Assembly (NCBI GenBank): GCA_964555735.1
Contig: CAZKTS010000288.1
Span: 1,069-65,068 of the forward strand
Length of the DNA stretch: 64,000 nucleotides
From: an uncultured Bifidobacteriaceae bacterium
Lineage (GTDB): Bacteria; Actinomycetota; Acidimicrobiia; IMCC26256; PALSA-555
Direction: 5' to 3'
Under the pieces are notes generated by a model. It made no database searches. It saw only the letters and a list, made by a program, of their open reading frames with translations, and had not been told where the DNA came from. Shown piece after piece: positions 1-64,000 of this stretch. The translations under genes and the position numbers were made by a program. Numbering within the stretch: position 1 is the first letter of the stretch; every line of letters begins with the position of its first letter.

Positions 1-168
1 CAGCTGGCACTTGGGCTCGGCGCGGTTCGGACGTTCTCGGTCGGCGCGCTGGTGCGCGTGACGGGCGCGCCGCGCACGTTCGACATCTGGGCCAACGACT
101 TCACCGGGCTGGGCGGCATGGCGCCGGCGGCAACGACGCAGGTGTCTGTGCTGCAGGTGGGCGTGTGA
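1..168 (+). CDS. 3' end (55 codons) of a CDS starting upstream of the window; possibly terminase large subunit (position only)
   Basis: Frame 1 is open from nt 1 to TGA 166-168 with G/C-rich third positions. It lies just upstream of the portal gene. The function is a synteny guess. Confidence 0.4.
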   Translation, partial: QLALGLGAVRTFSVGALVRVTGAPRTFDIWANDFTGLGGMAPAATTQVSVLQVGV

Positions 169-446
169 TCGCGCGGTTGCTCGCGGGCGCGGTCGTGCAT
201 GAGGTGCGGACGCGCGCAGCCGCGCTCTGCGTCGTGCTGGCGGAGTGGTGCGCGCCGGAGCCGGAGGCGGCCGCGGCCGAGGAGGACGACGATGAGACGC
301 GCGGGTGGGCGGTGCCGATGCAGCGCCCGCTGACGGCGGAGTCGCGGGCGCTGATGCGACCGCCGCCGCGCGATGACGGGGCGCCGGAGGACGACATCAC
401 GCGAGCGGGCAGTCTTCGGGATAGGGTGAGGGCATGGCAGACGTAA
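165..446 (+). CDS. hypothetical acidic protein (93 aa)
   Basis: The GTG start overlaps the upstream stop (GTGTGA). GC3 is high. The end overlaps the portal start. Confidence 0.5.
   Translation: MIARLLAGAVVHEVRTRAAALCVVLAEWCAPEPEAAAAEEDDDETRGWAVPMQRPLTAESRALMRPPPRDDGAPEDDITRAGSLRDRVRAWQT
422..427 (+). promoter_or_regulatory. class-L box variant TAGGGT, 6 nt before portal ATG 434
   Basis: gggaTAGGGTgagggcATG. Confidence 0.35.
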
Positions 447-2506
447 CCGCGTTGTCGAGCTTCGGGCTCGACACGACCACGCTGGGCGCCGACTTCCCGA
501 CGCTCGGCTTCGATGAGAGCCCGCGCTATCGGCTGCTCGATCGCCGGCAGAGCTACTACTCGTGCACGCAGCACGACGCGAAGACGTACGACTTCGACGG
601 GCGCACGATCGTCAACCCGGGGAACGTGCTCGTCTCGCCGATGATCGCGGAGGCGTCGAACCAGGGGCTAGTGCCGCTGCGCGATCGGCGACCGTCGGCG
701 CCGTATCGTCTGCCGCGAGTGATCGCGGACACCTTCACAAACCTGATCTTCGGTCACCAGCGGTGGCCGACGTTCCGCAGCGAAGACCCCGATACGGAGG
801 AGTTCATCCGCGCGCTGGTCGACGCGCAGGCGCTGCGGACGGTGATGGTGCGGGCGCGCACGCTTGGCGGCTCGACGGGCACGGTCGGGTTGTCGTGGCG
901 CTACTGGAACGGGCGACCGCGGACGCGCGTGCACAACGCGAAGAACCTCTTTGTCCATACGTGGGCCGATCGCGAGATGCTGATCCCGGCGCACGTCAGC
1001 GAGATTTACCGCTTTACGCGGCTGGAATACGACCGCGACACGCGGCGCATGGTCGACCGCCCGTACTGGTATCGGCACGATTGGACGCCGGCGGCGGACG
1101 TCGCGTTCTTCGAGGTGCCGATCGACGACACGGTCAACCCGCAGTGGCAGATCGACCCCGCGCGCAGCTACGTGCACGGCGACGGCGAAGCGCACTTCGT
1201 CTGGATCCAGAACCTCCCGAGCGACGACATCTCGACGATCGACGGCGTGCCGGATTACGAGGGGCTCTATGACACGTTTGATGCGCTCGACGTCCTGTAC
1301 TCGGTGCTCGTGCATGGCACGACGCTGAACCTCGACCCGACGCTGCTGCTGAAGGTCGATCCCGATCTGCTGGAGCGATCGGGCGCGGTGCAGAAGGGCA
1401 GCCGCGCGGCGCTCAACGTGGGGCCCGCGGGCGACGCGCGGTACATGGAGCTGCAGGGCACGGCGGTCACGGCAGGGACGGCGCTCTTCATGAAGATGCG
1501 CGAGTCGGCGTTGGAGGTCGCGCAGTGCATCATTCCCGATCCGAATCAGGTCGGGGCGAGCGGGACGTCGAGCGTGGCGCTGAAGGTCGTCAATGCGCCG
1601 ATGCTGAGCAAGGCGGACGTGATCCGTGAGCAGTACGATCACGGGATGCGGCAGCTGCTGCAGCAGCAGCTGCGAGGCGCGAGGCGGTTGGAGATCGGCG
1701 AGGAGTCGGGGCTCTACCTCGAACTACCAACGCGCGTTGAGGTGCAGCTGCAGGAGGACGACGACGGGATCACGCGAGAGGTCGAGGTGCGCGTCGATCA
1801 GAAGCCCGGCGGGTCGGATGTGGTGGTGACCGAGTGGGGCGACTACTACACGCCGACGGCGACGGACCAGCAGCTGACCAGCGCGACGCTCACGCAGTTG
1901 ACGGCGTCGAAGCTACTCGCGCAGGAGGTGGGCGCCGACCTCGCGGCGCGCGTGATGCGCATCAACGCGCGCGGGAATTGGGCGCAGCTGGAGGTCGAGC
2001 GGCGCGCGGCGGCCGAGCGGCAGCAGTTCGAGCTGGAGACGGGCGGCGCGGTGGAAGAGCCCGACGCGATGCCGGACGGCGCGAGTGGGCGGGGCGTGGC
2101 GGAGCTGCTGAAGGCGACGCGCGGCGCGCTGCCGGCGGCGCTGACGGTCAACGAGCTGCGCGAGCTACTCGGCCTGCCGTCGCGTGGCGAGGACGGCGAC
2201 GTAACGCTGGGCGAAGCGGTCGAGCGGGTGAAGCGGCCGCAGCAGCCGATCGAGCAGGGCATGCCGGTCGACGACGGCGGCGGGTATGGCGCCGAGGACG
2301 ATCGAGCGCAGCCTGGCGATGAGCCCGGGCAGTCGGCGGCCGAGCAGCTGGCGGCGGACATGACGGCGGCGAGCGTGGAGCGGTGCGAGCATGGGTCGGT
2401 GAATCGGTGCCGGCTGTGCGGGATCGAGCGCGAGCGGGGCTTTGACTTGCTGCCCGATGGCCAGCCGGTGTGGCGCGTGGCGTGGCGCGCGATGCGCGAT
2501 GGCTGA
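434..2506 (+). CDS. portal protein (690 aa)
   Basis: Size, and position directly upstream of and coupled to a MuF-like gene (the SPP1 gp6/gp7 arrangement). The C-terminus is Cys-rich (CEHGSVNRCRLCG). Confidence 0.7.
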   Translation: MADVTALSSFGLDTTTLGADFPTLGFDESPRYRLLDRRQSYYSCTQHDAKTYDFDGRTIVNPGNVLVSPMIAEASNQGLVPLRDRRPSAPYRLPRVIADTFTNLIFGHQRWPTFRSEDPDTEEFIRALVDAQALRTVMVRARTLGGSTGTVGLSWRYWNGRPRTRVHNAKNLFVHTWADREMLIPAHVSEIYRFTRLEYDRDTRRMVDRPYWYRHDWTPAADVAFFEVPIDDTVNPQWQIDPARSYVHGDGEAHFVWIQNLPSDDISTIDGVPDYEGLYDTFDALDVLYSVLVHGTTLNLDPTLLLKVDPDLLERSGAVQKGSRAALNVGPAGDARYMELQGTAVTAGTALFMKMRESALEVAQCIIPDPNQVGASGTSSVALKVVNAPMLSKADVIREQYDHGMRQLLQQQLRGARRLEIGEESGLYLELPTRVEVQLQEDDDGITREVEVRVDQKPGGSDVVVTEWGDYYTPTATDQQLTSATLTQLTASKLLAQEVGADLAARVMRINARGNWAQLEVERRAAAERQQFELETGGAVEEPDAMPDGASGRGVAELLKATRGALPAALTVNELRELLGLPSRGEDGDVTLGEAVERVKRPQQPIEQGMPVDDGGGYGAEDDRAQPGDEPGQSAAEQLAADMTAASVERCEHGSVNRCRLCGIERERGFDLLPDGQPVWRVAWRAMRDG

Positions 2507-3551
2507 CTCGGTGGCGGCCGCGCTGCGGGTGAACCGGCAGCAGGCGCGGCAGATCGCGGAGGACGTCGGCGTCAAGGAGGTGCGCCGCATGCTGACGCGC
2601 GCGGCGGACGACTTGCGCAGGCGGCTCGATGCGACGGTTCGCACTGGGGCGGCGACGCCGACGACGATCGAGGCGATGCAGACGACGCTGGCGCAGGTCG
2701 AGGCGGTGACGCGCGGAATCGCGACGGGTGTGGGTGACATCACGCGAGGCGCGGCGCGCGAGGTGGCGCAGGTGGGCGCGTCGCAGGCGTACAAGTTCCT
2801 CCGCGTCTCACAGCGCCGCTTTGGTGGGCAGCCGCTGCCGGTGCGTGAGGCGGCGATGATCAATCGCGCCGTTCGCGGCGCGGATGCGAGCCTGCTGCGG
2901 CGCCTAGCGTTGACCGAGACGCAGCGCGCGCGGCAGGCCGAGCGCGTGACGCCGGAGCCCGCGAGCAAGCCGCCGGCGTTCAGCGTTGACCGTCCAACGA
3001 GCGTGTTGCAGCGATACACGGCCGAGACGATCGGGCACTTCGAGGAGGAGCTGCAGACTGGGCTGGTGACCAAGCAGCCATGGGGCGAGGTGCGCGAGCG
3101 GCTGGTGACCAAGTCGACCTTCCTGCAGAGTGCGCCGGCGCACTGGGCGGAGCGCATCGTGCGGACGGAGACGATGGGCGCCTACAACCGCGCTGGGTGG
3201 GAGGCGACGCGCGAAGCCGATGAGACGCTCGGCGACATGGTCAAGGTGCTGGTGGCGACGATCGACGGGCGCACGGGCTGGGACTCGCTGCAGGTGCACG
3301 GCCAGATCCGGCGCGTCGACGAAGCGTTCGAGTGGGCGGGTGGGCTGTACCAGCACCCGCCGAATCGCCCCAACGATCGGGAGATCGTTGTGCCGCATCG
3401 ACTCGCGTGGCCGCTGCTGCCGGAGTTCGCGCCGCGGTCTGACGCCGAGGTGGTGGCGGCGTGGATTCGAGATCGGCGGCGTGGATCTCCGCCGCCGCGC
3501 CCGCAGCGGTCGACGGTGCCGCTCGATGAATTTGGCGGAAAACGCCGGTGA
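2499..3551 (+). CDS. MuF / SPP1 gp7-like minor head (head morphogenesis) protein
   Basis: ATG 2499 overlaps the portal stop (ATGGCTGA). Motifs VRTETMGAYNRAGWEA ... GRTGWDSLQVHGQ ... HPPNRPNDREIVVP are typical of the Phage_Mu_F domain. Confidence 0.85.
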   Translation: MADSVAAALRVNRQQARQIAEDVGVKEVRRMLTRAADDLRRRLDATVRTGAATPTTIEAMQTTLAQVEAVTRGIATGVGDITRGAAREVAQVGASQAYKFLRVSQRRFGGQPLPVREAAMINRAVRGADASLLRRLALTETQRARQAERVTPEPASKPPAFSVDRPTSVLQRYTAETIGHFEEELQTGLVTKQPWGEVRERLVTKSTFLQSAPAHWAERIVRTETMGAYNRAGWEATREADETLGDMVKVLVATIDGRTGWDSLQVHGQIRRVDEAFEWAGGLYQHPPNRPNDREIVVPHRLAWPLLPEFAPRSDAEVVAAWIRDRRRGSPPPRPQRSTVPLDEFGGKRR

Positions 3552-3585
3552 TCCGTGCAGGATGGACGGGGCGTCGCGCGTGAGA

Positions 3586-3591
3586 TAGCGT
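3586..3591 (+). promoter_or_regulatory. class-L box variant TAGCGT, 7 nt before GTG 3599
   Basis: gagaTAGCGTgtagatcGTG. Confidence 0.4.
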
Positions 3592-3598
3592 GTAGATC

Positions 3599-3862
3599 GT
3601 GTTCAAGCTCCGCCCGACGAAGGACGCGCAACCGCAGCTCGAAAAGCTCGCAGTGCTGGCGCCGACCAAGATCGTCGCGGAGGGCCCCGAGAAGGGGATC
3701 GAGCTGAGTGCATCGCTGCGCGCGCACCGCGTGCCGGACCGTGCGATTCGCGCCGGCGACAAGCCGCGCGATGTGGCGGGGCCGGGCACTCCGGTCTATC
3801 CTGACGCGAACCCATGGCCCGCGCCGGTGGCGCGAGTGCCGTACAAGCTGAAGGGCGCGTGA
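3599..3862 (+). CDS. hypothetical protein (87 aa)
   Basis: The GTG start lies 7 nt after a TAGCGT box. High GC3. The stop overlaps the next ATG (TGATG). Confidence 0.5.
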   Translation: MFKLRPTKDAQPQLEKLAVLAPTKIVAEGPEKGIELSASLRAHRVPDRAIRAGDKPRDVAGPGTPVYPDANPWPAPVARVPYKLKGA

Positions 3863-4236
3863 TGGCGAACGACAACGGATCCACGCCGGGCGACGGGCAG
3901 TCGAGCCCGTTCGGCGACGGGCGCGGTGGCATCGGAGGCAACATGGCCGGCGGCAACGATTTCACGCAGAACCCCACGGGCGGCATCGGCAAGAGCGGCG
4001 GCAACGACTTCGTCGTCAACCCGACCGGCAACGGGCCGAAGGGCAACGCGCAACCGGCGGCGTCGCAGCCGGCGCAGCCGAAGGGCAACCTACCGGACCT
4101 CAACGCGCAGACGCAGGCGCGCACGCTGAGCCCGGTGGACGACGCGACCCCGAGCACTTCGAGCGGGCCGCGCGCGAACCTGCTCGGGGCTGGGACCATC
4201 GGCGACGGGCGCAAGCCCTACACGCTGCGGGGCTGA
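3862..4236 (+). CDS. Gly/Asn-rich head-module protein with internal GGNDF-x2-NPTG repeats
   Basis: Starts MANDNGSTPGDG. Carries two copies of GGNDF(T/V)(Q/V)NPTG. Coupled to the upstream ORF. Confidence 0.55.
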   Translation: MANDNGSTPGDGQSSPFGDGRGGIGGNMAGGNDFTQNPTGGIGKSGGNDFVVNPTGNGPKGNAQPAASQPAQPKGNLPDLNAQTQARTLSPVDDATPSTSSGPRANLLGAGTIGDGRKPYTLRG

Positions 4237-4239
4237 TCG

Positions 4240-4656
4240 ATGGGGCAGCTGACGATCGCGGGGACGCTGCTCGGTGGGCCGGTCCAAGTCGGGGCCGGCT
4301 TCCCGCAAGCGATCTACACGACGCAGCTGGCGCTCTCGCAGACGCCGCGGCCCTTCTCGAAGGGTTCGGGCGTCGTGCAGTCGACGGTCAACACGCCTTC
4401 GCCGAGCTACGAGCCGCTGCAGGGTGTGGGGCCGACCGACCGCGTGCGGTACGGCGACGTTCTCTATCTGCGGTGTGATGGTTCACTAGAGCTGCGCATC
4501 TCGCAGACCGATCCCTTGAACCCGCTCGGGCCGCCGCTCGTGCGGCTGCTCAACGTGCAGGGGCTTCAGATCATGGAGTTCCCGCCGTCGTCGCGACTCG
4601 TCTTGCTTGAGGCGCAGGGGTCGGCGACAGTAGAGTACGCAATCTTCGGATCCTGA
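4240..4656 (+). CDS. hypothetical head-module protein (138 aa)
   Basis: High-GC3 ORF in the operon between MuF and the scaffold. Confidence 0.55.
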   Translation: MGQLTIAGTLLGGPVQVGAGFPQAIYTTQLALSQTPRPFSKGSGVVQSTVNTPSPSYEPLQGVGPTDRVRYGDVLYLRCDGSLELRISQTDPLNPLGPPLVRLLNVQGLQIMEFPPSSRLVLLEAQGSATVEYAIFGS

Positions 4657-4670
4657 CAGGAGCACTGACC

Positions 4671-5348
4671 ATGGCTGAGACTCTCCGATCGACGTTCAAT
4701 CGCGGTTCTCTCTCGACGCTGGCCGACGCACTCCGGCTGATCAAGTTCGGCGACGTGCTCGATTCGCTCGCGGCGACGCTGCGGCGCTCGGGGACGGTCG
4801 CGAGCGCGGGCGTCGATGCGGGCGCGCTGGTCACTGCCGCGCAGCAGGCCGACGTGCCGGCGCTCGGGGTGCTGTCGGCGTACGCGCGATCGGGTGCTGG
4901 CGCCGCCGGGCCGCTCGCGCAGGCGGCCGCCTACCCGCCGGTCGCCGGCGAGGTCGGCGTGGCGCCCAACGGCGCGGTCGTCACGGCGGCCGCGGACGCC
5001 TGGACCTCGGTGGACGTGGTCTACCTGCCCGCGAAGGGCGACGTGGTCGAGGTGACGGTGAGCGTGGTGCCGGGCACCGGCGTCGCGGCGATCCCGCCGT
5101 CGGTCGCGGCCGCTGGGATGGTGATGCTGCTCGATGCGGAGTCGCTCGCGGGCGGCTTCACCGGCGCCGCGGAGGTGCTGGAGCCCGGCGCGGGCGCGCC
5201 GGCGGCCGGGCAGGCGCGGCTGAACCTCGCGCTGACGGGCGTGACGTTCGCGGCGGCCGATGCGGTGACGCAGGCGCGGCTGCGCGTCCTGGTGTGCAGC
5301 GCGCAGGAGCTGAGCGCGCAGCTCGCCGGGCAGTCGACTCTGATCTGA
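4671..5348 (+). CDS. hypothetical head-module protein (225 aa, Ala/Val-rich)
   Basis: An AGGAG RBS lies upstream of ATG 4671. High GC3. Confidence 0.55.
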   Translation: MAETLRSTFNRGSLSTLADALRLIKFGDVLDSLAATLRRSGTVASAGVDAGALVTAAQQADVPALGVLSAYARSGAGAAGPLAQAAAYPPVAGEVGVAPNGAVVTAAADAWTSVDVVYLPAKGDVVEVTVSVVPGTGVAAIPPSVAAAGMVMLLDAESLAGGFTGAAEVLEPGAGAPAAGQARLNLALTGVTFAAADAVTQARLRVLVCSAQELSAQLAGQSTLI

Positions 5349-5383
5349 TCGTGCCGGGGCGGCACGGAGAGGCGTGGGAGAAC

Positions 5384-6142
5384 ATGGCGGACCAGCAGAC
5401 GAACGTGGGTGAAGCCGCCGGCGGGGCGCCGGCGGCGAGTGGGACAGCGGCACCGGCAGCGCCGGCGGCACCGGCAGCGCCGGACGACGCGCAGGGGCGC
5501 GGGGTGCCGGCGGCCAAGATGGTGCTGACGCGGGACCAGCTGACGGAGCGGCTGCAGCGCGCTCGGCGCGCTGCGCTGACGGAGGCGCTCGGCACGGACG
5601 ACGTGGCGGCCGTCAAGGCGAGGCTAAAGCGCGCCGAGGAGCTGGAGAAGAAGGCCGAGGAGCAGCGCCTGGCGCAGCTGAGCGAGATCGATCGAGCGCG
5701 CGAGCTGGCCCGGGCGGCCGAGCGGCGCGAGCGCGAGGCGCGGTCGCAGCTCACGGTCGAGCGCGAGCGCCGGATCACGCAAGAGCAGGACGTCTATGTC
5801 GCGCGGCTTGCGGCGCGACACATCAACCAGCGCTATGTGCCCGAGGCGACGCTGGCGTTTGCGCGCGAGGTGCGGCGCATGCCGGAGAGCGACGCGGCGA
5901 AGCTCGACGAGTCGAGCATCCTGAAGTGGTTCTCGCGATACGCGGCGGACAAGCGCGAGATCGCGGCATCGCCGAAGGCGCGCGAGCAGCGCACGCCAGC
6001 CGGCGCTGCGGCTCCGCCTCCGCGAGCACCCGCCACGGCGGGCGCGCGGCCGCCCGTGCAGTCGTTCGCGCCGTCGGCGCCCAACGCCATGTCACCGCGT
6101 GAGGCGCGCGCGGCGGCGGCGAAGATGGGCTACAAGTGGTGA
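5384..6142 (+). CDS. putative scaffolding protein
   Basis: ATG 5384 is preceded by GGAGAGG. Charged coiled-coil core (KRAEELEKKAEEQRLAQLSEIDRARELARAAERREREAR). Lies directly upstream of the major capsid gene. Confidence 0.6.
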   Translation: MADQQTNVGEAAGGAPAASGTAAPAAPAAPAAPDDAQGRGVPAAKMVLTRDQLTERLQRARRAALTEALGTDDVAAVKARLKRAEELEKKAEEQRLAQLSEIDRARELARAAERREREARSQLTVERERRITQEQDVYVARLAARHINQRYVPEATLAFAREVRRMPESDAAKLDESSILKWFSRYAADKREIAASPKAREQRTPAGAAAPPPRAPATAGARPPVQSFAPSAPNAMSPREARAAAAKMGYKW

Positions 6143-6158
6143 TCATCCGGCGCCGCGC

Positions 6159-6187
6159 TTGACGTAGCGCGCGCCGGCGCAGAGAAT
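6159..6187 (+). promoter_or_regulatory. sigma70-like promoter TTGACG-N17-GAGAAT upstream of the major capsid gene
   Basis: -35 at 6159-6164, a 17-nt spacer, -10 at 6182-6187. The -35 sits in the loop of an imperfect GC hairpin (6147-6177). Confidence 0.4.
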
Positions 6188-6271
6188 CAGTCAACCTAGT
6201 CGCGATACGCACACGCCGGCGGTAACGGGCGGAATCTCACGCGACGCAGAACCTTCACCGGAGATTCCGTC

Positions 6272-7648
6272 ATGGCAATCGCAGTCGCAATCCCTCCCAC
6301 CGTCGCAGACCTGATCCAGAAGGGTCTGATCGAGCGCGCGTTCCACGACGCGCTGGTTCCAAACCTGCAGTACCGCGCTGAGGCGTTCGTCGAGGAGTGG
6401 CCCGAGCACGCCGGCGATCAGCTGGTGATGACCCGCTCGGGGGTGCTGCCGACCATCACGGAGCCGCTGACGCCGGGTGTCGACCCGATCCCGCAGGCGC
6501 CGCTCAACGAGCAGTGGATCGCGAACCTCGTGCGCTTCGCCGGCGCGGATGACGTGTCGACGCCGACCAGCGCGGTCGCGGCGCAGAACCTCTTCCTGCA
6601 GAAGATCGCGGTGCAGGGCGTGCAGTCGGGCATGTCCGTCAACCAGATCGCGCGCAACGCCTACTTCAAGTCGTACCTGAGCGGCCAGACGCTCACGACC
6701 GCGGGGGCGCTCGCGGGTGCGACCACGATCACGGTGGCGGCGATCAACGGCTTCACGACCTCGCTGACGCTGACGCTGAGCGCGCTGCCGCAAAACGTCT
6801 CGCCGGTGACCCCGCAGGCGGTCACGATCGCGGGCGTGGCGAACACGGTGATCGGCGCCTTCCCGGCGGATCCGTCCGATCCCTTCGGGCCCGGGACGCT
6901 GCTGCTCGGGACGCCGCTCGTGGCTCCGATCGCGGCGCGCGCGGTGGTGCTCGCGGACGATCGCCCGCTGGTGCTGCGCGCCGGTGGCGGTGACAGCGTG
7001 GATGCGATCGCGGCGGGCGACATCCTCACGCTGCAGGACCTGATCAACGCGGTGAACCTGCTGCGTCAAAACAGCGTGCAGCCGCACGAGGACGGCTTCT
7101 ATCACGTGCACATCATGCCCGTCGGCAACAGCCAGCTCTTCGCCGACCCGGCGGTGCAGCGGCTCAACACGAGCCTGCCGGAGTTCGCGATCTACAAGGA
7201 GGCGTTCATCGGCACGCTGGCCGGCTTCATGGCGTCGCTGAACACCGAGTCGCCGACCCGGTTCAACAGCGGCCCGCTCACGGCGACCGGCGTGAACGCG
7301 CGCTACGCGCGCGGCATCGGCGGTGAGGTCGTGAACGACGGCGGCATCAACGTCGGGCGCGTGCTCGTGACGGGCCGCGCGGGGCTCTACGAGAAGTGGC
7401 TCCCGGGCACCGCGTACGTGACCGAGGCGGGCATCACGGGCAAGCTCGGCGCGTTCGACGTGATCAACAACGGCGTGCGGCTCAACACCGAGCGGATCGA
7501 TCTGATCTTGCGCGCCCCGATCAACCGGCTGCAGGACCAGGTCGGCATCGCCTGGCAGATCACGACGTCCTTCTCGACGCCGTCCGACAAGAGCAACGGC
7601 GGGCCGCAGCGCTTCAAGCGCGGCGTCATCGTCGAGCACGCCGCGTAA
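6272..7648 (+). CDS. major capsid protein (458 aa)
   Basis: Follows the scaffold gene. It has its own sigma70-like promoter, a leader with GGAG, and a structured region or terminator downstream. The size is typical for a capsid protein. Confidence 0.7.
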   Translation: MAIAVAIPPTVADLIQKGLIERAFHDALVPNLQYRAEAFVEEWPEHAGDQLVMTRSGVLPTITEPLTPGVDPIPQAPLNEQWIANLVRFAGADDVSTPTSAVAAQNLFLQKIAVQGVQSGMSVNQIARNAYFKSYLSGQTLTTAGALAGATTITVAAINGFTTSLTLTLSALPQNVSPVTPQAVTIAGVANTVIGAFPADPSDPFGPGTLLLGTPLVAPIAARAVVLADDRPLVLRAGGGDSVDAIAAGDILTLQDLINAVNLLRQNSVQPHEDGFYHVHIMPVGNSQLFADPAVQRLNTSLPEFAIYKEAFIGTLAGFMASLNTESPTRFNSGPLTATGVNARYARGIGGEVVNDGGINVGRVLVTGRAGLYEKWLPGTAYVTEAGITGKLGAFDVINNGVRLNTERIDLILRAPINRLQDQVGIAWQITTSFSTPSDKSNGGPQRFKRGVIVEHAA

Positions 7649-7657
7649 TCGCGGCGT

Positions 7658-7756
7658 GGAGGCGGGCGGGTCGGAAGTGCCAGCCTTCGCTCCTTCGTGA
7701 GTGGGGCGCCTTCCGCCCGCCCCCTCGCTCTCGGGTGTCTCGCTTGCGAAGGAGCG
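7658..7756 (+). terminator. GC-rich nested stem-loops downstream of the major capsid gene (terminator/attenuator candidate); the outer arm pairs with the next gene's RBS
   Basis: GGCGGGCGG (7661-7669) pairs with CCGCCCGCC (7713-7721). CGCTCCTTCG (7688-7697) pairs with CGAAGGAGCG (7747-7756), which contains the AAGGAG RBS of the gene at 7766. There is no T-tract. Confidence 0.4.
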
Positions 7757-7765
7757 ATCTAATCA

Positions 7766-8515
7766 ATGCCGCTGAAGCGTGGAGCTAGTCGCGAAGCCGT
7801 GGCGTCGAATGTCGCTACGCTGGTGCGCGAGGGCTACCCGCAGAAGCAGGCGGTGGCGATCGCGCTATCTCAGTCGGGCAAGTACGAGGACGACCCGGAG
7901 GCGCAGCGCGACGCCGAGGCGCGCGCGTGGTGGAGCATGCCGCCGCTCTCGCAGTGGGCGAGCGCGCGCGAGCGGTTGCGCGTGGTGCCGGCCGAGCAGA
8001 AGACGGACTATTCGTGTGGGCCGGCGGCGCTGGTGGGCGCGCTGTCGGCGTTCGGCGTGACGGCGACCGAGGATGAGCTGGCGGCGGCGGCCGACACGTC
8101 GGCGGCGGCGGGGACGTCGGCGGCCGGACTGATCGCGGCGGCGGAGGGGTACGGGATCGACGGCCGGTGCGCGGTGGGGATGACGGTCGATGAGCTGGCG
8201 GGGCAGCTGCGCGCGGGGCGGATCGTGGTGGCGTGTGTGCAGGCGCCGCGTGCAGCGCCGGAGGCTCTCGACGCGCTAGGGGTGGACGTGTCGCACTGGG
8301 TGGTGCCGGTGGCGGTGCGAGACGGCCAGGTGGAGCTGATGGACCCGAGCGTGCCGGGGGCGCTGACTGCCATGTCGGTCGACGACTTCGAGGCGGGCTG
8401 GTACGGGTACGATGAGGGTGAGCAGTGGCACGGGTTCGGCGTGGTGCTCTCGGGGCCGACGCCGGCCAGGGCCGAGCTGGCGCTGCCGGTGGCCGTCTAC
8501 GGCCGACCCGGATAG
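7766..8515 (+). CDS. papain-like cysteine peptidase (C39-like) with a conserved N-terminal basic module
   Basis: Candidate Cys/His/Asp triad: TDYSCGPAALVGAL (Cys), DVSHWVVPVAV (His), LMDPS (Asp). The N-terminus reads EGYPQKQAVAIALSQSGK. AAGGAG RBS. Confidence 0.7.
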   Translation: MPLKRGASREAVASNVATLVREGYPQKQAVAIALSQSGKYEDDPEAQRDAEARAWWSMPPLSQWASARERLRVVPAEQKTDYSCGPAALVGALSAFGVTATEDELAAAADTSAAAGTSAAGLIAAAEGYGIDGRCAVGMTVDELAGQLRAGRIVVACVQAPRAAPEALDALGVDVSHWVVPVAVRDGQVELMDPSVPGALTAMSVDDFEAGWYGYDEGEQWHGFGVVLSGPTPARAELALPVAVYGRPG

Positions 8516-8518
8516 GAT
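8513..8518 (+). promoter_or_regulatory. class-L box variant TAGGAT, 7 nt before ATG 8526
   Basis: cggaTAGGATgggggtcATG. Confidence 0.35.
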
Positions 8519-8525
8519 GGGGGTC

Positions 8526-8825
8526 ATGAGGAAGCGGCGAGAGCTGGGCGATGATGAGATGACCCCGCCAACGGCGCCACAAGGCGCGCCTACGGGGGTC
8601 CCGGGGCTGGCCCCTATCGTGGCCCCGCCGGCTGCGGAAGACGCGCCCACGGGGCTCACAGCGGCGCTGCCGCCGATCGAGCGCCGGCGGGTCGAGTCGG
8701 ACGTGCTGGTGGCGGTGAACGGGACGCGGGTGCGGCTGCGGGCGGGCAAGGTGCTCGATTCGAGGTACTACGACCTCGCGGCGATCGAGTCGCAGCCCGG
8801 GGTGCGCCTGACGGCGCTGGAGTGA
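8526..8825 (+). CDS. hypothetical protein (99 aa)
   Basis: ATG 8526 lies 7 nt after a TAGGAT box; the alternative start is ATG 8517. Contains the 14-mer repeat, which encodes PQGAPTGVPG. Confidence 0.5.
   Translation: MRKRRELGDDEMTPPTAPQGAPTGVPGLAPIVAPPAAEDAPTGLTAALPPIERRRVESDVLVAVNGTRVRLRAGKVLDSRYYDLAAIESQPGVRLTALE
8584..8597 (+). repeat. 14-mer core GCGCGCCTACGGGG inside a CDS
   Basis: Exact copy of the core. It encodes ..GAPTG.. in the gene at 8526. Confidence 0.7.
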
Positions 8826-8829
8826 TCCG

Positions 8830-9237
8830 GTGCCGTACTTCACGCGCGAGGAGAAGGCCAGGATTCGGTATCACCTCGGCTACGTGAACGTCACCTCGCA
8901 AGCGACGTTCGCACTCGGGTTGCCGGCGGGGGTGGAGCCGATCTACCTGATCGAAGCGGCGATGGATCGGGTACTGCCGGAGGCGGTGGTCATCGTGCGT
9001 GACCTGATGAGCAAGTGCGACCTCGCCGAAGCGCAGATGGTCGAGAACCAGGAGCTGCTGGCGGTGACGCAGGTGGATGAGATCGGGATCCGGCAAGACG
9101 AGTTTCAGCGGCTGCAGGACCGCTATCTGTACTGGCGGAGCGCGATGGCCAACAATCTGGGCGTGCAGCCGAATCCGTGGGATCGGCGATTCGTGGGCGG
9201 GCATGGGCGATCGATCAACGTGTCGGTGACCGGGTGA
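8830..9237 (+). CDS. hypothetical head-tail joining region protein (135 aa)
   Basis: GTG start after GGAG. High GC3. Confidence 0.5.
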   Translation: MPYFTREEKARIRYHLGYVNVTSQATFALGLPAGVEPIYLIEAAMDRVLPEAVVIVRDLMSKCDLAEAQMVENQELLAVTQVDEIGIRQDEFQRLQDRYLYWRSAMANNLGVQPNPWDRRFVGGHGRSINVSVTG

Positions 9238-9243
9238 CGGGGC

Positions 9244-9253
9244 GTGATAGGCT
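9244..9253 (+). promoter_or_regulatory. class-L box GTGATAGGCT (extended -10-like), 7 nt before ATG 9261
   Basis: gcGTGATAGGCTcgggggcATG. No SD in the gap. Confidence 0.55.
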
Positions 9254-9260
9254 CGGGGGC

Positions 9261-9689
9261 ATGCGCAAGCTGATCGGCGTGCTGATGGTATCCGCGGCGG
9301 TCGCGCTCGCCGGGTGCGGGGCGGCGCTCGACGACGTGGTGCTGCGCGACGTGAAGGTGGCGGCCAACGGCGCGGCGCTGACGCTGGAGGCGACGCTGTC
9401 GGCGGCCGAGCTGCTCTATGAGGCTGAGCAGCGCGCGGCGGTGGACCGGGTGATCGCGGCGGGTGGCGACAAGGCGGCGGCGACTGCGGCGGTCGCTGCG
9501 GTGCGCGAGCGCTGGGCGCCGGTCAAGGTGCTCTTCTCCGATGCGGTGAAGGCGCATGGCGAGGTGGCGGCGCTGCTCGCGCAGGGCGCCTCGGTCGTGC
9601 GCGTGGTCGAGGCTGGGAACGAGTTCGCCGCGAAGCAGCGGCAGATCGTGGACGCGCTGCGCGCGGCTCGCGAGCGGATGGGGAAGTGA
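9261..9689 (+). CDS. lipoprotein (moron-like) inside the structural module
   Basis: The N-terminus MRKLIGVLMVSAAVALAGCG is a signal peptide plus lipobox (LAGC). It has its own GTGATAGGCT box 7 nt upstream. Confidence 0.7.
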   Translation: MRKLIGVLMVSAAVALAGCGAALDDVVLRDVKVAANGAALTLEATLSAAELLYEAEQRAAVDRVIAAGGDKAAATAAVAAVRERWAPVKVLFSDAVKAHGEVAALLAQGASVVRVVEAGNEFAAKQRQIVDALRAARERMGK

Positions 9690-9692
9690 GCC

Positions 9693-9911
9693 ATGGGTGA
9701 CCTTCACAAGCTGATCGAGTTCGTGCGGTTGCTGGTCGGTAAGCATCCCGAGCTGTACGGCCAGGTCCGCGACGTGCTGGTCGAGTTCGAGCGCGTGGGG
9801 CACGCGGACGAGATCCGGGATCTGATCAAGCAGGTTCGTCCCGCGCACTTCGACGAGATCGACGCGCGGGTGGATGCGGCAATCGAGCGCGAGTTCGCGC
9901 GGAAGGGCTGA
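9693..9911 (+). CDS. hypothetical protein (72 aa)
   Basis: High-GC3 ORF in the operon. Confidence 0.5.
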   Translation: MGDLHKLIEFVRLLVGKHPELYGQVRDVLVEFERVGHADEIRDLIKQVRPAHFDEIDARVDAAIEREFARKG

Positions 9912-9916
9912 ACGGC

Positions 9917-10213
9917 ATGGCGCAGATCGTCTTTCTCCGGCAGTACACGTCGACTCAGGCGGGCGGGCTGCCGCTCACGATGCGGCCCGGCGACGTCGTG
10001 AGCGATACGGACATCACGGCGGCCGAGTTCGCGACGCTGCGCACGGCGGCGCTGGCGGTGCTCGCGGCGGCGGACTACGACGTGCCGGCGATGCAGCCGG
10101 AGCTGCAGGCGGCGCAGCTGCAGGCGGTCGCGCAGCGACTCCGCGCGGTGCCGGACGACGCCGTGGCGGTCGACACGATGCAGCCGGGGCTGATTCGCGA
10201 GCTGCAGCCTTGA
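9917..10213 (+). CDS. hypothetical protein (98 aa)
   Basis: High-GC3 ORF in the operon. Confidence 0.5.
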   Translation: MAQIVFLRQYTSTQAGGLPLTMRPGDVVSDTDITAAEFATLRTAALAVLAAADYDVPAMQPELQAAQLQAVAQRLRAVPDDAVAVDTMQPGLIRELQP

Positions 10214-10217
10214 GCCG

Positions 10218-10769
10218 ATGCCGCGCGTTCGCCCGCTCCAACCGTTCCAGGCGAAGCGGTCGCTTGCGAACCGGCTGAGCCCGACGGTCGATCGGCTGCG
10301 GCAGCTCGCGACGAACCTCGGGCTGCGGTCGCGCCGGGTGTTCCTCGTGTGGACGACCTTCGATGGTGGCCAGCGCGGCGAGGGCGATGAGCAGCTGATC
10401 GCGAAGATCGAGCTGTTGCCTACGCCGAAGGTGAGTGAGCTGGTGGGGCAGCAGTTCCTCGGCTACGCGGGCGGCGTGTTGCCGACCGGGTCGTTGCGGA
10501 TCGAGAAGGTCAGCGCCGGCTTCACCGAGGCGCAGCTGATGGGGCGTGAGATCCCGGGCGTGCCGGGGCTGACCACGATCCCGCAGCCGTATGATTTCTT
10601 CTACGAGATGATCGAGGACGGGCGCGACCTGCTGCGACCGATCCCGATGCGGTATCGGATGTTCGGATCGCCCTATCGCAAGGAGGGCTCGGTCAGCTGG
10701 ACGCTGCTCTTGGAGCGCCAGCAGGAGGCGCCCAACGTCAACGAGCGGCTGCCGTTCGCGCCGACATGA
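10218..10769 (+). CDS. hypothetical head-tail joining protein (183 aa)
   Basis: Position only. Coupled (ATGA) to the next gene. Confidence 0.5.
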   Translation: MPRVRPLQPFQAKRSLANRLSPTVDRLRQLATNLGLRSRRVFLVWTTFDGGQRGEGDEQLIAKIELLPTPKVSELVGQQFLGYAGGVLPTGSLRIEKVSAGFTEAQLMGREIPGVPGLTTIPQPYDFFYEMIEDGRDLLRPIPMRYRMFGSPYRKEGSVSWTLLLERQQEAPNVNERLPFAPT

Positions 10770-11269
10770 CGCGCGTGATCGAGCTGAAGCAGGCGCCCGA
10801 CTTCTTCGGGCGGGTGCTCGCCGGCGAGATGAAGCAGGCGGCGCTGCGCGGGCTCTACTCGGCGGCAGTGCGGTCGGTGCAGCTGCTGCAGACGCAGGAG
10901 ATCCAGCGGGCATCACCCGCGCCGGTCGACCGCGACGTGTATCGCGCGGGGTGGCGCGCGGAGAAGCTGATCGACGGCGCGGCGGTGGTCAATTCGGTCC
11001 CGTGGGCCGCGATGATCGAATATGGCGTGCCCGGTCGGAACGTCACGATCGGCAGGCAAGCGGTGCTCGCGTTGGCGGAGTGGGCGAGGCGCCGACTAGG
11101 CGTGTCGAGCGACAAGGCGCTATCGACGGCGTGGGCGATTCTGATCGCTGGGAAGCGGCGAGGGCTTTTCCGGCGCGGCGAGGGGCTTCGGATCTTGGAG
11201 ACGTACGCGCGCGAGCGCATGCCGCAGACGATCCGTGAGGAGATCGCGCGGGCGCTCGATGCGATGTAG
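10766..11269 (+). CDS. HK97 gp10-like tail-completion/neck protein
   Basis: SPAPVDRDVYRAGWRA ... NSVPWAAMIEYG resembles the HK97-gp10 family pattern (aPvdtG.lr ... YA..vE.G). Confidence 0.55.
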   Translation: MTRVIELKQAPDFFGRVLAGEMKQAALRGLYSAAVRSVQLLQTQEIQRASPAPVDRDVYRAGWRAEKLIDGAAVVNSVPWAAMIEYGVPGRNVTIGRQAVLALAEWARRRLGVSSDKALSTAWAILIAGKRRGLFRRGEGLRILETYARERMPQTIREEIARALDAM

Positions 11270-11272
11270 GCT
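11267..11272 (+). promoter_or_regulatory. class-L box TAGGCT, 7 nt before ATG 11280
   Basis: gatgTAGGCTcgggtgaATG. Confidence 0.45.
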
Positions 11273-11279
11273 CGGGTGA

Positions 11280-12224
11280 ATGTCCAGCCCGAAGCCGCCG
11301 CCAGGGCCGCCGCCAGGGCTGTCGCCTGAGACGGTCGGCGATGTGATCGGGGCGCCGCCTCCGCTATCGGCGCTCGAACTACCCGCGCTCGATGCGCGCT
11401 GGCGCGGGATCGATGTGTTCTGCCGGTGGCTCGCGTCGCTGGTGTATCGGCGGTCGGCGGGGCCGAGTCGGCCGGCCGAGTCGTTCACGTTGGCCTATGG
11501 CCACGACGTCAAGCTGCCGTCGATCTTCGCGGAGATGCCGGACAACGTGACCGACCTGCCGATCCCGTGCATCGGCGCGCTGCCGGGGCGCGGGTCGTAC
11601 GTGACGCGGTCATCGCTGGGGGGCGTGGAGCCCGAGGTCGATCCGGCACAGACGGGCTCGCCGCAGGCGGCGGTGGTGGTGCCGTACGACTACACCGAGC
11701 AAGTGACGTTCGAGGTCTGGGGCTCGAAGCTGGCCGAGCGAATGGCGCTGATCGCGGCGATCGAGATCGCCATGTCGATCTACGAGGGCTCTTCCGATCT
11801 GCGGCTGGTGGTGCCGGACTACTACGGGCTAGTCGCGAGTTACACGCTGCGCGATGCAGAGCGGCTCGACGGGATCGAGTCGATGCGCGGGCGCCGGCTC
11901 GCACACTTTTATGTCGACATGGTCGTTCCGGTGGCGTTCGGGATCGACGTGCGCGAGTTGAACGTCTTTGTCGGTGGCGGCGCGACGGGTGGCGCGGCGA
12001 TCGCGGCGGCGACGACGATTGCGGCGCCGTGGCAACAGGGGCTGCCGGTGGGTGCGGCGGTGGACGGGATCGTGATCGACGGGTCGGTGCCGGGTGTGGC
12101 CGAGGTGGAGATGGAGACGCACGCGGCCGACGGGCGGCCGGTGTATTCGCTCGATCCGTATCTGTACCCGCAGCCGCCGAGCTACCCGCGGCCGGGGTCG
12201 TTTGGCCGCGGGCGGCGCCGATAA
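11280..12224 (+). CDS. hypothetical structural protein (314 aa)
   Basis: ATG lies 7 nt after a TAGGCT box. Immediately upstream of the sheath gene. Confidence 0.55.
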   Translation: MSSPKPPPGPPPGLSPETVGDVIGAPPPLSALELPALDARWRGIDVFCRWLASLVYRRSAGPSRPAESFTLAYGHDVKLPSIFAEMPDNVTDLPIPCIGALPGRGSYVTRSSLGGVEPEVDPAQTGSPQAAVVVPYDYTEQVTFEVWGSKLAERMALIAAIEIAMSIYEGSSDLRLVVPDYYGLVASYTLRDAERLDGIESMRGRRLAHFYVDMVVPVAFGIDVRELNVFVGGGATGGAAIAAATTIAAPWQQGLPVGAAVDGIVIDGSVPGVAEVEMETHAADGRPVYSLDPYLYPQPPSYPRPGSFGRGRRR

Positions 12225-12256
12225 TGCCGGGGATGGACGGCTCTACGGGCGGAGGA

Positions 12257-12262
12257 TAGGCT
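12257..12262 (+). promoter_or_regulatory. class-L box TAGGCT, 6 nt before sheath ATG 12269
   Basis: gaggaTAGGCTagcgccATG. Confidence 0.5.
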
Positions 12263-12268
12263 AGCGCC

Positions 12269-14764
12269 ATGTCCGTCTTCCTCCGCAGGTTCACGTTCGA
12301 TCCGGGGACTGAGGTGTTGCTGGAGATCGAGGCTGTCAACATCCTCGATCTGGAGCCGGTGTCGGCGGTGTCCGGCGTGGGCACTGGAACGGCGTGCGTC
12401 GTCGGTGAGTTCGAGGATGGCCCGTTCGCGACCGTGACCGAGGTGGCGAGCACTCCCGATCTGACGAACACGTTCGGCGGGTTCGGGTACAGCTACGCGG
12501 GGGTCGGCGGAAACAACCCGTGCGCGCGCAAGCGGTTCGCGGACGCGGCGGTGGTGCCGGAGTTCTGGAACGGCAACGGCCTGGTGGCGCTGAACGGCAA
12601 GCGGTTCTCGCGGCTGCTGGTGGCGCGCGTCGACACGAGCGTCGGCGAGGTGCAGTTCTCGCGACTCGCGTACCTACTCGGCGGCAAGCTGTTCTCGTAC
12701 GCGCTGACGTCGGGTGACACGGTGGTCGGCGATCGCGGCGCGGGCATCGGCGCCTTCACGGCGACGTTCACGGGGACGGTCGCGGCGCTGGTGAGCGGCG
12801 TGGGCGTCTACCCGACGCTCTTCGTCGGCGGCGAGACGATCACGATCGCCCGCGACAGCGAGCCGGCGGTGGTGGTGGTGTTCCAGGCGGCCGATCAGCT
12901 GCAGTCGCAGGTGATCAGCCGCATCAACGCGGCGCTCGGGTACGCGGCCGCGGTCGACTCAGGCGGCGGCGTGACGACGCTGTCCGGCCGCGTGGGCGGC
13001 ACGGGTGGGTCGATCGCGATCACGGCGGCCACGCCGGCGGTGCTCGCGGCTACGGGCTTCGTGGTCGGCGCTGCGAGCGGTGGCGGCAACGTGTCGAACA
13101 TCCTGCAGGTCACGCCGCAGGAGATCGACACGATCGTCAACGCGGCGAGCGCGGGCGCGGTGCGGGTGCGGCTGCTCGACAGTGGCCAGCTGCGCATGGA
13201 GAACGTGCAGACGCCGGTGACGGGCGTGCTGCGGATCACGGCTGGCGCGGCGCTGACGTCGTTGGGGTTCTCGGTGACGCAGGCGGCGGCGTACCAGGAC
13301 GCGCCGCAGGAGCTGGAGATCGTGTCCATCGACCCGGCGGTGGCGGTGGCCACCGGCTTCGCGATCGGCTCGGCGCCGGTGCTGTCGAGCGTGGCGGGTG
13401 TGTACCCGAGCGGCTTCGTGGGCGGCGAGCAGATGGTGGTGCAGGTGGCGGGGCAGCCGCCGCTGACGATCGAGTTCGACGCGGCGGATCAGACGCAGGC
13501 GCAGGTGCTGGCGCGCATCAACCTGGCGCTCGGGTACACGGCGGCGGTGGCTCAGACGGCGACGCGGTCGAGCTTGGCGGGCCCGGGCACGCTGTCGACG
13601 GTGGTGCCGGCGGGGACGCTGGTGCAGACGCCGGCGGGCGTGCAGTGGGTGTCGATGCAGACGCTGGCGGTCACGGCGGAGCTGCTCGACGCGCTCACGG
13701 TCAAGGTTCGGCCGGCCAACGACGTGGGAACGACCGTGGCGGCGGTGGCGGGCGCGGTGACGGTGCTCGGGCGCCCGGTGCAGACGGCGGCGTTCTCGAC
13801 GATCAACCCGCTGGCGCTGACGGCGGCGCTGACGGAGGCGCAGCTCGACGCGCGGTATCTGACCGCGCTCGATTCGACGCTGGCCAGCGCGACGGTGGCG
13901 GCGGAGATCAACCTGCTCTGGGCGGCGCGGCAGAGCAACGCGATCCGGGGGGCGCTGCGGCAGAACGTGGTCGATGCGTCGCAGGGCGGCCTGCTCGGCC
14001 GGTCGTGCGTGATCCGGCCGCCGCTCAGCACCACGACGCGCGCGCAGGCGAAGTCGAACGCGGCGCAGCCCGGGGTCGGGGCGTACCGGCTCGATCGGGT
14101 GTGGTACGCATTCCCGGGCGTGCAGTCGTTCATGCCGGCGATCGCGCAGCGCGGGCTGTCCGGCGGCGAGGGGTTCACCGCCGACGGTGTGATCGACGTC
14201 GGCGCGGACGGCTTCCTCGTGTCGGTGTGCTCGCAGCTGCCGCCCGAGGAGAACCCGGGGCAGCTGACGCCGTACGCGGCGGGGGCGATCGGGATCGAGC
14301 GCGGCAACCCCGACGTCCAGACCATGACGATCAACGACTACAAGGCGTTTCGCGCGTCGGGCATCGCGGCGCCGCGGCTCGACAGCGGCGTGATGATCTT
14401 CCAGTCGGGTGTGACGTCGGTGAACCCGCTCCTGCAGCCGAGCTTGCGCAACATCGCGCGCCGCCGCATGGCCGACTTCATCCAGGATTCGCTCGGCGTG
14501 CGGCTCAAGCGGTTCGGCAAGCAGCTCAACACGCGCTCGCGGCGGACGCAGATCGTCGGTGAGATCCGGGCCTTCATGCTGGAGCTGCAGAACTCGCAGC
14601 GCGTGGCCGGGTTCGCGGTCGACCTCAATTCTGGCAACACGCCGCAGACGCTGGCGCTCGGGATCTTCCGGATCCTGCTCAACGTGCGGACGTGGTCGAG
14701 CCTGGACGCGATCGTGCTGGCGACGCGCATCGGCGAAGCCGTCGAGATCGAAGCTGCGGCGTGA
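12269..14764 (+). CDS. contractile tail sheath protein (831 aa) with duplicated insertion domains
   Basis: Synteny is sheath-tube-chaperone(PRF)-tape measure. The C-terminal region (INDYKAFRASGIAAPRLDSGVMIFQSGVTSV ... RNIARRRMADFIQDSL ... GIFRILLNVRTWSSLDAIVL) looks like a sheath C-terminal domain. Confidence 0.75.
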   Translation: MSVFLRRFTFDPGTEVLLEIEAVNILDLEPVSAVSGVGTGTACVVGEFEDGPFATVTEVASTPDLTNTFGGFGYSYAGVGGNNPCARKRFADAAVVPEFWNGNGLVALNGKRFSRLLVARVDTSVGEVQFSRLAYLLGGKLFSYALTSGDTVVGDRGAGIGAFTATFTGTVAALVSGVGVYPTLFVGGETITIARDSEPAVVVVFQAADQLQSQVISRINAALGYAAAVDSGGGVTTLSGRVGGTGGSIAITAATPAVLAATGFVVGAASGGGNVSNILQVTPQEIDTIVNAASAGAVRVRLLDSGQLRMENVQTPVTGVLRITAGAALTSLGFSVTQAAAYQDAPQELEIVSIDPAVAVATGFAIGSAPVLSSVAGVYPSGFVGGEQMVVQVAGQPPLTIEFDAADQTQAQVLARINLALGYTAAVAQTATRSSLAGPGTLSTVVPAGTLVQTPAGVQWVSMQTLAVTAELLDALTVKVRPANDVGTTVAAVAGAVTVLGRPVQTAAFSTINPLALTAALTEAQLDARYLTALDSTLASATVAAEINLLWAARQSNAIRGALRQNVVDASQGGLLGRSCVIRPPLSTTTRAQAKSNAAQPGVGAYRLDRVWYAFPGVQSFMPAIAQRGLSGGEGFTADGVIDVGADGFLVSVCSQLPPEENPGQLTPYAAGAIGIERGNPDVQTMTINDYKAFRASGIAAPRLDSGVMIFQSGVTSVNPLLQPSLRNIARRRMADFIQDSLGVRLKRFGKQLNTRSRRTQIVGEIRAFMLELQNSQRVAGFAVDLNSGNTPQTLALGIFRILLNVRTWSSLDAIVLATRIGEAVEIEAAA

Positions 14765-14775
14765 AGGAGTGAAGC

Positions 14776-15228
14776 ATGGCATCCAATGATCTGAGGCTAC
14801 GCGGGCAAGAGGTCGAGCTGCGCATGTTCGCGGACAGCGTGCTGGAGGACTCCATCTCGCTCGTGTCGTCATTCGACGAAACCTTCAAGCTGGAGAAGAA
14901 GGAAGACGGGTTCCTCGGCGAAGTGACGAACCGCTACGACGACATCTTCAACGGCATCGACGGCAAGCTCGACGTGCAGGTCAACACTGCAGCCTGGATG
15001 CCGTTCCAGCAGGCGATCAAGGCGCGCGCGCAGCGCCGCACGCCGGCGGTGCGGTTCAACCTCGTGCGGACCGACTTCTACGCCAACGGCGAGACGGCGA
15101 TCGTGACCTACGCGGACGTCAAGTTCGGGCCGATGCCGACGTCGGTGGCCGGGCGCGGTGAGTTCGTGAAGGTGTCGATCGACTTCTCGTGCAGCGACCG
15201 CACCGAGCAGATCACGACCGCGCTCTAA
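14776..15228 (+). CDS. tail tube protein (150 aa)
   Basis: AAGGAG RBS. Size and position between the sheath and the chaperone. Confidence 0.65.
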   Translation: MASNDLRLRGQEVELRMFADSVLEDSISLVSSFDETFKLEKKEDGFLGEVTNRYDDIFNGIDGKLDVQVNTAAWMPFQQAIKARAQRRTPAVRFNLVRTDFYANGETAIVTYADVKFGPMPTSVAGRGEFVKVSIDFSCSDRTEQITTAL

Positions 15229-15270
15229 CGCGCGGTGTGGGGCGAGTAGACAAGAGAGCGAGGCGAGGCG

Positions 15271-15795
15271 ATGGGCGATTCACGCAAGGTGGTGGGCTAT
15301 GATGAGGCGGGCGCGGCGTTGATGGACGCCGAGCCGGTGGCGGCAGAAGCGCCGACGGCGAATTTGCCGGAGGCGTCAACGGACGAGTTGCCGACGTGGG
15401 CCGTGGTCCCGTCGGGGCTGAAGCCGCCGCGGGGGCGCAACGTGCTCTTCCTGCGGATCCCGGCCGACTTCACCGACACGCCGTACAAGGGCGAGCGGCA
15501 GTGCACGATCTGGACGCTGAGCGACGGCGACGAGAAGATGGCGCTGCGCCGGTGCCAGGGCGACCCGAACCGCGCCGCATCGGAGTACACGCGCCAGATG
15601 CTGCGCGCGGTCGATGGCGTGGTGTCGGCGTGGGACAAGCCGGCGGGGCCCGGGTCGGTCGACGAGTTCTGGCGCGAGATCGGGGCGAAGGGGCGCAACA
15701 TGCTGATGCGCGTCTACACGCAGCTCCACCTCCCGACGGACGCGGAGATGGCCAATTTTTTCGAGCACTGCGTCGCTGTCAGAACGGCGAGCTGA
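15271..15795 (+). CDS. tail assembly chaperone (short, G-like product)
   Basis: Lies directly upstream of the tape measure gene. Contains the slippery heptamer T_TTT_TTC near its 3' end. Confidence 0.7.
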   Translation: MGDSRKVVGYDEAGAALMDAEPVAAEAPTANLPEASTDELPTWAVVPSGLKPPRGRNVLFLRIPADFTDTPYKGERQCTIWTLSDGDEKMALRRCQGDPNRAASEYTRQMLRAVDGVVSAWDKPAGPGSVDEFWREIGAKGRNMLMRVYTQLHLPTDAEMANFFEHCVAVRTAS

Positions 15796-16121
15796 GAGAT
15801 CCCGACTTCGGCGGGCCGGAATTGCTCGATGAGGTGGTCGGCCTGCGGGCGCCGTCGGCGCTCGGCGACGCACTCTTTCCGGCGATGTTGAGCTTTGCGG
15901 CGGACGCCGGCGAGCTACAGCGGGCGCGCGTGCGGCGGCTGGTGTTCTTGGCCCGCTTCGGGCGGCAACCGCTGCTCGGGTGGGACGACGTCGAATCGAG
16001 CGAGATCCGGCTCTACGTGGACGTCCTGGTAGAGCTGCTACGGGAGGAGTCGGAGTCGGCGCAGGCGCAGGCGAAGCGGATGCAGGCGCAGGCGCGGCAA
16101 TCGGACGACGACTCGGCGTGA
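15271..16121 (+). CDS. tail assembly chaperone, -1 frameshift fusion product (GT-like)
   Basis: The -1 frame is open from the slippery site (15756-15762) to TGA 16119-16121 with high GC3. It reads ...ANFF|RALRRCQNGELRDPDFGG... and ends 13 nt before the tape measure start. Confidence 0.65.
15756..15762 (+). other. -1 programmed ribosomal frameshift slippery heptamer T_TTT_TTC
   Basis: aaT TTT TTC in the zero frame fits the X_XXY_YYZ pattern. A T6 run is conspicuous in ~70% GC DNA. Its position matches the conserved G/GT frameshift of tailed phages. Confidence 0.7.
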
Positions 16122-16127
16122 TACGCT
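16118..16127 (+). promoter_or_regulatory. class-L box GTGATACGCT, 7 nt before tape-measure GTG 16135
   Basis: gcGTGATACGCTctgaggcGTG. Its TGA is also the stop codon of the frameshift product. Confidence 0.5.
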
Positions 16128-16134
16128 CTGAGGC

Positions 16135-18156
16135 GTGGCGAAGACCGAGACTGAGGTCAAAGCAAAGCTCACGCTGACGGATGGGGCGTCGGCCACGCTG
16201 GCGAAGCTCAAGGGCGGGTTCCAGGGGCTGAACGCGGTGGTCGACAACACCGCGCGGGGGGTGTTCGATTTCGGCAAGCAGGTCGCGGCAGTGGCGATCG
16301 GCGTGAACCTCGGCAGCATCCTCGGCTCGATCCGAGACATCGGGACGTCCGCGTTCGCGGCTGCGAGCGCGGGGCAGCTGCAGATGCGCGAGCTGGGCAA
16401 GGCGATGGCGGGGCTCGCGTCGGCGAAGGGCGCCGGGATGGGTGACTTCGTGCGCGCGGCCGAGTCGGTCTATGACCGGCTCTCGGCGGTGGCGCGACAG
16501 GGGATGGTGGCGCGCGATGAGCTGGTGTCGGCGTTCTCTGAGACGGCCAAGAGCACGACGTTGACCAGCTCGGCGCTCACGAAGCTGATCGCTGACGTGG
16601 CGGGCGCGAGTCGCGCGTTGCCGGCGCCGATTGCGCAGGTGGTGCAGGGCTTCGAGCAGTTCCGAAAGAACGTGATCAGTTCGGACAACCCGCTGGTCAC
16701 GATGATCAAGCAAGCCAACCTGATGCGCGGGCACACCGAGCAGATCACGCTGCGCCTGCAGGCGATGGGGCGGCATCGCGCGCTGACGTTGGCGGGGCAG
16801 GCGTTGCGCGTGATGCAAGAGCGGGCGAAGGCGCTGCCGCCGACGCTGGACGACATGACGCAGCAGCTGGACGACATGCGCACGGACGTCCTGCGCACGG
16901 CCGGGACGCCGATGTTGCAGGCGTTGATGCCGGCGTTCTCGCGGTTGCAGAAGCTGATCGCGGCGCACCGCGAGGAGATCGTGAGGTACGCGCGCGCGGT
17001 GGGGCAGCACGTAGGCCAGTGGATCGTGGCTGCGGCGCAGAAGATCGCCGAGGGCTTCCGCTACATCGACACGCACTCGGCGGAGATCAAGCAGTCGATC
17101 ATGACGGCGTTCTCATACGCGAAGAGCGTGTGGGAGTTCATCATGCGTCACAAGCTCGCGATCGGCGGCGCGATGGTGGCGAGCCGTGTGGCGCCGGCGG
17201 CCGCGTCGGCCGGGTCGGCGGTTGCTGGTGCCGCGGGCGGTCTGATCTCGCTGGCGCGCACGGGGATCCCGGCGCTCGGGATTGCAGCGAGCAGTGCGGC
17301 GACGGGCGTGGCGGGCGCGACGCTGGCGCTAGGGTCGTTCGTGGCGGCGGTGGGATCGGTCGCTGCGGCGGTGATGCAGTACACGCAGCTCCTTGAGGAG
17401 ACGTCTGGAACTGGGCTCACGGGGGCGCTGGGTGGTGGGTCTGAGGACGCGGCGAACGCGGAGGCGCGCAAGAAGGCGATCGAGGCATACGCGAGCAGCT
17501 TTCAGCCGGCGGACGACGCGACCAGGCGCGCGTTCGAGGCGTGGGGCGCGACGGTCAAGGCGAACGCGGAGCACCTCGGCATGACTGCCGAGAGCGCGCG
17601 GGCGTTCGTAGCCTCGGCGGCGGCGAGCCATGACGCGCTGGTGAAGGCGACGGACGGCATGCGGCGCGCGGCGGAGCAGGCGCGTGCGATTCCCGACGCG
17701 ACGGCGGCGACGGTCGGTGCAGTTGCGGCGCAGGAGCTGGAGGTCGCGAAGGCGTTCGCGGCGAGCTACAACGCCGCAGCGAAGTCGGGCAACACCGCGG
17801 CGCTGAATGCGTCGGTGTCGATTCTCGCGGGCTCGAAGGGGCTGCAGGCTGCGATTCTGAAGGCGGGGTCGTTGGCGGGGTTGTCGCTGGATCAGCTGGC
17901 CGATCAGCTCGGGCTGAAGTTGGGCGAGTTCGGCGACAAGTTGCGTGAGCAGGCTGGGATCGATGCTGAGAAGAACGCGCAGGGCGAGAAGGGCGCGGTG
18001 CCGCTGAACGTGTTCAACGGCGGCCAGACGTTCAACATCAAGCAGGACTTCCGCGATCAAGACCCGGACCGGATCGCGGTGGTGTTCGAGCGCGACATCG
18101 CGCGCGCCGCGCAGAACCGCCTGCAGGCGCGCAGCGCGCTCCCGTTCGGCGGATGA
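16135..18156 (+). CDS. tail tape measure protein (673 aa)
   Basis: Ala-rich, predicted helical, long ORF right after the frameshifting chaperone. The GTG start lies 7 nt after a GTGATACGCT box. Confidence 0.8.
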   Translation: MAKTETEVKAKLTLTDGASATLAKLKGGFQGLNAVVDNTARGVFDFGKQVAAVAIGVNLGSILGSIRDIGTSAFAAASAGQLQMRELGKAMAGLASAKGAGMGDFVRAAESVYDRLSAVARQGMVARDELVSAFSETAKSTTLTSSALTKLIADVAGASRALPAPIAQVVQGFEQFRKNVISSDNPLVTMIKQANLMRGHTEQITLRLQAMGRHRALTLAGQALRVMQERAKALPPTLDDMTQQLDDMRTDVLRTAGTPMLQALMPAFSRLQKLIAAHREEIVRYARAVGQHVGQWIVAAAQKIAEGFRYIDTHSAEIKQSIMTAFSYAKSVWEFIMRHKLAIGGAMVASRVAPAAASAGSAVAGAAGGLISLARTGIPALGIAASSAATGVAGATLALGSFVAAVGSVAAAVMQYTQLLEETSGTGLTGALGGGSEDAANAEARKKAIEAYASSFQPADDATRRAFEAWGATVKANAEHLGMTAESARAFVASAAASHDALVKATDGMRRAAEQARAIPDATAATVGAVAAQELEVAKAFAASYNAAAKSGNTAALNASVSILAGSKGLQAAILKAGSLAGLSLDQLADQLGLKLGEFGDKLREQAGIDAEKNAQGEKGAVPLNVFNGGQTFNIKQDFRDQDPDRIAVVFERDIARAAQNRLQARSALPFGG

Positions 18157-18362
18157 CCATCGCCGATGCGCCCGAGCTGCTGTGGTCGCTACGGTACGAC
18201 GCCGATCACGATGTGATGATGGTGGCCTATCACCACGACCCGACGGCGCCCGAGCACTGCCCATGGTGCGCCGGGGGGCGGTGCGTGCAGGAGGTGCGGT
18301 GGTGGCCGCGCCATGGGGCGGTGTGGCTGTGGATCCACGGCGCGGCCGGCGCCCTGAGCTAA
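18153..18362 (+). CDS. hypothetical small protein (69 aa; CPWC...C motif)
   Basis: ATGA overlap with the tape measure stop. Confidence 0.45.
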   Translation: MTIADAPELLWSLRYDADHDVMMVAYHHDPTAPEHCPWCAGGRCVQEVRWWPRHGAVWLWIHGAAGALS

Positions 18363-18480
18363 GGCGCCTAATCGCCGCCCTACGGCGCCCGGAGCCGCCA
18401 GGGCACCCTAGCCCCCATCCGGGGCCGCCGGACGCGCCCACGGGGCGATTAGGCGCCCTGGCGGGTTGCGCGGCGGTGGT
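18362..18480 (+). repeat. composite intergenic repeat, copy A
   Basis: Contains GGCGCCTAATCGCC (18363-18376) and its exact inverse GGCGATTAGGCGCC (18444-18457), the 17-mer GGGCACCCTAGCCCCCA (18401-18417) and a CCCTACGGCGCC variant of the core. Confidence 0.75.
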
Positions 18481-18489
18481 CGGCGCAGA

Positions 18490-18495
18490 TAGGCT
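18490..18495 (+). promoter_or_regulatory. class-L box TAGGCT with a 21-nt leader and AGGAGA RBS before ATG 18517
   Basis: cagaTAGGCTaggggtcAGGAGActgagccgATG. Confidence 0.45.
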
Positions 18496-18516
18496 AGGGG
18501 TCAGGAGACTGAGCCG

Positions 18517-18909
18517 ATGCGAAAGATTCTGATCGCGATGCCCGAAGAGCTTCCGCCCGAGCTGGCGACCGACCCGGACGTGCTGGTGGTCAGCCCGGAG
18601 ATGATCCCGCCCGAGGTGATGGCGATGCTCGACGAGGCGACCAACGGCGCGCTGAGCGGATCGGGGGCGCTGGAGGCGTGGGCGGGCGAGGAGGAGCGCG
18701 AGCACGGCATGGCCGGGCTCGACGACGACGGCGCCGAGGAGTCGGCGCAGCGCGGCGGCAAGGGCGACGACGAGGACGAGGAGAAGTCGGCCGAGGGCGA
18801 CGACGAGGACGAGGAGAGCGAGAAGAAATCGGCCGAGGGCCGTCGCTCGGCGCGGCAGGCGGTTCGCCGCTCGCCGCTGCAGATCTGGGCGCGGCGCTCG
18901 CTTGGCTGA
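18517..18909 (+). CDS. highly acidic protein (130 aa)
   Basis: AGGAGA RBS at 18503-18508. Contains D/E runs (GDDEDEEKSAEGDDEDEESEKK). Confidence 0.6.
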   Translation: MRKILIAMPEELPPELATDPDVLVVSPEMIPPEVMAMLDEATNGALSGSGALEAWAGEEEREHGMAGLDDDGAEESAQRGGKGDDEDEEKSAEGDDEDEESEKKSAEGRRSARQAVRRSPLQIWARRSLG

Positions 18910-18936
18910 CGCGCGCGCCCGTGAACCGGGGGGCGC

Positions 18937-20271
18937 GTGTCGAGTGAAGTCTCCATCCGCGAGCTGACCGGCGCGCGTCGCGAGCTACGGCTGCGCGGCG
19001 CCGGTCTGCCGTTGAGGGGCCAGGCCGACTGGGGCAGCCATCAGCGGGTGGTGACGACGTGGCCGGCGGGCAACGGGGCGCGAGCGACGCAGCACGTCCT
19101 TGGGCCGATCGAGGCGCCAACCAAGCTGACCGGCGAGTGGAACACGACGCGGCTGCTATCGCAGCCGTGCGGGTTCGTGGACGGTGACGGGCCGGAGCGC
19201 AAAGTGGTCATCGCGCACGACCTCGCGCTCTTGCTCGAAGACATCGTGCGCAGCGGGTCGCTGTTGCGCGTGACGTGGATCACGCAGCTGAACGACGTAT
19301 CCGGGCCGCGTGAGGTGCTGCGCGAGGGGCGCGCGCTCGACTTCTCGATCCAGCCGGACACGATCGACGACATCGTCTGGTCCGTCTCGTTCGAGTGGGT
19401 GAGCCGCGGCGACCGGCAGCAGCGCGCGGTGAGCTTCGAGACGAACGAAGCGGAGTCGGCGCTCTTCGACATCAACCAGGCGGCCTTCTCGGTCGCGGAT
19501 GCGTTGGAGGGCGCGAAGCTGGCCACGGCGAACCGCCTGATCCCGAAGGGGGCGCAGCCGCTGACGATCGGGCAGTTCGAGCAGCTCGCCAACGCACCCT
19601 CGACGGTGTTTCGCAGCTTCGCGCAGGCCGCGAATCTGATCGGCAACCGCGCCAAGCGCATCGGCGATCTGGTGCAGTCGGTGAGGACGGCGCCTTACGA
19701 GGTGTTGACCCAAGCGCTCGACGTGGCGCGCAACGCGCAGGCGGTCGCGAATCAGTTTGTGGACGCGATGACGTCGACTCCGCCCGAGGAGATGACGTTC
19801 AACACGAGCCTGAGCAGCGTGACGCGCGCGGCGAGCTACTTCGGCGACGGGACGAAGCAGGCGCAATACATGGCGCGGCAGTCGACGGCGGCGCAGCAGC
19901 GGCTGCGCGCGCAGCAGCAGGCGGCGCTTGCTGGTGGTGAGCAAGGCAAGGCGTCTTCGCCGCTGCAGACTGGCCCGGGCAAGGGCGACTTGCAGTTCTA
20001 TCTGACGCGGCCTGGTGACACGCTGATCGGGCTCGCGCTGAAGTTCTACGGCACCGAAGCCGGGGCGATCGACATCGCGACGGCGAACGCGCTGCGCTTG
20101 ACGACGGCGGTGGTACCGCCGCGGATGACGCTGCTGATCCCGCCGCTGTCGACCACTAGCGCGGCGCAGACGGCGCCGAGCAATCTGCCGTTCAGCGTGG
20201 CGCCGGCGACGAACCCGGCGATCGATGGACAGGTGTCGCCGGTGGTGCAGCAGCCGGGGCTCTTCCCGTGA
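18937..20271 (+). CDS. tail/baseplate protein with C-terminal LysM domain (Mu gp43 / P2 gpX-like position)
   Basis: The C-terminus YLTRPGDTLIGLALKFYGTEAGAIDIATANALRL..MTLLIPP matches the LysM consensus. Sits between the tape measure and the hub. Confidence 0.65.
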   Translation: MSSEVSIRELTGARRELRLRGAGLPLRGQADWGSHQRVVTTWPAGNGARATQHVLGPIEAPTKLTGEWNTTRLLSQPCGFVDGDGPERKVVIAHDLALLLEDIVRSGSLLRVTWITQLNDVSGPREVLREGRALDFSIQPDTIDDIVWSVSFEWVSRGDRQQRAVSFETNEAESALFDINQAAFSVADALEGAKLATANRLIPKGAQPLTIGQFEQLANAPSTVFRSFAQAANLIGNRAKRIGDLVQSVRTAPYEVLTQALDVARNAQAVANQFVDAMTSTPPEEMTFNTSLSSVTRAASYFGDGTKQAQYMARQSTAAQQRLRAQQQAALAGGEQGKASSPLQTGPGKGDLQFYLTRPGDTLIGLALKFYGTEAGAIDIATANALRLTTAVVPPRMTLLIPPLSTTSAAQTAPSNLPFSVAPATNPAIDGQVSPVVQQPGLFP

Positions 20272-22034
20272 TCGACGAATACCCCGAGCAGGGGTACTAC
20301 CCTGGCGCGCTCGTACGACTTGCGATCCGGTTCGACGACCCGAAGCGCAAGCGGTTCAATCGCCAGTTTCCGCGCTATCCGGCCACGGCGCTCAAGCGCA
20401 AGATCCCGCGCGTGCTCGACATCGTGCAGGACGGCGCCGATCTGGTGCTCGTACCGCGCGGCTCGAAGGACTTGGCGGTGTCGCCGCAACGGCAGGCGGT
20501 GAGCGATGACCAGCTGACACAGGTGATCGACGGCGTGATCCCGCTGAATGCGACGCTGTCGCTGAACGGCCTGCGGACGGCGAGCACGCTGTCGCTTGAG
20601 ATCCCGTATGCCGATCTGCCGGTAGAGCCGCGCATGGTGCGCGGCGTCGGCGTGGAGTTCTACCTCGGGACGCTGACGGCCGAGGAGTTCCGGCGCGGCA
20701 TCAGTGGCGGCCTGCGCGCGGGTACGAACGGGCAATTTGTGCCGCTCAATTCGATCCCATATGACTACGTCGACGGCTTCGGCCGGAAGCGGACAAATCT
20801 ACGCTTCGAGGGCTGGGTCGATGCGTGGGAGGCGTCGTGGAGCAGCGACGGGCAGCCCACGGTCAAGCTGGAGTGTCGCGACAACACGACGCTCTTGATC
20901 GATACGGAAGCGCCGCAGCAGCTGACGATCGATCCCAAGCTGCCGGTCACCCGCGCGTTTGCGGACTACCTTGCGGCGTTCCCGCAGTTCTTCGGGCTGC
21001 GCGTGCGCTACTACCCCGACGGGGCCGAGGTGCCGATCTATCGCAAGGCGCTGCAAAAGAGCGCGTTTAACCCGCGCCTGGGGCCGATGGCGACCGGCGA
21101 GAAGATGAGCATCTGGGACTACTTCACCGATGTTGCCGGAGCGATCGGCCACACGGTGCGATTCGACGGGCGCGCGATCATCGTGCAGCGACCTCGCACG
21201 TACTACGGCGGGCAGTACCCGCCGCGCCCCGACGATCCGTTCCAGGGGCGGCTCTTGCCAAGCGGCCGCGCGCTGCCGTTTCGGCTGTTCGTGTACGGGC
21301 GAAACATCCTCGACTATTCGGTCAAGCGAAACTTCACGACGGCGGGCCCGACGACGATCGAAGTGCGGTGCTACTCGAACACGAAGAAGCGAACGCTGGT
21401 CGTCCGCTACCCGCTGAAGAAGGACCGACTGGAGCGCGGCCTACCTGGGAGTTTGCTACCCGATGAGAAGCTCGTGGTGTTTCGCCTGAGCGGCATCGGC
21501 GATGACAAGACCTTGAAGATCGTCGCGCAGCAGATTTACGAGCAGCTGGGGCGCAACGAGCTGGAGGTCATGATTCATACGAAGAACCTCGGCTCGTTCG
21601 GCGGCAGCACCCTCGACCCCGACCTACTCGATTGCAAGCCTGGCGACACGGTGCAGCTGGAGATCAGCGACGATCCGACCACGGCCGAGGGCAACACGAC
21701 CAGCGCGATCGAGCGCGAGGGGACGGTGGCGACGCGCGCGGCGGCATTCGTGCGCGAGCTGGGCTACAGCGACGACTTCGCCCGGGCGTACGGGCGTGCG
21801 AAAGAGGCGGCGCGGCACCAGCAATCGTTTTACCGCGTGAAGCGCATGGAGTATCGGTGGTCGATGGATCAAGGGATCGATGTGGTCGTGACCGGGATCA
21901 ACTACCTGGAGGTCCGTGGCGATGAGCTGCCGGAGGGTGAGGTGCAGCTGAGCGCGGAGGATGTGCGGGCGCAGCAGGCGCAGCGCGCGAGAGAGTTCCC
22001 GATCGCGTCGCACGGGCGCCGGCTGGGTGGGTGA
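20268..22034 (+). CDS. baseplate hub protein (P2 gpD / Mu gp44-like)
   Basis: Synteny, plus a FEGWVDAWEASWSSDGQPTVKLECRDNTTLL-type motif common in gpD-like hub proteins. Confidence 0.55.
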   Translation: MIDEYPEQGYYPGALVRLAIRFDDPKRKRFNRQFPRYPATALKRKIPRVLDIVQDGADLVLVPRGSKDLAVSPQRQAVSDDQLTQVIDGVIPLNATLSLNGLRTASTLSLEIPYADLPVEPRMVRGVGVEFYLGTLTAEEFRRGISGGLRAGTNGQFVPLNSIPYDYVDGFGRKRTNLRFEGWVDAWEASWSSDGQPTVKLECRDNTTLLIDTEAPQQLTIDPKLPVTRAFADYLAAFPQFFGLRVRYYPDGAEVPIYRKALQKSAFNPRLGPMATGEKMSIWDYFTDVAGAIGHTVRFDGRAIIVQRPRTYYGGQYPPRPDDPFQGRLLPSGRALPFRLFVYGRNILDYSVKRNFTTAGPTTIEVRCYSNTKKRTLVVRYPLKKDRLERGLPGSLLPDEKLVVFRLSGIGDDKTLKIVAQQIYEQLGRNELEVMIHTKNLGSFGGSTLDPDLLDCKPGDTVQLEISDDPTTAEGNTTSAIEREGTVATRAAAFVRELGYSDDFARAYGRAKEAARHQQSFYRVKRMEYRWSMDQGIDVVVTGINYLEVRGDELPEGEVQLSAEDVRAQQAQRAREFPIASHGRRLGG

Positions 22035-23095
22035 TGGCTGGGCGCAGCACTGACCAGAGCACGATGGCGCAGGCGTTCGCCGGGCCCGGGATGGACACTC
22101 GGATCTGGGCGTCGTGGGCGACGGTGGACGCGCCCGATGAGACGGGCGAGCAGGCGGTGGTCTTCGACCAGGAGGACGGCCAAATCTATGTGGCGTGCAC
22201 GCTGCAGCCGTCGATGATCCCGGTCAATGCGCGGGTGGGGATGCTGTTCGCGGGTGCAGGTGAGGCGGCGTGGTTTCCGCTGCTCGCGGGCGACGAAGTG
22301 TTCGTGATCTTGCCCGAGGGCGACCCGCGCGCGGGTGCGCTGATCGTGAGCCGCGCAAACAACGCCTACGATCCGTTTCCGTTCGACTCGGTCGCGGGCG
22401 TGGATCCGACGATGAATAGCCTGGCGGTGCTGCGCACGCGCCCGGCGGTCACGATCGAGAGTGGCGCGACGGTGATGCTGCGCAGCGCGGCGGCCGGCGC
22501 GTTCTTTCGGCTGGACGCGAAGGGTGGCATCACATCGCGCGATGGGTCGACGGGTGTGCTGCAGCAGAGCGCGGATCTGTGGGGCTATCAGTCGGGGCCT
22601 GGCGATGCGTTCCACCAGTTCGATCTGAATGCGCAGCGGTACAGCTGGCAGATCGGCTCGGCCAACGCGACCTTCTGCGGCGATGGCGCCGACGTCGCGA
22701 CGCAGGGCCGCTCGATCGTGAAGCTGCCGGGGCCGTGCACGCTGGCGATGGGCGGGCTCGATCAAAACAACGCGGTGGAGCACGCGGCGAGCACGGAGTC
22801 GGTGGTCAATCTGCTGGTGCAGGTGCTGGCGCTAGTGGGCGCCAACATCGCGGTGGCCAACCCGGGGCCGCTGACGGGCGCGGCGCTGGCACCGCTGCTC
22901 AACGCGCTGACCACGCCGACGGTGCAGGCGGCGATCGTGGCGGCGATTCAGGCGGCGGCGGTGCAACCGCAGGCGTCGAGCATCGCGGCGGCGCTGTTCG
23001 CGGCGCTGGCGACGCCGACGGCGAAGCCCGCGGGCGTGCCGGGGTTCGGGCAGCTGCAGCCGGGGCTAGGTTCGCAGGGGCTGGTGATCGGGTAG
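22031..23095 (+). CDS. baseplate central spike (gpV/gp45, VgrG-like OB-fold)
   Basis: AGAGEAAWFPLLAGDEVFVILPEGDPRAGALIV matches the gpV/gp5 OB-fold signature (GDEV.V.f..GD...p.i.g). Confidence 0.7.
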   Translation: MMAGRSTDQSTMAQAFAGPGMDTRIWASWATVDAPDETGEQAVVFDQEDGQIYVACTLQPSMIPVNARVGMLFAGAGEAAWFPLLAGDEVFVILPEGDPRAGALIVSRANNAYDPFPFDSVAGVDPTMNSLAVLRTRPAVTIESGATVMLRSAAAGAFFRLDAKGGITSRDGSTGVLQQSADLWGYQSGPGDAFHQFDLNAQRYSWQIGSANATFCGDGADVATQGRSIVKLPGPCTLAMGGLDQNNAVEHAASTESVVNLLVQVLALVGANIAVANPGPLTGAALAPLLNALTTPTVQAAIVAAIQAAAVQPQASSIAAALFAALATPTAKPAGVPGFGQLQPGLGSQGLVIG

Positions 23096-23098
23096 GCT
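23093..23098 (+). promoter_or_regulatory. class-L box TAGGCT abutting ATG 23099 and 6 nt before ATG 23105 (amidase)
   Basis: cgggTAGGCTATGgcgATGgccATG. Confidence 0.45.
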
Positions 23099-24439
23099 AT
23101 GGCGATGGCCATGGCGAGTGCGCGAGAGTTGGCGGCGGCGTGTCAGGCGGTGCCGTGCACGGCGGTTCCTGTGCGGCTCGCGGACGGGCGCGTGGTGGAG
23201 TTCTGGGCGATGAACGACGCGGCCAAGGTCGCGGGCGTGCGGGCGATGGTATCGGCCAACCTCGCGCAGCAGGCGGCCGACCTGTGCGGGATGATGTTGC
23301 CGACGGCGCGCATGGTCGATCTGATCGTGGACGCGGCCACGATGCTGGTGGACCCGATGCCGATGCCGATCAGCGCGACGCCGGAGGCGGCGGTCACTCA
23401 TTCGCGCCGAGTGGATACGGCGGTCGGCGCGGCGCGCGGGCTCCTGAGCAACGTGGGCAAGTGGTGGGTGATCGATAACAAGCTGTCGATCGCGCACGGC
23501 CGGGCGATGAACTACGGGTGGCACGTCCGCGCGAACCCTTGGCGCGGGATCGCGACTCACCCGGCGGTCAGCGGGTCATGGCGTGTGATCCAGCCGGCGG
23601 CGACGGCGCACAACGGCCTGCACTACGACTACTCGCAGACGCTGCGGCTGGTGCGGCGCGAGTGCACGCTGGACGGAGAGCCGGCGGACCTCGCGCAGCT
23701 GCTGGCGGATCCGACCTGCGCGGCGGCGCTCACGACGTGCGGCCCGATGGTGATCACGCGCCAGCCGGGGGTGGAGCCTCCCGGGGTGGTGGTGCTGCCC
23801 GAGGTGGTGATCACGGCGAGCCCGCCGAAGCCGGTGGCGCCGAAGCCGATGGTGGCGGCGGTGGCGGCCGCGCGGGCGGCGATGGGCGACTTCGAGGACA
23901 TCCGCTTCGTGCCGACGCGGCAGCGCACGGCGGCGCAGCGCCGGCCGGACCAGATCCGGTGGATCGTGCTGCACACGGCCGAGACGGGCGAGGTGCCCAA
24001 CGCGGCGGAGAACCTCGCGGCGTGGGTGGCGGGGCCGCAGGCGCCGCAAGCGAGCTGGCACTTTGCGGTCGACTGCGACTCGATCGTGCAGAGCGTGCGG
24101 CTGTGTGATGTGGCGTGGCACGCGCCGGGCGCGAACCGAGATGGCATCGGGATCGAGCAGGCGGGGCGCGCAGCGCAGGGCGGCGTGCAGTGGGAGGACG
24201 ACTACTCGACGCGGATGCTGGAGCGCACGGCGCAGCTGGTGGCGCGGCTGTGCCGGCTGACGGGGATCCCGGTGGTGCGGCTCGGGCCTAGCGATCTGGT
24301 GCGTGCGGGGACGCGCGGGGTGTGCGGGCATCACGACGTGACGCTGGCGTTCATGAAGTCGACGCACACCGATCCGGGCGCGGCGTATCCGTGGGATCGA
24401 GTGCTCGGGCGGGTGCGTGATCTGCTGGCGGGTGGGTGA
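23099..24439 (+). CDS. N-acetylmuramoyl-L-alanine amidase (Amidase_2/AmpD-PGRP type) with a ~250-aa N-terminal domain of unknown function
   Basis: The C-terminal domain reads IRWIVLHTAETG ... WHFAVD ... AWHAPGANRDGIGIEQAG ... VCGHHDV..KSTHTDPG. The start could be ATG 23099, 23105 or 23111. Confidence 0.85.
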   Translation: MAMAMASARELAAACQAVPCTAVPVRLADGRVVEFWAMNDAAKVAGVRAMVSANLAQQAADLCGMMLPTARMVDLIVDAATMLVDPMPMPISATPEAAVTHSRRVDTAVGAARGLLSNVGKWWVIDNKLSIAHGRAMNYGWHVRANPWRGIATHPAVSGSWRVIQPAATAHNGLHYDYSQTLRLVRRECTLDGEPADLAQLLADPTCAAALTTCGPMVITRQPGVEPPGVVVLPEVVITASPPKPVAPKPMVAAVAAARAAMGDFEDIRFVPTRQRTAAQRRPDQIRWIVLHTAETGEVPNAAENLAAWVAGPQAPQASWHFAVDCDSIVQSVRLCDVAWHAPGANRDGIGIEQAGRAAQGGVQWEDDYSTRMLERTAQLVARLCRLTGIPVVRLGPSDLVRAGTRGVCGHHDVTLAFMKSTHTDPGAAYPWDRVLGRVRDLLAGG

Positions 24440-24744
24440 TGGCCGGAGTACCGCCGCCGCCCGATCTGCCACCGCCCGCGCCTGGCAGCTCGCCACTAGT
24501 CAGCGCGGAGGCGTCGTTCCCGCCATCGCCGAGCGCCGCGGACATCTGCGGCTTCAAGATCCCGCCGATCTTCGTGTTCAACATCTCGATCAACATTCCG
24601 TTTCCGTCGTTCGCGCTGCCGAACTTCCAATTTGCGCTGTCGCTGAAGTGCGACTTGAACGACCCGATCGGCGCCGAGGTGAGTTTCGGGGGCGGGCGGT
24701 CGCCGACGGGTGACACGATGGACCCGATCGAGCAGGACTTCTAA
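24436..24744 (+). CDS. hypothetical Pro-rich / beta-rich small baseplate-module protein (102 aa)
   Basis: Coupled (GTGATG) to the amidase gene. Locally lower GC. Confidence 0.45.
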   Translation: MMAGVPPPPDLPPPAPGSSPLVSAEASFPPSPSAADICGFKIPPIFVFNISINIPFPSFALPNFQFALSLKCDLNDPIGAEVSFGGGRSPTGDTMDPIEQDF

Positions 24745-24868
24745 GCGCCTCGCTGCCGCGCCTTTGGGCCCCGGGCACCCTAGCCCCCACGGGGCGCCCA
24801 AAAGCGCGCCTACGGGGCGCCCACGCGGGCTCCCGGGGTGCTCCGGGGCCGTGGGGTCACTGGGGCCC
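24745..24868 (+). repeat. composite intergenic repeat, copy B
   Basis: Contains the identical 17-mer GGGCACCCTAGCCCCCA (24773-24789), AAAGCGCGCCTACGGGG (24801-24817), and ACGGGGCGCCCA twice (24789-24800 and 24812-24823). Confidence 0.75.
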
Positions 24869-24878
24869 GTGATAGGCT
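24869..24878 (+). promoter_or_regulatory. class-L box GTGATAGGCT, 7 nt before GTG 24886
   Basis: ccGTGATAGGCTcctcggcGTG. Confidence 0.55.
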
Positions 24879-24885
24879 CCTCGGC

Positions 24886-25677
24886 GTGGCCGTCTCCATC
24901 CTGATCAACCAGCCTGGTAGTGGGGCGCCGCCGGGCGTGGCCGGCCAGGCGCGCGAAGACCTCACGACTGGATTCCCGGTGCAGCTGACGGCGATGGGCG
25001 GGCCGTTTGCGGCCTACCAGTGGTCGATCGTCGACAAGCCGGTGGACATCGTGGCCGGGGTGCAGAGTGCGGCGGTGCTGAGCGCCCCGGCGGCGGCGGT
25101 GACGTTGTATCTGCCGGCGGATCTGGAGGGCACGTCGCTGGTGCAGGTGGTGGTCGATTCGGGGTCGGGGCTCGGGGCGCTACCGGACGACATCGCACGG
25201 ATCACGTTCTACTGCGGGCCCGGGCTCAATGCGTTGAACCCGGATCCGACGCGGCTGCCACGCCGTCGGATGGCATTCCGCGAGCAGACCGAGCACAACG
25301 TACCGGACGCGATTTTCCCGCTCGGGAACCCGCGCGGGTGGGCCGAGGAGTGGGAGCGGTGGTTCGCGGTGATCCAGGCGGCGGGCGCGACGTCATCGCA
25401 GGCGATGGGGCGCGTCGTGCTGCCGGCGGGTGGCCCGGCGTCGCTGCTGTCGAGCTATCAAGTGGCGGGCGTCAATCGCGTCGCGGTGGGGACCGTCGAC
25501 GTGACGTTCCCGGTGCCGCTGCCGAGCGCGAGTTACGCGGTGCTGCACGCGGCTCGCGGGGTGGACGGGCAGCTGTACGTCGACACGGAGACCGTGAACG
25601 GCTTTCGCATCTATCGGGCCGACTCGGCGGGCACGCTGATCGACGCCGACTTTTCGTTCTCTGTGGTGCTGGCGTGA
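24886..25677 (+). CDS. hypothetical baseplate-module protein (263 aa)
   Basis: The GTG start lies 7 nt after a GTGATAGGCT box. High GC3. Confidence 0.5.
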   Translation: MAVSILINQPGSGAPPGVAGQAREDLTTGFPVQLTAMGGPFAAYQWSIVDKPVDIVAGVQSAAVLSAPAAAVTLYLPADLEGTSLVQVVVDSGSGLGALPDDIARITFYCGPGLNALNPDPTRLPRRRMAFREQTEHNVPDAIFPLGNPRGWAEEWERWFAVIQAAGATSSQAMGRVVLPAGGPASLLSSYQVAGVNRVAVGTVDVTFPVPLPSASYAVLHAARGVDGQLYVDTETVNGFRIYRADSAGTLIDADFSFSVVLA

Positions 25678-26582
25678 GTGGGTGGGGCTCGGGCTACTGG
25701 GGCGCCGGGCCATGGGGCGCGGGTGGCATCGACGCGCTGCGCATGCTCGGCGCTGAGGCGGTGCGCGAGAACGTGGTCCGCGTGACGTTCAACGCTGCGC
25801 CGCTGTTCGATCGGCTGCTCGGGCCCAACGATGCTAGCGACCCGAAGCGGTTTCAGATCGTGGCGGACGTCTTGACGATCGGGCGCGACGGCGAGCCCGC
25901 GCGGCCGGTGTTGCCGGTGCTGGTTGAGGTGGCGCCGATCGAGCTGTCGTTCGGCGCGGTGCTCGATGTGACGACGGACCGGCCGCTCTCACCCTGGCCG
26001 ACGTACTACCGGATTTCGGCGACGCAGCTCGTGGTGGCGGCGACGGGCGGGCTACTCGACCCGGCGGCGAGCAGCCGCGAGTTCCAAGGGCTGTATCGGG
26101 AGCTGCGCGTGCCGACGACGGCGATCGCGACGCCGAGTCAGGACGTGGCGAGCCCGGCGGCCGGGTTCGACGTCGTGCCGGGGCTGCCGGCGCTGACGCC
26201 GAGTGATGAGGAGCTGCAGCTCGGGACGTACGTGCCGGGCGATGATGGCGACTACGCAACCGACTCGGGGATCGCACAGCTGCGCAAGCGGATCTTCCGG
26301 CGGTTTGTGACGGCGCCTGGTGCGTTCGCGCACTTGCCGGGATACGGGCTCGGGGTCCGGTCGTACGGCAAGCGGCTGGGGACGGCGGCGGTGCGTCAGC
26401 AGCTGGTCGCCACGGCGATGGCGCAGCTGCGCGAAGAGCCGGACGTGGTCGCGGTGAAGGTGCGCGCTGAGACGGACGCGCGAAACCCGAGCATCACGCG
26501 GTTCTTTGTCGACGTGAAAGCGGCGGCCGCGCCCGACTGGGTGACGTTCGACTACTCGTTTGGAGGGACTGGAAATGGCTGA
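25674..26582 (+). CDS. baseplate wedge protein with C-terminal gp25/GPW-like domain
   Basis: GTGA overlap. The C-terminus RKRIFRRFVTAPGAFAHLPGYGLGVRSY ... LREEPDVVAVKVRAE ... ITRFFVDV resembles GPW/gp25. Lies directly upstream of the J-like gene. Confidence 0.55.
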   Translation: MSGWGSGYWGAGPWGAGGIDALRMLGAEAVRENVVRVTFNAAPLFDRLLGPNDASDPKRFQIVADVLTIGRDGEPARPVLPVLVEVAPIELSFGAVLDVTTDRPLSPWPTYYRISATQLVVAATGGLLDPAASSREFQGLYRELRVPTTAIATPSQDVASPAAGFDVVPGLPALTPSDEELQLGTYVPGDDGDYATDSGIAQLRKRIFRRFVTAPGAFAHLPGYGLGVRSYGKRLGTAAVRQQLVATAMAQLREEPDVVAVKVRAETDARNPSITRFFVDVKAAAAPDWVTFDYSFGGTGNG

Positions 26583-27699
26583 CTTCCCGACGCGGCTGGA
26601 CTTGTACGCGATCGGCCGCGACTACGTCACGCAGCGGGCGCGCAAGATCGATCCGGTCCAGGTCGACATCTCCGGCAGCGACATCAATCTCTATGTGGGG
26701 ATCGCGAGCTACGTGGGCAGCGCGGTGGTGCTCGCGCTCGTGCAATCGATCAATTCGCTGCTCTTGAACGGCGCCTACCGCGAAGACCTCGATCGGTACG
26801 CGCTCGATCGCTACTCGAACCAGGTGCCGCGCAAGGGCGCCGCGGCAGCGCGCGGCTTCGTGACGATCGCACGGCCGACGGCGGCGGCCGGTGCTGGATC
26901 GATCCCGCTCGGGACGCGGCTGCTGACGCTCTCGGGCGTGGAGTACACTACGGTCGCGGACGTCAGCATGGGGGGCGCACAGCTCACGCTGACGAATGTG
27001 CCGGTCCGCGCCGCGCAGGCGGGCAAGTCGAGCCAGACGGGCGCAAACACGATCCGACTCTTCGGCGACCTCGGCGCGCTGTGGGACCAGACGCTGACGG
27101 TGACCAACCCCGAGCGCACGGCGAACGGCGAGGACGCCGAGGAGGACGACGTCTACCGCGAGCGGATCCGTGCCTACTGGGGCGCGGCGCAGCGCGGGAC
27201 GCTCGCGGCGATCGAGTTCGGCGCGCGCAAGGTGCCTGGCATCACGAGCGCGCTGGCCGAGGAGGTGATCGATCCGACCGATCCCAACAAGCCCGCGCGC
27301 GTGGTGAATCTCTACATCGCCGACTCATCCGGCGTGGCGTCGGCGGCGATCGCGGCGGAGGTGCTGGCCGAGCTGCGCGAGTGGCGCGCTGGGGGGATCG
27401 CGGTGATCGTCAACACCAGCGTTCCGGTGATCGTCGACGTGCAGCTGCATCTGACGTTCGCGGCCGCGGTCGACACGACGTCCTTGACGGGGACGATTCG
27501 CGCGGCCGTCGCGGACTACATCAACAACCTGGGCGTGGGGCAGACGCTCTATCGCGCGGCGATTTACTCGGTGCTGCAGCGCTACACGCAGAACGGGCTG
27601 ATCGTAAACACGGCCAGCGTGGTGAGCCCGGCGGGCGACGTCGTGCCGGAGATCGGGCAGGCGTTGCGCACGCGATATGAAAACGTGGTGGTGGTCTGA
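26575..27699 (+). CDS. baseplate J-like protein (P2 gpJ / Mu gp47)
   Basis: SGSDINLYVGIASYVGSAVV ... REDLDRYALDRY..VPRKGAAAARGFVTI is a Baseplate_J-type pattern. ATGGCTGA overlap. Confidence 0.75.
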   Translation: MADFPTRLDLYAIGRDYVTQRARKIDPVQVDISGSDINLYVGIASYVGSAVVLALVQSINSLLLNGAYREDLDRYALDRYSNQVPRKGAAAARGFVTIARPTAAAGAGSIPLGTRLLTLSGVEYTTVADVSMGGAQLTLTNVPVRAAQAGKSSQTGANTIRLFGDLGALWDQTLTVTNPERTANGEDAEEDDVYRERIRAYWGAAQRGTLAAIEFGARKVPGITSALAEEVIDPTDPNKPARVVNLYIADSSGVASAAIAAEVLAELREWRAGGIAVIVNTSVPVIVDVQLHLTFAAAVDTTSLTGTIRAAVADYINNLGVGQTLYRAAIYSVLQRYTQNGLIVNTASVVSPAGDVVPEIGQALRTRYENVVVV

Positions 27700-29552
27700 T
27701 GCCGGCGCGCGGCGCGTTGACGCGCGACGAGCTGTTCCAGGTGTTGCGGTCGGTCGTCGACCCTGAGTACATCGAGCCCTTCCTGCTGCGCGGGTACGAT
27801 TCGGGGCTCGAATCGCTGGAGATGCTCTGCGAGGTGCTCGCGCGTGTATCGCAGTCGATCGACCGCTCGACGCAGCGGCTCTACATCGAGCCATGGAGCG
27901 GACAATCGGATGGGCCGGCGGTGGGCGCGGCGCTGGCTCGGATCACGCTGCGGCTGCAGCGATCGGCGCGCTTGAATTTCCCGCTCACGATCACGGCGGG
28001 CGAAGTGATCTTCGAGGAGATCGCAACGGAGGCGGGGGCGACGGGTGGCGTGCCGGTCGCGACGGGGCGCCGGTACACGATCGAGCACGACGTGACGTTC
28101 TTGCCCGGCGAGCCGGGGCCGATCGACGTGCCGGCGATCGCGCTGCGCCCGGGGTACACCGCGGGGCGCGTGCTGCCGGGGACGGTGACGGGCATCCTGC
28201 AGCCTGGGGCGGGGCTCTCGAATGCGGGCGCGAGCGTGGTGCAATCGCCGCCGGCGTCGCTGCTCGTGCTGGCGCCGCAGCCGGACGTCATCGCGCCGCA
28301 GCAAGTCGGGCAGATCGTGGAGCTGGTCGGCGGCGCGAGCGCGGGGCAGCAGCGGCGCGTGAGTGCATACGAGCGGGCGACGCTGGGCGCCGGCGGTAGC
28401 GTGCAGCTGGCGCCGGAGGTGGTCGTGCGCGCGGTGGCGACGGCGCCGGTCGGGACGTTCGAGCCGGGCGAGACGGTGCGCCAGGTCGACACGGCGCTAC
28501 CGGCGCCGGGGGTCATCGCCTCGGGCGTCGTTCTGGCCGCCACGTCACCCGCAGCCGGGCCGCCGTGGTGGCTGGTGGTGCTGCAGCAGACCGGCGCCTT
28601 CCAGCCGACGGCGGGCACGGTGGGGCCGCTGACGGGCGTGCTGTCCGGCGCCACGTTCGCGCTCGAAGACATCTCGCAGGGGCCGACCCTGGCGAGTGAG
28701 GTGCGGTCGGCGGTGTGGCGCGTGCTGACGTGGGGTGATGACCTCGGGCTGACGGTCACGAACGTCGGCGAGGGGTTGCCAGGCGAGCTGGCGACGCTCG
28801 ATGAGCTGGGGGCGGAGCGCGGCGTGTACCGGGCGCCGGGCGAGACTGACGAGAGCTACCGCGAGCGGGTCTATCACCCGGCGGACGTGGTCAGCCCGGA
28901 TGCACTGCTGCGCACGGCGAACCGCATCCTGGCGCCGATCGGCCTGCAGGCGTGCTTGCGCGAGGTGGGGCAAGCGAAGTTCCGCGGGCTGTTCGCCGAC
29001 GGCGACCCGCTGAGCACCGATCGAGCGGTGGCGTTCGCGTATGACATGGACGGCGTCCGATTCACGGGGCCGCAGGTGGGATTCTTCATCGAGGGCGAGG
29101 TGGTCACGCAGCAAGCGGGGCCGGGTGCGCCGATCGCTCGCGGGCGCGCGAGCGTGGTCCCGGCGGGCGTGCTGGTGGGCGTCTCGCGAGTTGAAGGGCA
29201 GTTCGTGCCTGGCTTCAACGCAGTCGGGTCGGTGAGTGGCGCGCTGGTGGTGGTGGCCAGCGCGGTGGGCGGGCCGAGCCCGCTCGACCGCTGGCGGGTG
29301 GTGCTCGATTACGAGCGATTCCGCGCGTACTTCGAGATCGGTGTGCCGCGGGTGCAGCTCGGCGACTTCGGCGTGCCGTTCGATCAGCACCCGCACAACG
29401 CATTCGACGCGGCGCCCTATCTGGCCGGGTTCGACGGGTTCCCGGTGACGGGCGCGGTGTTGATGCGGTCGATCTGGCAGGCGATCGACCGCGCGCGCGC
29501 GGGCGGTGTCGGGTTCGACCTGTACGTGGAGACGACGGGCTGTCTCGGGTGA
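27699..29552 (+). CDS. baseplate/fibre-adaptor protein (617 aa), function by position only
   Basis: Coupled to the J-like gene and precedes the fibre genes. Confidence 0.4.
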   Translation: MPARGALTRDELFQVLRSVVDPEYIEPFLLRGYDSGLESLEMLCEVLARVSQSIDRSTQRLYIEPWSGQSDGPAVGAALARITLRLQRSARLNFPLTITAGEVIFEEIATEAGATGGVPVATGRRYTIEHDVTFLPGEPGPIDVPAIALRPGYTAGRVLPGTVTGILQPGAGLSNAGASVVQSPPASLLVLAPQPDVIAPQQVGQIVELVGGASAGQQRRVSAYERATLGAGGSVQLAPEVVVRAVATAPVGTFEPGETVRQVDTALPAPGVIASGVVLAATSPAAGPPWWLVVLQQTGAFQPTAGTVGPLTGVLSGATFALEDISQGPTLASEVRSAVWRVLTWGDDLGLTVTNVGEGLPGELATLDELGAERGVYRAPGETDESYRERVYHPADVVSPDALLRTANRILAPIGLQACLREVGQAKFRGLFADGDPLSTDRAVAFAYDMDGVRFTGPQVGFFIEGEVVTQQAGPGAPIARGRASVVPAGVLVGVSRVEGQFVPGFNAVGSVSGALVVVASAVGGPSPLDRWRVVLDYERFRAYFEIGVPRVQLGDFGVPFDQHPHNAFDAAPYLAGFDGFPVTGAVLMRSIWQAIDRARAGGVGFDLYVETTGCLG

Positions 29553-29558
29553 TAGGCT
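29549..29558 (+). promoter_or_regulatory. class-L box GTGATAGGCT, 6 nt before ATG 29565 (fibre A)
   Basis: ggGTGATAGGCTcggccgATG. Its TGA is the stop codon of the upstream gene. Confidence 0.55.
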
Positions 29559-29564
29559 CGGCCG

Positions 29565-30470
29565 ATGGCACGGTTTGGGCTGCTGAATACGGTCACGGTG
29601 ACGCCGGGCGTGACGCTGGCGCCCGGTGCGGTGGTTGATGACCCCAAGCTGGTGCAGGCGGCGAGCGCGGCGGGTGGCGTGCTCGTGTCGGTCGACACGC
29701 CTACGGGCGCTGACGCGGTCGAGGTCGCGCGGCGATTCGCCGATCGCGGCGATAGCCTCGGCGGCAGCATGGCCGGGATCGGGCGCCTGGCGGTGGCCGG
29801 CGGTGGCGGTGGTGGTGGCATCTTCAGCCTGGCGCGTGTCGACTGCTCGGTGAACGCGGCCTACGTCGAGGCGCCGTACAGCGCGAGCCCGGTGCTGCAC
29901 ACTCGCGCGGGCGGCAACGCGGTCGGCGGCTACAACGGCACCGGGGTCGGCAACAAGTGCATCCTCGGATTTGCGGCGGGCGTGGGCACGGCGATCGGCG
30001 CATGGACGGGGCTGCGGTGGACGTGGCTGGACTTGGCGCCGGCGACGCCGGGTATCGGGTGCTACTCGAACCAGATCGTCAATCTGGGCGGTGGGACGAT
30101 CAAGGTGTTCGTGGTCGACCCGGGCGCCAACCCGGCGCTGAATAACGGCGTGACGGTGATCAACGGCGATGGGAGTCGAACCACGACGTTCGATCCGGCC
30201 GTGCACTTCGTGACGGTGGTGAATGACGTGGTGGGCGTGGTGCCGGCGGTGGACCTCGGCGGCAGCTGGACGGCGCGCAGCTACCGCGTGAGCGACATCC
30301 TGGCGGTCTACCCGGGGGCGGTGTTCGCGAACGTGGCCAGCGGAGACGGTGGGATGCCGGCGACGCCGGTGGCGACTCCGCCCGTGCTGATCGTGACCGG
30401 CGACAGCACAAATAACCGGGTGCGCGCGTTCCGCCTGTCGGCGGTCGAGTTCAACGGCGCGGCGGTGTGA
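29565..30470 (+). CDS. tail fibre/spike A (301 aa): shared N-terminal module + poly-Gly linker + distinct C-terminal domain
   Basis: About 85 N-terminal residues are paralogous to the protein at 33631, followed by a GGGGGGG linker. ATG lies 6 nt after GTGATAGGCT. Confidence 0.55.
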   Translation: MARFGLLNTVTVTPGVTLAPGAVVDDPKLVQAASAAGGVLVSVDTPTGADAVEVARRFADRGDSLGGSMAGIGRLAVAGGGGGGGIFSLARVDCSVNAAYVEAPYSASPVLHTRAGGNAVGGYNGTGVGNKCILGFAAGVGTAIGAWTGLRWTWLDLAPATPGIGCYSNQIVNLGGGTIKVFVVDPGANPALNNGVTVINGDGSRTTTFDPAVHFVTVVNDVVGVVPAVDLGGSWTARSYRVSDILAVYPGAVFANVASGDGGMPATPVATPPVLIVTGDSTNNRVRAFRLSAVEFNGAAV

Positions 30471-30477
30471 TCGGCGT

Positions 30478-30487
30478 GTGATAGGCT
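30478..30487 (+). promoter_or_regulatory. class-L box GTGATAGGCT, 7 nt before ATG 30495
   Basis: gtGTGATAGGCTcggtcgcATG. Confidence 0.55.
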
Positions 30488-30494
30488 CGGTCGC

Positions 30495-32120
30495 ATGTCA
30501 TCCGGTGGCAAGCGGCTGGTCCTGAATTTCGAGGAGCGCATCATCTCGCCCGATGCGAATCGGGCGCAGGCGTTCCAGTCGGCGCAGATCGCGGAAAGTG
30601 CGCGGCAGCTGTTCTCGCCATCAGAGAACGTCGACGTCTTCTCAGCGCAGCCGACGCCGGCGACGGTGACGGCTCCGGCTGGTGGTGCGGTGCTCAACGG
30701 GCTGATGGTCGTAGCACCGCTCGGGTCGCTGGAGCTGGCGGTGACCTCGGGCATGGCGCTCCTGATCGATCCCGACGGGCAGCCGGGCTCGACGGTGTTG
30801 ACGCCGGCCAACCCGGACGACTCGATCGGCAAGCTGTGCTACGACGCCGTCGGCGTGCTCGCGGGCAGCGGCGTGCTCGTGTTCATCCCGAATGGCTCGG
30901 GGCTCGTGCGCGTCGACGTGGTCGAGATCCAGCGCGACCCGGGGGCGGTGCTGGAGATCGACAATCGCGACATCTTCAACCCCGGGACCGGGCTCTTCAC
31001 GCCGGCGACGGTCGACAAGGTCGCGGCGGACGGGGTCGTGTACCGGATCCGTGCGGGTGTGCCCGGCGGTGGCGTGCCGGCGTCGGTGCTCGGGTGGATG
31101 CCGATCGCGGTGGTCAGCGTGCCAAGCGGTGCGGCCAATTTCGACGCCTGCACGCTGTACGACGTGCGACCGCTCGTGAGTGACCGAGGGCCCGGGTCGG
31201 GCGCGCTGCTTGGTGGGCCGCTGACGTCGCGGACGCGCGTGGGCGACTTCTACGTCGATCCGACGACTACGCCGGGCGCGCTGATCATGAGCGGCTGGGT
31301 CGATGGGCTCGCGCAAGGTGCGCGCGCGGGCGGCGTCTTCGGCGGGTTCAACCTGCGCGATGTGGCGAACCAAGAGCCTGGGTTCGCAGTCGTGGCGAGT
31401 ACGCTGGTCGCGGTGTGGCTGCTGTTTCCCGGCGGCCTGCCGCGGTGGGTGCGGTACTCGACGGTCGCCTCGCCGCCGTTCGGCGGCCGCGTGCCCAACG
31501 GGCCGCGCGGGATCATGGTGCTCTCTTCGACGCTGCCGCTCTCCACGGCGCCGCTGCCGAGCGCGCCGGTCAACCCGCCGCCTGCGAGTGGGCTGGTCGG
31601 GTCGCTGACATCGGAGGCGCTGCTGGTCGGCGTGCTCGCCAATTCGTCGACGCCGGGGGTCGCCGGGTGCGTGGCGAAGTGCGTGGACGGGCGCACGACG
31701 TTCGGGCAGGCGCCGGGCGTGGGGATCCCGGTGCTGCTGCCGGTAGTCACGCCGGCGGCGTTCTCGGCGGCAGTGGCGCTGCAGTACGGGCTGACGGTGC
31801 CAGCGGGGGTCCGCGCGGTGCTGCTGAACGCGACGTGCGACATGACTGGAGTACCCGCGACGCCGTTCAACTACCAGCCGAGCATGGGCAGTCAGCGCTT
31901 CCCAGTCGGGAACGAGATTTTCGTCGGCGAGGCGAACACTATCGCGGCGCAGACCGACGGCGCCGGCGTCGTACAGCTCGGCCAGACGCGGTGGGTCGAT
32001 CTGATGGTCGACCGCTCGAACATCCAGCCCGTGCTTCAGGTCGCCAACGTAAACTGGCTGCAGGCGGCCGGCGTCATCAAGAGCGCCGATGCCGCGGCGG
32101 TGCTCGGGTGGGAAGTGTGA
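30495..32120 (+). CDS. tail fibre-module structural protein (541 aa)
   Basis: Position only. ATG lies 7 nt after GTGATAGGCT. Confidence 0.45.
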   Translation: MSSGGKRLVLNFEERIISPDANRAQAFQSAQIAESARQLFSPSENVDVFSAQPTPATVTAPAGGAVLNGLMVVAPLGSLELAVTSGMALLIDPDGQPGSTVLTPANPDDSIGKLCYDAVGVLAGSGVLVFIPNGSGLVRVDVVEIQRDPGAVLEIDNRDIFNPGTGLFTPATVDKVAADGVVYRIRAGVPGGGVPASVLGWMPIAVVSVPSGAANFDACTLYDVRPLVSDRGPGSGALLGGPLTSRTRVGDFYVDPTTTPGALIMSGWVDGLAQGARAGGVFGGFNLRDVANQEPGFAVVASTLVAVWLLFPGGLPRWVRYSTVASPPFGGRVPNGPRGIMVLSSTLPLSTAPLPSAPVNPPPASGLVGSLTSEALLVGVLANSSTPGVAGCVAKCVDGRTTFGQAPGVGIPVLLPVVTPAAFSAAVALQYGLTVPAGVRAVLLNATCDMTGVPATPFNYQPSMGSQRFPVGNEIFVGEANTIAAQTDGAGVVQLGQTRWVDLMVDRSNIQPVLQVANVNWLQAAGVIKSADAAAVLGWEV

Positions 32121-32503
32121 CCACGCCGAGCGATGCGCTGCTCGCGGCGCGCGATCTGTCGCGCATCGCGCTTGCATCGGCCACGACCTTGCAAGACCCG
32201 GTGTCTCGCACCCTGGACGACTTGGCGCGCCGCGCAGGCACGACCCGCGCGCTGGTGGCGACCGCGTGCGGCGTCGACCCTCTGCTGTTCGAGCGCGTCG
32301 ATCAGGGGCGGCAGCCGATGCCGCTATCGGTGGTGGTGTCGATCGCGTCGTTGCTGCGGATCCCGATGTGGATGGCGCGCGCGGCGTGCCGGTCGTGGAC
32401 CGACCAGATCGACGCGCGGCTGCGCAACCCGAAGCCGCCGCGCCCCATTCTCGGGGATTCGTTGCCGGCGGTGTCCATCGTGGCGACGGTGCCGCAGCCT
32501 TGA
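32117..32503 (+). CDS. XRE-family helix-turn-helix protein (128 aa)
   Basis: GTGA overlap. RTLDDLARRAGTTRALVATACGVDPLLFERVDQGRQPMPLSVVVSIASLLRIP fits the Cro/C1-type HTH pattern. Confidence 0.6.
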   Translation: MTTPSDALLAARDLSRIALASATTLQDPVSRTLDDLARRAGTTRALVATACGVDPLLFERVDQGRQPMPLSVVVSIASLLRIPMWMARAACRSWTDQIDARLRNPKPPRPILGDSLPAVSIVATVPQP

Positions 32504-32513
32504 CGGGACCACG

Positions 32514-32840
32514 ATGGAGGCGCGCGCTGTAGAGCTGCTCGGGTCGCTGGGGTTGCCAGGGCTGGTCATCGGCGGCCTGTGGCTGTACGCGCGGCAGCTG
32601 CACCTCCGCAACGAGCAGATCATGGATCTGCGGCTGCGTGAGGCGCAGGACTATGCCTCGGTGCTGCGGGCTATCGACGAGACGCGCGTGCGTGAGGAGC
32701 GCGAGCGTGGAGATCGGATCTTGGCGGTGCAGCGCGAGGTGCACGCCACGATCAAGCAGCTGACGATGTTGGTGGAGCGCGAAGAGCGCCGCGACGATCG
32801 CCTAGACCGCCGCGGGTCATGGAGACAGGACGATGAATAA
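32514..32840 (+). CDS. N-terminal TM + charged coiled-coil protein (holin/BhlA-like or i-spanin-like architecture)
   Basis: LLGSLGLPGLVIGGLWLYA is a TM segment, followed by REAQDY...REERERGDRILAVQREVHATIKQL. Confidence 0.5.
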   Translation: MEARAVELLGSLGLPGLVIGGLWLYARQLHLRNEQIMDLRLREAQDYASVLRAIDETRVREERERGDRILAVQREVHATIKQLTMLVEREERRDDRLDRRGSWRQDDE

Positions 32841-33030
32841 CCAACGCACGATCGCGGACGTGGCGCGTGAGATGGAGATCGAAGAGGAGTCGGCGCGGCT
32901 CGAAGCGCGCGCGCGTGCACTGGTGGCGCGTGCCGCGGCGCTCCTCGACGGGCAGGCGCGGCGTCAATCCGGCCAGCATCGGCTCGATCTACCGCCGGAA
33001 ATGATGGCGCTTCGCAAGCCATCGGCCTGA
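32833..33030 (+). CDS. hypothetical small helical protein (65 aa)
   Basis: Overlaps the upstream stop. High GC3. Confidence 0.4.
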   Translation: MNNQRTIADVAREMEIEEESARLEARARALVARAAALLDGQARRQSGQHRLDLPPEMMALRKPSA

Positions 33031-33040
33031 GTGATAGCGT
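33031..33040 (+). promoter_or_regulatory. class-L box GTGATAGCGT, 8 nt before ATG 33049
   Basis: gaGTGATAGCGTttcgggccATG. Confidence 0.5.
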
Positions 33041-33048
33041 TTCGGGCC

Positions 33049-33282
33049 ATGGCAAGTGTGTTCATGGCTCTCGCGCAGTCGCGCAAGGCGTGGGTGGTGC
33101 TGGCCGCGGTGGTCGGCGTGATCGTGATGAATGTCACGGGGCGCGTGCCGGGCGAACGCGCGCTGGACTTCATCAAGTGGATCGTGATGACGTGGCTCGG
33201 CGCGCAGGCGGCCGAGGACGCCGCGGGCAAGCTGCTCGTTCCACCCAAGAGTGGCGGCGATGAGACTGGCGGTGTCGAGTGA
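33049..33282 (+). CDS. two-TM small membrane protein (class II holin-like)
   Basis: ATG 33049 lies 8 nt after GTGATAGCGT. Hydrophobic segments AWVVLAAVVGVIVMNV and FIKWIVMTWLGAQAA, with a charged C-terminus. Confidence 0.5.
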   Translation: MASVFMALAQSRKAWVVLAAVVGVIVMNVTGRVPGERALDFIKWIVMTWLGAQAAEDAAGKLLVPPKSGGDETGGVE

Positions 33283-33626
33283 GCCGCGCGATTCACATCG
33301 TGACGGCGGGCGGCGCGGTTCTGCCGGTCGACACGTCGCCAGTGTCGGTCGAGCCGCCGCGTGAGCGCGTGTTCCCGTTCGTGCGGTCGCCGACGGGTGC
33401 CGATGCGCTCTGGCTGGGTGCGATCGGCGGGTCGTGCACCGTGGAGCTGTGGGCCAAGGACGGCGCGGACTGGTTCGCGGCGACTGCGGTGCCGGTGGTC
33501 GTGCCGGCGAACCGGCTCGCGCTCGGGTTCGCCGGGCTGATCGTGCCGCAGGAGCTGCTGTACTTCGTCCAGATCACGGCGAACGCGGGAGCCACGCAGC
33601 TCCGCGTCGGAACGATCTACAGGTGA
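33279..33626 (+). CDS. hypothetical protein (115 aa)
   Basis: GTGA overlap. High GC3. Confidence 0.5.
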   Translation: MSRAIHIVTAGGAVLPVDTSPVSVEPPRERVFPFVRSPTGADALWLGAIGGSCTVELWAKDGADWFAATAVPVVVPANRLALGFAGLIVPQELLYFVQITANAGATQLRVGTIYR

Positions 33627-33630
33627 CCCC

Positions 33631-36351
33631 ATGTTGCTCGCGCTGCTGAATCAGGTTTCGATTTCGGGCACGACGCTCACGCCTGGCAGCGTGATCGATG
33701 ACGTCGCCGACCCGCAGCTTGCGGGGGCGGTGCTCGAAGCGGGCGGCATCCTGGTCAACCTGGGGACGCTCCAAGGGGCTCGCGCGGCGGACCTCGCGCA
33801 GCGCTTCGCGCGGCGTGGCGACACGACCGGCGCGGCGATCGCGGGCATCGGCGCGATGCTCGGCGCAGGAGGAGGCGGTGGCGGCGGTGGCGCGTGCGCG
33901 TCGACGTACTCGGTCCCGAGCGATGACTACCCGACGATCGAGGCGGCGCTGGCTGCGGCCAACGGCGCGGCCGGGCCTGCGCAGCCGATCACGGTGATGG
34001 TGTGCCCGGGGACGTACGTGGTGACGTCGACGCTCGACATCACGAACCCCTACGTGGACGTCACGGCTGAGAGCGAGGTCAGCGCGTTCGTGCTCGCGGC
34101 GCCGGGCGTCTCGCCGCTACTGCGCGTGAGTGCGCCGCCCGCGCTCGATGCGGTGCGCGTGCGCGGGCTCGTGCTGATGCGCTCGGATGCGGGCGTGATG
34201 CTCGACCTGACATCGCAGCAGAGCGTCTTCGTGGCCGACTGCGTGTTTCTGCGCACGGCGGCGTCTCCGGGCATCGTCTGCGTGCAGCAGTCGGCGTCGA
34301 CGTTCACGGTCCTGGAGCGGTGCTTCGTGGGGATCGATAGCGGCGGCCTGCCGTCGGGCTCGGCGTTCGTGGTGACGGATGGCCAGCTGACGCTGTCGGA
34401 CTGTCAGATCCAGGACGCGCTCGGATCGAGCGTGACGGGGCCCGGGTCGGCCGTGACGCTGAGCCGGTGCCTGATGCAGTCGGCGGCGACGGCGCAGGCG
34501 CTGCTGGTCACGGGCGGCGCGCGCTTGGACGCGAAGAGCCTGCAGCTGTTCGCGCCGAGTGCGGCGGCCGGCGTGGTGCTGAACGGCGCAGCGACGGGCG
34601 ACCTGGAGAGCTGCTCGATCAACGGCGACGCGCCCGCCGCTGCTGGTGTGCGCGCGCTGGGCTCGGCGTCCGTGCGCGTGCGCCTGAGCCAGATCCGGGC
34701 TGACGTCGGTGTCTACGGGGGCGGCGCGGTCGTGGAGCTGGAGTCGGTGCAGTACGCGACGACGACGGCGCTGCCTGGCGTGATGCTGACGGCCTCGGCG
34801 GGCGTGGCGCGTGCGCTGAATTGTGTCTGCTACCCGCCGCACATCCCGCTGGTGCAGTCAGCGGGTGTACCGTGCGCGATGCTCTGGGGCGAGCTGGCGA
34901 TGCAGAATGCGCTGATCGCGACGCCGCTGGATGTGCGCTGGGTCACGAGCGCGACGGCGGAGCTGGAGGTGCAGCACCTCAACGGGTCGTGGGCGAGCTT
35001 CGCGATCCGGTCGCCATACACGCCGACAAGCCCGAGCGACCCCAACGGGGCCGTGGGTGCGATCAATTGGGGCGACTCGACCACCCATCCGCCGCTGCTG
35101 AGCGTGCGATCGAGCACTGGCTGGGCCAGCGTGCCGATGGGCGGGGTAGCTGACCTCGCGAGCGTGACGGCGCTACCGGGGGCGTTGCGCCCTGGCGCCT
35201 CGGTGTGGTGCGCGGAGGTGCGCGCGTCATTCGTGCTGACTGACTTTGCGGCACCGCTCGCGGTCAACGGGGTCACGGTGCTGGCGACGGCGCTGGGCGG
35301 CAATACGCGCTGGGAGCGCGTGCAGGGTGGGCCGCAGTCGGATCTGGCGCTGTACGGCGACGGGCGAGACGGTGTCGCCACGATCAGCGCGCCGGTCACG
35401 CTGACGCGCGACATGTTCTACGCCGATCTGACCCTGACCCCGGGTGCCGCCATCACGACGGCGGGATTCGCGATCTACGTGGCCGGGGTGCTGGACCTCA
35501 GCACCGCCCCAGCCGGGGCGATCGCGCGCAGTGGCGCCAACGGCGCCAACGGCGCCACGGTGGGCACCGGAGGCGGCGCAGGCGCGGCTTTGGCCGCGGT
35601 GGCCACGGGGGGCTCTGGCGCGGGCACCGCGGGCGGTGCGGGCGGCGTAGCGGCCGGCGTGCAGGCTACGGCGCCGACGGCGCAGAACCCGGGCAACGGC
35701 GGCGTCGGCGGGCTCGGCGCGGCCGGCGGCTCGGGCTCGGGTGGCGCCGGCGGCGCGGCCCGCGCTGGCGCGGCGGTCACTGCGTACCCGCGGGGCGTGC
35801 TGACCACGCAGCTCACGCGAGGCGCGGCGATCATTCAGGGCGGCGCCGGCGGTGCCGGCGGTGGTGGCGGCGGCGGCGATGCGACCTCGGGCGGCGGCGG
35901 TGGCGGTGGTGCGAGCGGCGGCGGCGTGGTGCTGGTGTGCGCGCGCACGATCCAGAGAGGCGGCGGCACGGCGGCGGGTGCGATCCGGGCGCTGGGTGGC
36001 ACCGCAGGCAACGGCGGCTCGGCGACGGCGGGCAATCGCGGCGGCGGCGGTGGTGGTGGTGGTGGCGGCGGTGGGTGGGTGATGGTGATCTATGATCAGC
36101 TCATCGGTGCGGCCGCGCCGAATGCGGTGGCGTGCAACGGCGGCAACGGCGGCACGGGCGGCAACGGCTTCGGCACTGGTATCGGCGGCACGGGCGGCAC
36201 GGGCGGCGCCGGTGGGCGCGTGACGCTCATGTCGCCGCTGGTGGGCACGATCGCCGATTCGGTCGGTGGTGCTGGGTCGGCCGGCAGCGCGGGCGCTGGT
36301 ACGGTGGGCGGCGCGGGTGGTGGCGGTGCAGCCTTCGCGGTGACGCTATGA
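33631..36351 (+). CDS. tail spike/fibre B (906 aa): shared N-terminal module, beta-helix-like middle, extreme glycine-rich C-terminal region
   Basis: The N-terminus is paralogous to 29565. Residues ~100-400 show ~25-30 aa periodic V/L/C repeats like a parallel beta-helix. The last ~270 aa carry poly-Gly runs (G7, G7, G12) separated by short segments. Confidence 0.7.
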   Translation: MLLALLNQVSISGTTLTPGSVIDDVADPQLAGAVLEAGGILVNLGTLQGARAADLAQRFARRGDTTGAAIAGIGAMLGAGGGGGGGGACASTYSVPSDDYPTIEAALAAANGAAGPAQPITVMVCPGTYVVTSTLDITNPYVDVTAESEVSAFVLAAPGVSPLLRVSAPPALDAVRVRGLVLMRSDAGVMLDLTSQQSVFVADCVFLRTAASPGIVCVQQSASTFTVLERCFVGIDSGGLPSGSAFVVTDGQLTLSDCQIQDALGSSVTGPGSAVTLSRCLMQSAATAQALLVTGGARLDAKSLQLFAPSAAAGVVLNGAATGDLESCSINGDAPAAAGVRALGSASVRVRLSQIRADVGVYGGGAVVELESVQYATTTALPGVMLTASAGVARALNCVCYPPHIPLVQSAGVPCAMLWGELAMQNALIATPLDVRWVTSATAELEVQHLNGSWASFAIRSPYTPTSPSDPNGAVGAINWGDSTTHPPLLSVRSSTGWASVPMGGVADLASVTALPGALRPGASVWCAEVRASFVLTDFAAPLAVNGVTVLATALGGNTRWERVQGGPQSDLALYGDGRDGVATISAPVTLTRDMFYADLTLTPGAAITTAGFAIYVAGVLDLSTAPAGAIARSGANGANGATVGTGGGAGAALAAVATGGSGAGTAGGAGGVAAGVQATAPTAQNPGNGGVGGLGAAGGSGSGGAGGAARAGAAVTAYPRGVLTTQLTRGAAIIQGGAGGAGGGGGGGDATSGGGGGGGASGGGVVLVCARTIQRGGGTAAGAIRALGGTAGNGGSATAGNRGGGGGGGGGGGGWVMVIYDQLIGAAAPNAVACNGGNGGTGGNGFGTGIGGTGGTGGAGGRVTLMSPLVGTIADSVGGAGSAGSAGAGTVGGAGGGGAAFAVTL

Positions 36352-36521
36352 GCGGCGACGTGAGCGTGAGCTACGTCTACGTCCCGGCCCTGCCGAGTGA
36401 TCTGCCGCCGCTGCGCGTGGCCGAGGGGAAGATCGTAGTCGATACGGCGATCGCGTTGACGCCGGCGGAGCTGATCGTGCTCGACGCGCACTTCGCGGCG
36501 CGCGGATACCGGAGGGAGTGA
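36348..36521 (+). CDS. small protein (57 aa), paralog 1 of a tandem pair
   Basis: ATGA overlap with the fibre stop. The C-terminus reads ...IALTPAELIVLDAHFAARGYRRE. Confidence 0.5.
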   Translation: MSGDVSVSYVYVPALPSDLPPLRVAEGKIVVDTAIALTPAELIVLDAHFAARGYRRE

Positions 36522-36522
36522 G

Positions 36523-36693
36523 ATGTGGTCCTACGGCTACACGTTCAAGGTGCCTGAGATGCTCGGGCTGCCGCCCGAGCTGCAGCCGACGCAGGGCAAC
36601 GAGGTCGTCTTCACGTCGAGCGTCGAGCTGACGCCTGAGCAGAAGTCGGCGCTCGATGCGTTCATGATCGGCAAGGGTTACGATCCCGAGTGA
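36523..36693 (+). CDS. small protein (56 aa, not in the ORF track), paralog 2 of a tandem pair
   Basis: My own translation gives MWSYGYTFKVPEMLGLPPELQPTQGNEVVFTSSVELTPEQKSALDAFMIGKGYDPE. It shares the V.LTP.E...LDA....GY..E tail with 36348. Confidence 0.5.
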   Translation: MWSYGYTFKVPEMLGLPPELQPTQGNEVVFTSSVELTPEQKSALDAFMIGKGYDPE

Positions 36694-36709
36694 CGCCGGT
36701 GTGTGCGGT

Positions 36710-36719
36710 GCGCTATTCG
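36710..36719 (+). promoter_or_regulatory. class-E box GCGCTATTCG, 7 nt before ATG 36727
   Basis: gtGCGCTATTCGtgagtgcATG. Confidence 0.45.
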
Positions 36720-36726
36720 TGAGTGC

Positions 36727-36987
36727 ATGCGCGTCTCTCTGGTCGATGTGCTGGAGGCGGTGCGAGCGGAGTTCGCGCGCGGTCATCACCCGCGGGCGCT
36801 CGTGCGGCTGGGTGATGGGTGGATCGAGTGCTGGACGCTGACGGTGGCGCCTGAGCGGGCCGCCGGCCTGCGGCGTCACCTCGGGTCGCGCTGCCGGTGG
36901 CCGGCGGCGGGGATGCCCGAGGTGCCCGGGTACACGCCGATCGCGCTGATCCACGGCGATCTGCTGATTCTCGCCCGCCAACCTTGA
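36727..36987 (+). CDS. hypothetical protein (86 aa)
   Basis: ATG 36727 lies 7 nt after a GCGCTATTCG box. Confidence 0.45.
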   Translation: MRVSLVDVLEAVRAEFARGHHPRALVRLGDGWIECWTLTVAPERAAGLRRHLGSRCRWPAAGMPEVPGYTPIALIHGDLLILARQP

Positions 36988-37012
36988 CAGCCCTATGCAC
37001 CGGGCATATACC
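36984..37012 (+). promoter_or_regulatory. canonical sigma70-type promoter TTGACA-N17-TATACC upstream of the UvrD-like helicase operon
   Basis: Perfect -35 TTGACA at 36984-36989, a 17-nt spacer, TATACC at 37007-37012, ~38 nt before ATG 37050. Confidence 0.6.
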
Positions 37013-37049
37013 TGGGGCGCGGCTGAGATGGCGGCCGCGGAGGCACCCC

Positions 37050-38561
37050 ATGATCAACACGTTCCTGGCTCACAGTGATTCGGCGGATGAGGCGGCACCG
37101 GCGTCGGCGCCGGTGAAGGCGGCGCGCGAGTGGTCGCCATACCAGGCGGCTGTGTTCGCGGACGTCGAGAGCGGCGAGGGCAACACGATCGTCTCGGCGC
37201 GCGCCGGAAGCGGCAAGACGTCGACGATCGTGGAGGCGCTGCGCTACTTGCCGCCCGGCAGCAAGGCGCTGCTGGTCGCCTTCAACAAGAATATCGCGCA
37301 GGAGCTGTCCACGCGCGCGCCCAAGGGTGTCGACGTGATGACGCTGCACAGCTACGGGCTGCGCGCCGTCAAGGCGCGCAACCGCGCCGCGGAGATCGAC
37401 AGCGACAAGTCGCGCAACATCGCACGCGAGCTGTACGGCGATGATGCGAAGTTCTTCGGGGCGGCCTTGCCCAAGGCGGTCGGGCTCGCGAAGAACTTGC
37501 TCCTCTCGACGGCGGAGGAGATCGACGCGGTGCTCGACGGGTACGGGGTCGACATTCCGGGGCCGGCGACGGCGGCGGCGCGGGCGAAGTTCGTGGCCGC
37601 GGTGGTCGCGGTGGTCGAGGCGAGCAAGCGCGACCTCGACACGATCGACTTCGACGACATGATCTGGCTGCCGGTGGTCCTGCGCTTGCCGACGCCGCGA
37701 TACGCGCGGGTCTTTGTGGACGAAACGCAAGACCTCAACCCCTGCCAGATCGAGCTGGTGCTCGGGTCGGTGGCGACCGGCGGCCGCGTGACGGCGGTGG
37801 GCGATGACCGGCAGGCGATCTACGGCTTCCGCGGCGCCGACCGCAACGCGATGGAGCGCGTCCGCGCCGCACTCGGCGCGAAGGTGCTGCCGCTGTCCAT
37901 CACGTATCGCTGCGCGACGGCGATCGTGAAGGTGGCGCAGGCGATCGTGCCCGACCTGGAGGCGGCGCCGGGTGCGGCGGAGGGTAGCGTGGCAGAGCTG
38001 CCGTGGGCGCAGGCGTCGCAGCGGCTGGAGGCGGGCGACATGGTGATCTCGCGCACGAACGCGCCGCTGGTGCGGGAGCTGCTGCGCGCGGTGCGCGCGG
38101 GGCGCCGGGCGACGATGCTCGGGCGCGACTTCGGCCAGGCGTTGACCGGGCTGATTCGCAAGAGCAAGGCGGCGACGATCGCGCAGCTCGACGCCTACAT
38201 CGACCAGTGGGAGGCGCGCGAGGTGGCGCGGCTGGACGCGAAGGGGCGCGACACGGGCGCGGTGCGCGATCGCGCCGACACGCTGCGCGCGCTGGCCGAG
38301 GGGGCGACCTCGCCCGAGCAGGTGATCTCGACGATCGAGAGGTACTTCGCCGAGAACGCGGCGAAGGACGCGGTCGTGTTCTCCTCGACTCACAAGGCGA
38401 AGGGCTTGGAGGCGCACCGGGTGGTGCTCTTCGCCGACACGTACCGGCCGGGTCGCTCGGTCGAGGAGGATAACCTCTGGTATGTCGCGGTGACGCGCGC
38501 CAAGGTGGAGCTGGTGCTGGCGTACGGCGCCGGGCAGGACGACGAGCAGGGGGCGGCGTGA
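37050..38561 (+). CDS. UvrD/PcrA/Rep-family SF1 helicase (503 aa)
   Basis: Motifs ARAGSGKTST (I), VFVDETQDLNP (II), VGDDRQAIYGFRGA (III), ITYRC (IV), STHKAKGLEAHRVVLF (V), YVAVTRAKVELVL (VI). A canonical promoter lies upstream. Confidence 0.9.
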   Translation: MINTFLAHSDSADEAAPASAPVKAAREWSPYQAAVFADVESGEGNTIVSARAGSGKTSTIVEALRYLPPGSKALLVAFNKNIAQELSTRAPKGVDVMTLHSYGLRAVKARNRAAEIDSDKSRNIARELYGDDAKFFGAALPKAVGLAKNLLLSTAEEIDAVLDGYGVDIPGPATAAARAKFVAAVVAVVEASKRDLDTIDFDDMIWLPVVLRLPTPRYARVFVDETQDLNPCQIELVLGSVATGGRVTAVGDDRQAIYGFRGADRNAMERVRAALGAKVLPLSITYRCATAIVKVAQAIVPDLEAAPGAAEGSVAELPWAQASQRLEAGDMVISRTNAPLVRELLRAVRAGRRATMLGRDFGQALTGLIRKSKAATIAQLDAYIDQWEAREVARLDAKGRDTGAVRDRADTLRALAEGATSPEQVISTIERYFAENAAKDAVVFSSTHKAKGLEAHRVVLFADTYRPGRSVEEDNLWYVAVTRAKVELVLAYGAGQDDEQGAA

Positions 38562-39154
38562 TGCCGCCCCGGGTCCGCACTCGCAAGGGGTCGCATCCGG
38601 TCGGGGAGATGATCTGGTCGTACGGGTCGAATCTCTACACGCCGCAGGCGCTGAGCCGGTGCCCGAGCGCGGTGCGGGTGGGTCCGGCGGCGCTGCACGA
38701 CCACGCGATCGAGTTCGTCGGGTACTCGGCGGGCTGGGGCGGCGGGGTCGCGACGGTGATCCCGGCGCACGGGTCGCAGGTCGACGGCGAGCTGATGATC
38801 GTGCGGGAGAGCGATCTGGCGCGGCTCGATGCGTACGAGGGGGCGCCGGACGTCTACCAGCGGATCAAGGTGGAGGTGGTGGCGACCGCGACCGACGGCG
38901 CGCCGTACCGCGTGCCGTGCTGGACGTATCGGCACACTCGCGGGGTGAGTGCGCGGCGCGACCCGAGCGCGGCCTACATCGCGCGCATCGCGGCGGGATA
39001 CGGGCGACTCGGCTTCGATCTGACGCCGGTGATCGCGGCGATGGGCCGCGCGAATGCTGCGCGGTGGACACAGACTCAGCTGACGTGGGAGCGAGAGCAT
39101 GCGACAAATCGAGATCCGAATCCTGGCCCTGGACCCGGCCGCCGTAGTCGGTGA
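38558..39154 (+). CDS. gamma-glutamylcyclotransferase (GGCT/AIG2-like fold) with ~65-aa C-terminal extension
   Basis: WSYGSNL...RCPSA ... WGGGVATVIP ... VDGELM ... LARLDAYEG ... YQRIKVEV ... PCWTY is collinear with the human GGCT pattern (YGSNL, PSA, WHGGIATI, LDEQEG catalytic Glu). Start is GTG 38558, ATG 38561 or ATG 38609. Confidence 0.85.
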   Translation: MMPPRVRTRKGSHPVGEMIWSYGSNLYTPQALSRCPSAVRVGPAALHDHAIEFVGYSAGWGGGVATVIPAHGSQVDGELMIVRESDLARLDAYEGAPDVYQRIKVEVVATATDGAPYRVPCWTYRHTRGVSARRDPSAAYIARIAAGYGRLGFDLTPVIAAMGRANAARWTQTQLTWEREHATNRDPNPGPGPGRRSR

Positions 39155-39398
39155 GGTGCGCGAGCTGGCGCTAGTGCGCGGCTGGCAGTGGGGCGGCGCG
39201 CGAGACAATCCGATCGGCGCGACGGCGGGCACGGTGGCGCCGGAGACGGCCGACCAGATCCGTGCGCTGCGGGCGCAGGGGCTCTCGATCGGGGCCATCG
39301 TGGCGACGCTGAATGAGCAGGGCGTGACGGGCCCGCGCGGCGGGCGGTGGTGGCCGCGGACGGTACACCTCGCGCTGCGGCGGCTGGGGCTCTCGTGA
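39099..39398 (+). CDS. small DNA-binding protein resembling the 'Recombinase' wHTH domain of serine recombinases (no catalytic domain)
   Basis: IRALRAQGLSIGAIVATLNEQGVTGPRGGRWWPRTVHLALRR matches the i..l...G.s...Ia..Ln..g..t.rGg.W....V..il pattern. The alternative start is GTG 39156. Confidence 0.55.
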   Translation: MRQIEIRILALDPAAVVGEVRELALVRGWQWGGARDNPIGATAGTVAPETADQIRALRAQGLSIGAIVATLNEQGVTGPRGGRWWPRTVHLALRRLGLS

Positions 39399-40393
39399 CT
39401 CGCGTGGTGACGGGCGGCCCGGAGCTGCGCGCGGCGCTGCAATCGACCACGGCGGAGGCGCTGGCGCTCGAATCTGAGCCGATCGCTGAGGTGCAGCGGT
39501 GCGTGGCCGACGTCATGCGCCTGCTGGCCGACGTGCCAATCGCGCCCGAGGTGCCATCGGCGGCGGTCGTGCAAGCGGTCATCGACTGGCTGTGGGAGCG
39601 GCGGGTGGTCGTGCGCGCGCCGACGGGCGCGACGCTGGCGGCGGCGGCGATCGTGGCCGAGTCGCGGGACATCCAGCTGCGATGGCACTGGGGCGTCCGG
39701 TGGGTGGCGGCGGCGTATCCGACGGTCGACCTCGCCACGCCGCAGTTCGTCGCGGCGCTGCTGTGCTCGGGGCACGACCCCGAGCAGGAGCTGCGAGCGC
39801 CGTGGCCGGCGTTCCTGCTGCGCATACCGCCCGGGACGGGCCTGCCGGCTGAGCTGATCATGGTGGCGCGCGTGACCGACCCGGACGAAGGGCTGGCGAT
39901 CGTGGCGCTCGGCCGGAGCTATTCGTGGTGGCAGCGCGTGACGGTGGCGCAGCTGTGCGCGCCGGACTTCGCGCTCGACCAGCCCGACACGGCGACGGAG
40001 GTGCCGATGGATGCGGCCGACGTGCGGGTGCAGACCGCGCTGCGTGCGCTGGTGCGCAGCGTGCTCGCGTGGGTGGCCGACCCGGAGCGGGTGCAGGCGG
40101 CGCGTGTGGGGCCATCGAGCCCGAAGGCTGAGCGGGCGCGCGCGGCTGCGCGTCGTGGTCTTCCGCTCGATCGGTACGTGCTGACGGCTCCGATCCGAAT
40201 CGATGCGCGCCCGGTGGTAGCGGCGTACCTCGCCGGCGAGAGGGCGCGGCCTGGTGTGCGGTCGCTCGTGCGCGGGTTCTGGCGGCGGCAGGCGTGCGGT
40301 GCTGGGCGCGTGGATCGGGTGTGGCGGTGGATCGAGCCGCACTGGCGCGGCGGCGAAGACCTCCCGATCGCGGTGCGGGTGCATCGGCCGTGA
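39395..40393 (+). CDS. hypothetical protein (332 aa)
   Basis: GTGA overlap. High GC3. No motif recognised. Confidence 0.55.
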   Translation: MTRVVTGGPELRAALQSTTAEALALESEPIAEVQRCVADVMRLLADVPIAPEVPSAAVVQAVIDWLWERRVVVRAPTGATLAAAAIVAESRDIQLRWHWGVRWVAAAYPTVDLATPQFVAALLCSGHDPEQELRAPWPAFLLRIPPGTGLPAELIMVARVTDPDEGLAIVALGRSYSWWQRVTVAQLCAPDFALDQPDTATEVPMDAADVRVQTALRALVRSVLAWVADPERVQAARVGPSSPKAERARAAARRGLPLDRYVLTAPIRIDARPVVAAYLAGERARPGVRSLVRGFWRRQACGAGRVDRVWRWIEPHWRGGEDLPIAVRVHRP

Positions 40394-40566
40394 GGCGGGC
40401 GCGGCACCCGACGATCGAGCCGATGACGGTCCAGATCCGTACCCGGGCCGAGGTCGGCGACAACGACCGCACGGTCGAGCTGCTCACACGCCTGGCGAGG
40501 AGCCGAGGGTGGGAGCTGACCGTCACGCGGCGGCACCCGCGCCGGGCGCCCCGCCAGCCCGCCTAA
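40390..40566 (+). CDS. hypothetical small protein (58 aa)
   Basis: GTGA overlap (alternative start ATG 40423). High GC3. Last ORF before the non-coding region. Confidence 0.35.
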   Translation: MRRARHPTIEPMTVQIRTRAEVGDNDRTVELLTRLARSRGWELTVTRRHPRRAPRQPA

Positions 40567-40790
40567 TCGCCGCGCTGGCGCGCCTTCGAGTGGTCGCCCA
40601 CCCCTGACCCGCCCGCCCGGGCAAAGCGCGCCTACGGGGCTCCTACGGGCCCCGGGCGCCAATGGGCCTAATCGCCTCGCTGGCGCGTCGGGCGAGGCTG
40701 GGGCACCTAGCACCCGTCCGGCGCCCAAAAGCGCGCCTACGGGGCGCCTGTGCGGCCCGGCGGGCGGTCTTGGCCCTGGGGCGAGGGGAA
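40558..40790 (+). repeat. composite intergenic repeat, copy C (double)
   Basis: Contains CCTAATCGCC.CGCTGGCGCG twice (~40563 and ~40667), AAAGCGCGCCTACGGGG twice (40623-40639 and 40728-40744) and GGGCACCTAGCACCCG (40701-40716). Confidence 0.75.
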
Positions 40791-40793
40791 GTG

Positions 40794-40864
40794 CCGCCCG
40801 CGTACCCGTCGGTCGTGCGGTCGAGGGGATGGGCGCTCCGACATCGGGCCGGGTACGCGGGCGG
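40794..40864. repeat. 14-bp perfect inverted repeat (CCGCCCGCGTACCC / GGGTACGCGGGCGG), 43-nt spacer
   Basis: Arms at 40794-40807 and 40851-40864. Confidence 0.75.
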
Positions 40865-40947
40865 CGAGGTGCAGCCTACCACGGGCGGCCGCGCTCGATC
40901 GGGGTCGGGGCTTGGCCGGTCCTTGCCGGTCTTCGACAAGCCTCGGC

Positions 40948-40969
40948 GAGCGCATGTCCGCATGCGCTC
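40948..40969. repeat. 9-bp stem / 4-nt loop hairpin GAGCGCATG-tccg-CATGCGCTC
   Basis: Perfect palindrome arms. Confidence 0.75.
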
Positions 40970-41070
40970 GCGCGCGCCGCCCGGCGGGCGGCGCAATCGC
41001 GTCACGGCCGGCGCGGATCGGCCTACGGCCGATAAGCCTCTTCGATGATTCCCTGAGGAGAATCTCTGAC

Positions 41071-41128
41071 GCGCACGGGCGCGCTTGCGCGCACGTACGC
41101 ATGTACCCGCGTGGGCGCGCCCGTGCGC
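41071..41128. repeat. 14-bp perfect inverted repeat (GCGCACGGGCGCGC / GCGCGCCCGTGCGC), 30-nt spacer
   Basis: Arms at 41071-41084 and 41115-41128, followed by (CGCACA)n-like repeats. Confidence 0.75.
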
Positions 41129-41154
41129 ACACGCACACGCACGCGCGGGCGCGC

Positions 41155-41183
41155 GAGGCGGCGGCACCGGCGGCGCTCGGGGC
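41155..41183 (+). repeat. 29-bp perfect direct repeat, copy 1
   Basis: GAGGCGGCGGCACCGGCGGCGCTCGGGGC. Confidence 0.8.
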
Positions 41184-41190
41184 GGCCGCG

Positions 41191-41210
41191 GTGTCTACCC
41201 GAGTAGACAC
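41191..41210. repeat. 8-bp stem / 4-nt loop palindrome GTGTCTAC-ccga-GTAGACAC
   Basis: Perfect arms. Unusually A/T-containing for this DNA. Confidence 0.75.
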
Positions 41211-41344
41211 CGATCGGCGGGGCTGGGGGGAACTGGTGCAACGTGGCGGGATCGCGAGGCGAATCGGCATCGCCGCTCGACGCGCATGCACTAGCCTCGC
41301 GGTGTATGCGGTATGTGAGTGAGCCGAACTAGCGGCCCGCGCTA

Positions 41345-41373
41345 GAGGCGGCGGCACCGGCGGCGCTCGGGGC
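41345..41373 (+). repeat. 29-bp perfect direct repeat, copy 2
   Basis: Identical 29-mer 190 bp downstream of copy 1, and 34 nt before the class-E box at 41407. Confidence 0.8.
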
Positions 41374-41406
41374 TGGGGCTGAATTAGCGGGGCCGGCCGC
41401 AGTGGC

Positions 41407-41416
41407 GCGCTATTCG
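41407..41416 (+). promoter_or_regulatory. class-E box GCGCTATTCG, 7 nt before ATG 41424 (SF2 helicase)
   Basis: ggcGCGCTATTCGgggtgggATG. Confidence 0.5.
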
Positions 41417-41423
41417 GGGTGGG

Positions 41424-42890
41424 ATGGCTGTGCGGGTGCGTGCGACGCTGGAGCTAGCCCTGGCTGACGTGCCGGCGGAGCTGGTGGACGCGCTGCGCGC
41501 GGAGTTCACGGTCGCGAACCCGGTTCGCGCGAAGCTGGAGGCGATGGGGCGGCGCAACCGTGCGATGGCGTGGCGCGCGGCGAAGACGCCGGCTGAGCTG
41601 CGGTTCTGGCGCGAGGCGGGGGGTGTGCTGCATCTACCGCGGGGCGCGGTGTCGCGAGTGCGGCGGGTGGCGGAGGCGCACGGGGTGCGGCTGACGTGGC
41701 GCGATGAGCGGGAGGCGGGCGGGGACTTCTACGCGCGTGCGATCGCGCATCGCCCGGCGAGTCGCGAGGCGGATGGTGGGGCGCTGCGGTGGTATCAGAC
41801 CGAGGCGATTGCGCGGGCGATGGATCGGCAGTGCGGGATCATTCGCGCGCCGACGGGGTCGGGCAAGACGACGATCGCGCTGGGGCTGGTGGCGGCGGTT
41901 CGGGTGCCTACGCTGGTCGTGGTGTGGTCGGGCGCGCTATTCGACCAGTGGGTGCAGCGACTGCGCGATGAGTTGGGGCTGCGCGCCGATGAGATTGGGC
42001 GATACGGTGCGGGGCATGATCAGGTGCGGCCGGTGACGGTGGCGATGCAACAGAAGCTCTGGCGCGGCATGTCGCGGGACTTCGTCGCGCGGTGGGGGAT
42101 GGTGGTGATCGATGAGGTGCAGCGCGCGCCGGCGCGCACGTTCGCCGAGGTGGTGGGCCAGATCCCGGCGAAGTACCGGATCGGGATCAGCGCAGACGAG
42201 ACGCGACCCGATGGGCTGGAGGCGGTGACGTACGACGTGTTCGGGCCGCTGGTGTACGAGGTGTCGCGCGATGACTTGATCGCGGACGGCAGCGTGCGCG
42301 ACGTGGAGATCCGGGTGGTGCCGACGGAGTTTCGCGCGGACTGGTATCGCGATCAGCTAGCGCGGCGGCAGATCCCAGACATCAAGCGGTTGCTCGATGA
42401 GATGGAGGCGGACGACGCGCGCAACGAGCTAGTGGCCGAGGTGATGCAGGGCGAGGTGCGCGAGGGCCGGCAGGTGGCGATGGTGGCGTCGCGGGTCGCG
42501 ATCTGTCGGCGGGTAGATGCGGCGTTGGCGGCGCGGCGGGTGGGGTCGGGCGTGGCGGTGGGCGAGGACGGCGCTGCGGCGGGCGAGGCGATCGCGCGGT
42601 TGAAGTCGGGCGAGCTGCGCGCGTTGTGCGCGAGCATCCAGCTATTCGGAACGGGCGTGGACGTGCCGGCGTTGTCGCGCGGCGTGCTGGCGACTCCGAT
42701 CGGGTCGAATCGCCAGCTGTTCGGCCAGGTGCGCGGGCGGCTGTCGCGACCTGGTGAGCCGGCGGTGCTCTATGTGCTGTGGGATCGACACGTCTACAGC
42801 GCGAACATGCTGCGGCGGCTGGAGGCGTGGAATCGGCGCGTGTTGGTGCGCGTCGGTGGTGGCTGGGTCGATGCGAGTGAGGTGGAGTAA
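41424..42890 (+). CDS. SF2 DEAD/DEAH-box (DExH) helicase, type III restriction Res-like/XPB-like
   Basis: WYQTEAI (Q), RAPTGSGKTT (I), VIDEVQRAP (II), SADETR (III), GTGVDVP (V), QVRGRLSR (VI). Confidence 0.85.
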   Translation: MAVRVRATLELALADVPAELVDALRAEFTVANPVRAKLEAMGRRNRAMAWRAAKTPAELRFWREAGGVLHLPRGAVSRVRRVAEAHGVRLTWRDEREAGGDFYARAIAHRPASREADGGALRWYQTEAIARAMDRQCGIIRAPTGSGKTTIALGLVAAVRVPTLVVVWSGALFDQWVQRLRDELGLRADEIGRYGAGHDQVRPVTVAMQQKLWRGMSRDFVARWGMVVIDEVQRAPARTFAEVVGQIPAKYRIGISADETRPDGLEAVTYDVFGPLVYEVSRDDLIADGSVRDVEIRVVPTEFRADWYRDQLARRQIPDIKRLLDEMEADDARNELVAEVMQGEVREGRQVAMVASRVAICRRVDAALAARRVGSGVAVGEDGAAAGEAIARLKSGELRALCASIQLFGTGVDVPALSRGVLATPIGSNRQLFGQVRGRLSRPGEPAVLYVLWDRHVYSANMLRRLEAWNRRVLVRVGGGWVDASEVE

Positions 42891-43138
42891 TGGCGAAGGT
42901 CCGTGTGGTGGTGACGCGAGGTGAAGAGGTTTACGCGCCGGTGAGTTATCACTCTTTCCGAGTGGGGCCGCTCTCGGTGACGTTCGAGTGCGAGTCGGAC
43001 ATGGTCGGTCCGATGGCGGAGGAGTGGACGGAGGCGCTTCGCCGGCTGAGCGACACGGTCTATGCCGATGAGCTGCGGCTGCATCTGGAGCGGGTGAAGA
43101 CTGCAGCGGCGGCGGCGCGTGCGAGCCAGCGCGCATGA
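42890..43138 (+). CDS. hypothetical protein (82 aa)
   Basis: TAATG overlap with the helicase stop. High GC3. Confidence 0.5.
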   Translation: MAKVRVVVTRGEEVYAPVSYHSFRVGPLSVTFECESDMVGPMAEEWTEALRRLSDTVYADELRLHLERVKTAAAAARASQRA

Positions 43139-43626
43139 GTCGGCGGCTGAGGTACGCCGAGCACGAGGCGGCGGCGGCCAAGCTGGCGGCGATGGTGACG
43201 GCGCGGCCGGCGGCCAAGCGGCGCGTGATCACACGGGCGCGCGCGGCGCAGGACTTGGAGCGCGCGATCGAGGCTCGCGACTATGCGAGCCTGCGGCCGA
43301 CGCATCTGGTCGCGTTGTGGGCGCGGTGCCATGGGCAGGTGTACGGGGTCGCGCCGGCGGAGCTGGACGCGGCCTCGTGGCGAGGCGCGGCGTTTGCGGC
43401 GGCGCGGCTGGTCAGGGGTGAGTTCGGCGGGTCGATGGAGGCGGCGGTGGAGTTCCTGCGGTGGACGTGGCGGCGGGAGCAGTGGCGCGAGGACAAGGCG
43501 CGCGAGGAGCGCAACGCGCGGGTGGGGCGCATCGGCTGGCGGCTGCAGTTCGTGGCGCGTCACTTGCTGACGGACTATCGGCTCGACCGGGCGCGGCGCC
43601 GGTTGCCGATCGGGGCGAAGCCGTGA
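43135..43626 (+). CDS. hypothetical protein (163 aa)
   Basis: ATGA overlap. High GC3. Confidence 0.55.
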   Translation: MSRRLRYAEHEAAAAKLAAMVTARPAAKRRVITRARAAQDLERAIEARDYASLRPTHLVALWARCHGQVYGVAPAELDAASWRGAAFAAARLVRGEFGGSMEAAVEFLRWTWRREQWREDKAREERNARVGRIGWRLQFVARHLLTDYRLDRARRRLPIGAKP

Positions 43627-43817
43627 GTCGCAAGGACCGAGTGATGTTGGCGGCGTGGGTGTCACCCGAGGTGCGCGAGGTCGCGCGGGTGGAAGCCGCG
43701 GCGGCGTGTATGGAGTTCTCGCGGTGGGTCGAGTGGGCGGTGAGGCGCGCATTCGCTGAGGAGGTTTCGCGGCAGGTGTTGCGGGATGACGCGGAGAAGG
43801 ACGCGGCGGGTCGATGA
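43623..43817 (+). CDS. ribbon-helix-helix (CopG/Arc-like) protein (64 aa)
   Basis: GTGA overlap. KDRVMLAAWVSPEVREVARVEAAAACMEFSRWVEWAVRRAF shows a beta-alpha-alpha pattern. Confidence 0.55.
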   Translation: MSRKDRVMLAAWVSPEVREVARVEAAAACMEFSRWVEWAVRRAFAEEVSRQVLRDDAEKDAAGR

Positions 43818-43848
43818 CGTGCAAGGAGTGCCACGGGTGCCGACTGGT
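43744..43848 (+). repeat. direct repeat copy 1 (~105 bp) flanking the DUF2829 gene
   Basis: 62 nt (43744-43805) are identical to 44177-44238. The next ~43 nt differ at about 6 positions. Confidence 0.85.
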
Positions 43849-43894
43849 GACGTGCAAGTTCTCACAGACAGAGGAGAGGGTTAATCATGGCTGA
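43814..43894 (+). pseudogene. truncated 5' copy (26 codons) of the zinc-ribbon gene at 44247
   Basis: MTCKECHGCRLV then diverges, compared with MMCKECHGCRLVGWSG at 44247. It lies in copy 1 of the ~105-bp direct repeat. Confidence 0.5.
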
Positions 43895-44162
43895 TTTCTC
43901 ATGGGCGTTGGCGGAGCTGAGGGCAGGGCGGCTGGTAGCTCGGGAGGGGTGGAACGGGAAGGGCCAGTGGCTCGCGCTCCCGAGGGCGTATCCGCGCGGC
44001 ATTCCGATCGACAAGAACACGGCTGAGGCGACGGGGATCCCCGAGGGGACGGTCTGCAGGTTCTTGCCGTACATCATCGTGCGGACGGTCGATGGGGCTT
44101 TCGTGCCGTGGCAGGCGTCGCAGACGGACGTGATGGCTGAGGACTGGGCGGCGCCCCCATGA
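43887..44162 (+). CDS. DUF2829-family protein (Tad2-like candidate anti-Thoeris nucleotide sponge)
   Basis: FSWALAELRAGRLVAREGWNGKGQWL ... LPYIIVRTVDGAFVPWQASQTDVMAEDW matches the DUF2829 hallmarks (A...lk.Gk.v.R.gW.gkg ... pW..SqtDllAeDW). GGAGAGG RBS. GC is lower than in the neighbours. Confidence 0.85.
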   Translation: MADFSWALAELRAGRLVAREGWNGKGQWLALPRAYPRGIPIDKNTAEATGIPEGTVCRFLPYIIVRTVDGAFVPWQASQTDVMAEDWAAPP

Positions 44163-44176
44163 GGCGCGTTCCGCCC

Positions 44177-44281
44177 GGCGCGCATTCGCTGAGGAGGTTT
44201 CGCGGCAGGTGTTGCGGGATGACGCGGAGAAGGACGCGCGCGGCCGATGATGTGTAAGGAGTGCCACGGGTGCCGACTGGT
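44177..44281 (+). repeat. direct repeat copy 2 (~105 bp) flanking the DUF2829 gene
   Basis: Duplicate of the RHH gene's 3' end plus the zinc-ribbon gene's 5' end. Confidence 0.85.
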
Positions 44282-44747
44282 CGGCTGGAGCGGGGCGGGG
44301 CCGCACTTCTGCCGCGCGTGCTCGCGAGAGGTGACGCTGCTCGAAGCGTTCGAGGTCATCACGGCGGCATGGCGTGAGCAGCGCTCTCGTGCCGAGCGAG
44401 CCGAGCACGCGAGGGATGAGGCGGCAGCGTGGCTGCTGACGATCGCGGAGATGACCAGCGACTACATGAAGGCGGTCGTGCTCGCGAAGCAGGCGCTGCG
44501 CGGGCGCTCGCCGAGTGCGCGGCTGCTTGCGCGGGTACAGGCCGGGGATGCTCTTTCTCACAGCCCGGAGGACGAGAGACTCGTGGCCGCCCGGGTAGCC
44601 GAGGTCATGGGTGGCGAGAAGCCAAGGCCGCTCAATAGTCGTGCGTGGGAGGAGCGAGCCGTGCGGGCCGAGGCTCGGTGTGCCGAGTATGAAGCTCGGC
44701 TGCAGCAGGTGCATGATGCGATTGAGCGACTCAGGGGTGACTCGTGA
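44247..44747 (+). CDS. zinc-ribbon + coiled-coil protein (166 aa)
   Basis: CKECHGC...FCRAC at the N-terminus, with a helical charged remainder. Confidence 0.55.
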   Translation: MMCKECHGCRLVGWSGAGPHFCRACSREVTLLEAFEVITAAWREQRSRAERAEHARDEAAAWLLTIAEMTSDYMKAVVLAKQALRGRSPSARLLARVQAGDALSHSPEDERLVAARVAEVMGGEKPRPLNSRAWEERAVRAEARCAEYEARLQQVHDAIERLRGDS

Positions 44748-45046
44748 GAGTGAAACCCACTGACCCAAGGTGGACCGTGAGCGGGATTGGCGTCTTGACG
44801 CCGCGTCAGGCGCTGGAGATTGGGCTTGCGCGCGACGAGCACAATTGCAGGACGTGGACCCGCGCGAGTGGCGTTGCTCAGCTGTCGCATATCGTGACGG
44901 ACTGTGCCGTGCGAGTCGTGCAGGTCCAGCGATTCCGCGCCTCTGGGTCCGCGACACGCGGCGATCGCGTGATGATGGGGCGGGCACTGCGCACTCTCAA
45001 TGTCGCGGTCGATCTGTGGACCGAGTCGACGGGGCGGACGCCATGA
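44744..45046 (+). CDS. hypothetical protein (100 aa)
   Basis: GTGA overlap. Somewhat lower GC3. Confidence 0.4.
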   Translation: MRVKPTDPRWTVSGIGVLTPRQALEIGLARDEHNCRTWTRASGVAQLSHIVTDCAVRVVQVQRFRASGSATRGDRVMMGRALRTLNVAVDLWTESTGRTP

Positions 45047-45279
45047 GCGTGACGCTGCGGACGTTGCGGGTAGAGCGCCCGGACTGGGCGTGGACGGCCG
45101 AGCGCGCGGGGATGGGGTGGCGATATGTTGGAGCACGCGGAGGGCGGCAGGTGGTGGTTTTCGCGTGTGCGCGGCTGATCGGCGAGGATGAGTTTGCGAC
45201 GGAGTGGCGTGTGGATGATGGAGCCATCTCGCGGTCTTATGTGTCGTGGTGGCTGGAGTGCGAGGCGCGGTCGGCATGA
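45043..45279 (+). CDS. hypothetical protein (78 aa)
   Basis: ATGA overlaps at both ends. Confidence 0.5.
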   Translation: MSVTLRTLRVERPDWAWTAERAGMGWRYVGARGGRQVVVFACARLIGEDEFATEWRVDDGAISRSYVSWWLECEARSA

Positions 45280-46748
45280 TGCGGCGGCGCGTGGGGTCTG
45301 GTGAGCGGGCGGCGCCTGCGGCGGTGCAGATCCCGCACGACGTCGTCAACGAGCAGGCGGTGCTGGTCGCGGCGTTGGCGGACGCCGATGTTCGGCGCAA
45401 GCTGACGCTGCAGATCAAGCCGGACGAGTTTGTGGTCCGCGAGCACGGTGTCTTGTGGATCGCGCTCGGCGAGGTGGCGAAGCGCCGGCTGGAGCCGGAC
45501 CTCGCGACGCTGCAGCAGCTGACGGGTGATGAGAAGTCGGCGCGGTATGCGATCGAGCTGGCGGGCGCGTTGGGTGCGCCGGCGAACCTTGACCATCATG
45601 TCACGGCGATGCGGTGGGATCGCGCGCGCGTTGAGGCGTCGACGGGGCCGCTGGCGCAGCTGATCGAGCTATTGCGCGACCCGCAGACGGAGCCGGCGCG
45701 GGTGCAATCGGTGGCTGGGCAGCTGGCGGAGGTGTTTCGGCGCGGTGCGGCGCATGAGCTACTGCGCGACCCGCAGGCGTTGTCGGCGGCGACACGGGCG
45801 GAGCGGGCGAGGCGCCGCGAGCGGGCGGTGTACCCGTACGGGATCGATGGGCTCGACTACACGGAGGACGGGGCGGTGCGAGTGATGCCCGGGTGTGCGC
45901 CGGGCAAGGTGACGGTGGTGACGGGCGTTCCGGGTTCGGGCAAGACCACGGTGGCGGCGCAGATGGCGCTAGGGCAGCTGCGTGCTGGGCGGACGGTGCT
46001 CTATGGCGCGTGGGAGATCGGGGCCGAGGCGGCGCTGGAGATGCTGGCGACGCTGTCGGTTGGGCAGTCGCGCTCGAAGGTTCTGGCGGCTGGGATCACG
46101 GCGGAGGAAGAGCGCGAGATCGAAGCCGAGGAGGAGCGGCTGCAGGCCGATCGCCGGCTGTATTTCGTGGGGCGCCCGAAGCGGGTGGTGGGGTCGCACA
46201 CGGCGCGCGGAGTGAGTGCGCACAACCTGCGAGCGTTGGAGGCGGTGCACGCGGCGATCGTGGAGACGGGTGCGGAGGTTTTCGTGGCCGACTTGTGGAA
46301 GCGCATGCTGACGGAGACGCGGCCCGAGGACGAAGAGGCGGCGTTCGAGGTGCAGCAGGACGTGTGTCAGCAGACGGGGTGCCACGGGCTGCTGCTGCAG
46401 CAACAGCGATTCAAGGACATCGAGTCGCGGCCCGACAAGCGGCCGACGCGCGAGGGGATCAAGGGATCGGGCACGTATGTCGAGGTCGCGGATGTGATCG
46501 TCGGCGTGCACCGCCCGGCGCTGTGGAAGAATATCGCGGACGACACGCTGGAGCTGATCTTGCTGAAGCAGCGATGGGGCGGGCGGGCGACGGCGATCGA
46601 GTTCGATTGGCACGGCGACACGGCGTCACTCGCGAACCCGCGCGAAGTACCGCTCGACGATGGCGTGCGAGGGCATGACGACGCGGACGACTTTCTGGCG
46701 CCGCGGGTGGGCAGCCCGAAGCGCGCGCGCAAGGGTGCGGGGCGGTAG
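45276..46748 (+). CDS. dnaB: DnaB-family replicative helicase
   Basis: The N-terminus PHDVVNEQAVLVAALAD is a DnaB_N-type pattern. Walker A is TGVPGSGKTT. RecA-like core (VFVADLW, LLLQQQRF, REGIKGSGTYVEVADVIVGVHRP). Confidence 0.85.
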   Translation: MMRRRVGSGERAAPAAVQIPHDVVNEQAVLVAALADADVRRKLTLQIKPDEFVVREHGVLWIALGEVAKRRLEPDLATLQQLTGDEKSARYAIELAGALGAPANLDHHVTAMRWDRARVEASTGPLAQLIELLRDPQTEPARVQSVAGQLAEVFRRGAAHELLRDPQALSAATRAERARRRERAVYPYGIDGLDYTEDGAVRVMPGCAPGKVTVVTGVPGSGKTTVAAQMALGQLRAGRTVLYGAWEIGAEAALEMLATLSVGQSRSKVLAAGITAEEEREIEAEEERLQADRRLYFVGRPKRVVGSHTARGVSAHNLRALEAVHAAIVETGAEVFVADLWKRMLTETRPEDEEAAFEVQQDVCQQTGCHGLLLQQQRFKDIESRPDKRPTREGIKGSGTYVEVADVIVGVHRPALWKNIADDTLELILLKQRWGGRATAIEFDWHGDTASLANPREVPLDDGVRGHDDADDFLAPRVGSPKRARKGAGR

Positions 46749-47674
46749 TGGTCGTCGATGTACCGCGGCTGTTGGAGGCGCTGGGCATCGCGCAGGGCAA
46801 GGCGCGCAACGCGCGCGAGGTGTGGTGCTTGTGTCCGGCGCACGTCGATCGGTCGCCGAGCTGGTCGATCGACCTGAAGGACGGCAAGCACTTCTGCTTT
46901 GCGTGCTCGTTCGGGGGCGGCCCGCTCGATCTGGTGATGCACGCGCGGAAGCTGACGCGCGGCGAGGCGGCGCAGTGGGTCCGCGATTCGGGCCTGGCGC
47001 TCGATTCGGCGACGCTGCCGGAGACGCGCGTGGTGTTGCGGGTGGGCTCGCTCGATCGGTTCGTGATGCCCGCCGAGGTGCAGATGGCCGAGCCGTGGCC
47101 GGCGGAGGCGCAGGCGTACGCTGAGCGGCGCGGCATCACCCGCGAGCAGATCGAGCGGTGGGGGATCGGGTACGCGGCGACGGGTCGCTTGGCCAAGCGG
47201 CTGGTGATCCCGATCGTCGATTGGCTGGGGCGGCTGTCGGGCTACACGGCGCGGACGTGGTCCACCTCGCCGGTGCGCTACTTGACCCCGAGCGAGGCTG
47301 AGCACCCGCGGCGGGAGGTGCTGTTCGGTGAGCGGCACTGGTTCGCGATCGGCGCGGAGGTCGTGGTGGTGACGGAGGGGGCGATCGATGCGTTGGCGGT
47401 CGAGCGCGCGTGTGAGGGGCGCTTCGCGGTGGCGGCGCTGAGCGGTGCGAGCAATTCGCGATCGAGGCTGGTGCAGGCGAAGCTGGCGCGATTTGGCTGC
47501 GTGGTGCTGGCGACCGATGTGGATTCGGCGGGAGACGCCGCGGCGGCCGGGTTGCGGGTGGCGCTCGCGCGGCACACTCACGTCGTCCGGCTGCGATACC
47601 CGGCGGGCGTTGACGCGGCTGGTATGGATCGGGCAGGCTTGGCAGAGTTGATCGTGGACGCGGTGAGCCGATGA
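46748..47674 (+). CDS. dnaG: DnaG-type DNA primase (CHC2 zinc finger + TOPRIM)
   Basis: CLCPAHVDRSPSWSIDLKDGKHFCFAC is a CHC2 finger. VVVTEGAIDALAV ... LATDVDSAGD is TOPRIM. Confidence 0.85.
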   Translation: MVVDVPRLLEALGIAQGKARNAREVWCLCPAHVDRSPSWSIDLKDGKHFCFACSFGGGPLDLVMHARKLTRGEAAQWVRDSGLALDSATLPETRVVLRVGSLDRFVMPAEVQMAEPWPAEAQAYAERRGITREQIERWGIGYAATGRLAKRLVIPIVDWLGRLSGYTARTWSTSPVRYLTPSEAEHPRREVLFGERHWFAIGAEVVVVTEGAIDALAVERACEGRFAVAALSGASNSRSRLVQAKLARFGCVVLATDVDSAGDAAAAGLRVALARHTHVVRLRYPAGVDAAGMDRAGLAELIVDAVSR

Positions 47675-47979
47675 ATCGCACGGGATCGAGATCGACGTGG
47701 CTGCGCAAGCTGCGAGCGCGCGGCGTGTCGATCGCGCCGTTCGTGCTGGCGGCGGTGTGGCGCGCGGATGGGCGGGTTGAGGCGGCGGCGGCGCTGCTCG
47801 GGATCACGTCGCGCAATCTCCGCCAGCACTTGTGGCGAGAGGCGCTGTGGGGCGAGGTGCATGCGGCGCGTGCGGCTGCGGCCGCGGCGCGGCGGGTGTA
47901 CTTGCCGGCGTCGATGGCGCAGGCGGCGCGTGAGGCGCTGCGCGCGCCGCTGGGAGCGCGGCGTGTATCGGACATGTGA
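47671..47979 (+). CDS. Fis-type HTH protein (102 aa)
   Basis: DGRVEAAAALLGITSRNLRQHL matches the gn...AA..LGisr.tL.rkl pattern. Confidence 0.55.
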   Translation: MNRTGSRSTWLRKLRARGVSIAPFVLAAVWRADGRVEAAAALLGITSRNLRQHLWREALWGEVHAARAAAAAARRVYLPASMAQAAREALRAPLGARRVSDM

Positions 47980-48178
47980 GCTGGGTCTAGAGGTGCGGCT
48001 GAAGCCGCAGCACGCGGCGCGGCGCATCCGTCGGGCGCTGGGCGTGTCGGCGAACCGGGCCGAGGCGGCGCGGCGCCTCGGCTGCGGCGTGCGGTCGCTG
48101 GTGCGGTGGATCGCGATACTCCGGGCGGAAGGGTTCGAGGTGGAGCATGGATCAGGCGACGTTGATGTTGGCGGTTGA
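47963..48178 (+). CDS. second Fis-type HTH protein (~71 aa)
   Basis: ANRAEAARRLGCGVRSLVRWI. GTG start at 47963 or 47993. Tandem to 47671. Confidence 0.45.
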   Translation: MYRTCELGLEVRLKPQHAARRIRRALGVSANRAEAARRLGCGVRSLVRWIAILRAEGFEVEHGSGDVDVGG

Positions 48179-48431
48179 GGCGATCTTCGATCAGCTGAAG
48201 GCGCTGCATCGCGCGGCGAAGCGGGGCGATGAGTCGGCCGAGTACGTGATGGGGCGCCACGATGATCTCGGGGCGGCGCTGCTCACGCTGATCAGCGCGA
48301 TGCCGGACGCGGGCGCGGCGGCGGTGCAGCGCGCACGGTTGCAGCGCGCGCTCGACTACGGGGCCGCGCAGTACCACGATCGCGTGGCAGCCGCGCGGAT
48401 CGAGCAGCCGCGACTGCGGCGGCGCGAATAG
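48147..48431 (+). CDS. hypothetical protein (94 aa)
   Basis: High-GC3 helical ORF. Confidence 0.5.
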   Translation: MDQATLMLAVEAIFDQLKALHRAAKRGDESAEYVMGRHDDLGAALLTLISAMPDAGAAAVQRARLQRALDYGAAQYHDRVAAARIEQPRLRRRE

Positions 48432-48452
48432 ACTTGAGGCGCGCCAAGGTTG

Positions 48453-48462
48453 GCGCTATTAG
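48453..48462 (+). promoter_or_regulatory. class-E box variant GCGCTATTAG with a 40-nt leader and AAGGAG before ATG 48503
   Basis: ttgGCGCTATTAGgtctgc...AAGGAGtcgagcATG. Confidence 0.4.
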
Positions 48463-48502
48463 GTCTGCACGCGCCACGAACCGGCGCGCAAAGGAGTCGA
48501 GC

Positions 48503-48934
48503 ATGGAAAACACGCGGACGCTGCTGAAGGCGGCGCACAAGGAGCTGGCGGGGCTGATGGGTGGGCGCGCGCGCATGGCGCGGCGCGAGCGGCTGCGGGT
48601 GGCGCTGGAGGCGGGCGTCATGGTGCGGACGCGCAAGGGTGCCGAGGTGGCGATCGCGCTGTCGCCGATCGACAGCGTGATCCACGCGATCGAGCTGATC
48701 AAGCTCGGCGAGGCGGTGCCGGCCGCGGCGGTGCAGCGGCTGCGGGCGGCCTTCGGCGCGGCGCCCGGGCGGCCGCAGGTGGCCGAGGCCGTGCGGCGGG
48801 CGATGGACGGCGCGGGCGTCGCGGCGGCCGCGCGGGATGCGTTCCTGCAGGCGATCGATCTGGACGTGGAGACGGCCGAGTCTCCGCTGGCGGCGGGGCT
48901 GGACGCGGCGCGGCGCCGGCGGGGGCGCGCGTGA
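48503..48934 (+). CDS. hypothetical protein (143 aa)
   Basis: AAGGAG RBS at 48491-48496. A GCGCTATTAG box lies 40 nt upstream. Confidence 0.5.
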   Translation: MENTRTLLKAAHKELAGLMGGRARMARRERLRVALEAGVMVRTRKGAEVAIALSPIDSVIHAIELIKLGEAVPAAAVQRLRAAFGAAPGRPQVAEAVRRAMDGAGVAAAARDAFLQAIDLDVETAESPLAAGLDAARRRRGRA

Positions 48935-49434
48935 CCTCGTCGGAGGTCGCGCGGGTGGCGCGGGCGATTCACCGGGCCTGGCGGTTGCCGGCCGCGGTGG
49001 AGGTCGAGGACATCGAGCAGGAGCTGCGCCTGCAGTACGTGCTCGGCGGCCGCGCGTACGACGCGAGCCGCGGAGTGCCGCGGGAGGCGTTCTGCTGGTG
49101 GTACGCACGGCGGCAGGCCGAGCGGTGGTGTCACACGCAGCGCTCGGCGCTGCGGCGCTCGGGGCGCGCCCCGAGCCGGCTGCCGGTCCTGCTGGACGAC
49201 GCGATCGATCCCGGGGTCGAGCCGTGCGCCGAGCGGGTGGCCGAGCTGGCCAGCGCGGTGAGGCGGGCGCGCCGCCTCTGCCGCTCGGCGGTGGACGCCA
49301 GGGCGCTGGAGGCGCTGGAGGCGTCAGCGCTCGACACGTCGGCGGCGGTGGAGTCGCTGGCGGGCGAGCTGACGCGCCGCCAGGCTCGCGCGGCCATGGG
49401 GCGCGTGACGCGCGCGCTGAGGGCGGCCGCGTGA
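48931..49434 (+). CDS. ECF-like sigma factor candidate (regions 2 and 4)
   Basis: EDIEQELRLQYVLGGRAYD....PREAFCWWYARRQAERW is region-2-like (eDl.Qe..l.......yd.....f..Wl..ia.n). The C-terminus ..AVESLAGELTRRQARAAMGRVTRALRAAA is region-4-like. GTGA overlap. Confidence 0.5.
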   Translation: MTSSEVARVARAIHRAWRLPAAVEVEDIEQELRLQYVLGGRAYDASRGVPREAFCWWYARRQAERWCHTQRSALRRSGRAPSRLPVLLDDAIDPGVEPCAERVAELASAVRRARRLCRSAVDARALEALEASALDTSAAVESLAGELTRRQARAAMGRVTRALRAAA

Positions 49435-50444
49435 AGCACCGGGTCGATCTGACCAAGGCACGCCAGGAGTGCGTGGTGGCGGCGCTGAAGCGCCACGGGC
49501 TGGCCCCTCCGGGGGCTGGCTCGTGGGCGCTCGCGCGGCAGGTGTCGACGCTGGTGGCCTACTATCGCGCGCACACACCGCGCGCGCGCATCGCGGACTG
49601 CGAGACGTGCGGGGGCGAGAGCGACAGCGGCGAAGCGGCGTGCCCGTACTGCGGCGACGCGGACGGCGAAGCGTCGGCCGAGGTGGAGGCGGTGGAGCCG
49701 GTGGCGCCGGTGGTGGGCGGCCTGCAGGTCGTACCCGCGGCCGGGTCGATGGTGGCGGCGGCGGAGCCGCCGAGCGGGTCGACGGAGCGTGACCTCGATC
49801 GGGCCGTGGCGAAGGTGCTCCGGCTGCGCCGCGACGCGGCGAGCAGCATCTGGGAGCTGGCGGTTGCGGTGCGGGAGGTGAGCGAGTCGTCGATCTGGAA
49901 GCTGCGGCGCGATGAGACGGGCGCGCCGAAGTGGACCAGCTGGGGGCGGTTCGCCGTGGAGGAGCTGGGCGTGTCGCCGGCCTACAGCTACCAGCTGATC
50001 GAGGTGGCCAAGACCTTCACGCGGGCGGAGGTCGACGAAGTCGGGATCAAGAAGCTGATCGTCTCGCTGCGCGTCTCTCACCACGACCGCGGCGACATCT
50101 TGGCGGCGGCTCGCGCGGGTGAGTCGGTGTCCGAGCTGGAGGCGCGCGTGGAGACGGTGCTCGATGGCGGCGAGGCGGGTGGTGACGATGGCGGCGCTGG
50201 CGGTGGCGGCGAGGCGGGTGCGACGCCGCGGCCGCGTCTCGCGCGTGGCGTCACGGCAGCCATGCTGATGCGACGGGTCACGATCCCGCTGTACCGCCCT
50301 GGGTCCATGGCGCGGGCTCGCCGGCTGGCCGACACGCCGCGCGGTGAGGAGCGGCTGGTCAACGGCGTCAAGCAGGTATTTGTGGTTGACGTCGACTCCG
50401 ACGGCGGGCTGGTGCTGATCGTGGAGCGGCTCCGCGAGACATGA
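49431..50444 (+). CDS. DNA-binding protein: zinc ribbon + ParB/KorB-like HTH region
   Basis: CETCGG...CPYCGD, followed by IWELAVAVREV...WTSWGRFAVEELGVSPAYSYQLIEVAKTF...ESVSELEARVE. Confidence 0.4.
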   Translation: MKHRVDLTKARQECVVAALKRHGLAPPGAGSWALARQVSTLVAYYRAHTPRARIADCETCGGESDSGEAACPYCGDADGEASAEVEAVEPVAPVVGGLQVVPAAGSMVAAAEPPSGSTERDLDRAVAKVLRLRRDAASSIWELAVAVREVSESSIWKLRRDETGAPKWTSWGRFAVEELGVSPAYSYQLIEVAKTFTRAEVDEVGIKKLIVSLRVSHHDRGDILAAARAGESVSELEARVETVLDGGEAGGDDGGAGGGGEAGATPRPRLARGVTAAMLMRRVTIPLYRPGSMARARRLADTPRGEERLVNGVKQVFVVDVDSDGGLVLIVERLRET

Positions 50445-52981
50445 TCGAGGCGCTCAACGCCTGGTCAGAGCATGACGGGCGGGTGTACTACGCCGCGCGC
50501 GATGCGGACGGCCGGGTACGAGTGCACGACGCGGGGCGGGTCGTGTACTCGTACCTCCGCGGTGACAGTGACCCTGAGCTGATTCGCGAGATCGAGCGGT
50601 CGCGGGTGCTGCGTGCGGTGGAGCGCGCAGGCGACTGGTGGCGCCTGCACTGGTCCGCGCCGTGGGCGCGCGATGCGGCGTGCGGGCCTGACGGGTGGTT
50701 CGCGTCGAAGCGAGTGCCGACGTTCGAGGCTGATCTGCCGGCGGTGCGGCAGTGGGCGATCGAGCGCGACGTGCAGGTGCAGCGGCCGCGCCTCTGCTAT
50801 TTCGACATCGAGACGGACGCGCGCGCTGGGATCGCCAACAAGGAGCGCATGCGCATCCTGTGCTGGACGGTGCAGAGCGCCGACGGTGAGCGCGTGCAGA
50901 GCGGCATGCTGGAGGCTGACACGGATGCGGCGGAGCGCGACTTGCTGCGCGCGTTGTGGCGCGAGTTCGATCGGTACGATCAGGTCGCGGCGTGGTACGG
51001 CGACGGCTTCGACTTCCCGGTGGTGTTTGCGCGCAGTAAGCGCGCGGGTATCTCGGTCGACGCGCGGCGGTGGCTGTGGCTGGACCACCTTGAGGTGTTC
51101 CGCCGGATGAATATCTCGTCGTCTGAGAGTGGCGAGGAGAAGCAGTCGCTGGCGCTGCAGGCGATTGCGATGGCGGTGCTCGGTGAGGGCAAGCTGCCGG
51201 GGTTCGGGTACGCCGAGATTTACCGCGCGTGGGCGGCGGGCGGCGATGACCGCGATCGGCTGCTCGCGTACAACGTGCGCGACGTCGACTTGATGCGGCG
51301 GGTTGAGGACCGGACGGGTTACATCGAACTGCTCTTCACGCTGTGCGCGACCACGGGCGTCTTCCCTGATACTCGCGGGATCCGGCCGATGCCGCAGGTC
51401 GAGACGTACGTGCAGCGGCTGGCCAACGCGCGCGGCGACCGCCTGCCGACGCAGTATCGGGGTGGGGATGAGAGCAAGTATCGCGGCGCGTATGTGATGG
51501 AGCCGCGGCGTACGGGGCTGATCCGTGACCGCGTGCACGTCTGCGACTTCGGCTCGATGTATCCGAGCATTGTGCAGACCTGGAATATCTCGCCGGAGAT
51601 GATCGTGGAGAAGCCGCCCGAGCCGGTGTTCCCCGCGTATCTGTCGCACCTTGCGGCTGAGTGGAAGCCGCCGCCGCGGCCGGCTGAGTACGCCGAGGCG
51701 CCGAAGACGCGCGTGTGGTTCCGCCAGGCGGAGCGCGGGCTGCTACCGCGCGCGCTCGATGCGCTGGGCGCGCTGCGTGCGCAGTGGCAGGCGCGCAAGG
51801 CGGAGCTGCCGCCTAACACGCCGGAGTGGCGTGACGCGGACGCGCGAGCGACCGCGTACAAGATCAACGCCAACAGTTTTCCGGGTGTGATCGGCGCGTC
51901 GGTGTCGCGGCTCTATTCGCGCGAGGCGGCCGAGAGCGTGAGCACAACGGGGGCGTGGCTGCTGGAGCAGGTCGACCGTGCGGCGCGCGAGCACGCCGGG
52001 CTCGATCCGTTCTACGGCGACACGGATTCCAGCATGGTCGCTGGCTGTAGTGATGAGACTTTCGCGGCGTTCGTCGCGTGGTGCAACGGCGATCTGCTGC
52101 CGCGGTTGGCGCGCGAGCAAGGTTGCGCGGGCGCGTGCACGCTGAAGCTGGCGTACGAAAAGGCGTTCGAGCGGATGCTCTTGCTGAGCGCGAAGCGGTA
52201 CATCGCGCGGCTGGCGCACTACAAGGGGCAGGCGCCGACGGCGGCGACGAAGCCGGAGATCAAGGGGATCGAATACAAGCGCGGCGACTCGCTGCGCCTC
52301 ACGCGGCAGATGCAGGCGATCGTGATCGACCTCATGATGGGCGGCGGGCTGGTGCGACCGCGCCAGGAGCGGTGCGAAGACGCTGAGGAGACGTATGTGG
52401 CGCTAGTCGAGGCGTGGCGCGACCTCGTGCTGACGGGCCCGCTGGAGCTGGCCGACGTGGTGCGGTCGCAGCGGCTGACGCAGCCGCTGAAGGCGTACGC
52501 GGGCAAGGTCAAGCTCGATGGGACCGAGAGCGGCGGCATGCCGCATGTCCGGGTGGCGCGGGTGCTGGCTGAGCGCGGTGAGGCGATCGGGGTCGGGGCG
52601 CGCGTGGAGTACGTGGTGGTCGATGGCTCGGTGAGCCCGGCGGAGGTGATCCCGGCGTCGGACTGGACCGGCGAGTGCGACCGCTTCGCGCTGTGGGAGT
52701 CGGCGGTCTGGCCGCCGACCCGGCGATTGCTGGAGTCGGCGTTTCCGGCGGGCCCGTGGGCGCGGTACGACCGGGTCCGGCCGAGCAAGCGCCGGCCGGC
52801 GGCGCACGCCGACAAGCTGCCGCTGTTCGAGGCGCCCACGCGCCGCGCCAAGGCGCCGGCGCGCCCGGCCGCCCCAATGCCCCAGGCGGCGCCCGAAAGC
52901 GCGCCTACGGGGCTCCCAGGCGGCCAGATCGGGCTCTTCGGGGCGGCGACCGCTGCTCGGCGCGGCAGGAGGCGCGGGTGA
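50441..52981 (+). CDS. family B DNA polymerase with 3'-5' exonuclease domain and C-terminal clamp-binding-like motif
   Basis: Exo I YFDIETD, Exo II LAYNVRDVDL, motif A CDFGSMYPSIV, motif B KINANSFPGV, motif C YGDTDS. The C-terminal QIGLF lies at nt 52925-52939. Confidence 0.95.
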   Translation: MIEALNAWSEHDGRVYYAARDADGRVRVHDAGRVVYSYLRGDSDPELIREIERSRVLRAVERAGDWWRLHWSAPWARDAACGPDGWFASKRVPTFEADLPAVRQWAIERDVQVQRPRLCYFDIETDARAGIANKERMRILCWTVQSADGERVQSGMLEADTDAAERDLLRALWREFDRYDQVAAWYGDGFDFPVVFARSKRAGISVDARRWLWLDHLEVFRRMNISSSESGEEKQSLALQAIAMAVLGEGKLPGFGYAEIYRAWAAGGDDRDRLLAYNVRDVDLMRRVEDRTGYIELLFTLCATTGVFPDTRGIRPMPQVETYVQRLANARGDRLPTQYRGGDESKYRGAYVMEPRRTGLIRDRVHVCDFGSMYPSIVQTWNISPEMIVEKPPEPVFPAYLSHLAAEWKPPPRPAEYAEAPKTRVWFRQAERGLLPRALDALGALRAQWQARKAELPPNTPEWRDADARATAYKINANSFPGVIGASVSRLYSREAAESVSTTGAWLLEQVDRAAREHAGLDPFYGDTDSSMVAGCSDETFAAFVAWCNGDLLPRLAREQGCAGACTLKLAYEKAFERMLLLSAKRYIARLAHYKGQAPTAATKPEIKGIEYKRGDSLRLTRQMQAIVIDLMMGGGLVRPRQERCEDAEETYVALVEAWRDLVLTGPLELADVVRSQRLTQPLKAYAGKVKLDGTESGGMPHVRVARVLAERGEAIGVGARVEYVVVDGSVSPAEVIPASDWTGECDRFALWESAVWPPTRRLLESAFPAGPWARYDRVRPSKRRPAAHADKLPLFEAPTRRAKAPARPAAPMPQAAPESAPTGLPGGQIGLFGAATAARRGRRRG
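52899..52912 (+). repeat. 14-mer core GCGCGCCTACGGGG inside the DNA polymerase 3' end
   Basis: Exact copy. The flanks (GAAAGCGCGCCTACGGGGCTCC) match the first core of copy C. It encodes PESAPTGLPG just before QIGLF. Confidence 0.7.
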
Positions 52982-53001
52982 GTGTCCGCGGCGCGCGGGT
53001 C

Positions 53002-53011
53002 GCGCTATTGG
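53002..53011 (+). promoter_or_regulatory. class-E box GCGCTATTGG, 7 nt before ATG 53019
   Basis: tcGCGCTATTGGgggtggcATG. Confidence 0.5.
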
Positions 53012-53018
53012 GGGTGGC

Positions 53019-53732
53019 ATGGTGAGGCGACGGCGTGCGGCCGAGGTGACCGGGTCACCCGCGGCGGGTGGTGGGGTGGACGTGGGGGCGCTCGATCCGT
53101 TGGCGGCGTACGTGGCGAGCTGGTCAGAGCCGCATCGACCGCCGGCGGGGCCCGGCGAGGCGGAGCTGGTCGCGCGAGCCGAGCCGAGCAGGCCAGAGCC
53201 GAGCAGGCCAGAGCCGCCCGCGGCCGAGGAGCGCGTCAGCCGGTTTCTGGCGGCGGGGCCGGTGCACGGGCGCGGGTACGATCGGATCGTGGAGCGCGTG
53301 TTCGATCTGCCGGATCCCGACGATGAGTATCGCGCGCTGGAGGCGGCGCTGGTGGTGGGCGACCGCGAGCACGATTCGCTGGCGGCGGCGCTCGACCGGG
53401 CCGAGGACAACGCGCGCCGAGCGCATCGGCTCTATGTCGCGGCGAAGCTCGACCGCGATCGGTATGAGGCGGACGCCGAGGTGGTGACGGCGGCGCTGCG
53501 CGAGCAGGCGACCGACGTGCTGCAACAGCAGAAGGCGGCGGGGCTCCGCTCGAAGGCGATCACGGACGCGGACGTGCTGGCGCAGTGCGCGGCGATGCAC
53601 CCGGATGAGTGGCGCGACATTGTCGACCGCCGCTCGCGGGCGCGGCTGACGGTCGAACATCTCGAACGGCTCGCCGACCTGTGGGTGAGCCGTTGCAGGT
53701 CGTTGACGGCGCTGCTGTCGGCGAGGCGTTGA
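53019..53732 (+). CDS. hypothetical coiled-coil protein (237 aa) with EPSRP tandem repeat
   Basis: ATG lies 7 nt after a GCGCTATTGG box. Helical C-terminal half. Confidence 0.55.
   Translation: MVRRRRAAEVTGSPAAGGGVDVGALDPLAAYVASWSEPHRPPAGPGEAELVARAEPSRPEPSRPEPPAAEERVSRFLAAGPVHGRGYDRIVERVFDLPDPDDEYRALEAALVVGDREHDSLAAALDRAEDNARRAHRLYVAAKLDRDRYEADAEVVTAALREQATDVLQQQKAAGLRSKAITDADVLAQCAAMHPDEWRDIVDRRSRARLTVEHLERLADLWVSRCRSLTALLSARR
53181..53216 (+). repeat. 15-bp tandem repeat (GAGCCGAGCAGGCCA x2.4) encoding EPSRP-EPSRP-EP
   Basis: Units at 53181-53195 and 53196-53210, with a partial third unit. Confidence 0.8.
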
Positions 53733-53760
53733 GTAACCAGTACGGACATGGAGGATTGAT

Positions 53761-55026
53761 ATGCCGCAGCTGTCGTTGGATGAGTTCGTCAGCCACAAGT
53801 CGAACGAGCGAGGCGCGAGTGCTTCGCGCAAGTCGCTGATCTGGAAGAAGCGCGCGCCGATTCCGCCGGCGAAGCTGCCGGGGCTCACGGCGTGGCTGCA
53901 CACGCAGGCCAGCATCGAGGCGGTCTGGCGGCACCCGTGGGCGCGCCTGGTGGAGCGCGAGCGCGACGGAGAGCAGACGCGCGAGGTGTGGAGCGACGAG
54001 TTCGTCTGCCACGAGTCGGAGGCGGTGCTGCGCCGGCAGTACCGGCGCGGCGATGATGGCAAGCGGGTCGCGCCGCCGGAGGTGTGCCCGCTGTGCCGCG
54101 TGATCGACTACGTGCACGGGCAGGTCACGGACGGGGCGCTCGACTGGACCGATCCGGTGTTCGTGTTCGACGCGGACGAACCGCGCGTGTTCACCGCGGG
54201 CGGGATCTGCAACATGTTCGGGCGCGACCTCACGGCCGAACAGAAGCGCGAGCTGCGCGCGGCGAAGATCAACCTGCGCGAAGCGTTCAAGCAGAACGTG
54301 ATCGCCAAGTGCAGCTACATCTTCACCGTGGTCGATCACGATCGGCCGGAGGACGGCGTGCAGGTGTGCGTCGAGCCGACGTCGCTCGGCGACTCGGTCA
54401 AGGGCGTGATCCGTATGCAGATGGAGGGCGCTGAGGATGAGCGGCAGGGCAACCCGCTGATCAACCCGTACGCGATCCGGTGGGAGTACGACGAGAACGA
54501 GCCCGAGTTCGGCAAGAAGTATCGGGCCTTCGCGTACCCGCGAGCGCGGCTGACGGATGAGGTCCGCGCGCTGATCGTCGACTCGCCGGCGCCGTCGCTG
54601 GCGGCGTGGACCACGCCGGGCGATGTGGACCGGCTCCGGCTGTCGATGGAGGCGGCCGCGAAGATCGATCTGCCGTTCGATCGGCTGTTCGGCGGCGGCA
54701 AGCGCGCGGTGTCGGCGCAGGTGCCGCGCGAGCGTGCCGCGCAGAAGGCGCCTGTGAAGGCGCGCGTGCTCGATGAGGTCGCGGAGAGCCCGCCGAAGCC
54801 GGCGGGTCGGCGGCGGGCGCAGGCGCCGACTCTGATCCCGTGCGAGGCGTGCGGCAAGCCGATGGACGAGCGGGCGACCAAGTGCCCGCACTGCGGCGAG
54901 GAGTACGCATTCGACGACGAACCGGCGGCCAAGCCTGCGGCTGCCGCGCCGGCGAAGGCGGTGAAGGCGCCGGTGCTGCTGGATGATCTGGCCGCCGACG
55001 ATGACGACTCGCTGCCGTGGGGCTGA
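53761..55026 (+). CDS. putative ssDNA-binding protein (zinc-containing, acidic C-terminal tip)
   Basis: GGAGGA RBS. Sits between the polymerase and the RecA-like gene. Has a C-H...CPLC cluster, a C-terminal zinc ribbon CEACG..CPHCG, and the tail DDLAADDDDSLPWG, which resembles an SSB/gp32/gp2.5 acidic tip. Confidence 0.4.
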   Translation: MPQLSLDEFVSHKSNERGASASRKSLIWKKRAPIPPAKLPGLTAWLHTQASIEAVWRHPWARLVERERDGEQTREVWSDEFVCHESEAVLRRQYRRGDDGKRVAPPEVCPLCRVIDYVHGQVTDGALDWTDPVFVFDADEPRVFTAGGICNMFGRDLTAEQKRELRAAKINLREAFKQNVIAKCSYIFTVVDHDRPEDGVQVCVEPTSLGDSVKGVIRMQMEGAEDERQGNPLINPYAIRWEYDENEPEFGKKYRAFAYPRARLTDEVRALIVDSPAPSLAAWTTPGDVDRLRLSMEAAAKIDLPFDRLFGGGKRAVSAQVPRERAAQKAPVKARVLDEVAESPPKPAGRRRAQAPTLIPCEACGKPMDERATKCPHCGEEYAFDDEPAAKPAAAAPAKAVKAPVLLDDLAADDDDSLPWG

Positions 55027-55028
55027 GC

Positions 55029-56216
55029 ATGGCGGCGAAGCGCAAGGTGGAGGCGGCGCCCGCGGGGGCGCCGCCTAGCCCTGGTGACACGCGCGATCGA
55101 CTGGCGGCGATGGCGTCGGTCGCGGCGAAGTTCTCGGCGTTCAAGCCGGCGGCGCAGGTGCTAACGCGCGTGCGTGCGGTGCCGACCGACTTCATCCAGC
55201 TCGACTACGCGACGCGTTGCGGCGGCTGGCCGATCGAGCGGTTCTGCACGTTGCACGGACCGAGCAACGAAGGCAAGACGCTCACGAGTCACGGGCTCGG
55301 GCTCTCGTTTCTGAGCCGCGGGCATTACTACGCATTCGTCGACGCCGAGTTCACCACGCCGGCGGACTGGCTGCGCCGCATGATGGGCGCGGTTGCTGAC
55401 CATCCGGGGTTCGTCGCACTGCGGCCTGATTCGTTCGAGTCGACGGTCGATGAGGTGCGCAAGTTCTGTCTCGCGATCAAGGCGGCGCGCGAGAAGGGCG
55501 ACCTACAGACGGACACTAGCGCGCTGATCGTGGTCGACAGCGTGCGGAAGCTGGTTCCGCGCGAGCTGATCAAGCGAGTCGAGAAGGACGGGACCAAGCA
55601 CGGCGTCGACGGGTACAGCGGGCGCGCGGCGCAGTTTCGCGCGGCGCTCATGTCGCAGTGGCTGGATGAACTGGTGCCGCTGCTCTATCACTCGGGGACG
55701 TCGATGATCGCGATCGCGCGCGAGGCGGACGATCCCGACGCGAGCGCGATGGAGCGCAAGTTCGGCAGCGACTGGAAGGTGCAGGGCGCCAAGGCGCTCG
55801 TGTACGACGCGAGCCTGGTGGCGCGCATCACTCGCGGCTGGCTGCGCGAGAAGGACGAGACGGGCGAAGCGGGCGAGGAGGGCGAGCGGAGCGACGTGAT
55901 CGGCGAGCGGCACCGCGTGCGGCTGTGGAAGACCAAGGTGGGCACGAAAGAGGGCGCGGCCACAGACGCATTCATTCACACGTCGAACGGCGCTACGGCG
56001 CCGGAGGGGTTCGACTTCGCGATGGATTCGCTGCGGCTGGCGGAGAAGCTGGAGGTAGTCGAGAAGGCGGGCGCGTGGATCTCATGGGGGCGCCACAAGT
56101 GGCAGGGGCGGCGCAAGGCGTTGCAGGCGCTGCGCGAGAAGCCGGCGCTGCGCCTGGAGCTGAACGAAGCGCTGCGCGAGCGGTTCACGGCCGAGCCCGA
56201 CAAGGTGGAGCCGTGA
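55029..56216 (+). CDS. RecA-family recombinase (UvsX/Sak4-like)
   Basis: GGWPIERFCTLHGPSNEGKT (Walker A), YAFVDAEF, SALIVVDSVRKLVP (Walker B region). Confidence 0.75.
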   Translation: MAAKRKVEAAPAGAPPSPGDTRDRLAAMASVAAKFSAFKPAAQVLTRVRAVPTDFIQLDYATRCGGWPIERFCTLHGPSNEGKTLTSHGLGLSFLSRGHYYAFVDAEFTTPADWLRRMMGAVADHPGFVALRPDSFESTVDEVRKFCLAIKAAREKGDLQTDTSALIVVDSVRKLVPRELIKRVEKDGTKHGVDGYSGRAAQFRAALMSQWLDELVPLLYHSGTSMIAIAREADDPDASAMERKFGSDWKVQGAKALVYDASLVARITRGWLREKDETGEAGEEGERSDVIGERHRVRLWKTKVGTKEGAATDAFIHTSNGATAPEGFDFAMDSLRLAEKLEVVEKAGAWISWGRHKWQGRRKALQALREKPALRLELNEALRERFTAEPDKVEP

Positions 56217-57247
56217 TCATATCGAGCGACTGGCACCTCGACGCGGTGACGTGCGGGGTCGAGCGGTTCGCGGAGATCGCGGCGCAGGTTGACGGGTTAG
56301 CGCGGCGCGCGATCGAGGCGGGCGAGCCGTTCGCGTTCTTGGGCGACCTGTGTGATCCCGACTCGGCGAGCGCGAGCCGGTGTATCGCGTACGCGGTTGG
56401 CGTCGCGTCGCGGCTCAAGGCGGCCGGGGTGCCGAGTGTATGGGTCGCGGGGAATCACGACGTGGTCGAGGATGGGCGCGGGCACTCGGTGCTGGAGGCG
56501 CTGGCGTCGCTCGGCGACCCGCTGGTGATGGTAGCCGAGAAGCCGGAGCAGTTCGTGATCGAGGGGCTAGCGGTGCGCGCGCTGCCGTACACGGCGCGGG
56601 TGGGCGCTTACGACGCGGCGGCGGTGGTGCGCGCGCTCGACGTCGTCGAGCGGCCGCTGGAGCCGTTGGCGGTGCTCGGGCACTTGATGGTCCCGGGCGC
56701 GCTGATGCGCGAGGAGTCGCACGAGATGGCGCGCGGGCGTGAGCAGACGTGGACGGGCGCCGAGTGCGGCGATGCGTGGCCGCGATTCAACGGGCACTAT
56801 CACTGCCAGCAGCAGTGCGGCCCGATCTGGATCCCGGGCTCCCTCGCGACGTTGTCATTCGGCGAGGCGCCTGGAGTACCGCGCGCGCTGCGGTTGAGTG
56901 GTGGCGCGGTGACGTCGCTGGCGTTGCCGGTGCCGCCGGTCGAGATGGTGACGGTCGCGACGGCGGAGGAGTTCGACGCGGTGCATGAGCGATTGCGCCG
57001 CGTAATCGGGCGGGCGTTCGTCCGGGTGCGCGGGGATGAGGCGCTGCTGGAGCGTGTGAGGTCGGCGCCGACGTGTGCGGGCGCGAAGCTCGATCGGGTG
57101 GCGCGCGCGGCGCGCAAGCCCGAGGCGCAGCGCGCGGCGCAGCGCATGACGCCGCGGATGGCGGTCGAGCAGGAGCTGCAGCGGCGGGTCGACCGGGGCG
57201 AGGTCGAGCCGGTGGTTGCTGGGCTACTCGACCGCGGGGGGCTCTGA
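56213..57247 (+). CDS. sbcD: SbcD/Mre11-type metallophosphoesterase nuclease
   Basis: SSDWHLD, FLGDLCD and VAGNHD calcineurin-like motifs. GTGA overlap. Followed by the SbcC-like ATPase. Confidence 0.85.
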   Translation: MIISSDWHLDAVTCGVERFAEIAAQVDGLARRAIEAGEPFAFLGDLCDPDSASASRCIAYAVGVASRLKAAGVPSVWVAGNHDVVEDGRGHSVLEALASLGDPLVMVAEKPEQFVIEGLAVRALPYTARVGAYDAAAVVRALDVVERPLEPLAVLGHLMVPGALMREESHEMARGREQTWTGAECGDAWPRFNGHYHCQQQCGPIWIPGSLATLSFGEAPGVPRALRLSGGAVTSLALPVPPVEMVTVATAEEFDAVHERLRRVIGRAFVRVRGDEALLERVRSAPTCAGAKLDRVARAARKPEAQRAAQRMTPRMAVEQELQRRVDRGEVEPVVAGLLDRGGL

Positions 57248-59109
57248 TGCGCGTCGCGCGGCTGGAGCTGCAGAACTGGGCCCGGTTCGCCGGGCGGGTG
57301 GTGGTCGAGTGCCCGCCCGGCGTGACGGCGGTGGTGGCGCGGTACGTCGACGATCGAGCGCGCTCGAACTGGGGCGGCAAGAGCGTGCTGCTGGAGGCGA
57401 TTCGGTTCGCGCTGTTCGGGGTGCACCGCTGGCGGCGGGACGACGAGTGGATCACGGCGGGCGCTGGCAGTGGGTCGGTCGGGCTGGAGCTGACGGGCGG
57501 CATGGGCATTCGTCGCGCCAGGAGCCGCGGGTCGGCGACTTCGATCGCGGTGGTGAGTGAGGGTGCAGAACGGTCCGGCGCGCGCGCGGCGGCTGCCCTG
57601 CAGGCCGCGCTCGGGCTCGATGGCGACTATTTCTCGACGTGCTGGATTGGGCAGAAGCAGGCGGCGCGGCTGGTGGTCGCGCGGCCGGCTGAGCGGTTCG
57701 CGCTGGTGGCGCAGTGGGCGGGGATCGAGGCGCTGCGCAAGTGCGAGGAGTCGGCGCGGGACATGGGGCGCGCGGTGGCGGCCGAGGTGGCGGGGCTGTC
57801 CGCGCAGCTGCAGGCGCAGCGCGCGCTGGTGGTCGAGTGCGACTGGAGCGCCGAGCTGGCGTATGCGCGAGCCGCGGCACGGGTGGCGCGCGAGAAGCTG
57901 CACGCTTACGAGCTGCACACTGAGGCGGCGAAGCCGCGCAAGGCGATGGCGCGCGCGGCGGCTGACATGCAGGCCGAGCTGGCTGGGCTGAAGCGCGAGT
58001 ACGATCAGATCGGGGTGGTGGCGGAGCCGGATTCGCGGGCGTGGGAGGCGGCGACCCTCGGGCTGCGCGAGGTGGACGCGCAGCTGGCGCGGCTGGCGGC
58101 GATTCGATCGGGCGGGTTTGATGGGGCGTGTCCGGTGGTGCCGGGGCTGGAGTGCCCGGCGCGTAAGGTGGTGGACGCGGCGGCGCGGGATCGGACGGAG
58201 GCGCGGGCGGAGCTGGGCGCGCGGCAGGCGATGCTGCGCGAAGCGGAGCGCGTGGAGGGGCTGGCGGTGAGCACGGCGCGGCGTGCGGTGGCGCGGCGTG
58301 CGGCGCTGGTGCAGGCGCGGGATGCGATCGTGCCGCGGCTGCGTGCGATGCTGGCCGAGATGCCCGCGCCGCCGGTCGAGGAGTACGTCACGGGCGCCGG
58401 CGGCGAGTTGGCGGCCGCGGCTGAGCGGGCGACGCGCGAGGAGGCGCGGCTGCGTGCGGCGCGCGAGGCGTCCGATCGGGCGGCGGCGAGGGCGGCCGAG
58501 CTGGAGGCTGAGCTGGTCGCGGTGAAGGCGCGGCTGGCGGCGGTGCAAGGCGCGGCGCAGGTGGTGGGGCGGCAGGGCGCGCAGCGGGTGCTGGCGCAGC
58601 GCGCGCTGGAGGCGATCGAGCACGGGGCGAACGTGCTGCTGGGCGAGTCGGGGATCGATCTGTCGGTGTCGCTGAGCTGGTCGCGCGATGCGAGTGACCA
58701 GCTGGCGCCGGTGTGCGCGTGCGGATATCAGTACAGCGGGCAGCGCGAGAAGCGGTGTCCTGAGTGCCGCGAGCCTCGCGGCCCGAAGCAGATCGACGCG
58801 CTCGACGTCGAGCTGAGCGACCGCAGCGGTGCGGCAGAGGACTTGGCGGGCATCGCGCTGCAGCTTGGGGCGGCGGCATGGCTGCGGGAGGAGCACGCGA
58901 TCCCGTGGTCGGTGGCGGTGATCGATGAGCCGTTCGGCGCGCTCGATGAGCGCAATCGGCGGCAGTTCTCTGCGCACCTCGCGAGCATGCTGGCGAGCCG
59001 CTATGGCATCGAGCAGGCGTTCGTGATCGCGCATTCGTCCGACGTAGTCGACGCGCTGCCGAACCGGATTCAGATCGTGGCGGATGCGACGAGGTCGTGG
59101 GTGGAGTAG
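57247..59109 (+). CDS. sbcC: SbcC/Rad50-type SMC-like ATPase
   Basis: N-terminal P-loop region NWGGKSVLLEAIRFALFG. Long coiled coils with a central Cys hook-like CPVVPGLECP. C-terminal VIDEPFGALD. Also an extra CPEC zinc element. Confidence 0.85.
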   Translation: MRVARLELQNWARFAGRVVVECPPGVTAVVARYVDDRARSNWGGKSVLLEAIRFALFGVHRWRRDDEWITAGAGSGSVGLELTGGMGIRRARSRGSATSIAVVSEGAERSGARAAAALQAALGLDGDYFSTCWIGQKQAARLVVARPAERFALVAQWAGIEALRKCEESARDMGRAVAAEVAGLSAQLQAQRALVVECDWSAELAYARAAARVAREKLHAYELHTEAAKPRKAMARAAADMQAELAGLKREYDQIGVVAEPDSRAWEAATLGLREVDAQLARLAAIRSGGFDGACPVVPGLECPARKVVDAAARDRTEARAELGARQAMLREAERVEGLAVSTARRAVARRAALVQARDAIVPRLRAMLAEMPAPPVEEYVTGAGGELAAAAERATREEARLRAAREASDRAAARAAELEAELVAVKARLAAVQGAAQVVGRQGAQRVLAQRALEAIEHGANVLLGESGIDLSVSLSWSRDASDQLAPVCACGYQYSGQREKRCPECREPRGPKQIDALDVELSDRSGAAEDLAGIALQLGAAAWLREEHAIPWSVAVIDEPFGALDERNRRQFSAHLASMLASRYGIEQAFVIAHSSDVVDALPNRIQIVADATRSWVE

Positions 59110-59591
59110 TGGTCGACTCGCGCGAGAAGGGGGCGCGAGCGGAGCGCGAGGTGGCGGCGCTGCTGGTGGGGTGGTGGTGCCGGCGGGAGCCCGGGACGCG
59201 GTTCGTGCGCTCGCCTGGGTCTGGCGGGTGGGCGACGGCGGACGTACGCGCCGAGTTCCGCGCGAGCGGGGATCTGATGACGACGGCGGCGGAGTTTCCG
59301 TGGTCGGTCGAGGTGAAGCGCCGCGAGCGGTTCGTGCTGTCGCGGGTGGCGGAGGGGCGGCAGAGCCCGGTGTGGCGGTGGTGGTGGCAGGCGTGCGGCG
59401 CCGCGCATGAGGCGTGCGTGCGGCCGATGCTGTGGCTGCGCGCGTCGCGTGCGCCGTGGGTGGTCGTGCTGAGCGATTCGGAGCCGATCGATCGCGCGCT
59501 GGGTGGGCGGTATCGTCGCGTCCAGTGGCAGCGCGTGGTCATGGTGGACGCGGAGGCGTTGCTGCAGAGTGACCCGGGGCACTGGATTTGA
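59097..59591 (+). CDS. PD-(D/E)xK nuclease, Hjc/Holliday-junction-resolvase-like
   Basis: KGARAEREVAALL...GSGG...GDLM...WSVEVKRRE fits the KG...ER ... D ... E.K pattern. Confidence 0.5.
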   Translation: MGGVVVDSREKGARAEREVAALLVGWWCRREPGTRFVRSPGSGGWATADVRAEFRASGDLMTTAAEFPWSVEVKRRERFVLSRVAEGRQSPVWRWWWQACGAAHEACVRPMLWLRASRAPWVVVLSDSEPIDRALGGRYRRVQWQRVVMVDAEALLQSDPGHWI

Positions 59592-60052
59592 CGGAGATTG
59601 ACGCGGAGTGCACACTGCCGGGCGTGGCGACGTCTACGCCGACCCTCGCGGATGCTCGCGCGGCCTACGCGGCCGCGCAGGTCGAGCTGCGCACGGTGGC
59701 CGCGGATGGCGCGGTGGGGCCTGAGTTCGAGGCGGCCGCGCGGCGGGTGATGGCGGCGGCGACGGCGGTAGCGCAGGCGCAGCACCGCGAGGCGCGGAGC
59801 ACGGCGCAGGTGGGCACTTGGCGGCCGCCGAATGCGGCGCACGTTCTCGGGACGTGGGAGCCGCGGCTCTTCGATCCCGAGACGGGCTTGCCCGAGCCGC
59901 AGCGGGTGATGTGCATCTGCGAGTGGCCAGACTGCGGCGGGGTGTGGACGACGGAGTGCTCTAGCGGGCTGGTGCGTGAGCACGTCCAGCGTTTCGCGCT
60001 GGTGCACTTGCACCGCGACGTCTTCGCGCCGCCCGTCCGCGCTACTCGGTAG
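59588..60052 (+). CDS. hypothetical protein (154 aa)
   Basis: TTG start overlapping the upstream stop. High GC3. Confidence 0.4.
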   Translation: MTEIDAECTLPGVATSTPTLADARAAYAAAQVELRTVAADGAVGPEFEAAARRVMAAATAVAQAQHREARSTAQVGTWRPPNAAHVLGTWEPRLFDPETGLPEPQRVMCICEWPDCGGVWTTECSSGLVREHVQRFALVHLHRDVFAPPVRATR

Positions 60053-60054
60053 GT

Positions 60055-60237
60055 ATGGGCTACCTGAATGCGGAAGATCGGGTGCGTTTGCTCGATGCGT
60101 TGAACCGGGTGGAGCTGTGGGCCCGGCTGCGGACGGTCGTGGTGGGCGATGAGCGGCTCGCGCGATGGGTCGCGCGGGGGCTGGCCGAAGCCGAGGTCGA
60201 TCTGCTGCACCTAGCGCGAGAGGTGGCCCGTGAGTAG
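60055..60237 (+). CDS. hypothetical protein (60 aa)
   Basis: ATG lies 2 nt after the upstream stop. Confidence 0.4.
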   Translation: MGYLNAEDRVRLLDALNRVELWARLRTVVVGDERLARWVARGLAEAEVDLLHLAREVARE

Positions 60238-60248
60238 ACTCGGGCGGG

Positions 60249-60803
60249 ATGCCGACTGCGTCGCCGAATCGACTTGCCGCGCGGACGACGGATCCGGCGA
60301 ACCGCAGGGCCGCCTATTCGGTCGACGACCGGCGGCGGCAGCTTGCGGGGATCGAGCGGCTGCTGATCGCGGGCGTGTCGGTGTCGCGAGTCGAGCATGC
60401 GATGCGCGAGGAGTTCGGCATGCCGCCGAGCGCGACGAAGCGCGCGATCGATGCGGTGCGCCGGCGGTGGACCGAGGAGGAGCGCGAGAACCGTGCGCAC
60501 TTCAAGGCGATGGCGCAGCGCCGGATCTATGGGCACATAGCCGAGGCGCGCAAGGCGGCGAATTTCGCGAGCGTGGCGCAGCTGGAGCGGCTGCTTGCGG
60601 AGATCCAGGGGACACGCGAGCCGGAGGCGCTGCAGATCAGCGTCGACGCGACGGTCAGCGAGGCGGCGTTGTCTGTGATCTCCGGGCTTACGCGCGAGCG
60701 CATCGAGGCGCTGGTGGCCGAGCAGCGGCGCCTGCGGCAGCTGGCGCCGGCGCCGCCGGTGGCGGCGATGCCGGTAGTCGAGACGTCGGGGGTGGAGCGG
60801 TGA
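60249..60803 (+). CDS. hypothetical helical protein (184 aa)
   Basis: High-GC3 ORF. No confident motif. Confidence 0.5.
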   Translation: MPTASPNRLAARTTDPANRRAAYSVDDRRRQLAGIERLLIAGVSVSRVEHAMREEFGMPPSATKRAIDAVRRRWTEEERENRAHFKAMAQRRIYGHIAEARKAANFASVAQLERLLAEIQGTREPEALQISVDATVSEAALSVISGLTRERIEALVAEQRRLRQLAPAPPVAAMPVVETSGVER

Positions 60804-61045
60804 AGCCCGCGCGGGTCGTGGACCTGGAGGCGCGGCGGCAGGCGCTGGTCGAGCGCGAGCGCGGGTCGCAGATCGAGCGCACGGAGGCGGTGCTGCGGCG
60901 GGTGATCGCGCTGATCGAGACGGCGGGGCTGTCGCCGATCGAGCGGGTGGCGGTGTGTGATGCGGCGGTGCAGATCGTGGGCGAGGGGTGCACGCGGGCG
61001 CAGCTGATCGCGTCGTCGGTGCTGGCCGAGGAGATTTTCGGGTGA
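60800..61045 (+). CDS. hypothetical protein (81 aa)
   Basis: GTGA overlap. Confidence 0.45.
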   Translation: MKPARVVDLEARRQALVERERGSQIERTEAVLRRVIALIETAGLSPIERVAVCDAAVQIVGEGCTRAQLIASSVLAEEIFG

Positions 61046-61626
61046 GTGACGCGGCGGTGCTTGCGGCGGCGCTGTTGGCGCTGCCGGTCGCGTGGTATCC
61101 GCCGGGGCGCGAGCCGGAGACGGAGGCGCAGCGCGTCGCGCGGTACGGTGTGATCGCGGATGCGATCGACCATGCGAGCCGGCGGGCGACGACGTGTGAG
61201 GGTGCCGGGTGCGCGCCGCTGTGGCCGTGGCCGCGGGATGAGCTGGTGGCGGTGCTGGCGGCTCAGGGCTGGTGGGAGACGCGCTATGCGCACCACGTCC
61301 ACGCTGGGCGGTGCCGGCGGCACGAGTGCGACACGCGCAACGGGCGCGCGCGGGCGGTGAGCCCGTGGCAGATCCAGATGACGGCGCTCGTACCGCGCGC
61401 GGAGTGGTCGACGCTCACGGGAACGGGGTTCGAGCCGACCGAGCGCGCGGCCTACGCGGCGGCGAAGGTGCTGGCGTCGTCTCGCGCGCGATGCGCGAAG
61501 TCTGAGGCGTGGGCGGCGCCCACGATCGCGATGTACGCGACGGGGGCGCGATGCCGGTGGCGGGGCGCTCGGGTGCGAGCGGCGACGGTGGGGCGGCTGC
61601 TGGTGGCGCTGCGCGCTACTCGGTGA
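61042..61626 (+). CDS. secreted lytic-transglycosylase-like protein (SLT-like)
   Basis: N-terminal hydrophobic signal AAVLAAALLALPVAW. GWWETRY (candidate catalytic Glu) and GRARAVSPWQIQ (compare A.GlmQi). Confidence 0.4.
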   Translation: MSDAAVLAAALLALPVAWYPPGREPETEAQRVARYGVIADAIDHASRRATTCEGAGCAPLWPWPRDELVAVLAAQGWWETRYAHHVHAGRCRRHECDTRNGRARAVSPWQIQMTALVPRAEWSTLTGTGFEPTERAAYAAAKVLASSRARCAKSEAWAAPTIAMYATGARCRWRGARVRAATVGRLLVALRATR

Positions 61627-61654
61627 GGGCGCCGAGGCGCGACTGGAGGCGGAC

Positions 61655-61855
61655 GTGGACAACGAACCGATCGTGTTAGCGCTGAGTGCGACCGAGGTGG
61701 CGGAGGCGGTCTGGCGGTACGCGGCGGCGCGAGACAAGCTGTCGGCCGAGGTGCTCTCGGGGCGCGTGACGGCGGTGTCGTTCAGCGCTGGTGGTCGCAC
61801 GCTGACGGAGTATCCGGTGGTCGCGGTTGCGTTCTTGCCGGGGCGCGGCGCGTGA
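61655..61855 (+). CDS. hypothetical protein (66 aa)
   Basis: GTG start. High GC3. Confidence 0.4.
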   Translation: MDNEPIVLALSATEVAEAVWRYAAARDKLSAEVLSGRVTAVSFSAGGRTLTEYPVVAVAFLPGRGA

Positions 61856-62460
61856 GCGACGCGGCTGGACAGGCGTTCTTTCTGGTGGCGTTCATCGCGC
61901 TGCTGGTGGCGGTGGCTGTGATCGTCGTGCGGCGGCGCGGGTTGCCGGGTGAGCCGATCGGGGCGCCGGTGGAGCGCGAGGAGCCGCGGCCTGACCCGGA
62001 GATCGGGTCGGCGACGACGGCGATCGGGGTGGTGACTGCTGAGGCTGGGTGGTGCGTGGTGTGCGGCGTGGCTCGGGCGAGTGAGTGCTGGCCGGGGTTC
62101 GGCGAGTCGTCGATCGACGCGGCGTGGACGACGCTGGGGCACCGCCAGCTGCAGCAGAGCGGGGCGCTCTACACGGTGCGCGACGTGGGGCGCGAGTCGC
62201 TGTGTGCGACGCACAAGCGGGTCGCGGTGCGCACGCTGGAGGCGAAGCTCGGCGAGGTGGTGAGGCGGCGTGGCGAGTTCAACGCGCTGGTCGAGCGCGA
62301 GCTGGCCGAGTGCGAGACGACGCTACTCGCCACGATGCAGCTGGACCAGCGGCGCACGGTCGACGCGATGCGCGCGGTTGCGGCCGCGGTCGATCGCCCG
62401 GCGCCGCAGCTGTCGCGCGGGACGATGACGCTGATCACGACGCGCTCTGAGGAGGAGTAA
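61852..62460 (+). CDS. membrane-anchored protein (202 aa)
   Basis: N-terminal TM segment FFLVAFIALLVAVAVIVV. GTGA overlap. Confidence 0.5.
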   Translation: MSDAAGQAFFLVAFIALLVAVAVIVVRRRGLPGEPIGAPVEREEPRPDPEIGSATTAIGVVTAEAGWCVVCGVARASECWPGFGESSIDAAWTTLGHRQLQQSGALYTVRDVGRESLCATHKRVAVRTLEAKLGEVVRRRGEFNALVERELAECETTLLATMQLDQRRTVDAMRAVAAAVDRPAPQLSRGTMTLITTRSEEE

Positions 62461-62690
62461 TGCTGTGTGAGCACGGGCATGGGGTCGCGTGTGGCGCGTG
62501 CGCGGCGGCGCTGGAGGCGGCGGTGGGCGCGAAGCGCGCGCTCGCCGCGATGCGGCGGGCCGCGTTCTGGCTGGAGGAGCTGGAGCGCCACGACACGCTG
62601 TCGATGGACGCCGCGGGCGACCGCGCGAGGCTGGCGAGCTACCTAGCGATCGCGGTCGTTCGGGCGCGTGCTCGGGAGATGGGGCGGTGA
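62460..62690 (+). CDS. hypothetical protein (76 aa)
   Basis: TAATG overlap. CEHGHGVACGAC N-terminus. Confidence 0.45.
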   Translation: MLCEHGHGVACGACAAALEAAVGAKRALAAMRRAAFWLEELERHDTLSMDAAGDRARLASYLAIAVVRARAREMGR

Positions 62691-62860
62691 AGGAGAGGCG
62701 GCATGTGTGCTCTGAGTGCGGCAAGCTGGCACCGGCAGCGCAGCTGGTGCCCAAGCGGGACGCGGGGAACCGGCGGCACTGGTTTCATCCTGCGTGCTGG
62801 GCGCAGCTCTGCGCGTGGATGAGCGGCGGGCTTCGCCCAGTGCGCGAATCGCTGCGGTGA
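62687..62860 (+). CDS. small Cys/His protein (57 aa)
   Basis: GTGA overlap. HVCSECG...HPAC. Confidence 0.4.
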   Translation: MKERRHVCSECGKLAPAAQLVPKRDAGNRRHWFHPACWAQLCAWMSGGLRPVRESLR

Positions 62861-63276
62861 TGGGAGCGCCGCGCGTGGTGCGCTCGGTGGAGATCGCGAG
62901 AGCGGTCAAGGCTGAGCCGCGCGAGCCGCGGCACTTGCCGCTGACGCGGGGCGAGTGCGAGCAGAGTGCGCGGCCGTGTCCCTACGTGAGCTGTCGACAG
63001 CACTTGTTTGCGGACGTCACGATCGGCGGGGCGATTCGCCCGAATTTCGACGTCGACATCTTGGAGCTGGAGCGGCTGCCCGAGACGTGCGCGCTCGACG
63101 TCGCGGCGAGGGGCGCGCACGGGTTGGACGCGATCGCGGCGGTGATGAATCTGACCAGCGAGCGGGTGCGGCAGATCGAGCTGAGCGGGCTCGGCCAGGT
63201 GCGGCGGGTCGCGCTCGCGCTCGATCTGGCATTCGAGGTGGGGCCGCCGTCGTACTGGGACGCGGGCGACGGATGA
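62860..63276 (+). CDS. sigma-70 region-4-like HTH DNA-binding protein
   Basis: CPYVSCRQHLF ... ETCALDVAARGAHGLDAIAAVMNLTSERVRQIELSGLGQVRR matches the common phage 'sigma factor-like HTH' pattern (sCaLDva..g..tleeig..lg.TrERvRQIE..al.KlR). Confidence 0.8.
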   Translation: MGAPRVVRSVEIARAVKAEPREPRHLPLTRGECEQSARPCPYVSCRQHLFADVTIGGAIRPNFDVDILELERLPETCALDVAARGAHGLDAIAAVMNLTSERVRQIELSGLGQVRRVALALDLAFEVGPPSYWDAGDG

Positions 63277-63377
63277 CCGGCGCGCGGGTAGTGGCGGTCG
63301 CCCTGGGGCGCCTGGGCGGGCTCAAGGGCGGCAAGGCTCGGGCTGCGAGCCCGCTGGTCGCGATAGTGGCGGTTTGA
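63273..63377 (+). CDS. short KGG-motif peptide (34 aa), possibly truncated
   Basis: ATGA overlap. GRLGGLKGGKARAAS resembles the start of small GG.KGGkARA..LS..eR..IA..AA..RW proteins, but the usual C-terminal half is missing. Confidence 0.3.
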   Translation: MTGARVVAVALGRLGGLKGGKARAASPLVAIVAV

Positions 63378-63381
63378 AGGA

Positions 63382-63597
63382 CTACATCGACAATGTCCCG
63401 TTAAAAACCAGCGCGTTAGACCTGGGCGCGAACTTCGTGGAGTTTCGCTCCAACGGGAGCGGCTTCAGAATCGGCATCTTCGGCGTTGGCTCCACCGACT
63501 TGCGCGCCGCGGCCTGGGCCGCGCTCAGCAATTCCGCCGTCAGGCGCGCTTGCCGCTGCAGTGCCTCTTGAACCTCCCGCGTCGTTGACGGTCGCAT
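63382..63597 (-). CDS. hypothetical protein (71 aa); the only plausible minus-strand gene
   Basis: ATG 63597 is preceded by a perfect AAGGAG 6 nt upstream (on the minus strand). GC is lower than its surroundings. It competes with a + strand ORF (63374..63571) that shares the same wobble positions. Confidence 0.4.
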   Translation of the reverse strand: MRPSTTREVQEALQRQARLTAELLSAAQAAARKSVEPTPKMPILKPLPLERNSTKFAPRSNALVFNGTLSM

Positions 63598-63612
63598 GAG
63601 CTACTCCTTGCC

Positions 63613-63627
63613 GGGTCAAACTGACCC
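63613..63627. promoter_or_regulatory. palindrome GGGTCA-aac-TGACCC in the divergent intergenic region (operator candidate)
   Basis: 6-bp perfect arms with a 3-nt spacer, lying between the minus-strand ATG 63597 and the class-E box at 63641. Confidence 0.4.
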
Positions 63628-63640
63628 ACTACCGGCGCGC

Positions 63641-63650
63641 GCGCTATTGG
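63641..63650 (+). promoter_or_regulatory. class-E box GCGCTATTGG, 6 nt before ATG 63657
   Basis: gcGCGCTATTGGgtaggcATG. Confidence 0.5.
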
Positions 63651-63656
63651 GTAGGC

Positions 63657-64000
63657 ATGGACACAGGCCGACGGCATCGGGTGCGCTGGCAGCCGGAGGG
63701 CGCGGCGGTCGAGCTGAGGGGGCCGGGAATCCGATCGGTCATCGGCGAGGCGATGGCGCGCCGCGGGATTGCGCGGCGATATGCCGCGCTGCGGGAGCGG
63801 TGGCCAGGGTTGAAGCCGCGGGTTTACGTGGCATTCGCGCCGGTCGATCTGCGGGTGGTCTGCGGCGTGCCTGGGGGTGAGATGCCCGTGCAGTCGCTGG
63901 TGGTGGCCGGGTGCGAACCGAGCTGGGTGGACGGCGAGATCCGGGCCGAGGACCATGCGCGGCTGGTGGATGCGCTGGAGGTGGTGATCGCTAGGATGTT
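63657..64000 (+). CDS. hypothetical protein, 5' part (runs off the window)
   Basis: My own translation gives MDTGRRHRVRWQPEGAAVELRGPGIRSVIGEAMARRGIARRYAALRERWPGL..., open to nt 64000 with high GC3. ATG lies 6 nt after a GCGCTATTGG box. Confidence 0.55.
   Translation, partial: MDTGRRHRVRWQPEGAAVELRGPGIRSVIGEAMARRGIARRYAALRERWPGLKPRVYVAFAPVDLRVVCGVPGGEMPVQSLVVAGCEPSWVDGEIRAEDHARLVDALEVVIARM

Follow-up and report, generated by a model that had tools for sequence, protein, structure and literature searches.

A recurrent box upstream of virion and lysis genes

A 64-kb stretch (the window) of an uncultivated phage with a high GC content was analysed, in which a short box, GATAGGCT in its typical form, lies upstream of a dozen genes for virion and lysis proteins. 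A recount of the sequence confirmed thirteen copies. In 12 of the 13 the hexamer ends 6-8 nt upstream of a start codon; the remaining copy is followed by a 21-nt leader with AGGAGA. The copies are as follows, together with a possible weaker fourteenth.

Box 1, 420..427, + strand: GATAGGGT, hexamer TAGGGT at 422; 6-nt gap to ATG 434, portal-like gene 434-2506
Box 2, 3584..3591, + strand: GATAGCGT with GT just before, TAGCGT at 3586; 7-nt gap to GTG 3599, in a frame that opens at 3596
Box 3, 8511..8518, + strand: GATAGGAT, TAGGAT at 8513; 7-nt gap to ATG 8526; gene 7766-8515 ends with the TAG of this box
Box 4, 9244..9253, + strand: GTGATAGGCT, TAGGCT at 9248; 7-nt gap to ATG 9261, lipoprotein gene
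Box 5, 11265..11272, + strand: TGTAGGCT, TAGGCT at 11267; 7-nt gap to ATG 11280; gene 10766-11269 ends with the TAG of this box
Box 6, 12255..12262, + strand: GATAGGCT, TAGGCT at 12257; 6-nt gap to ATG 12269, tail sheath gene (phrog_23)
Box 7, 16118..16127, + strand: GTGATACGCT, TACGCT at 16122; 7-nt gap to GTG 16135, tape-measure-like gene; the box TGA closes the overlapping frame 15396-16121
Box 8, leadered copy, 18488..18495, + strand: GATAGGCT, TAGGCT at 18490; 21-nt leader with AGGAGA at 18503-18508, then ATG 18517
Box 9, 23091..23098, + strand: GGTAGGCT, TAGGCT at 23093; 6-nt gap to ATG 23105, Amidase_2 endolysin gene; gene 22034-23095 ends with the TAG of this box
Box 10, 24869..24878, + strand: GTGATAGGCT, TAGGCT at 24873; 7-nt gap to GTG 24886
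Box 11, 29549..29558, + strand: GTGATAGGCT, TAGGCT at 29553; 6-nt gap to ATG 29565; gene 27699-29552 ends with the TGA of this box
Box 12, 30478..30487, + strand: GTGATAGGCT, TAGGCT at 30482; 7-nt gap to ATG 30495
Box 13, 33031..33040, + strand: GTGATAGCGT, TAGCGT at 33035; 8-nt gap to ATG 33049, small membrane protein gene
Possible weaker fourteenth copy, 60233..60240, + strand: AGTAGACT (GTGAG-TAGACT), in the replication half; 8-nt gap to ATG 60249

The longer form GTGATA(G/C)(G/C)(G/C)T was recovered in six copies (9244, 16118, 24869, 29549, 30478 and 33031), and ATG and GTG starts occur in a ratio of 9:3 among the box-led genes. The portal assignment of gene 434-2506 is weak (phrog_533, E 4.7e-4). 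The sequence TGGACG is present 17 bp upstream of both box 2 and box 6. An initial annotation of this DNA held that all eight exact copies of TAGGCT occupy box positions; this is true of the + strand (8 of 8), but a copy on the - strand, at 40878, had been missed. Outside the window, the same phage carries TAGCGT 7 nt before ATG 3078 (L002:3065) and TAGGCT 6 nt before ATG 7129 (L002:7117), and both starts agree with independent gene calls.

Start codons and Shine-Dalgarno context

Seven of the start codons (434, 3599, 11280, 12269, 16135, 29565 and 30495) are forced, since an in-frame stop codon just upstream closes the frame. Thus 434 is the first possible start owing to the in-frame TAG at 422, and the frame of the gene at 11280 opens exactly there. 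Nearby alternatives exist for five others (23099/23105, 8517/8526, 24838/24886, 33031/33049 and 9177/9234/9261). ATG 8517 overlaps box 3, GTG 33031 lies within box 13, in frame, and ATG 23099 adjoins box 9, upstream of the predicted transcription start. The start at 9261 is supported by a lipoprotein signal peptide, MRKLIGVLMVSAAVALAGC, which begins at this position and contains an LAGC lipobox. Homologue N-termini support 12269, 16135 and 18517, with the sheath N-terminus aligning to relatives from residue 1, and orthologue N-termini support 24886.

The absence of a Shine-Dalgarno sequence from the gap was upheld for the box-led genes, with marginal Shine-Dalgarno-like tetramers at some sites. 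At 434 and 16135 a GAGG is present but, at 1-2 nt from the start codon, is too close; 12269 is preceded by GGAGG at 13 nt, and the hexamer TAGGAT at 8513 includes AGGA, 8 nt before 8526. Given the marginal distances at 12269 and 8526, read-through transcripts of these two genes may be translated too. Neighbouring genes, as previously described, possess GGAG or AAGGAG or are coupled by overlapping stop and start codons, whereas the box-led genes have no usable Shine-Dalgarno sequence.

Position, strand and region specificity

A position matrix was built from the 13 boxes and both strands were scanned at a threshold of at least 10 bits. The + strand returned 13 matches, all of them the boxes listed above, and the - strand one. 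No further + strand match above 10 bits was found in the window, and none at 33.1-64 kb; the copy at 60233..60240 falls below the threshold because its TG is displaced by one base. A search of the regions upstream of start codons, as had been suggested, was carried out as an unbiased k-mer count (-25..-1, 69 gene starts) and likewise ranked GATAG, GATAGG, TAGGCT and GTGATA highest (p 2e-11 to 5e-9). A TANNNT ending 6-8 nt upstream precedes 13 of the 69 gene starts, compared with 8 of 2,610 other ATG/GTG triplets (binomial P 7e-20). Within the window the box is strand-specific and limited to the virion and lysis half: of the virion-half starts, 12 of 38 have TANNNT at this distance, and of the replication-half starts, 1 of 31 (Fisher P 0.004).

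The earlier estimate that base composition predicts roughly nine copies of TAGGCT per strand ignores codon usage and must be revised; codon-shuffled genes give only 0.91 copies within coding sequence. The absence of the hexamer from genes is thus uninformative, and the signal is one of position, not of copy number. The enrichment is seen in the non-coding DNA, about 1.4 kb in all, and in the constancy of the spacing.

Conservation of the box

Over 15 sites, T-12, A-11 and the final T (T-7) are invariant (15/15 each), G-14 is present in 14/15, A-13 in 13/15 and T-15 in 6/15, such that the TG dinucleotide is found at approximately 40% of sites. The 15 sites share no -35 element, and upstream information is nil except for a weak T at about -35 (8/15). 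Three variant copies (TAGCGT, TACGCT) keep T, A and T and lose AGG. This pattern fits a sigma-70-family -10 element of the extended -10 type, an assignment that is well supported, and the 6-8 nt between hexamer and start codon match the spacing of a -10 element from its transcription start. On the other side, housekeeping TANNNT promoters show much less conservation of the middle of the hexamer (GGC here) and of A-13, and this extra conservation in the box may point to a specific protein factor, although no sigma or RNA polymerase domain was detected.

Recurrence in related phages

The survey was extended to 110 non-redundant related metagenomic phage loci (1.79 Mb). GnTAnnnT was found exactly 6 nt before the start of a long ORF at 90 sites versus 4 on the other strand, and 6-7 nt before it at 135 sites in 66 loci versus 13. 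For GTGnTAnnnT the strand counts are 125 versus 35. Its distances peak at 6 nt and have a further mode between 16 and 27 nt; where this sequence lies at least 12 nt upstream, 37 of 54 sites have a Shine-Dalgarno sequence. Relatives thus display two arrangements, one at 6-7 nt without a Shine-Dalgarno sequence and the other at 12-35 nt, often with one in between. Upstream of leaderless-type hexamers that had been chosen without regard to TG or G, both are over-represented.

At orthologous genes the box and its spacing are kept while the flanks have diverged. Five of the seven orthologues of the gene at 24886 (L167-L171) retain GnTAnnnT 6-8 nt before the aligned start amid diverging flanks, and in another (L172) a Shine-Dalgarno sequence replaces the box. 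Orthologues of the gene at 16135 have a TANNNT box 6 nt before the start in L020, L107, L116, L028 and L121, and coupling or a Shine-Dalgarno sequence in its place in L005 and L006. The sheath gene of relatives carries a GTGnTAnnnT-like box (exactly GTGATAGGCT in L113) followed by a 20-30 nt leader with GGAG, and orthologues of the gene at 18517 (L006, L103) have TAAGTT, a 21-22 nt leader with AGGAG and then ATG.

The relatives derive from soil, sediment and sludge metagenomes, so the host is probably no thermophile. Only two related contigs fall within genome bins, both of them proteobacterial MAGs; as a counter-point, Proteobacteria have far fewer leaderless genes than do Actinobacteria or Deinococcus-Thermus (PMC3160421).

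A proposed class of leaderless promoters

We propose that the box is the -10 element of promoters giving leaderless mRNAs that begin at the start codon, a reading to which we assign a probability of approximately 0.8. This reading, which had been suggested initially, agrees with each sequence-level prediction that was examined, namely conservation, strand, region, spacing, relatives and orthologues. There would be at least 13 such promoters in the window and two just upstream, of extended -10 type with the consensus (T)G-A-TAGGCT and no shared -35, and they would be read by a sigma-70-family RNA polymerase holoenzyme, almost certainly that of the host. With 6-8 nt between the end of the hexamer and the start codon, transcription is expected to start on, or within one base of, the A or G of ATG or GTG. 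The resulting mRNAs would possess neither a 5' leader nor a Shine-Dalgarno sequence, and translation would begin with ribosomes binding straight to the start codon at the 5' end. At the copy at 18490, and at many copies in relatives, the box lies further upstream and would give a normal leader with a Shine-Dalgarno sequence. Boxes are confined to packaging, virion and lysis genes and so, judged by gene content alone, probably form a late class. No convincing terminators were found between boxes in the co-directional gene block, and transcripts therefore probably read through to form a nested set; each box-led gene would then be translated mainly from its own transcript.

Alternative explanations

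The box might instead act within the mRNA, as an unconventional translation-initiation signal read by a ribosomal component or phage factor on long polycistronic transcripts. It sits where a ribosome-binding site would be, its AGG could pair with the CCU of the anti-Shine-Dalgarno sequence, and many copies lie in one co-directional gene block without clear terminators. A precedent is the start-associated sequence (SAS) of Cluster K mycobacteriophages, the 13-bp GGGATAGGAGCCC, found 3-7 bp ahead of start codons and with a proposed role in translation (PMC3203893). Like the box, SAS is a short asymmetric repeat in 11-19 copies of a single orientation, a few bases before starts (PMC3203893, PMC11373665); the two have a GATAGG core in common, and the stop codon of the upstream gene sometimes falls within the repeat. 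However, SAS contains the Shine-Dalgarno core AGGAG, is restricted to the non-structural arm and does not fit TANNNT, its promoters being thought to reside in the upstream ESAS element (PMC11373665), whereas the present box has no AGGAG and belongs to the structural arm. Moreover, the invariant positions are T, A and the final T and not the purines that would pair with 16S rRNA, the variants TAGCGT and TACGCT lose AGG altogether, and the same box 12-35 nt upstream of a start codon, with an ordinary Shine-Dalgarno sequence in between (at 18490 and in relatives), would make no sense as a ribosome-binding element. We consider a translational role unlikely.

The box could also serve mainly as the site of a phage regulator, be it a late activator or a repressor such as those acting at the 'stoperators' of Cluster A mycobacteriophages, or as a sigma-dependent pause element in the non-template strand. 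A-13 and GGC are more conserved than a housekeeping -10 requires, the box is asymmetric, intergenic and in one orientation, as are stoperators (PMC3203893), and the class-specific late hexamer of the Thermus phage Lalka27a was attributed by its authors to a phage factor (bioRxiv 10.64898/2026.04.20.719267). Yet binding or pausing alone would leave unexplained both the 6-8 nt register and the lack of Shine-Dalgarno sequences at these very genes; the middle triplet varies freely at orthologous sites where T, A, T and G-14 stay, and no regulator candidate was found. As the main function this appears quite improbable, although a factor acting at the same promoters is compatible with the leaderless promoter reading.

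Cleavage of a polycistronic late RNA at the box by a host or phage endoribonuclease, yielding processed leaderless or short-leader mRNAs, would also account for the strand specificity, the fixed distance to starts and the copies before Shine-Dalgarno leaders. For a nuclease site, however, a match to the sigma-70 extended -10 element at each position, G-14 and TG included, would be coincidence, and in Deinococcus, Streptomyces and Thermus phages the identical arrangement marks primary transcription starts; we regard processing as very unlikely.

Finally, a compositional artefact, whereby rare AT-containing words and stop codons (TGA, TAG) accumulate in the sparse non-coding bases of a 70% GC genome and starts are picked to fit, might draw on the weightless absence of TAGGCT from genes, the five boxes whose TAG or TGA is the stop codon of the upstream frame and the five starts with alternatives, but is already contradicted by the comparison with other ATG/GTG triplets (P 7e-20) and by an exact 6-nt peak that is found again in 66 independent related loci but is missing from the other strand, while the bases after the stop codon are also conserved (GGCT; final T 15/15) and seven starts are forced by frame closure and five more independently supported.

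Comparison with known systems

The late promoters of phage T4, TATAAATA, lack a -35 and comprise one extended -10-like element about 8 bp long; many copies lie upstream of virion genes. Late transcription in T4 depends on a phage-encoded sigma, gp55, together with gp33 and the sliding clamp, and gives leadered mRNAs. The present phage resembles T4 in defining a probable late class by a -10-like element alone, in many copies before virion genes, but differs in its predicted leaderless mRNAs and in its factors: the 'phage sigma-like proteins' previously invoked were not borne out, since a domain search found no sigma or RNA polymerase domain, and no gp55-like, sigma-like or clamp protein was detected in this phage.

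Among bacteria, the leaderless genes of Actinobacteria and Deinococcus-Thermus have as their recognised signature a TANNNT approximately 12 bp before the start (PMC3160421), and experiments in D. radiodurans showed that TANNNT lying 6-7 bp ahead of ORFs is a -10 element driving leaderless genes (PMC12340547). Streptomyces leaderless transcripts begin with ATG (68%) or GTG (32%), similar to the 9:3 ratio of box-led genes (PMC8079986). The distance of 6-7 bp to the ORF, the lack of a Shine-Dalgarno sequence, the use of both ATG and GTG and an optional -35 are likewise common to these genes and ours (PMC12340547, PMC3160421, PMC8079986). The bacterial genes are chromosomal, whereas ours lie in a phage late region, and the middle bases are low in information there (PMC3160421) and mostly GGC here, with flanking G and A fixed, which suggests a distinct promoter class as opposed to generic housekeeping promoters.

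The closest likeness is to Thermus phages. In Lalka27a, 16 late promoters were predicted that share a conserved TAGGGT; for half of them starts were mapped 6 bp downstream, and most of its transcripts are leaderless (bioRxiv 10.64898/2026.04.20.719267); late transcripts of phiYS40 are likewise mostly leaderless, according to the summary of Sevostyanova et al. 2007 in PMC3594737. In these phages, as here, many late promoters are spread over co-directional late genes with few terminators, and the hexamer is class-specific and nearly identical (TAGGGT in Lalka27a, TAGGCT here). Host RNA polymerase is used there and would almost certainly be used here too, and the mapped 6-bp distance and mostly leaderless transcripts match what is predicted for our box. 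The conserved C at -25 in Lalka27a is absent here, where G-14 and A-13 are conserved instead, and no protein homology to Thermus phages was detectable (sheath tblastn, no match in 50,697 phage records). A leaderless strategy has already been demonstrated experimentally in Thermus phages, Deinococcus and Streptomyces, and the arrangement of the box matches that of the Lalka27a and phiYS40 late promoters.

The phage genome and its gene content

All credible genes lie on the + strand of the window (70% GC), with packaging, head, tail and lysis functions encoded in bases 1-36,351 and replication and recombination functions in 36-64 kb. The first half includes genes for portal-like, major head, tail sheath, Amidase_2 endolysin and glycine-rich fibre-like proteins, together with a Mu F-like gene call after the portal-like gene for which the Pfam match is weak. 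The second half includes genes for UvrD-like and DnaB-like helicases, primase, a family B DNA polymerase, and RecA-like and SbcCD-like proteins. No tRNA genes were found in the window. Comparison of the sheath with 50,697 phage records (blastn and tblastn) gave no match at the DNA or protein level, and we therefore take the window, from its sequence, to belong to an uncultivated myovirus-like phage with no annotated relative. Metagenomic contigs as long as 83 kb carry the portal sequence. A search with the portal for prophages or a host in genome contigs gave no match, and the sheath aligned to only two MAG contigs (a Methylocystis sp. and an uncultured proteobacterium), evidence too weak for naming a host. 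Three other contigs of the same phage were 100% identical, rendering microdiversity uninformative.

Three further features of the gene map were observed. Immediately ahead of the tape-measure-like gene the frames 15271-15795 and 15396-16121 overlap, as those of frameshifted tail assembly chaperones usually do, and the TGA closing the second of these sits within box 7. A 91-aa protein encoded at 43887-44162 matches a Thoeris anti-defence Tad2-like domain (E 2.6e-22); on either side of its gene lies one copy of a direct repeat (43744 and 44177), estimated at 55-60 nt with no fewer than 20 nt exact. The first ~200 codons of ORF 48837-50444 give an Arg/Gly-rich low-complexity translation and are probably not a real frame or start; the C-terminal part is helix-turn-helix-like, and the gene calls in 48.1-50.4 kb want revising.

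A conserved hexamer at a fixed distance from start codons

The initial annotation had listed TAGGCT-type hexamers (TANNNT, hereafter boxes) ahead of start codons, and every one was present at its place.

Box-bearing genes of the window, by start-codon position, with the evidence for each start
434, +, portal-like gene; forced
3599, +, box-led gene; forced
8526, +, box-led gene; less certain
9261, +, lipoprotein gene; a textbook-like lipoprotein signal peptide begins here
11280, +, box-led gene; forced
12269, +, sheath gene; forced, homologues align from the first residue
16135, +, tape-measure-like gene; forced, homologues align from the first residue
18517, +, gene with the leadered box copy (hexamer start 18490); homologues align from the first residue
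23105, +, Amidase_2 gene; less certain
24886, +, gene of the 24886-25677 protein; homologues align from the first residue
29565, +, box-led gene; forced
30495, +, box-led gene; forced
33049, +, small membrane protein gene; less certain

At the seven starts marked as forced, the frame is shut a short way upstream by an in-frame stop, in many cases the TAG or TGA of the box; the less certain starts have alternatives at most 18 nt away. The gap between box and start codon is 6 nt at four sites, 7 nt at seven and 8 nt at one, and at 18490 a 21-nt leader containing AGGAGA separates box and start. In the same phage, the 9.6 kb preceding the window contain two further boxes, 7 and 6 nt ahead of starts that another pipeline called independently. 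Among the box-led genes ATG and GTG starts occur at 9:3, similar to the ratio in Streptomyces leaderless transcripts (PMC8079986).

Across the resulting 15 copies (13 in the window, two upstream) the core is best written as GATAGGCT, with G-14, A-13, the T and A of the hexamer and its last T nearly or fully invariant. The T-12, A-11 and T-7 of TANNNT are conserved at all 15 sites, including the three variants that lack AGG (TAGCGT twice, TACGCT once), G-14 is found at 14/15 and T-15 at 6/15. Nine copies are exact TAGGCT, and the longer form GTGATA(G/C)(G/C)(G/C)T was confirmed at the six sites for which it had been claimed.

A k-mer count upstream of all 69 gene starts, made blind to the box, ranked GATAG, GATAGG, TAGGCT and GTGATA first. 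Of these gene starts, 13 had a TANNNT ending 6-8 nt upstream; among 2,610 other ATG/GTG triplets the number was 8 (P 7e-20). Starts of this kind numbered 12/38 in the virion half and 1/31 in the replication half (P 0.004), placing 12 of these 13 starts in the structural half. On the + strand, a matrix derived from the sites returned only the listed sites at ≥10 bits over 64 kb and none in 33.1-64 kb; on the - strand there was a single match, at 40878. In the replication half, GTGAGTAGACT followed by 8 nt and ATG 60249 (184-aa protein) forms a candidate further leaderless promoter at 60233-60251.

The absence of TAGGCT from genes had been set against an expectation of nine copies per strand. 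Base composition does give about ten, but this absence proves nothing because codon-shuffled genes give just 0.91 copies; any reading frame across TAGGCT requires a stop or rare codon. The true enrichment is of eight TAGGCT copies in ~1.4 kb of non-coding DNA, at a fixed distance from start codons. Separately, TANNNT occurs inside genes (whole window, + strand) 44 times against 103 ± 10 expected from codon shuffling, under half, a depletion compatible both with selection against internal -10-like sequences and with a general avoidance of T|A at codon junctions.

Ribosome-binding sites at box-led genes

Box-led genes had been said to lack Shine-Dalgarno sequences. This held for 10 of 12, in which GGAG, GAGG or AGGA is missing at a usable distance; the marginal exceptions are 12269 (GGAGG 13 nt upstream) and 8526 (AGGA within the box). 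Neighbouring genes without a box carry GGAG or AAGGAG, or are coupled by overlapping stop and start codons, as first described. We also considered GTGAT as an extended Shine-Dalgarno pairing with AUCAC of the 16S rRNA, and rejected it because, judging from the sequence, GTGAT would sit 11-13 nt from the start codon.

Promoter-like character of the box

In its conservation pattern the box matches a high-GC, TANNNT-type -10 element of the sigma-70 family, extended by G or TG, and not a ribosome-binding site. No common -35 element was found across the 15 sites, which share just a weak T at about -35 (8/15); TGGACG lies 17 bp upstream of the hexamer in two. Positions -45 to -16 contain no conserved base, and no upstream activator site is shared among the 15. 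Upstream hairpins are strong at 8513, 12257, 18490 and 24873 and ordinary elsewhere, not consistently above background. A consensus scan of 1-20 kb found intrinsic terminators and canonical promoters in chance-level numbers, save for TTGACG-17-GAGAAT before the capsid gene, and Rfam gave no relevant match in 18.0-25.2 kb.

No box leads the major head gene, which starts at ATG 6272 with GGAG as its Shine-Dalgarno sequence. The canonical-looking TTGACG-17-GAGAAT (6159-6187) lies about 85 nt upstream of it and a strong GC-rich hairpin (7649-7730) follows it, which suggests that this gene, encoding the most abundant virion protein, has its own leadered promoter and terminator.

A family of short GC-rich repeats was noted at the longest non-coding stretches (18363-18516, 24745-24885, 40560-40760 and 52896).

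GC-rich repeats of the window
AAAGCGCGCCTACGG: 24801, 40623, 40728, 52896
CCTAATCGCC: 18367, 40562, 40667; inverted copy at 18453, closing a 14-bp stem
GGCACC(C)TAGC(A/C)CCC: 18403, 24775, 40703

The two spacers of this kind in the late region fold at -91 and -84 kcal/mol, directly upstream of the boxes at 18490 and 24873. They gave no Rfam match and may serve as protein-binding sites or as terminators lacking a U-tract. Between replication-module genes, 40650-41420 comprises ~0.8 kb without coding signal (GC 0.75), full of these repeats and of palindromes, and could be an origin or regulatory region. The sole - strand box-like match, GTGGTAGGCT (40878), falls within this stretch and has no start codon 6-8 nt after it.

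Recurrence of the box in related phages

Soil, sediment and sludge metagenomes contain many relatives, with sheath identities of 30-62%. We compared 110 non-redundant related loci (1.79 Mb), oriented with the sheath gene on the + strand. GnTAnnnT precedes the start of a long ORF by exactly 6 nt 90 times, a peak that rises above the 3-nt coding periodicity; widening the distance to 6-7 nt gives 135 sites, spread over 66 loci, against 13 on the opposite strand. Hexamers picked solely for this 6-7 nt position were enriched in T-15 and G-14. The stricter GTGnTAnnnT gave strand counts of 125 and 35, with a narrow peak at 6 nt and a wider one spanning 16-27 nt; where it lies at least 12 nt from the start, a Shine-Dalgarno sequence falls between box and start in 37 of 54 cases.

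Orthologous genes reproduce both arrangements, and the T-12, A-11, T-7 pattern also holds at their sites. Scanning viral contigs singly with the proteins 27699-29552 and 24886-25677 gave no match, and orthologues of the latter were obtained by alignment. In five of these seven GnTAnnnT lies 6-8 nt before the aligned start, with differing flanks and middle three bases; one has a Shine-Dalgarno sequence in place of the box. A box precedes the tape-measure orthologue in five relatives, whereas others start this gene from a Shine-Dalgarno sequence or by coupling. Orthologues of the 18490 gene share its leadered arrangement (21-22 nt). The sheath gene of relatives is preceded by GTGAGAGCAT, GTGATACCCT or GTGGTACTTT, and in locus L113 by GTGATAGGCT itself, each followed by a 20-30 nt leader with GGAG.

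The box at orthologous genes acts like a functional element. The same element at a fixed 6-8 nt without a Shine-Dalgarno sequence, or at variable distance with one, is what is predicted for a transcription start signal, and we regard this comparative evidence as the strongest argument for promoters; the combination of leaderless and leadered arrangements is hard to reconcile with a translation signal.

Some relatives also contain a perfect 22-26 bp palindrome, GACG(T/C)CGGATCGATCCG(A/G)CGTC, four times per 22 kb (L019/L107: 3982, 8653, 13705, 17794; L020: 4391, 8354, 13702, 17875; L116: 2585, 6625). It usually adjoins a leaderless GTGnTACCCT box, and its arms co-vary between L019 and L020. The palindrome is not present in the window, and could be a terminator hairpin or the site of a dimeric regulator.

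Comparison with known signals

The most serious competitor is a translation signal acting in the mRNA, like the SAS of Cluster K phages, because the GATAGG core and the position are common to both. The SAS, however, is a 13-bp GGGATAGGAGCCC with AGGAG, 3-7 bp before the start codon and confined to the non-structural arm, whereas the box lacks AGGAG, has an 8-10 bp core ending in T and a gap of 6-8 nt, and belongs largely to the structural half. The SAS-like reading fails on the invariant positions of the box, on its leadered copies and on the genome arm, and we judge it improbable. A regulator-binding or sigma-dependent pause site would leave the start-codon register unexplained and is quite improbable as an account of the box, although a factor may still act at these promoters. 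Were the box an RNA-processing site, its position-by-position match to a -10 element would be coincidence, which makes that reading very improbable. A compositional artefact is excluded, with negligible doubt, by the enrichment at start codons and the 6-nt peak in related loci.

Discussion

Conservation pattern, spacing and recurrence in relatives support the reading first proposed for these sites, and we put at about 0.8 the probability that the boxes are -10 elements yielding leaderless or near-leaderless transcripts. The mechanism is not new and is already established elsewhere. In Actinobacteria and Deinococcus-Thermus, TANNNT is the accepted mark of leaderless genes (PMC3160421), and in Deinococcus TANNNT 6-7 bp before ORFs has been demonstrated experimentally to be their -10 element (PMC12340547). 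Among Thermus phages, most middle and late mRNAs of phiYS40 are leaderless (PMC3594737). In Lalka27a, sixteen late promoters were predicted whose TAGGGT is conserved; half of them have starts mapped 6 bp downstream, and the transcripts are mostly leaderless (bioRxiv 10.64898/2026.04.20.719267). Like these phages, the window carries many copies of one class-specific hexamer before late-type genes, mostly in a predicted leaderless arrangement. The hexamer differs from that of Lalka27a by one base, the two phages are unrelated, and the C at -25 universally conserved in Lalka27a is missing from our boxes.

We envisage that a host sigma-A-type holoenzyme would read the box through extended -10 contacts, with no need of a -35 element. 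With the hexamer ending 6-8 nt before the start, transcription would begin on the A or G of that codon, and the 5'-terminal AUG or GUG would be loaded by 70S ribosomes or initiation complexes. Since terminators reached no more than chance numbers in 1-20 kb, transcription probably continues from one gene into the next, a behaviour also proposed for Lalka27a. Box-led cistrons in the interior of such long RNAs would have no Shine-Dalgarno sequence, so that each would lean largely on its own promoter. The confinement of the boxes to packaging, virion and lysis genes suggests that they are a late class.

Housekeeping TANNNT promoters do not show uniform GGC or A-13 (PMC3160421). By analogy with the argument made by the Lalka27a authors for TAGGGT, these features hint at a class-specific factor. 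The phage sigma-like proteins of the initial annotation gained no support: Pfam and PHROGs scans of ~40 proteins from the replication half and the upstream 9.6 kb found no sigma, RNA polymerase or clamp domain, and the catalytic motif DxDGD was not found in three forward reading frames. A speculative proposal, which we hold to be rather unlikely, is that the box, whose A-13 and GGC exceed the need of a housekeeping sigma, is the target of an unrecognised phage-encoded factor steering host RNA polymerase to -35-less late promoters, and that the whole lineage, in moving between hosts, has time and again exchanged leaderless for Shine-Dalgarno-led starts, or the reverse, at given genes. If so, each virion protein would be made in an amount governed by the promoter of its own gene, and these phages would offer a natural experiment in the evolution of translation-initiation modes.

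The case is clean, phage-family-wide, and useful for annotation and host inference. The boxes provide a ready promoter map for an uncultivated ~83-kb high-GC myovirus lineage without a cultured or annotated relative, and pin a dozen start codons of a kind often misplaced by gene callers in GC-rich DNA. A scheme seen in Thermus phages, numerous -10-only late promoters combined with leaderless mRNAs, would here reach a widespread environmental phage group, the signature being present in 66 of the 110 related loci. Because leaderless-rich hosts are mainly Actinobacteria and Deinococcus-Thermus, it could aid host prediction that a given gene occurs in leaderless form in some relatives and in Shine-Dalgarno-led form in others; this variation could also be used for studying how the two modes of initiation interconvert.

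Follow-up and report, generated by a model that had tools for sequence, protein, structure and literature searches.

Two late genes of an uncultured contractile-tail phage share an unannotated N-terminal module, a candidate docking domain, in front of unrelated heads

Why would a phage begin two of its late proteins with the same small domain and finish them in entirely different ways? The question comes from a 64-kb window (the whole stretch of DNA that we analysed) in which two plus-strand genes are built on this plan. Gene A (29565..30470) encodes 301 amino acids: an N-terminal module, seven glycines and what is predicted to be a β-sandwich head. Gene B (33631..36351) encodes 906: the module, eight glycines, a body that looks like a β-helix and a glycine-rich C-terminal extension. 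The reading we favour, with a probability of roughly 0.55, is that both are late, virion-associated host-recognition proteins in which the module serves as a plug for exchangeable heads, endowing each particle with two specificities.

Judged by its genes, the locus is the late cluster of a contractile-tail phage, with sheath and Baseplate J-type proteins encoded in the same orientation; the sheath is recognized in the window by a weak match to its C-terminal domain. The Baseplate J-like wedge protein (26560..27699, plus strand; Pfam PF04865, E=3.7e-26; phrog_6, E=1.2e-36) is followed by a conserved late protein of 617 aa whose gene immediately precedes A (27699..29552, plus strand; 53% identical to a 602-aa protein of the relative L007). 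Directly downstream of A lies a 541-aa conserved late protein (30495..32120, plus strand; 57% identical to a 546-aa protein of L007 and syntenic in L022). Neither the 617-aa nor the 541-aa protein matches anything in Pfam, PHROG or NCBIfam. Five small genes, situated between the 541-aa gene and B, separate the baseplate genes from B; two encode membrane-like segments and four have no PHROG match. Portal, MuF-like, capsid and sheath genes are syntenic with those of L012, a member of the same clade, and the portal, capsid and sheath proteins are 56-60% identical. Among 50,697 deposited phage genomes the phage's clade has no relatives save for Baseplate J matches of 27% identity. Searching the deposited phages with the locus, the sheath, A or B matched nothing at the DNA or protein level, and in IMG/VR neither B nor the 541-aa protein nor the capsid protein found a counterpart. 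When genome representatives were scanned for exact matches that might identify the host, the outcome was equally blank; the sole lead is a capsid protein, 51% identical, whose contig has been assigned to a Methylocystis sp. bin.

The homology between A and B is confined to the N-terminal ~78 residues (aa 1-78 of A, 29565..29798; aa 1-79 of B, 33631..33867; both on the plus strand). BLASTP with composition adjustment finds 39 identities in 80 positions (49%, E=2e-11), a MAFFT alignment over the module gives 51%, and the Smith-Waterman score of 165 compares with 32 +/- 6 when the residues of both modules are shuffled (z=21; 0 of 5000 shuffles as high). The preliminary description had put the likeness at ~45% over ~85 aa. 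The homology it saw is significant, also against composition-matched shuffles; its figures become 49-51% over ~78 aa. It was right that A and B diverge completely thereafter, since every remaining segment returns E>=1 in BLASTP, and right in seeing one N-terminal module before two different, unrelated bodies. The start of A is secure (ATG 29565, fixed by an in-frame TAG at 29553), and a profile HMM matches both proteins, in A over aa 1-80. Searches with tblastn and with an HMM of ten family members found exactly two copies of the module in the 64-kb window and no third.

The two copies parted long ago. Their DNA is 61% identical, at 48% identity third codon positions are saturated, and no DNA repeat is common to A and B except GGN low complexity, from which we take the divergence to be old. 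These same observations rule out a recent tandem or segmental duplication as the source of the pair, and the age of the divergence rules out an assembly artefact as the source of the second copy. The module of A is about as distant from that of B (51%) as from that of P0005 (49%), a protein of another phage.

The module itself is a rarity: 15 billion proteins include about 8 members. Word-indexed protein searches returned almost nothing; only an exhaustive search, in which a profile was run against 1.84 billion representatives, succeeded, and many of its matches were multi-stretch, lay in Ala-rich repetitive proteins and were discarded. The carriers it found are P0005 (490 aa), P0011 (233 aa), P0017 (186 aa) and P0013 (80 aa); two more are P0022 and a protein of 223 aa encoded in L017. 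In every member the module begins at Met1, and the C-terminal bodies joined to it differ: at least five are known, very small in P0017 and P0011, and P0013 is the module alone. Two further proteins are possible carriers on sequence grounds, P0023 with a weak match (13.5 bits) to an HMM built without it and P0024 with a match to the module HMM that is not significant. A, B and the module have no match in Pfam, PHROG or NCBIfam at E<=0.1. A found nothing among PDB sequences, B found non-significant matches or Ala-rich designed coils, and a PDB profile search with the module drew only such coils. Nor does the module show sequence or profile likeness to known anchor and adaptor families (the T7 tail-fibre N-terminus, the P22 head-binding domain, the T4gp10-like branching domain). 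By these searches it is a domain family not annotated before.

AlphaFold2 models the module of B as a compact α/β domain (pLDDT 82-95) with topology β-β-β-β-α-β-α-α, and in Foldseek searches of PDB and BFVD no match attributable to it ranks above B's weak β-helix matches. In the model it stands as a domain of its own, and the glycine run after it is disordered. The run spans seven residues in A (aa 79-85, 29799..29819, plus strand; pLDDT <50) and eight in B (aa 80-87, 33868..33891, plus strand; pLDDT ~33). That this hinge marks a boundary for swapping, as first proposed, holds for the junction: heads of A's type sit behind several unrelated N-termini and the module stands before at least five bodies. 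The poly-glycine itself is not conserved across the family and is missing from P0005, the positional counterpart of B.

The head of A (aa 91-301, 29835..30467, plus strand; pLDDT ~90) belongs to a family of 21 proteins whose homologues, at 36-67% identity, cover the head only. Their N-termini are unrelated and vary in length between about 10 and 140 aa, and in many of them GGGG serves as a linker ahead of the conserved 'RVDCSVN' that opens the head, a pattern which indicates horizontal exchange at the junction with the N-terminus. The best PDB matches in Foldseek are CBM11, CBM28, CBM30, legume lectins, GH11 and BoNT Hc, all weak (none with E<1e-3, TM 0.25-0.45), and the model looks like a lectin- or CBM-like β-sandwich. 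A sits between the Baseplate J/617-aa genes and the 541-aa gene, shares their base composition (GC3 of 0.88, as in adjacent genes) and recurs as an identical protein on 10 public contigs. Elsewhere its head family is found at the distal end of plus-strand gene blocks and, in L001, two genes after a baseplate-hub/lysin-like protein. In both L007 and L022 the slot of A is empty, the homologue of the 541-aa gene directly following that of the 617-aa gene. A is thus an add-on gene, absent at that position in two relatives; this, like the 115-aa gene upstream of B described below, is an observation that goes beyond the preliminary description.

Over residues 1-520, B aligns collinearly with the full length of P0005 (490 aa), which occupies the corresponding position in L007. 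The body (aa 88-520, 33892..35190, plus strand) is modelled as regular, repeated short strands at a pLDDT of only 50-80. Its top Foldseek matches are all β-helix tailspikes and lyases (phage tailspikes, tail fibres, pectate-lyase-like proteins), at E from 7e-4 to 1e-2 and TM ~0.2 (PDB E>=3.5e-3, BFVD E>=6.8e-4), and neither Beta_helix nor Pectate_lyase of Pfam matches B. The body thus looks, in a low-confidence model, like a β-helix tailspike. The preliminary description had supposed receptor-binding or enzymatic heads on both proteins, and the folds agree with it, albeit through weak matches. The glycine-rich extension (aa 531-906, 35221..36348, plus strand) is encoded by GGN-rich DNA repeats, is absent from P0005 and has no PHROG match. 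Between B and P0005 the module is 42% identical and the whole protein 27%, with flanking core proteins at 53-70%; at this locus the module is kept better than the body, the usual pattern of receptor-binding proteins.

What might the module plug into? A 115-aa gene (33279..33626, plus strand) ends 4 nt before the start of B, and its homologues lie directly upstream of module genes in L007 and L012 (BLASTP E=2e-18, 2e-8, 6e-12). In three phages this gene and the one for the module touch or overlap, so B and its counterparts belong to a newly recognized two-gene cassette. The 115-aa protein has no match in Pfam, PHROG, NCBIfam or PDB. The window holds one copy of the family, and a partial ORF at the window start (1-165), considered as a second, bears no significant similarity to it. 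Beside A there is no such partner gene.

Put together, a common docking domain with exchangeable heads is supported, and we infer that A and B are both incorporated into the virion. Each would consist of a plug, a flexible glycine linker and a head. The plug, a small autonomous α/β domain, would fix the protein to the particle, most likely by attaching to the 115-aa protein, or else to a site that this protein uses as well. The β-sandwich of A would probably bind surface glycans; the β-helix of B, with its glycine-rich distal part, would probably bind or cleave polysaccharide. Since both plugs are paralogues in one genome, they suggest one type of socket occupied in parallel, yielding a particle with two specificities, and not the branched fibre system first envisaged. 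A would have arisen when a head family circulating among other phages was put behind the local type of plug. In favour of this reading we count the strictly N-terminal homology, the baseplate genes beside A, the fold matches, the linkage to the 115-aa gene and the empty slot of A. Against it stand the weak fold matches of both heads, the low-confidence model of the body of B, the unlikeness of the module and the 115-aa protein to known anchor or adaptor families and the missing 115-aa gene beside A. Against a baseplate location in particular, as the preliminary description had it, are the occurrence of module genes among head genes (in L012 and, as a possible case, in L015) and the distance of B from the baseplate genes. 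We would put the docking site on the tail, without tying it to the baseplate.

A variation on this theme, which we advance tentatively, is that the 115-aa gene and the module form a portable socket-and-plug cassette that moves among genome positions and mounts arbitrary heads, with A a second plug sharing the single socket. Within the clade the cassette would have settled at the end of the tail block, beside a MuF-like gene and near the portal, possibly serving a site other than the baseplate, and its heads would run from 95-aa knobs to an 830-aa β-helix and glycine-rich body.

It is also conceivable, though we think it unlikely, that the same plug-and-head design has its socket on the neck, collar or capsid, in which case A and B would be glycan-binding appendages akin to whiskers or head fibres. 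In L012 the cassette has the MuF-like gene on one side and head genes on the other, outside the tail cluster; the gene just upstream of the portal in L015 may be a distant relative of the module genes; a distant 115-family gene is found upstream of the portal in L018; and other genes lie between B and the baseplate genes. Against these positions must be set the insertion of A right after the Baseplate J/617-aa genes, the habit of its head family of following tail-hub-like genes, and a body in B whose tailspike-like matches are typical of tail proteins. Gene position is weak evidence for or against a baseplate site.

Less likely still, A and B could work in solution as late proteins, one a lectin and the other a depolymerase, set free at lysis, with a module that oligomerizes or binds the 115-aa protein. 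The variable position of module genes is what one expects of accessory genes, and soluble depolymerases have been proposed for phage proteins that lack anchor elements (PMC6872550). A conserved N-terminal globular domain with a linker is, however, the very element whose absence prompted that proposal; the module on very small bodies, or alone, is hard to square with a soluble enzyme, and A lies inside the baseplate gene block.

We give very little credence to the module as a loading signal by which variable cargo would enter the lumen of the capsid or tail, to be ejected from there in the manner of MuF-linked or contractile-injection-system effectors, even though it is N-terminal, is conserved before variable C-termini and adjoins a MuF-like gene in L012. 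Pfam, PHROG and NCBIfam found no toxin or enzyme domains (in A and B themselves, no toxin domain, the hallmark of polymorphic toxins and cargo effectors, in Pfam or NCBIfam), the bodies resemble external binding and tailspike folds, and a 906-aa protein with a glycine-rich tail would be improbable lumen cargo. No immunity-like gene downstream co-varies with the C-termini; the conserved neighbour lies upstream and is linked to the module. Finally, a compositional artefact between Ala/Gly-rich proteins of a 70% G+C genome, to which the Ala-rich profile matches and designed coiled coils might point, is refuted by the composition-adjusted BLASTP, the shuffles, the confidently predicted fold and collinear full-length matches from residue 1 onward in independent metagenomes.

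A conserved anchor with swappable heads is a principle already well established, and the conceptual gain here is modest. New are the unannotated N-terminal domain family and the 115-aa partner family linked to it, both from a clade of uncultured, high-G+C, contractile-tail phages that is deeply divergent. If the docking role were confirmed, the clean module boundary could help in predicting, and later engineering, host range in the clade, and the pair would add an example of two receptor-binding proteins mounted in parallel by paralogous anchors.

That phage receptor-binding proteins combine an anchor with a variable head is well documented: a conserved N-terminal domain fixes the protein to the virion while the centre and C-terminus vary and are horizontally exchanged (PMC6872550), and sequence is conserved more strongly at the N-terminus than in the body (PMC6872550; PMC12692247). 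As in the T7 gp17 or K1F-like anchor and the P22-type tailspike, the N-terminal domain of the A/B system is more conserved than the body. Unlike them, the module has no sequence relation to those anchors (no Pfam or PHROG match) and belongs to a contractile-tail phage with two paralogous anchors in one genome and a small upstream partner gene. Phage G7C (gp63.1/gp66), the Klebsiella KP32 and KP34 groups and the Ackermannviridae (TSP1-4) carry two or more receptor-binding proteins on one particle (PMC6872550). There too an extra gene breaks conserved synteny, as A does, but the second protein uses a short, conserved peptide to dock on the first, at a T4gp10-like domain. A and B carry the same ~78-aa globular domain and no detected T4gp10-like domain, which suggests parallel mounting rather than serial. 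The K1-5/K1E/SP6-like phages, which are podoviruses, reportedly mount dual tailspikes on an adaptor, an arrangement that Leiman et al. are said to have described in 2007. The 115-aa protein encoded beside B has no detectable likeness to any annotated adaptor; like that adaptor, it could be a socket for two spikes, a role suggested by gene linkage alone. The invertible tail fibres of Mu and P1 join one constant N-terminal region to either of two variable parts by DNA inversion, giving two host ranges. A and B differ in being two complete genes with diverged modules and neither inverted repeats nor an invertase nearby, yet in both designs one type of N-terminal attachment part serves two distal parts.

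Genes A (29565–30470, 301 aa) and B (33631–36351, 906 aa), both on the forward strand, encode proteins that start alike and then part company. The N termini quoted in the preliminary description agree exactly with both ORF translations, and its central claim, a shared N terminus followed by divergence, held up well: residues 4–80 of A align with 3–81 of B at 49% identity (E = 2e-11, composition-adjusted BLASTP), and BLASTP found no aligning part outside this N-terminal module. When both segments were shuffled 5000 times, the check proposed at the outset, the local score of 165 stood against 32 ± 6 (z = 21); a compositional artefact as the cause of the similarity is refuted. The poly-glycine hinge is also there, as runs of seven (A) and eight (B) glycines. 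Searching the window with tblastn and a family HMM gave two module copies only, those of A and B. Their DNA is 61% identical with third positions saturated and has no repeat in common except GGN tracts; the divergence is old. Since the module of A is about equidistant from that of B (51% identity) and that of P0005 (49%), a protein of a related phage, recent intragenomic duplication is not indicated.

The window (G+C ~70%, nearly every gene on the forward strand) is that of a contractile-tail phage whose clade has been sampled very poorly. Among 50,697 deposited phage records, megablast and tblastn returned no matches to the locus, the sheath, A or B, and the best deposited relatives of its Baseplate J protein (26560–27699; Pfam E = 3.7e-26, phrog_6 E = 1.2e-36), which come from Bacillus and Halorubrum myoviruses, are 27% identical. 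Ten public contigs carry an identical gene A, the longest being 83 kb, and our sole host lead is a capsid protein, 51% identical, on a contig binned as Methylocystis sp. The portal, MuF-like gene and capsid protein were assigned by synteny with the related contig L012, the sheath by a weak Pfam match. Directly 3′ of its capsid gene L012 has a Peptidase_C39-like gene (9570–10382), with a 42% identical homologue in the window (7766–8494); it is an unusual candidate for the prohead protease. Amid the hub and baseplate genes, 23099–24439 encodes a protein of 446 aa that ends in an Amidase_2 domain (E = 2e-19) and is probably a peptidoglycan hydrolase carried on the virion.

Downstream of Baseplate J the order is a 617-aa protein, A, a 541-aa protein, five small genes, B and a UvrD-type helicase. 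Four of the small genes (32117–33282) run from the 541-aa gene to a 115-aa gene. Two of them (108 and 77 aa) have hydrophobic, membrane-like segments, none has a PHROG match, and they are possible lysis genes, holin- or spanin-like, breaking into the late block. L007, the phage that carries P0005, has core proteins 53–70% identical to the window's and the order Baseplate J, 602 aa, 546 aa, five small genes, 115 aa, P0005 and UvrD; locus B is kept there and gene A is missing. The slot for A is empty as well in L022, a more distant relative, so A is a gene added in the window phage. In L022, ~5.6 kb (2800–8400) that lacks a window counterpart also separates Baseplate J from the 617-aa homologue. 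At locus B, the window and L007 are 42% identical in the module versus 27% over the entire protein, as one expects of a receptor-binding protein.

How widespread is the module? A word-indexed search gave no match. An exhaustive profile search, covering 1.84 billion representative proteins, recovered A itself and four proteins matching from residue 1 to ~75–80: P0005 (490 aa), P0011 (233 aa), P0013 (80 aa, the module alone) and P0017 (186 aa). Many further profile matches, multi-stretch and to Ala-rich repeats, were discarded. Additional members are P0022 (81 aa) and a 223-aa protein directly 3′ of P0013 on the contig L017 (531–1446), which starts with a second module copy; with two adjacent module genes there, two plugs per genome are not unique to the window. 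The family is rare and N-terminal in every member, with five or more kinds of body behind the module, or no body at all. Residues conserved in it are L-L-N close to the start, G-x-V-x-D-D, A-G-G-x-L and R-G-(D). The best-conserved motif, R-G-D (29745–29753 and 33814–33822), reads RGD in A, B, P0005 and P0017, and its R-G part is invariant in most members. AlphaFold2, with nine sequences, models B 1–78 as a compact β-β-β-β-α-β-α-α domain (pLDDT 82–95) followed by a disordered Gly run. The module has no real match in Pfam, PHROGs, NCBIfam or PDB sequence profiles, and a fold search of the B model against PDB and BFVD gave nothing attributable to it above weak β-helix matches.

Beyond the glycines the two proteins go their own ways. 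At least 21 proteins form the family to which residues 91–301 of A belong; they are 36–67% identical and align over that region alone. Their N termini, ~10 to 140 residues long, are mutually unrelated, and in many of them a GGGG-type linker comes immediately ahead of the conserved head start, RVDCSVN. The idea of a clean boundary suited to domain swapping is thus borne out. The A head is confidently modelled as a β-sandwich (pLDDT ~90), and Foldseek likens it weakly to CBM11/28/30, legume lectins, GH11 and botulinum Hc domains, with no match below E = 1e-3. Its gene closes a forward-strand block in other phages and, on the contig L001, lies two genes 3′ of a baseplate-hub/lysin-like protein. 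B 1–520 is collinear with the complete P0005 and is modelled, at low confidence, as short strands in regular succession. Its top fold matches are all right-handed β-helices (best E only 7e-4 to 3.5e-3): Geobacillus virus E2 ORF18, the P22 and Acinetobacter phage tailspikes and pectin methylesterases, with tail fibre, tailspike and pectate-lyase entries in BFVD. B 531–906 (35221–36348) is an extra, extremely Gly-rich extension of 376 residues, with as many as 12 G in a row. Imperfect GGN repeats encode it; P0005 lacks it, and it matches no PHROG family.

The module seems to keep company. The 115-aa ORF (33279–33626, forward strand) ends 4 nt 5′ of B, its L007 homologue (9646–9993) lies 7 nt 5′ of P0005, and its L012 homologue (4017–4364) overlaps the start of P0017. 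The three are homologous (BLASTP E = 2e-18, 2e-8 and 6e-12) and form part of a family without annotation. Because the module is the only part shared by the proteins downstream, this linkage points to a functional pairing of 115-aa protein and module. The window has one such gene, so A would have to share its product. A distant 165-aa member lies 5′ of the portal on L018 (511–1008), a contig binned as Methylocystis sp. In another lineage (L011 639–1196, L017 1481–2020) a 180-aa family (pairwise E = 1e-13 to 1.5e-23) flanks module genes instead; on L018 (2–544) it stands beside the distant 115-family gene, 5′ of the portal. At 1068 aa, the MuF-like protein of L018 (3514–6720) is far longer than those of the window and L012 (~350 aa), and its long C-terminal extension recalls MuF-fused polymorphic toxins.

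Our reading, at a probability of roughly 0.55, is that A and B are receptor-binding proteins, each an N-terminal plug, flexible linker and exchangeable head, a design shared by two genes of the same genome. As their plugs are paralogous, both would use the same kind of socket in parallel, which would give one particle two specificities; the 115-aa protein is most likely the socket or an assembly partner. Attachment to the baseplate, as first proposed, is weakened: module genes occupy up to four positions in one clade, some near head genes, so gene position cannot settle the particle site. L012, whose portal, capsid and sheath are 56–60% identical to the window's, has its 115-aa and module cassette inserted where the MuF-like gene gives way to the head genes; in the window that site is empty. 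On the contig L015 (portal 44–46%, MuF-like protein 60% identical), P0024, the closest A-head relative there (67% in the head), is encoded just 5′ of the portal. P0024 and another protein, P0023, may carry a distant version of the module, but P0023 matches it weakly (13.5 bits) and P0024 not significantly. With such neighbours, the same plug, linker and head fixed to the neck or capsid is a possibility, if an unlikely one. That A and B are soluble late proteins is more doubtful still, and the module as a cargo-loading signal is very improbable.

Receptor-binding proteins so arranged would be conceptually unsurprising, and useful to know of in annotating this clade and in future engineering. 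For Klebsiella phages, coliphages and Ackermannviridae, receptor-binding proteins of anchor, anchor-branch and adaptor architecture are well documented (PMC6872550). A and B would work in the same manner as these, yet they belong to none of those domain families. Whereas the anchor-branch mode joins an anchor and a short peptide, A and B both bear the same globular domain, and here the module is accompanied by a dedicated upstream partner gene.
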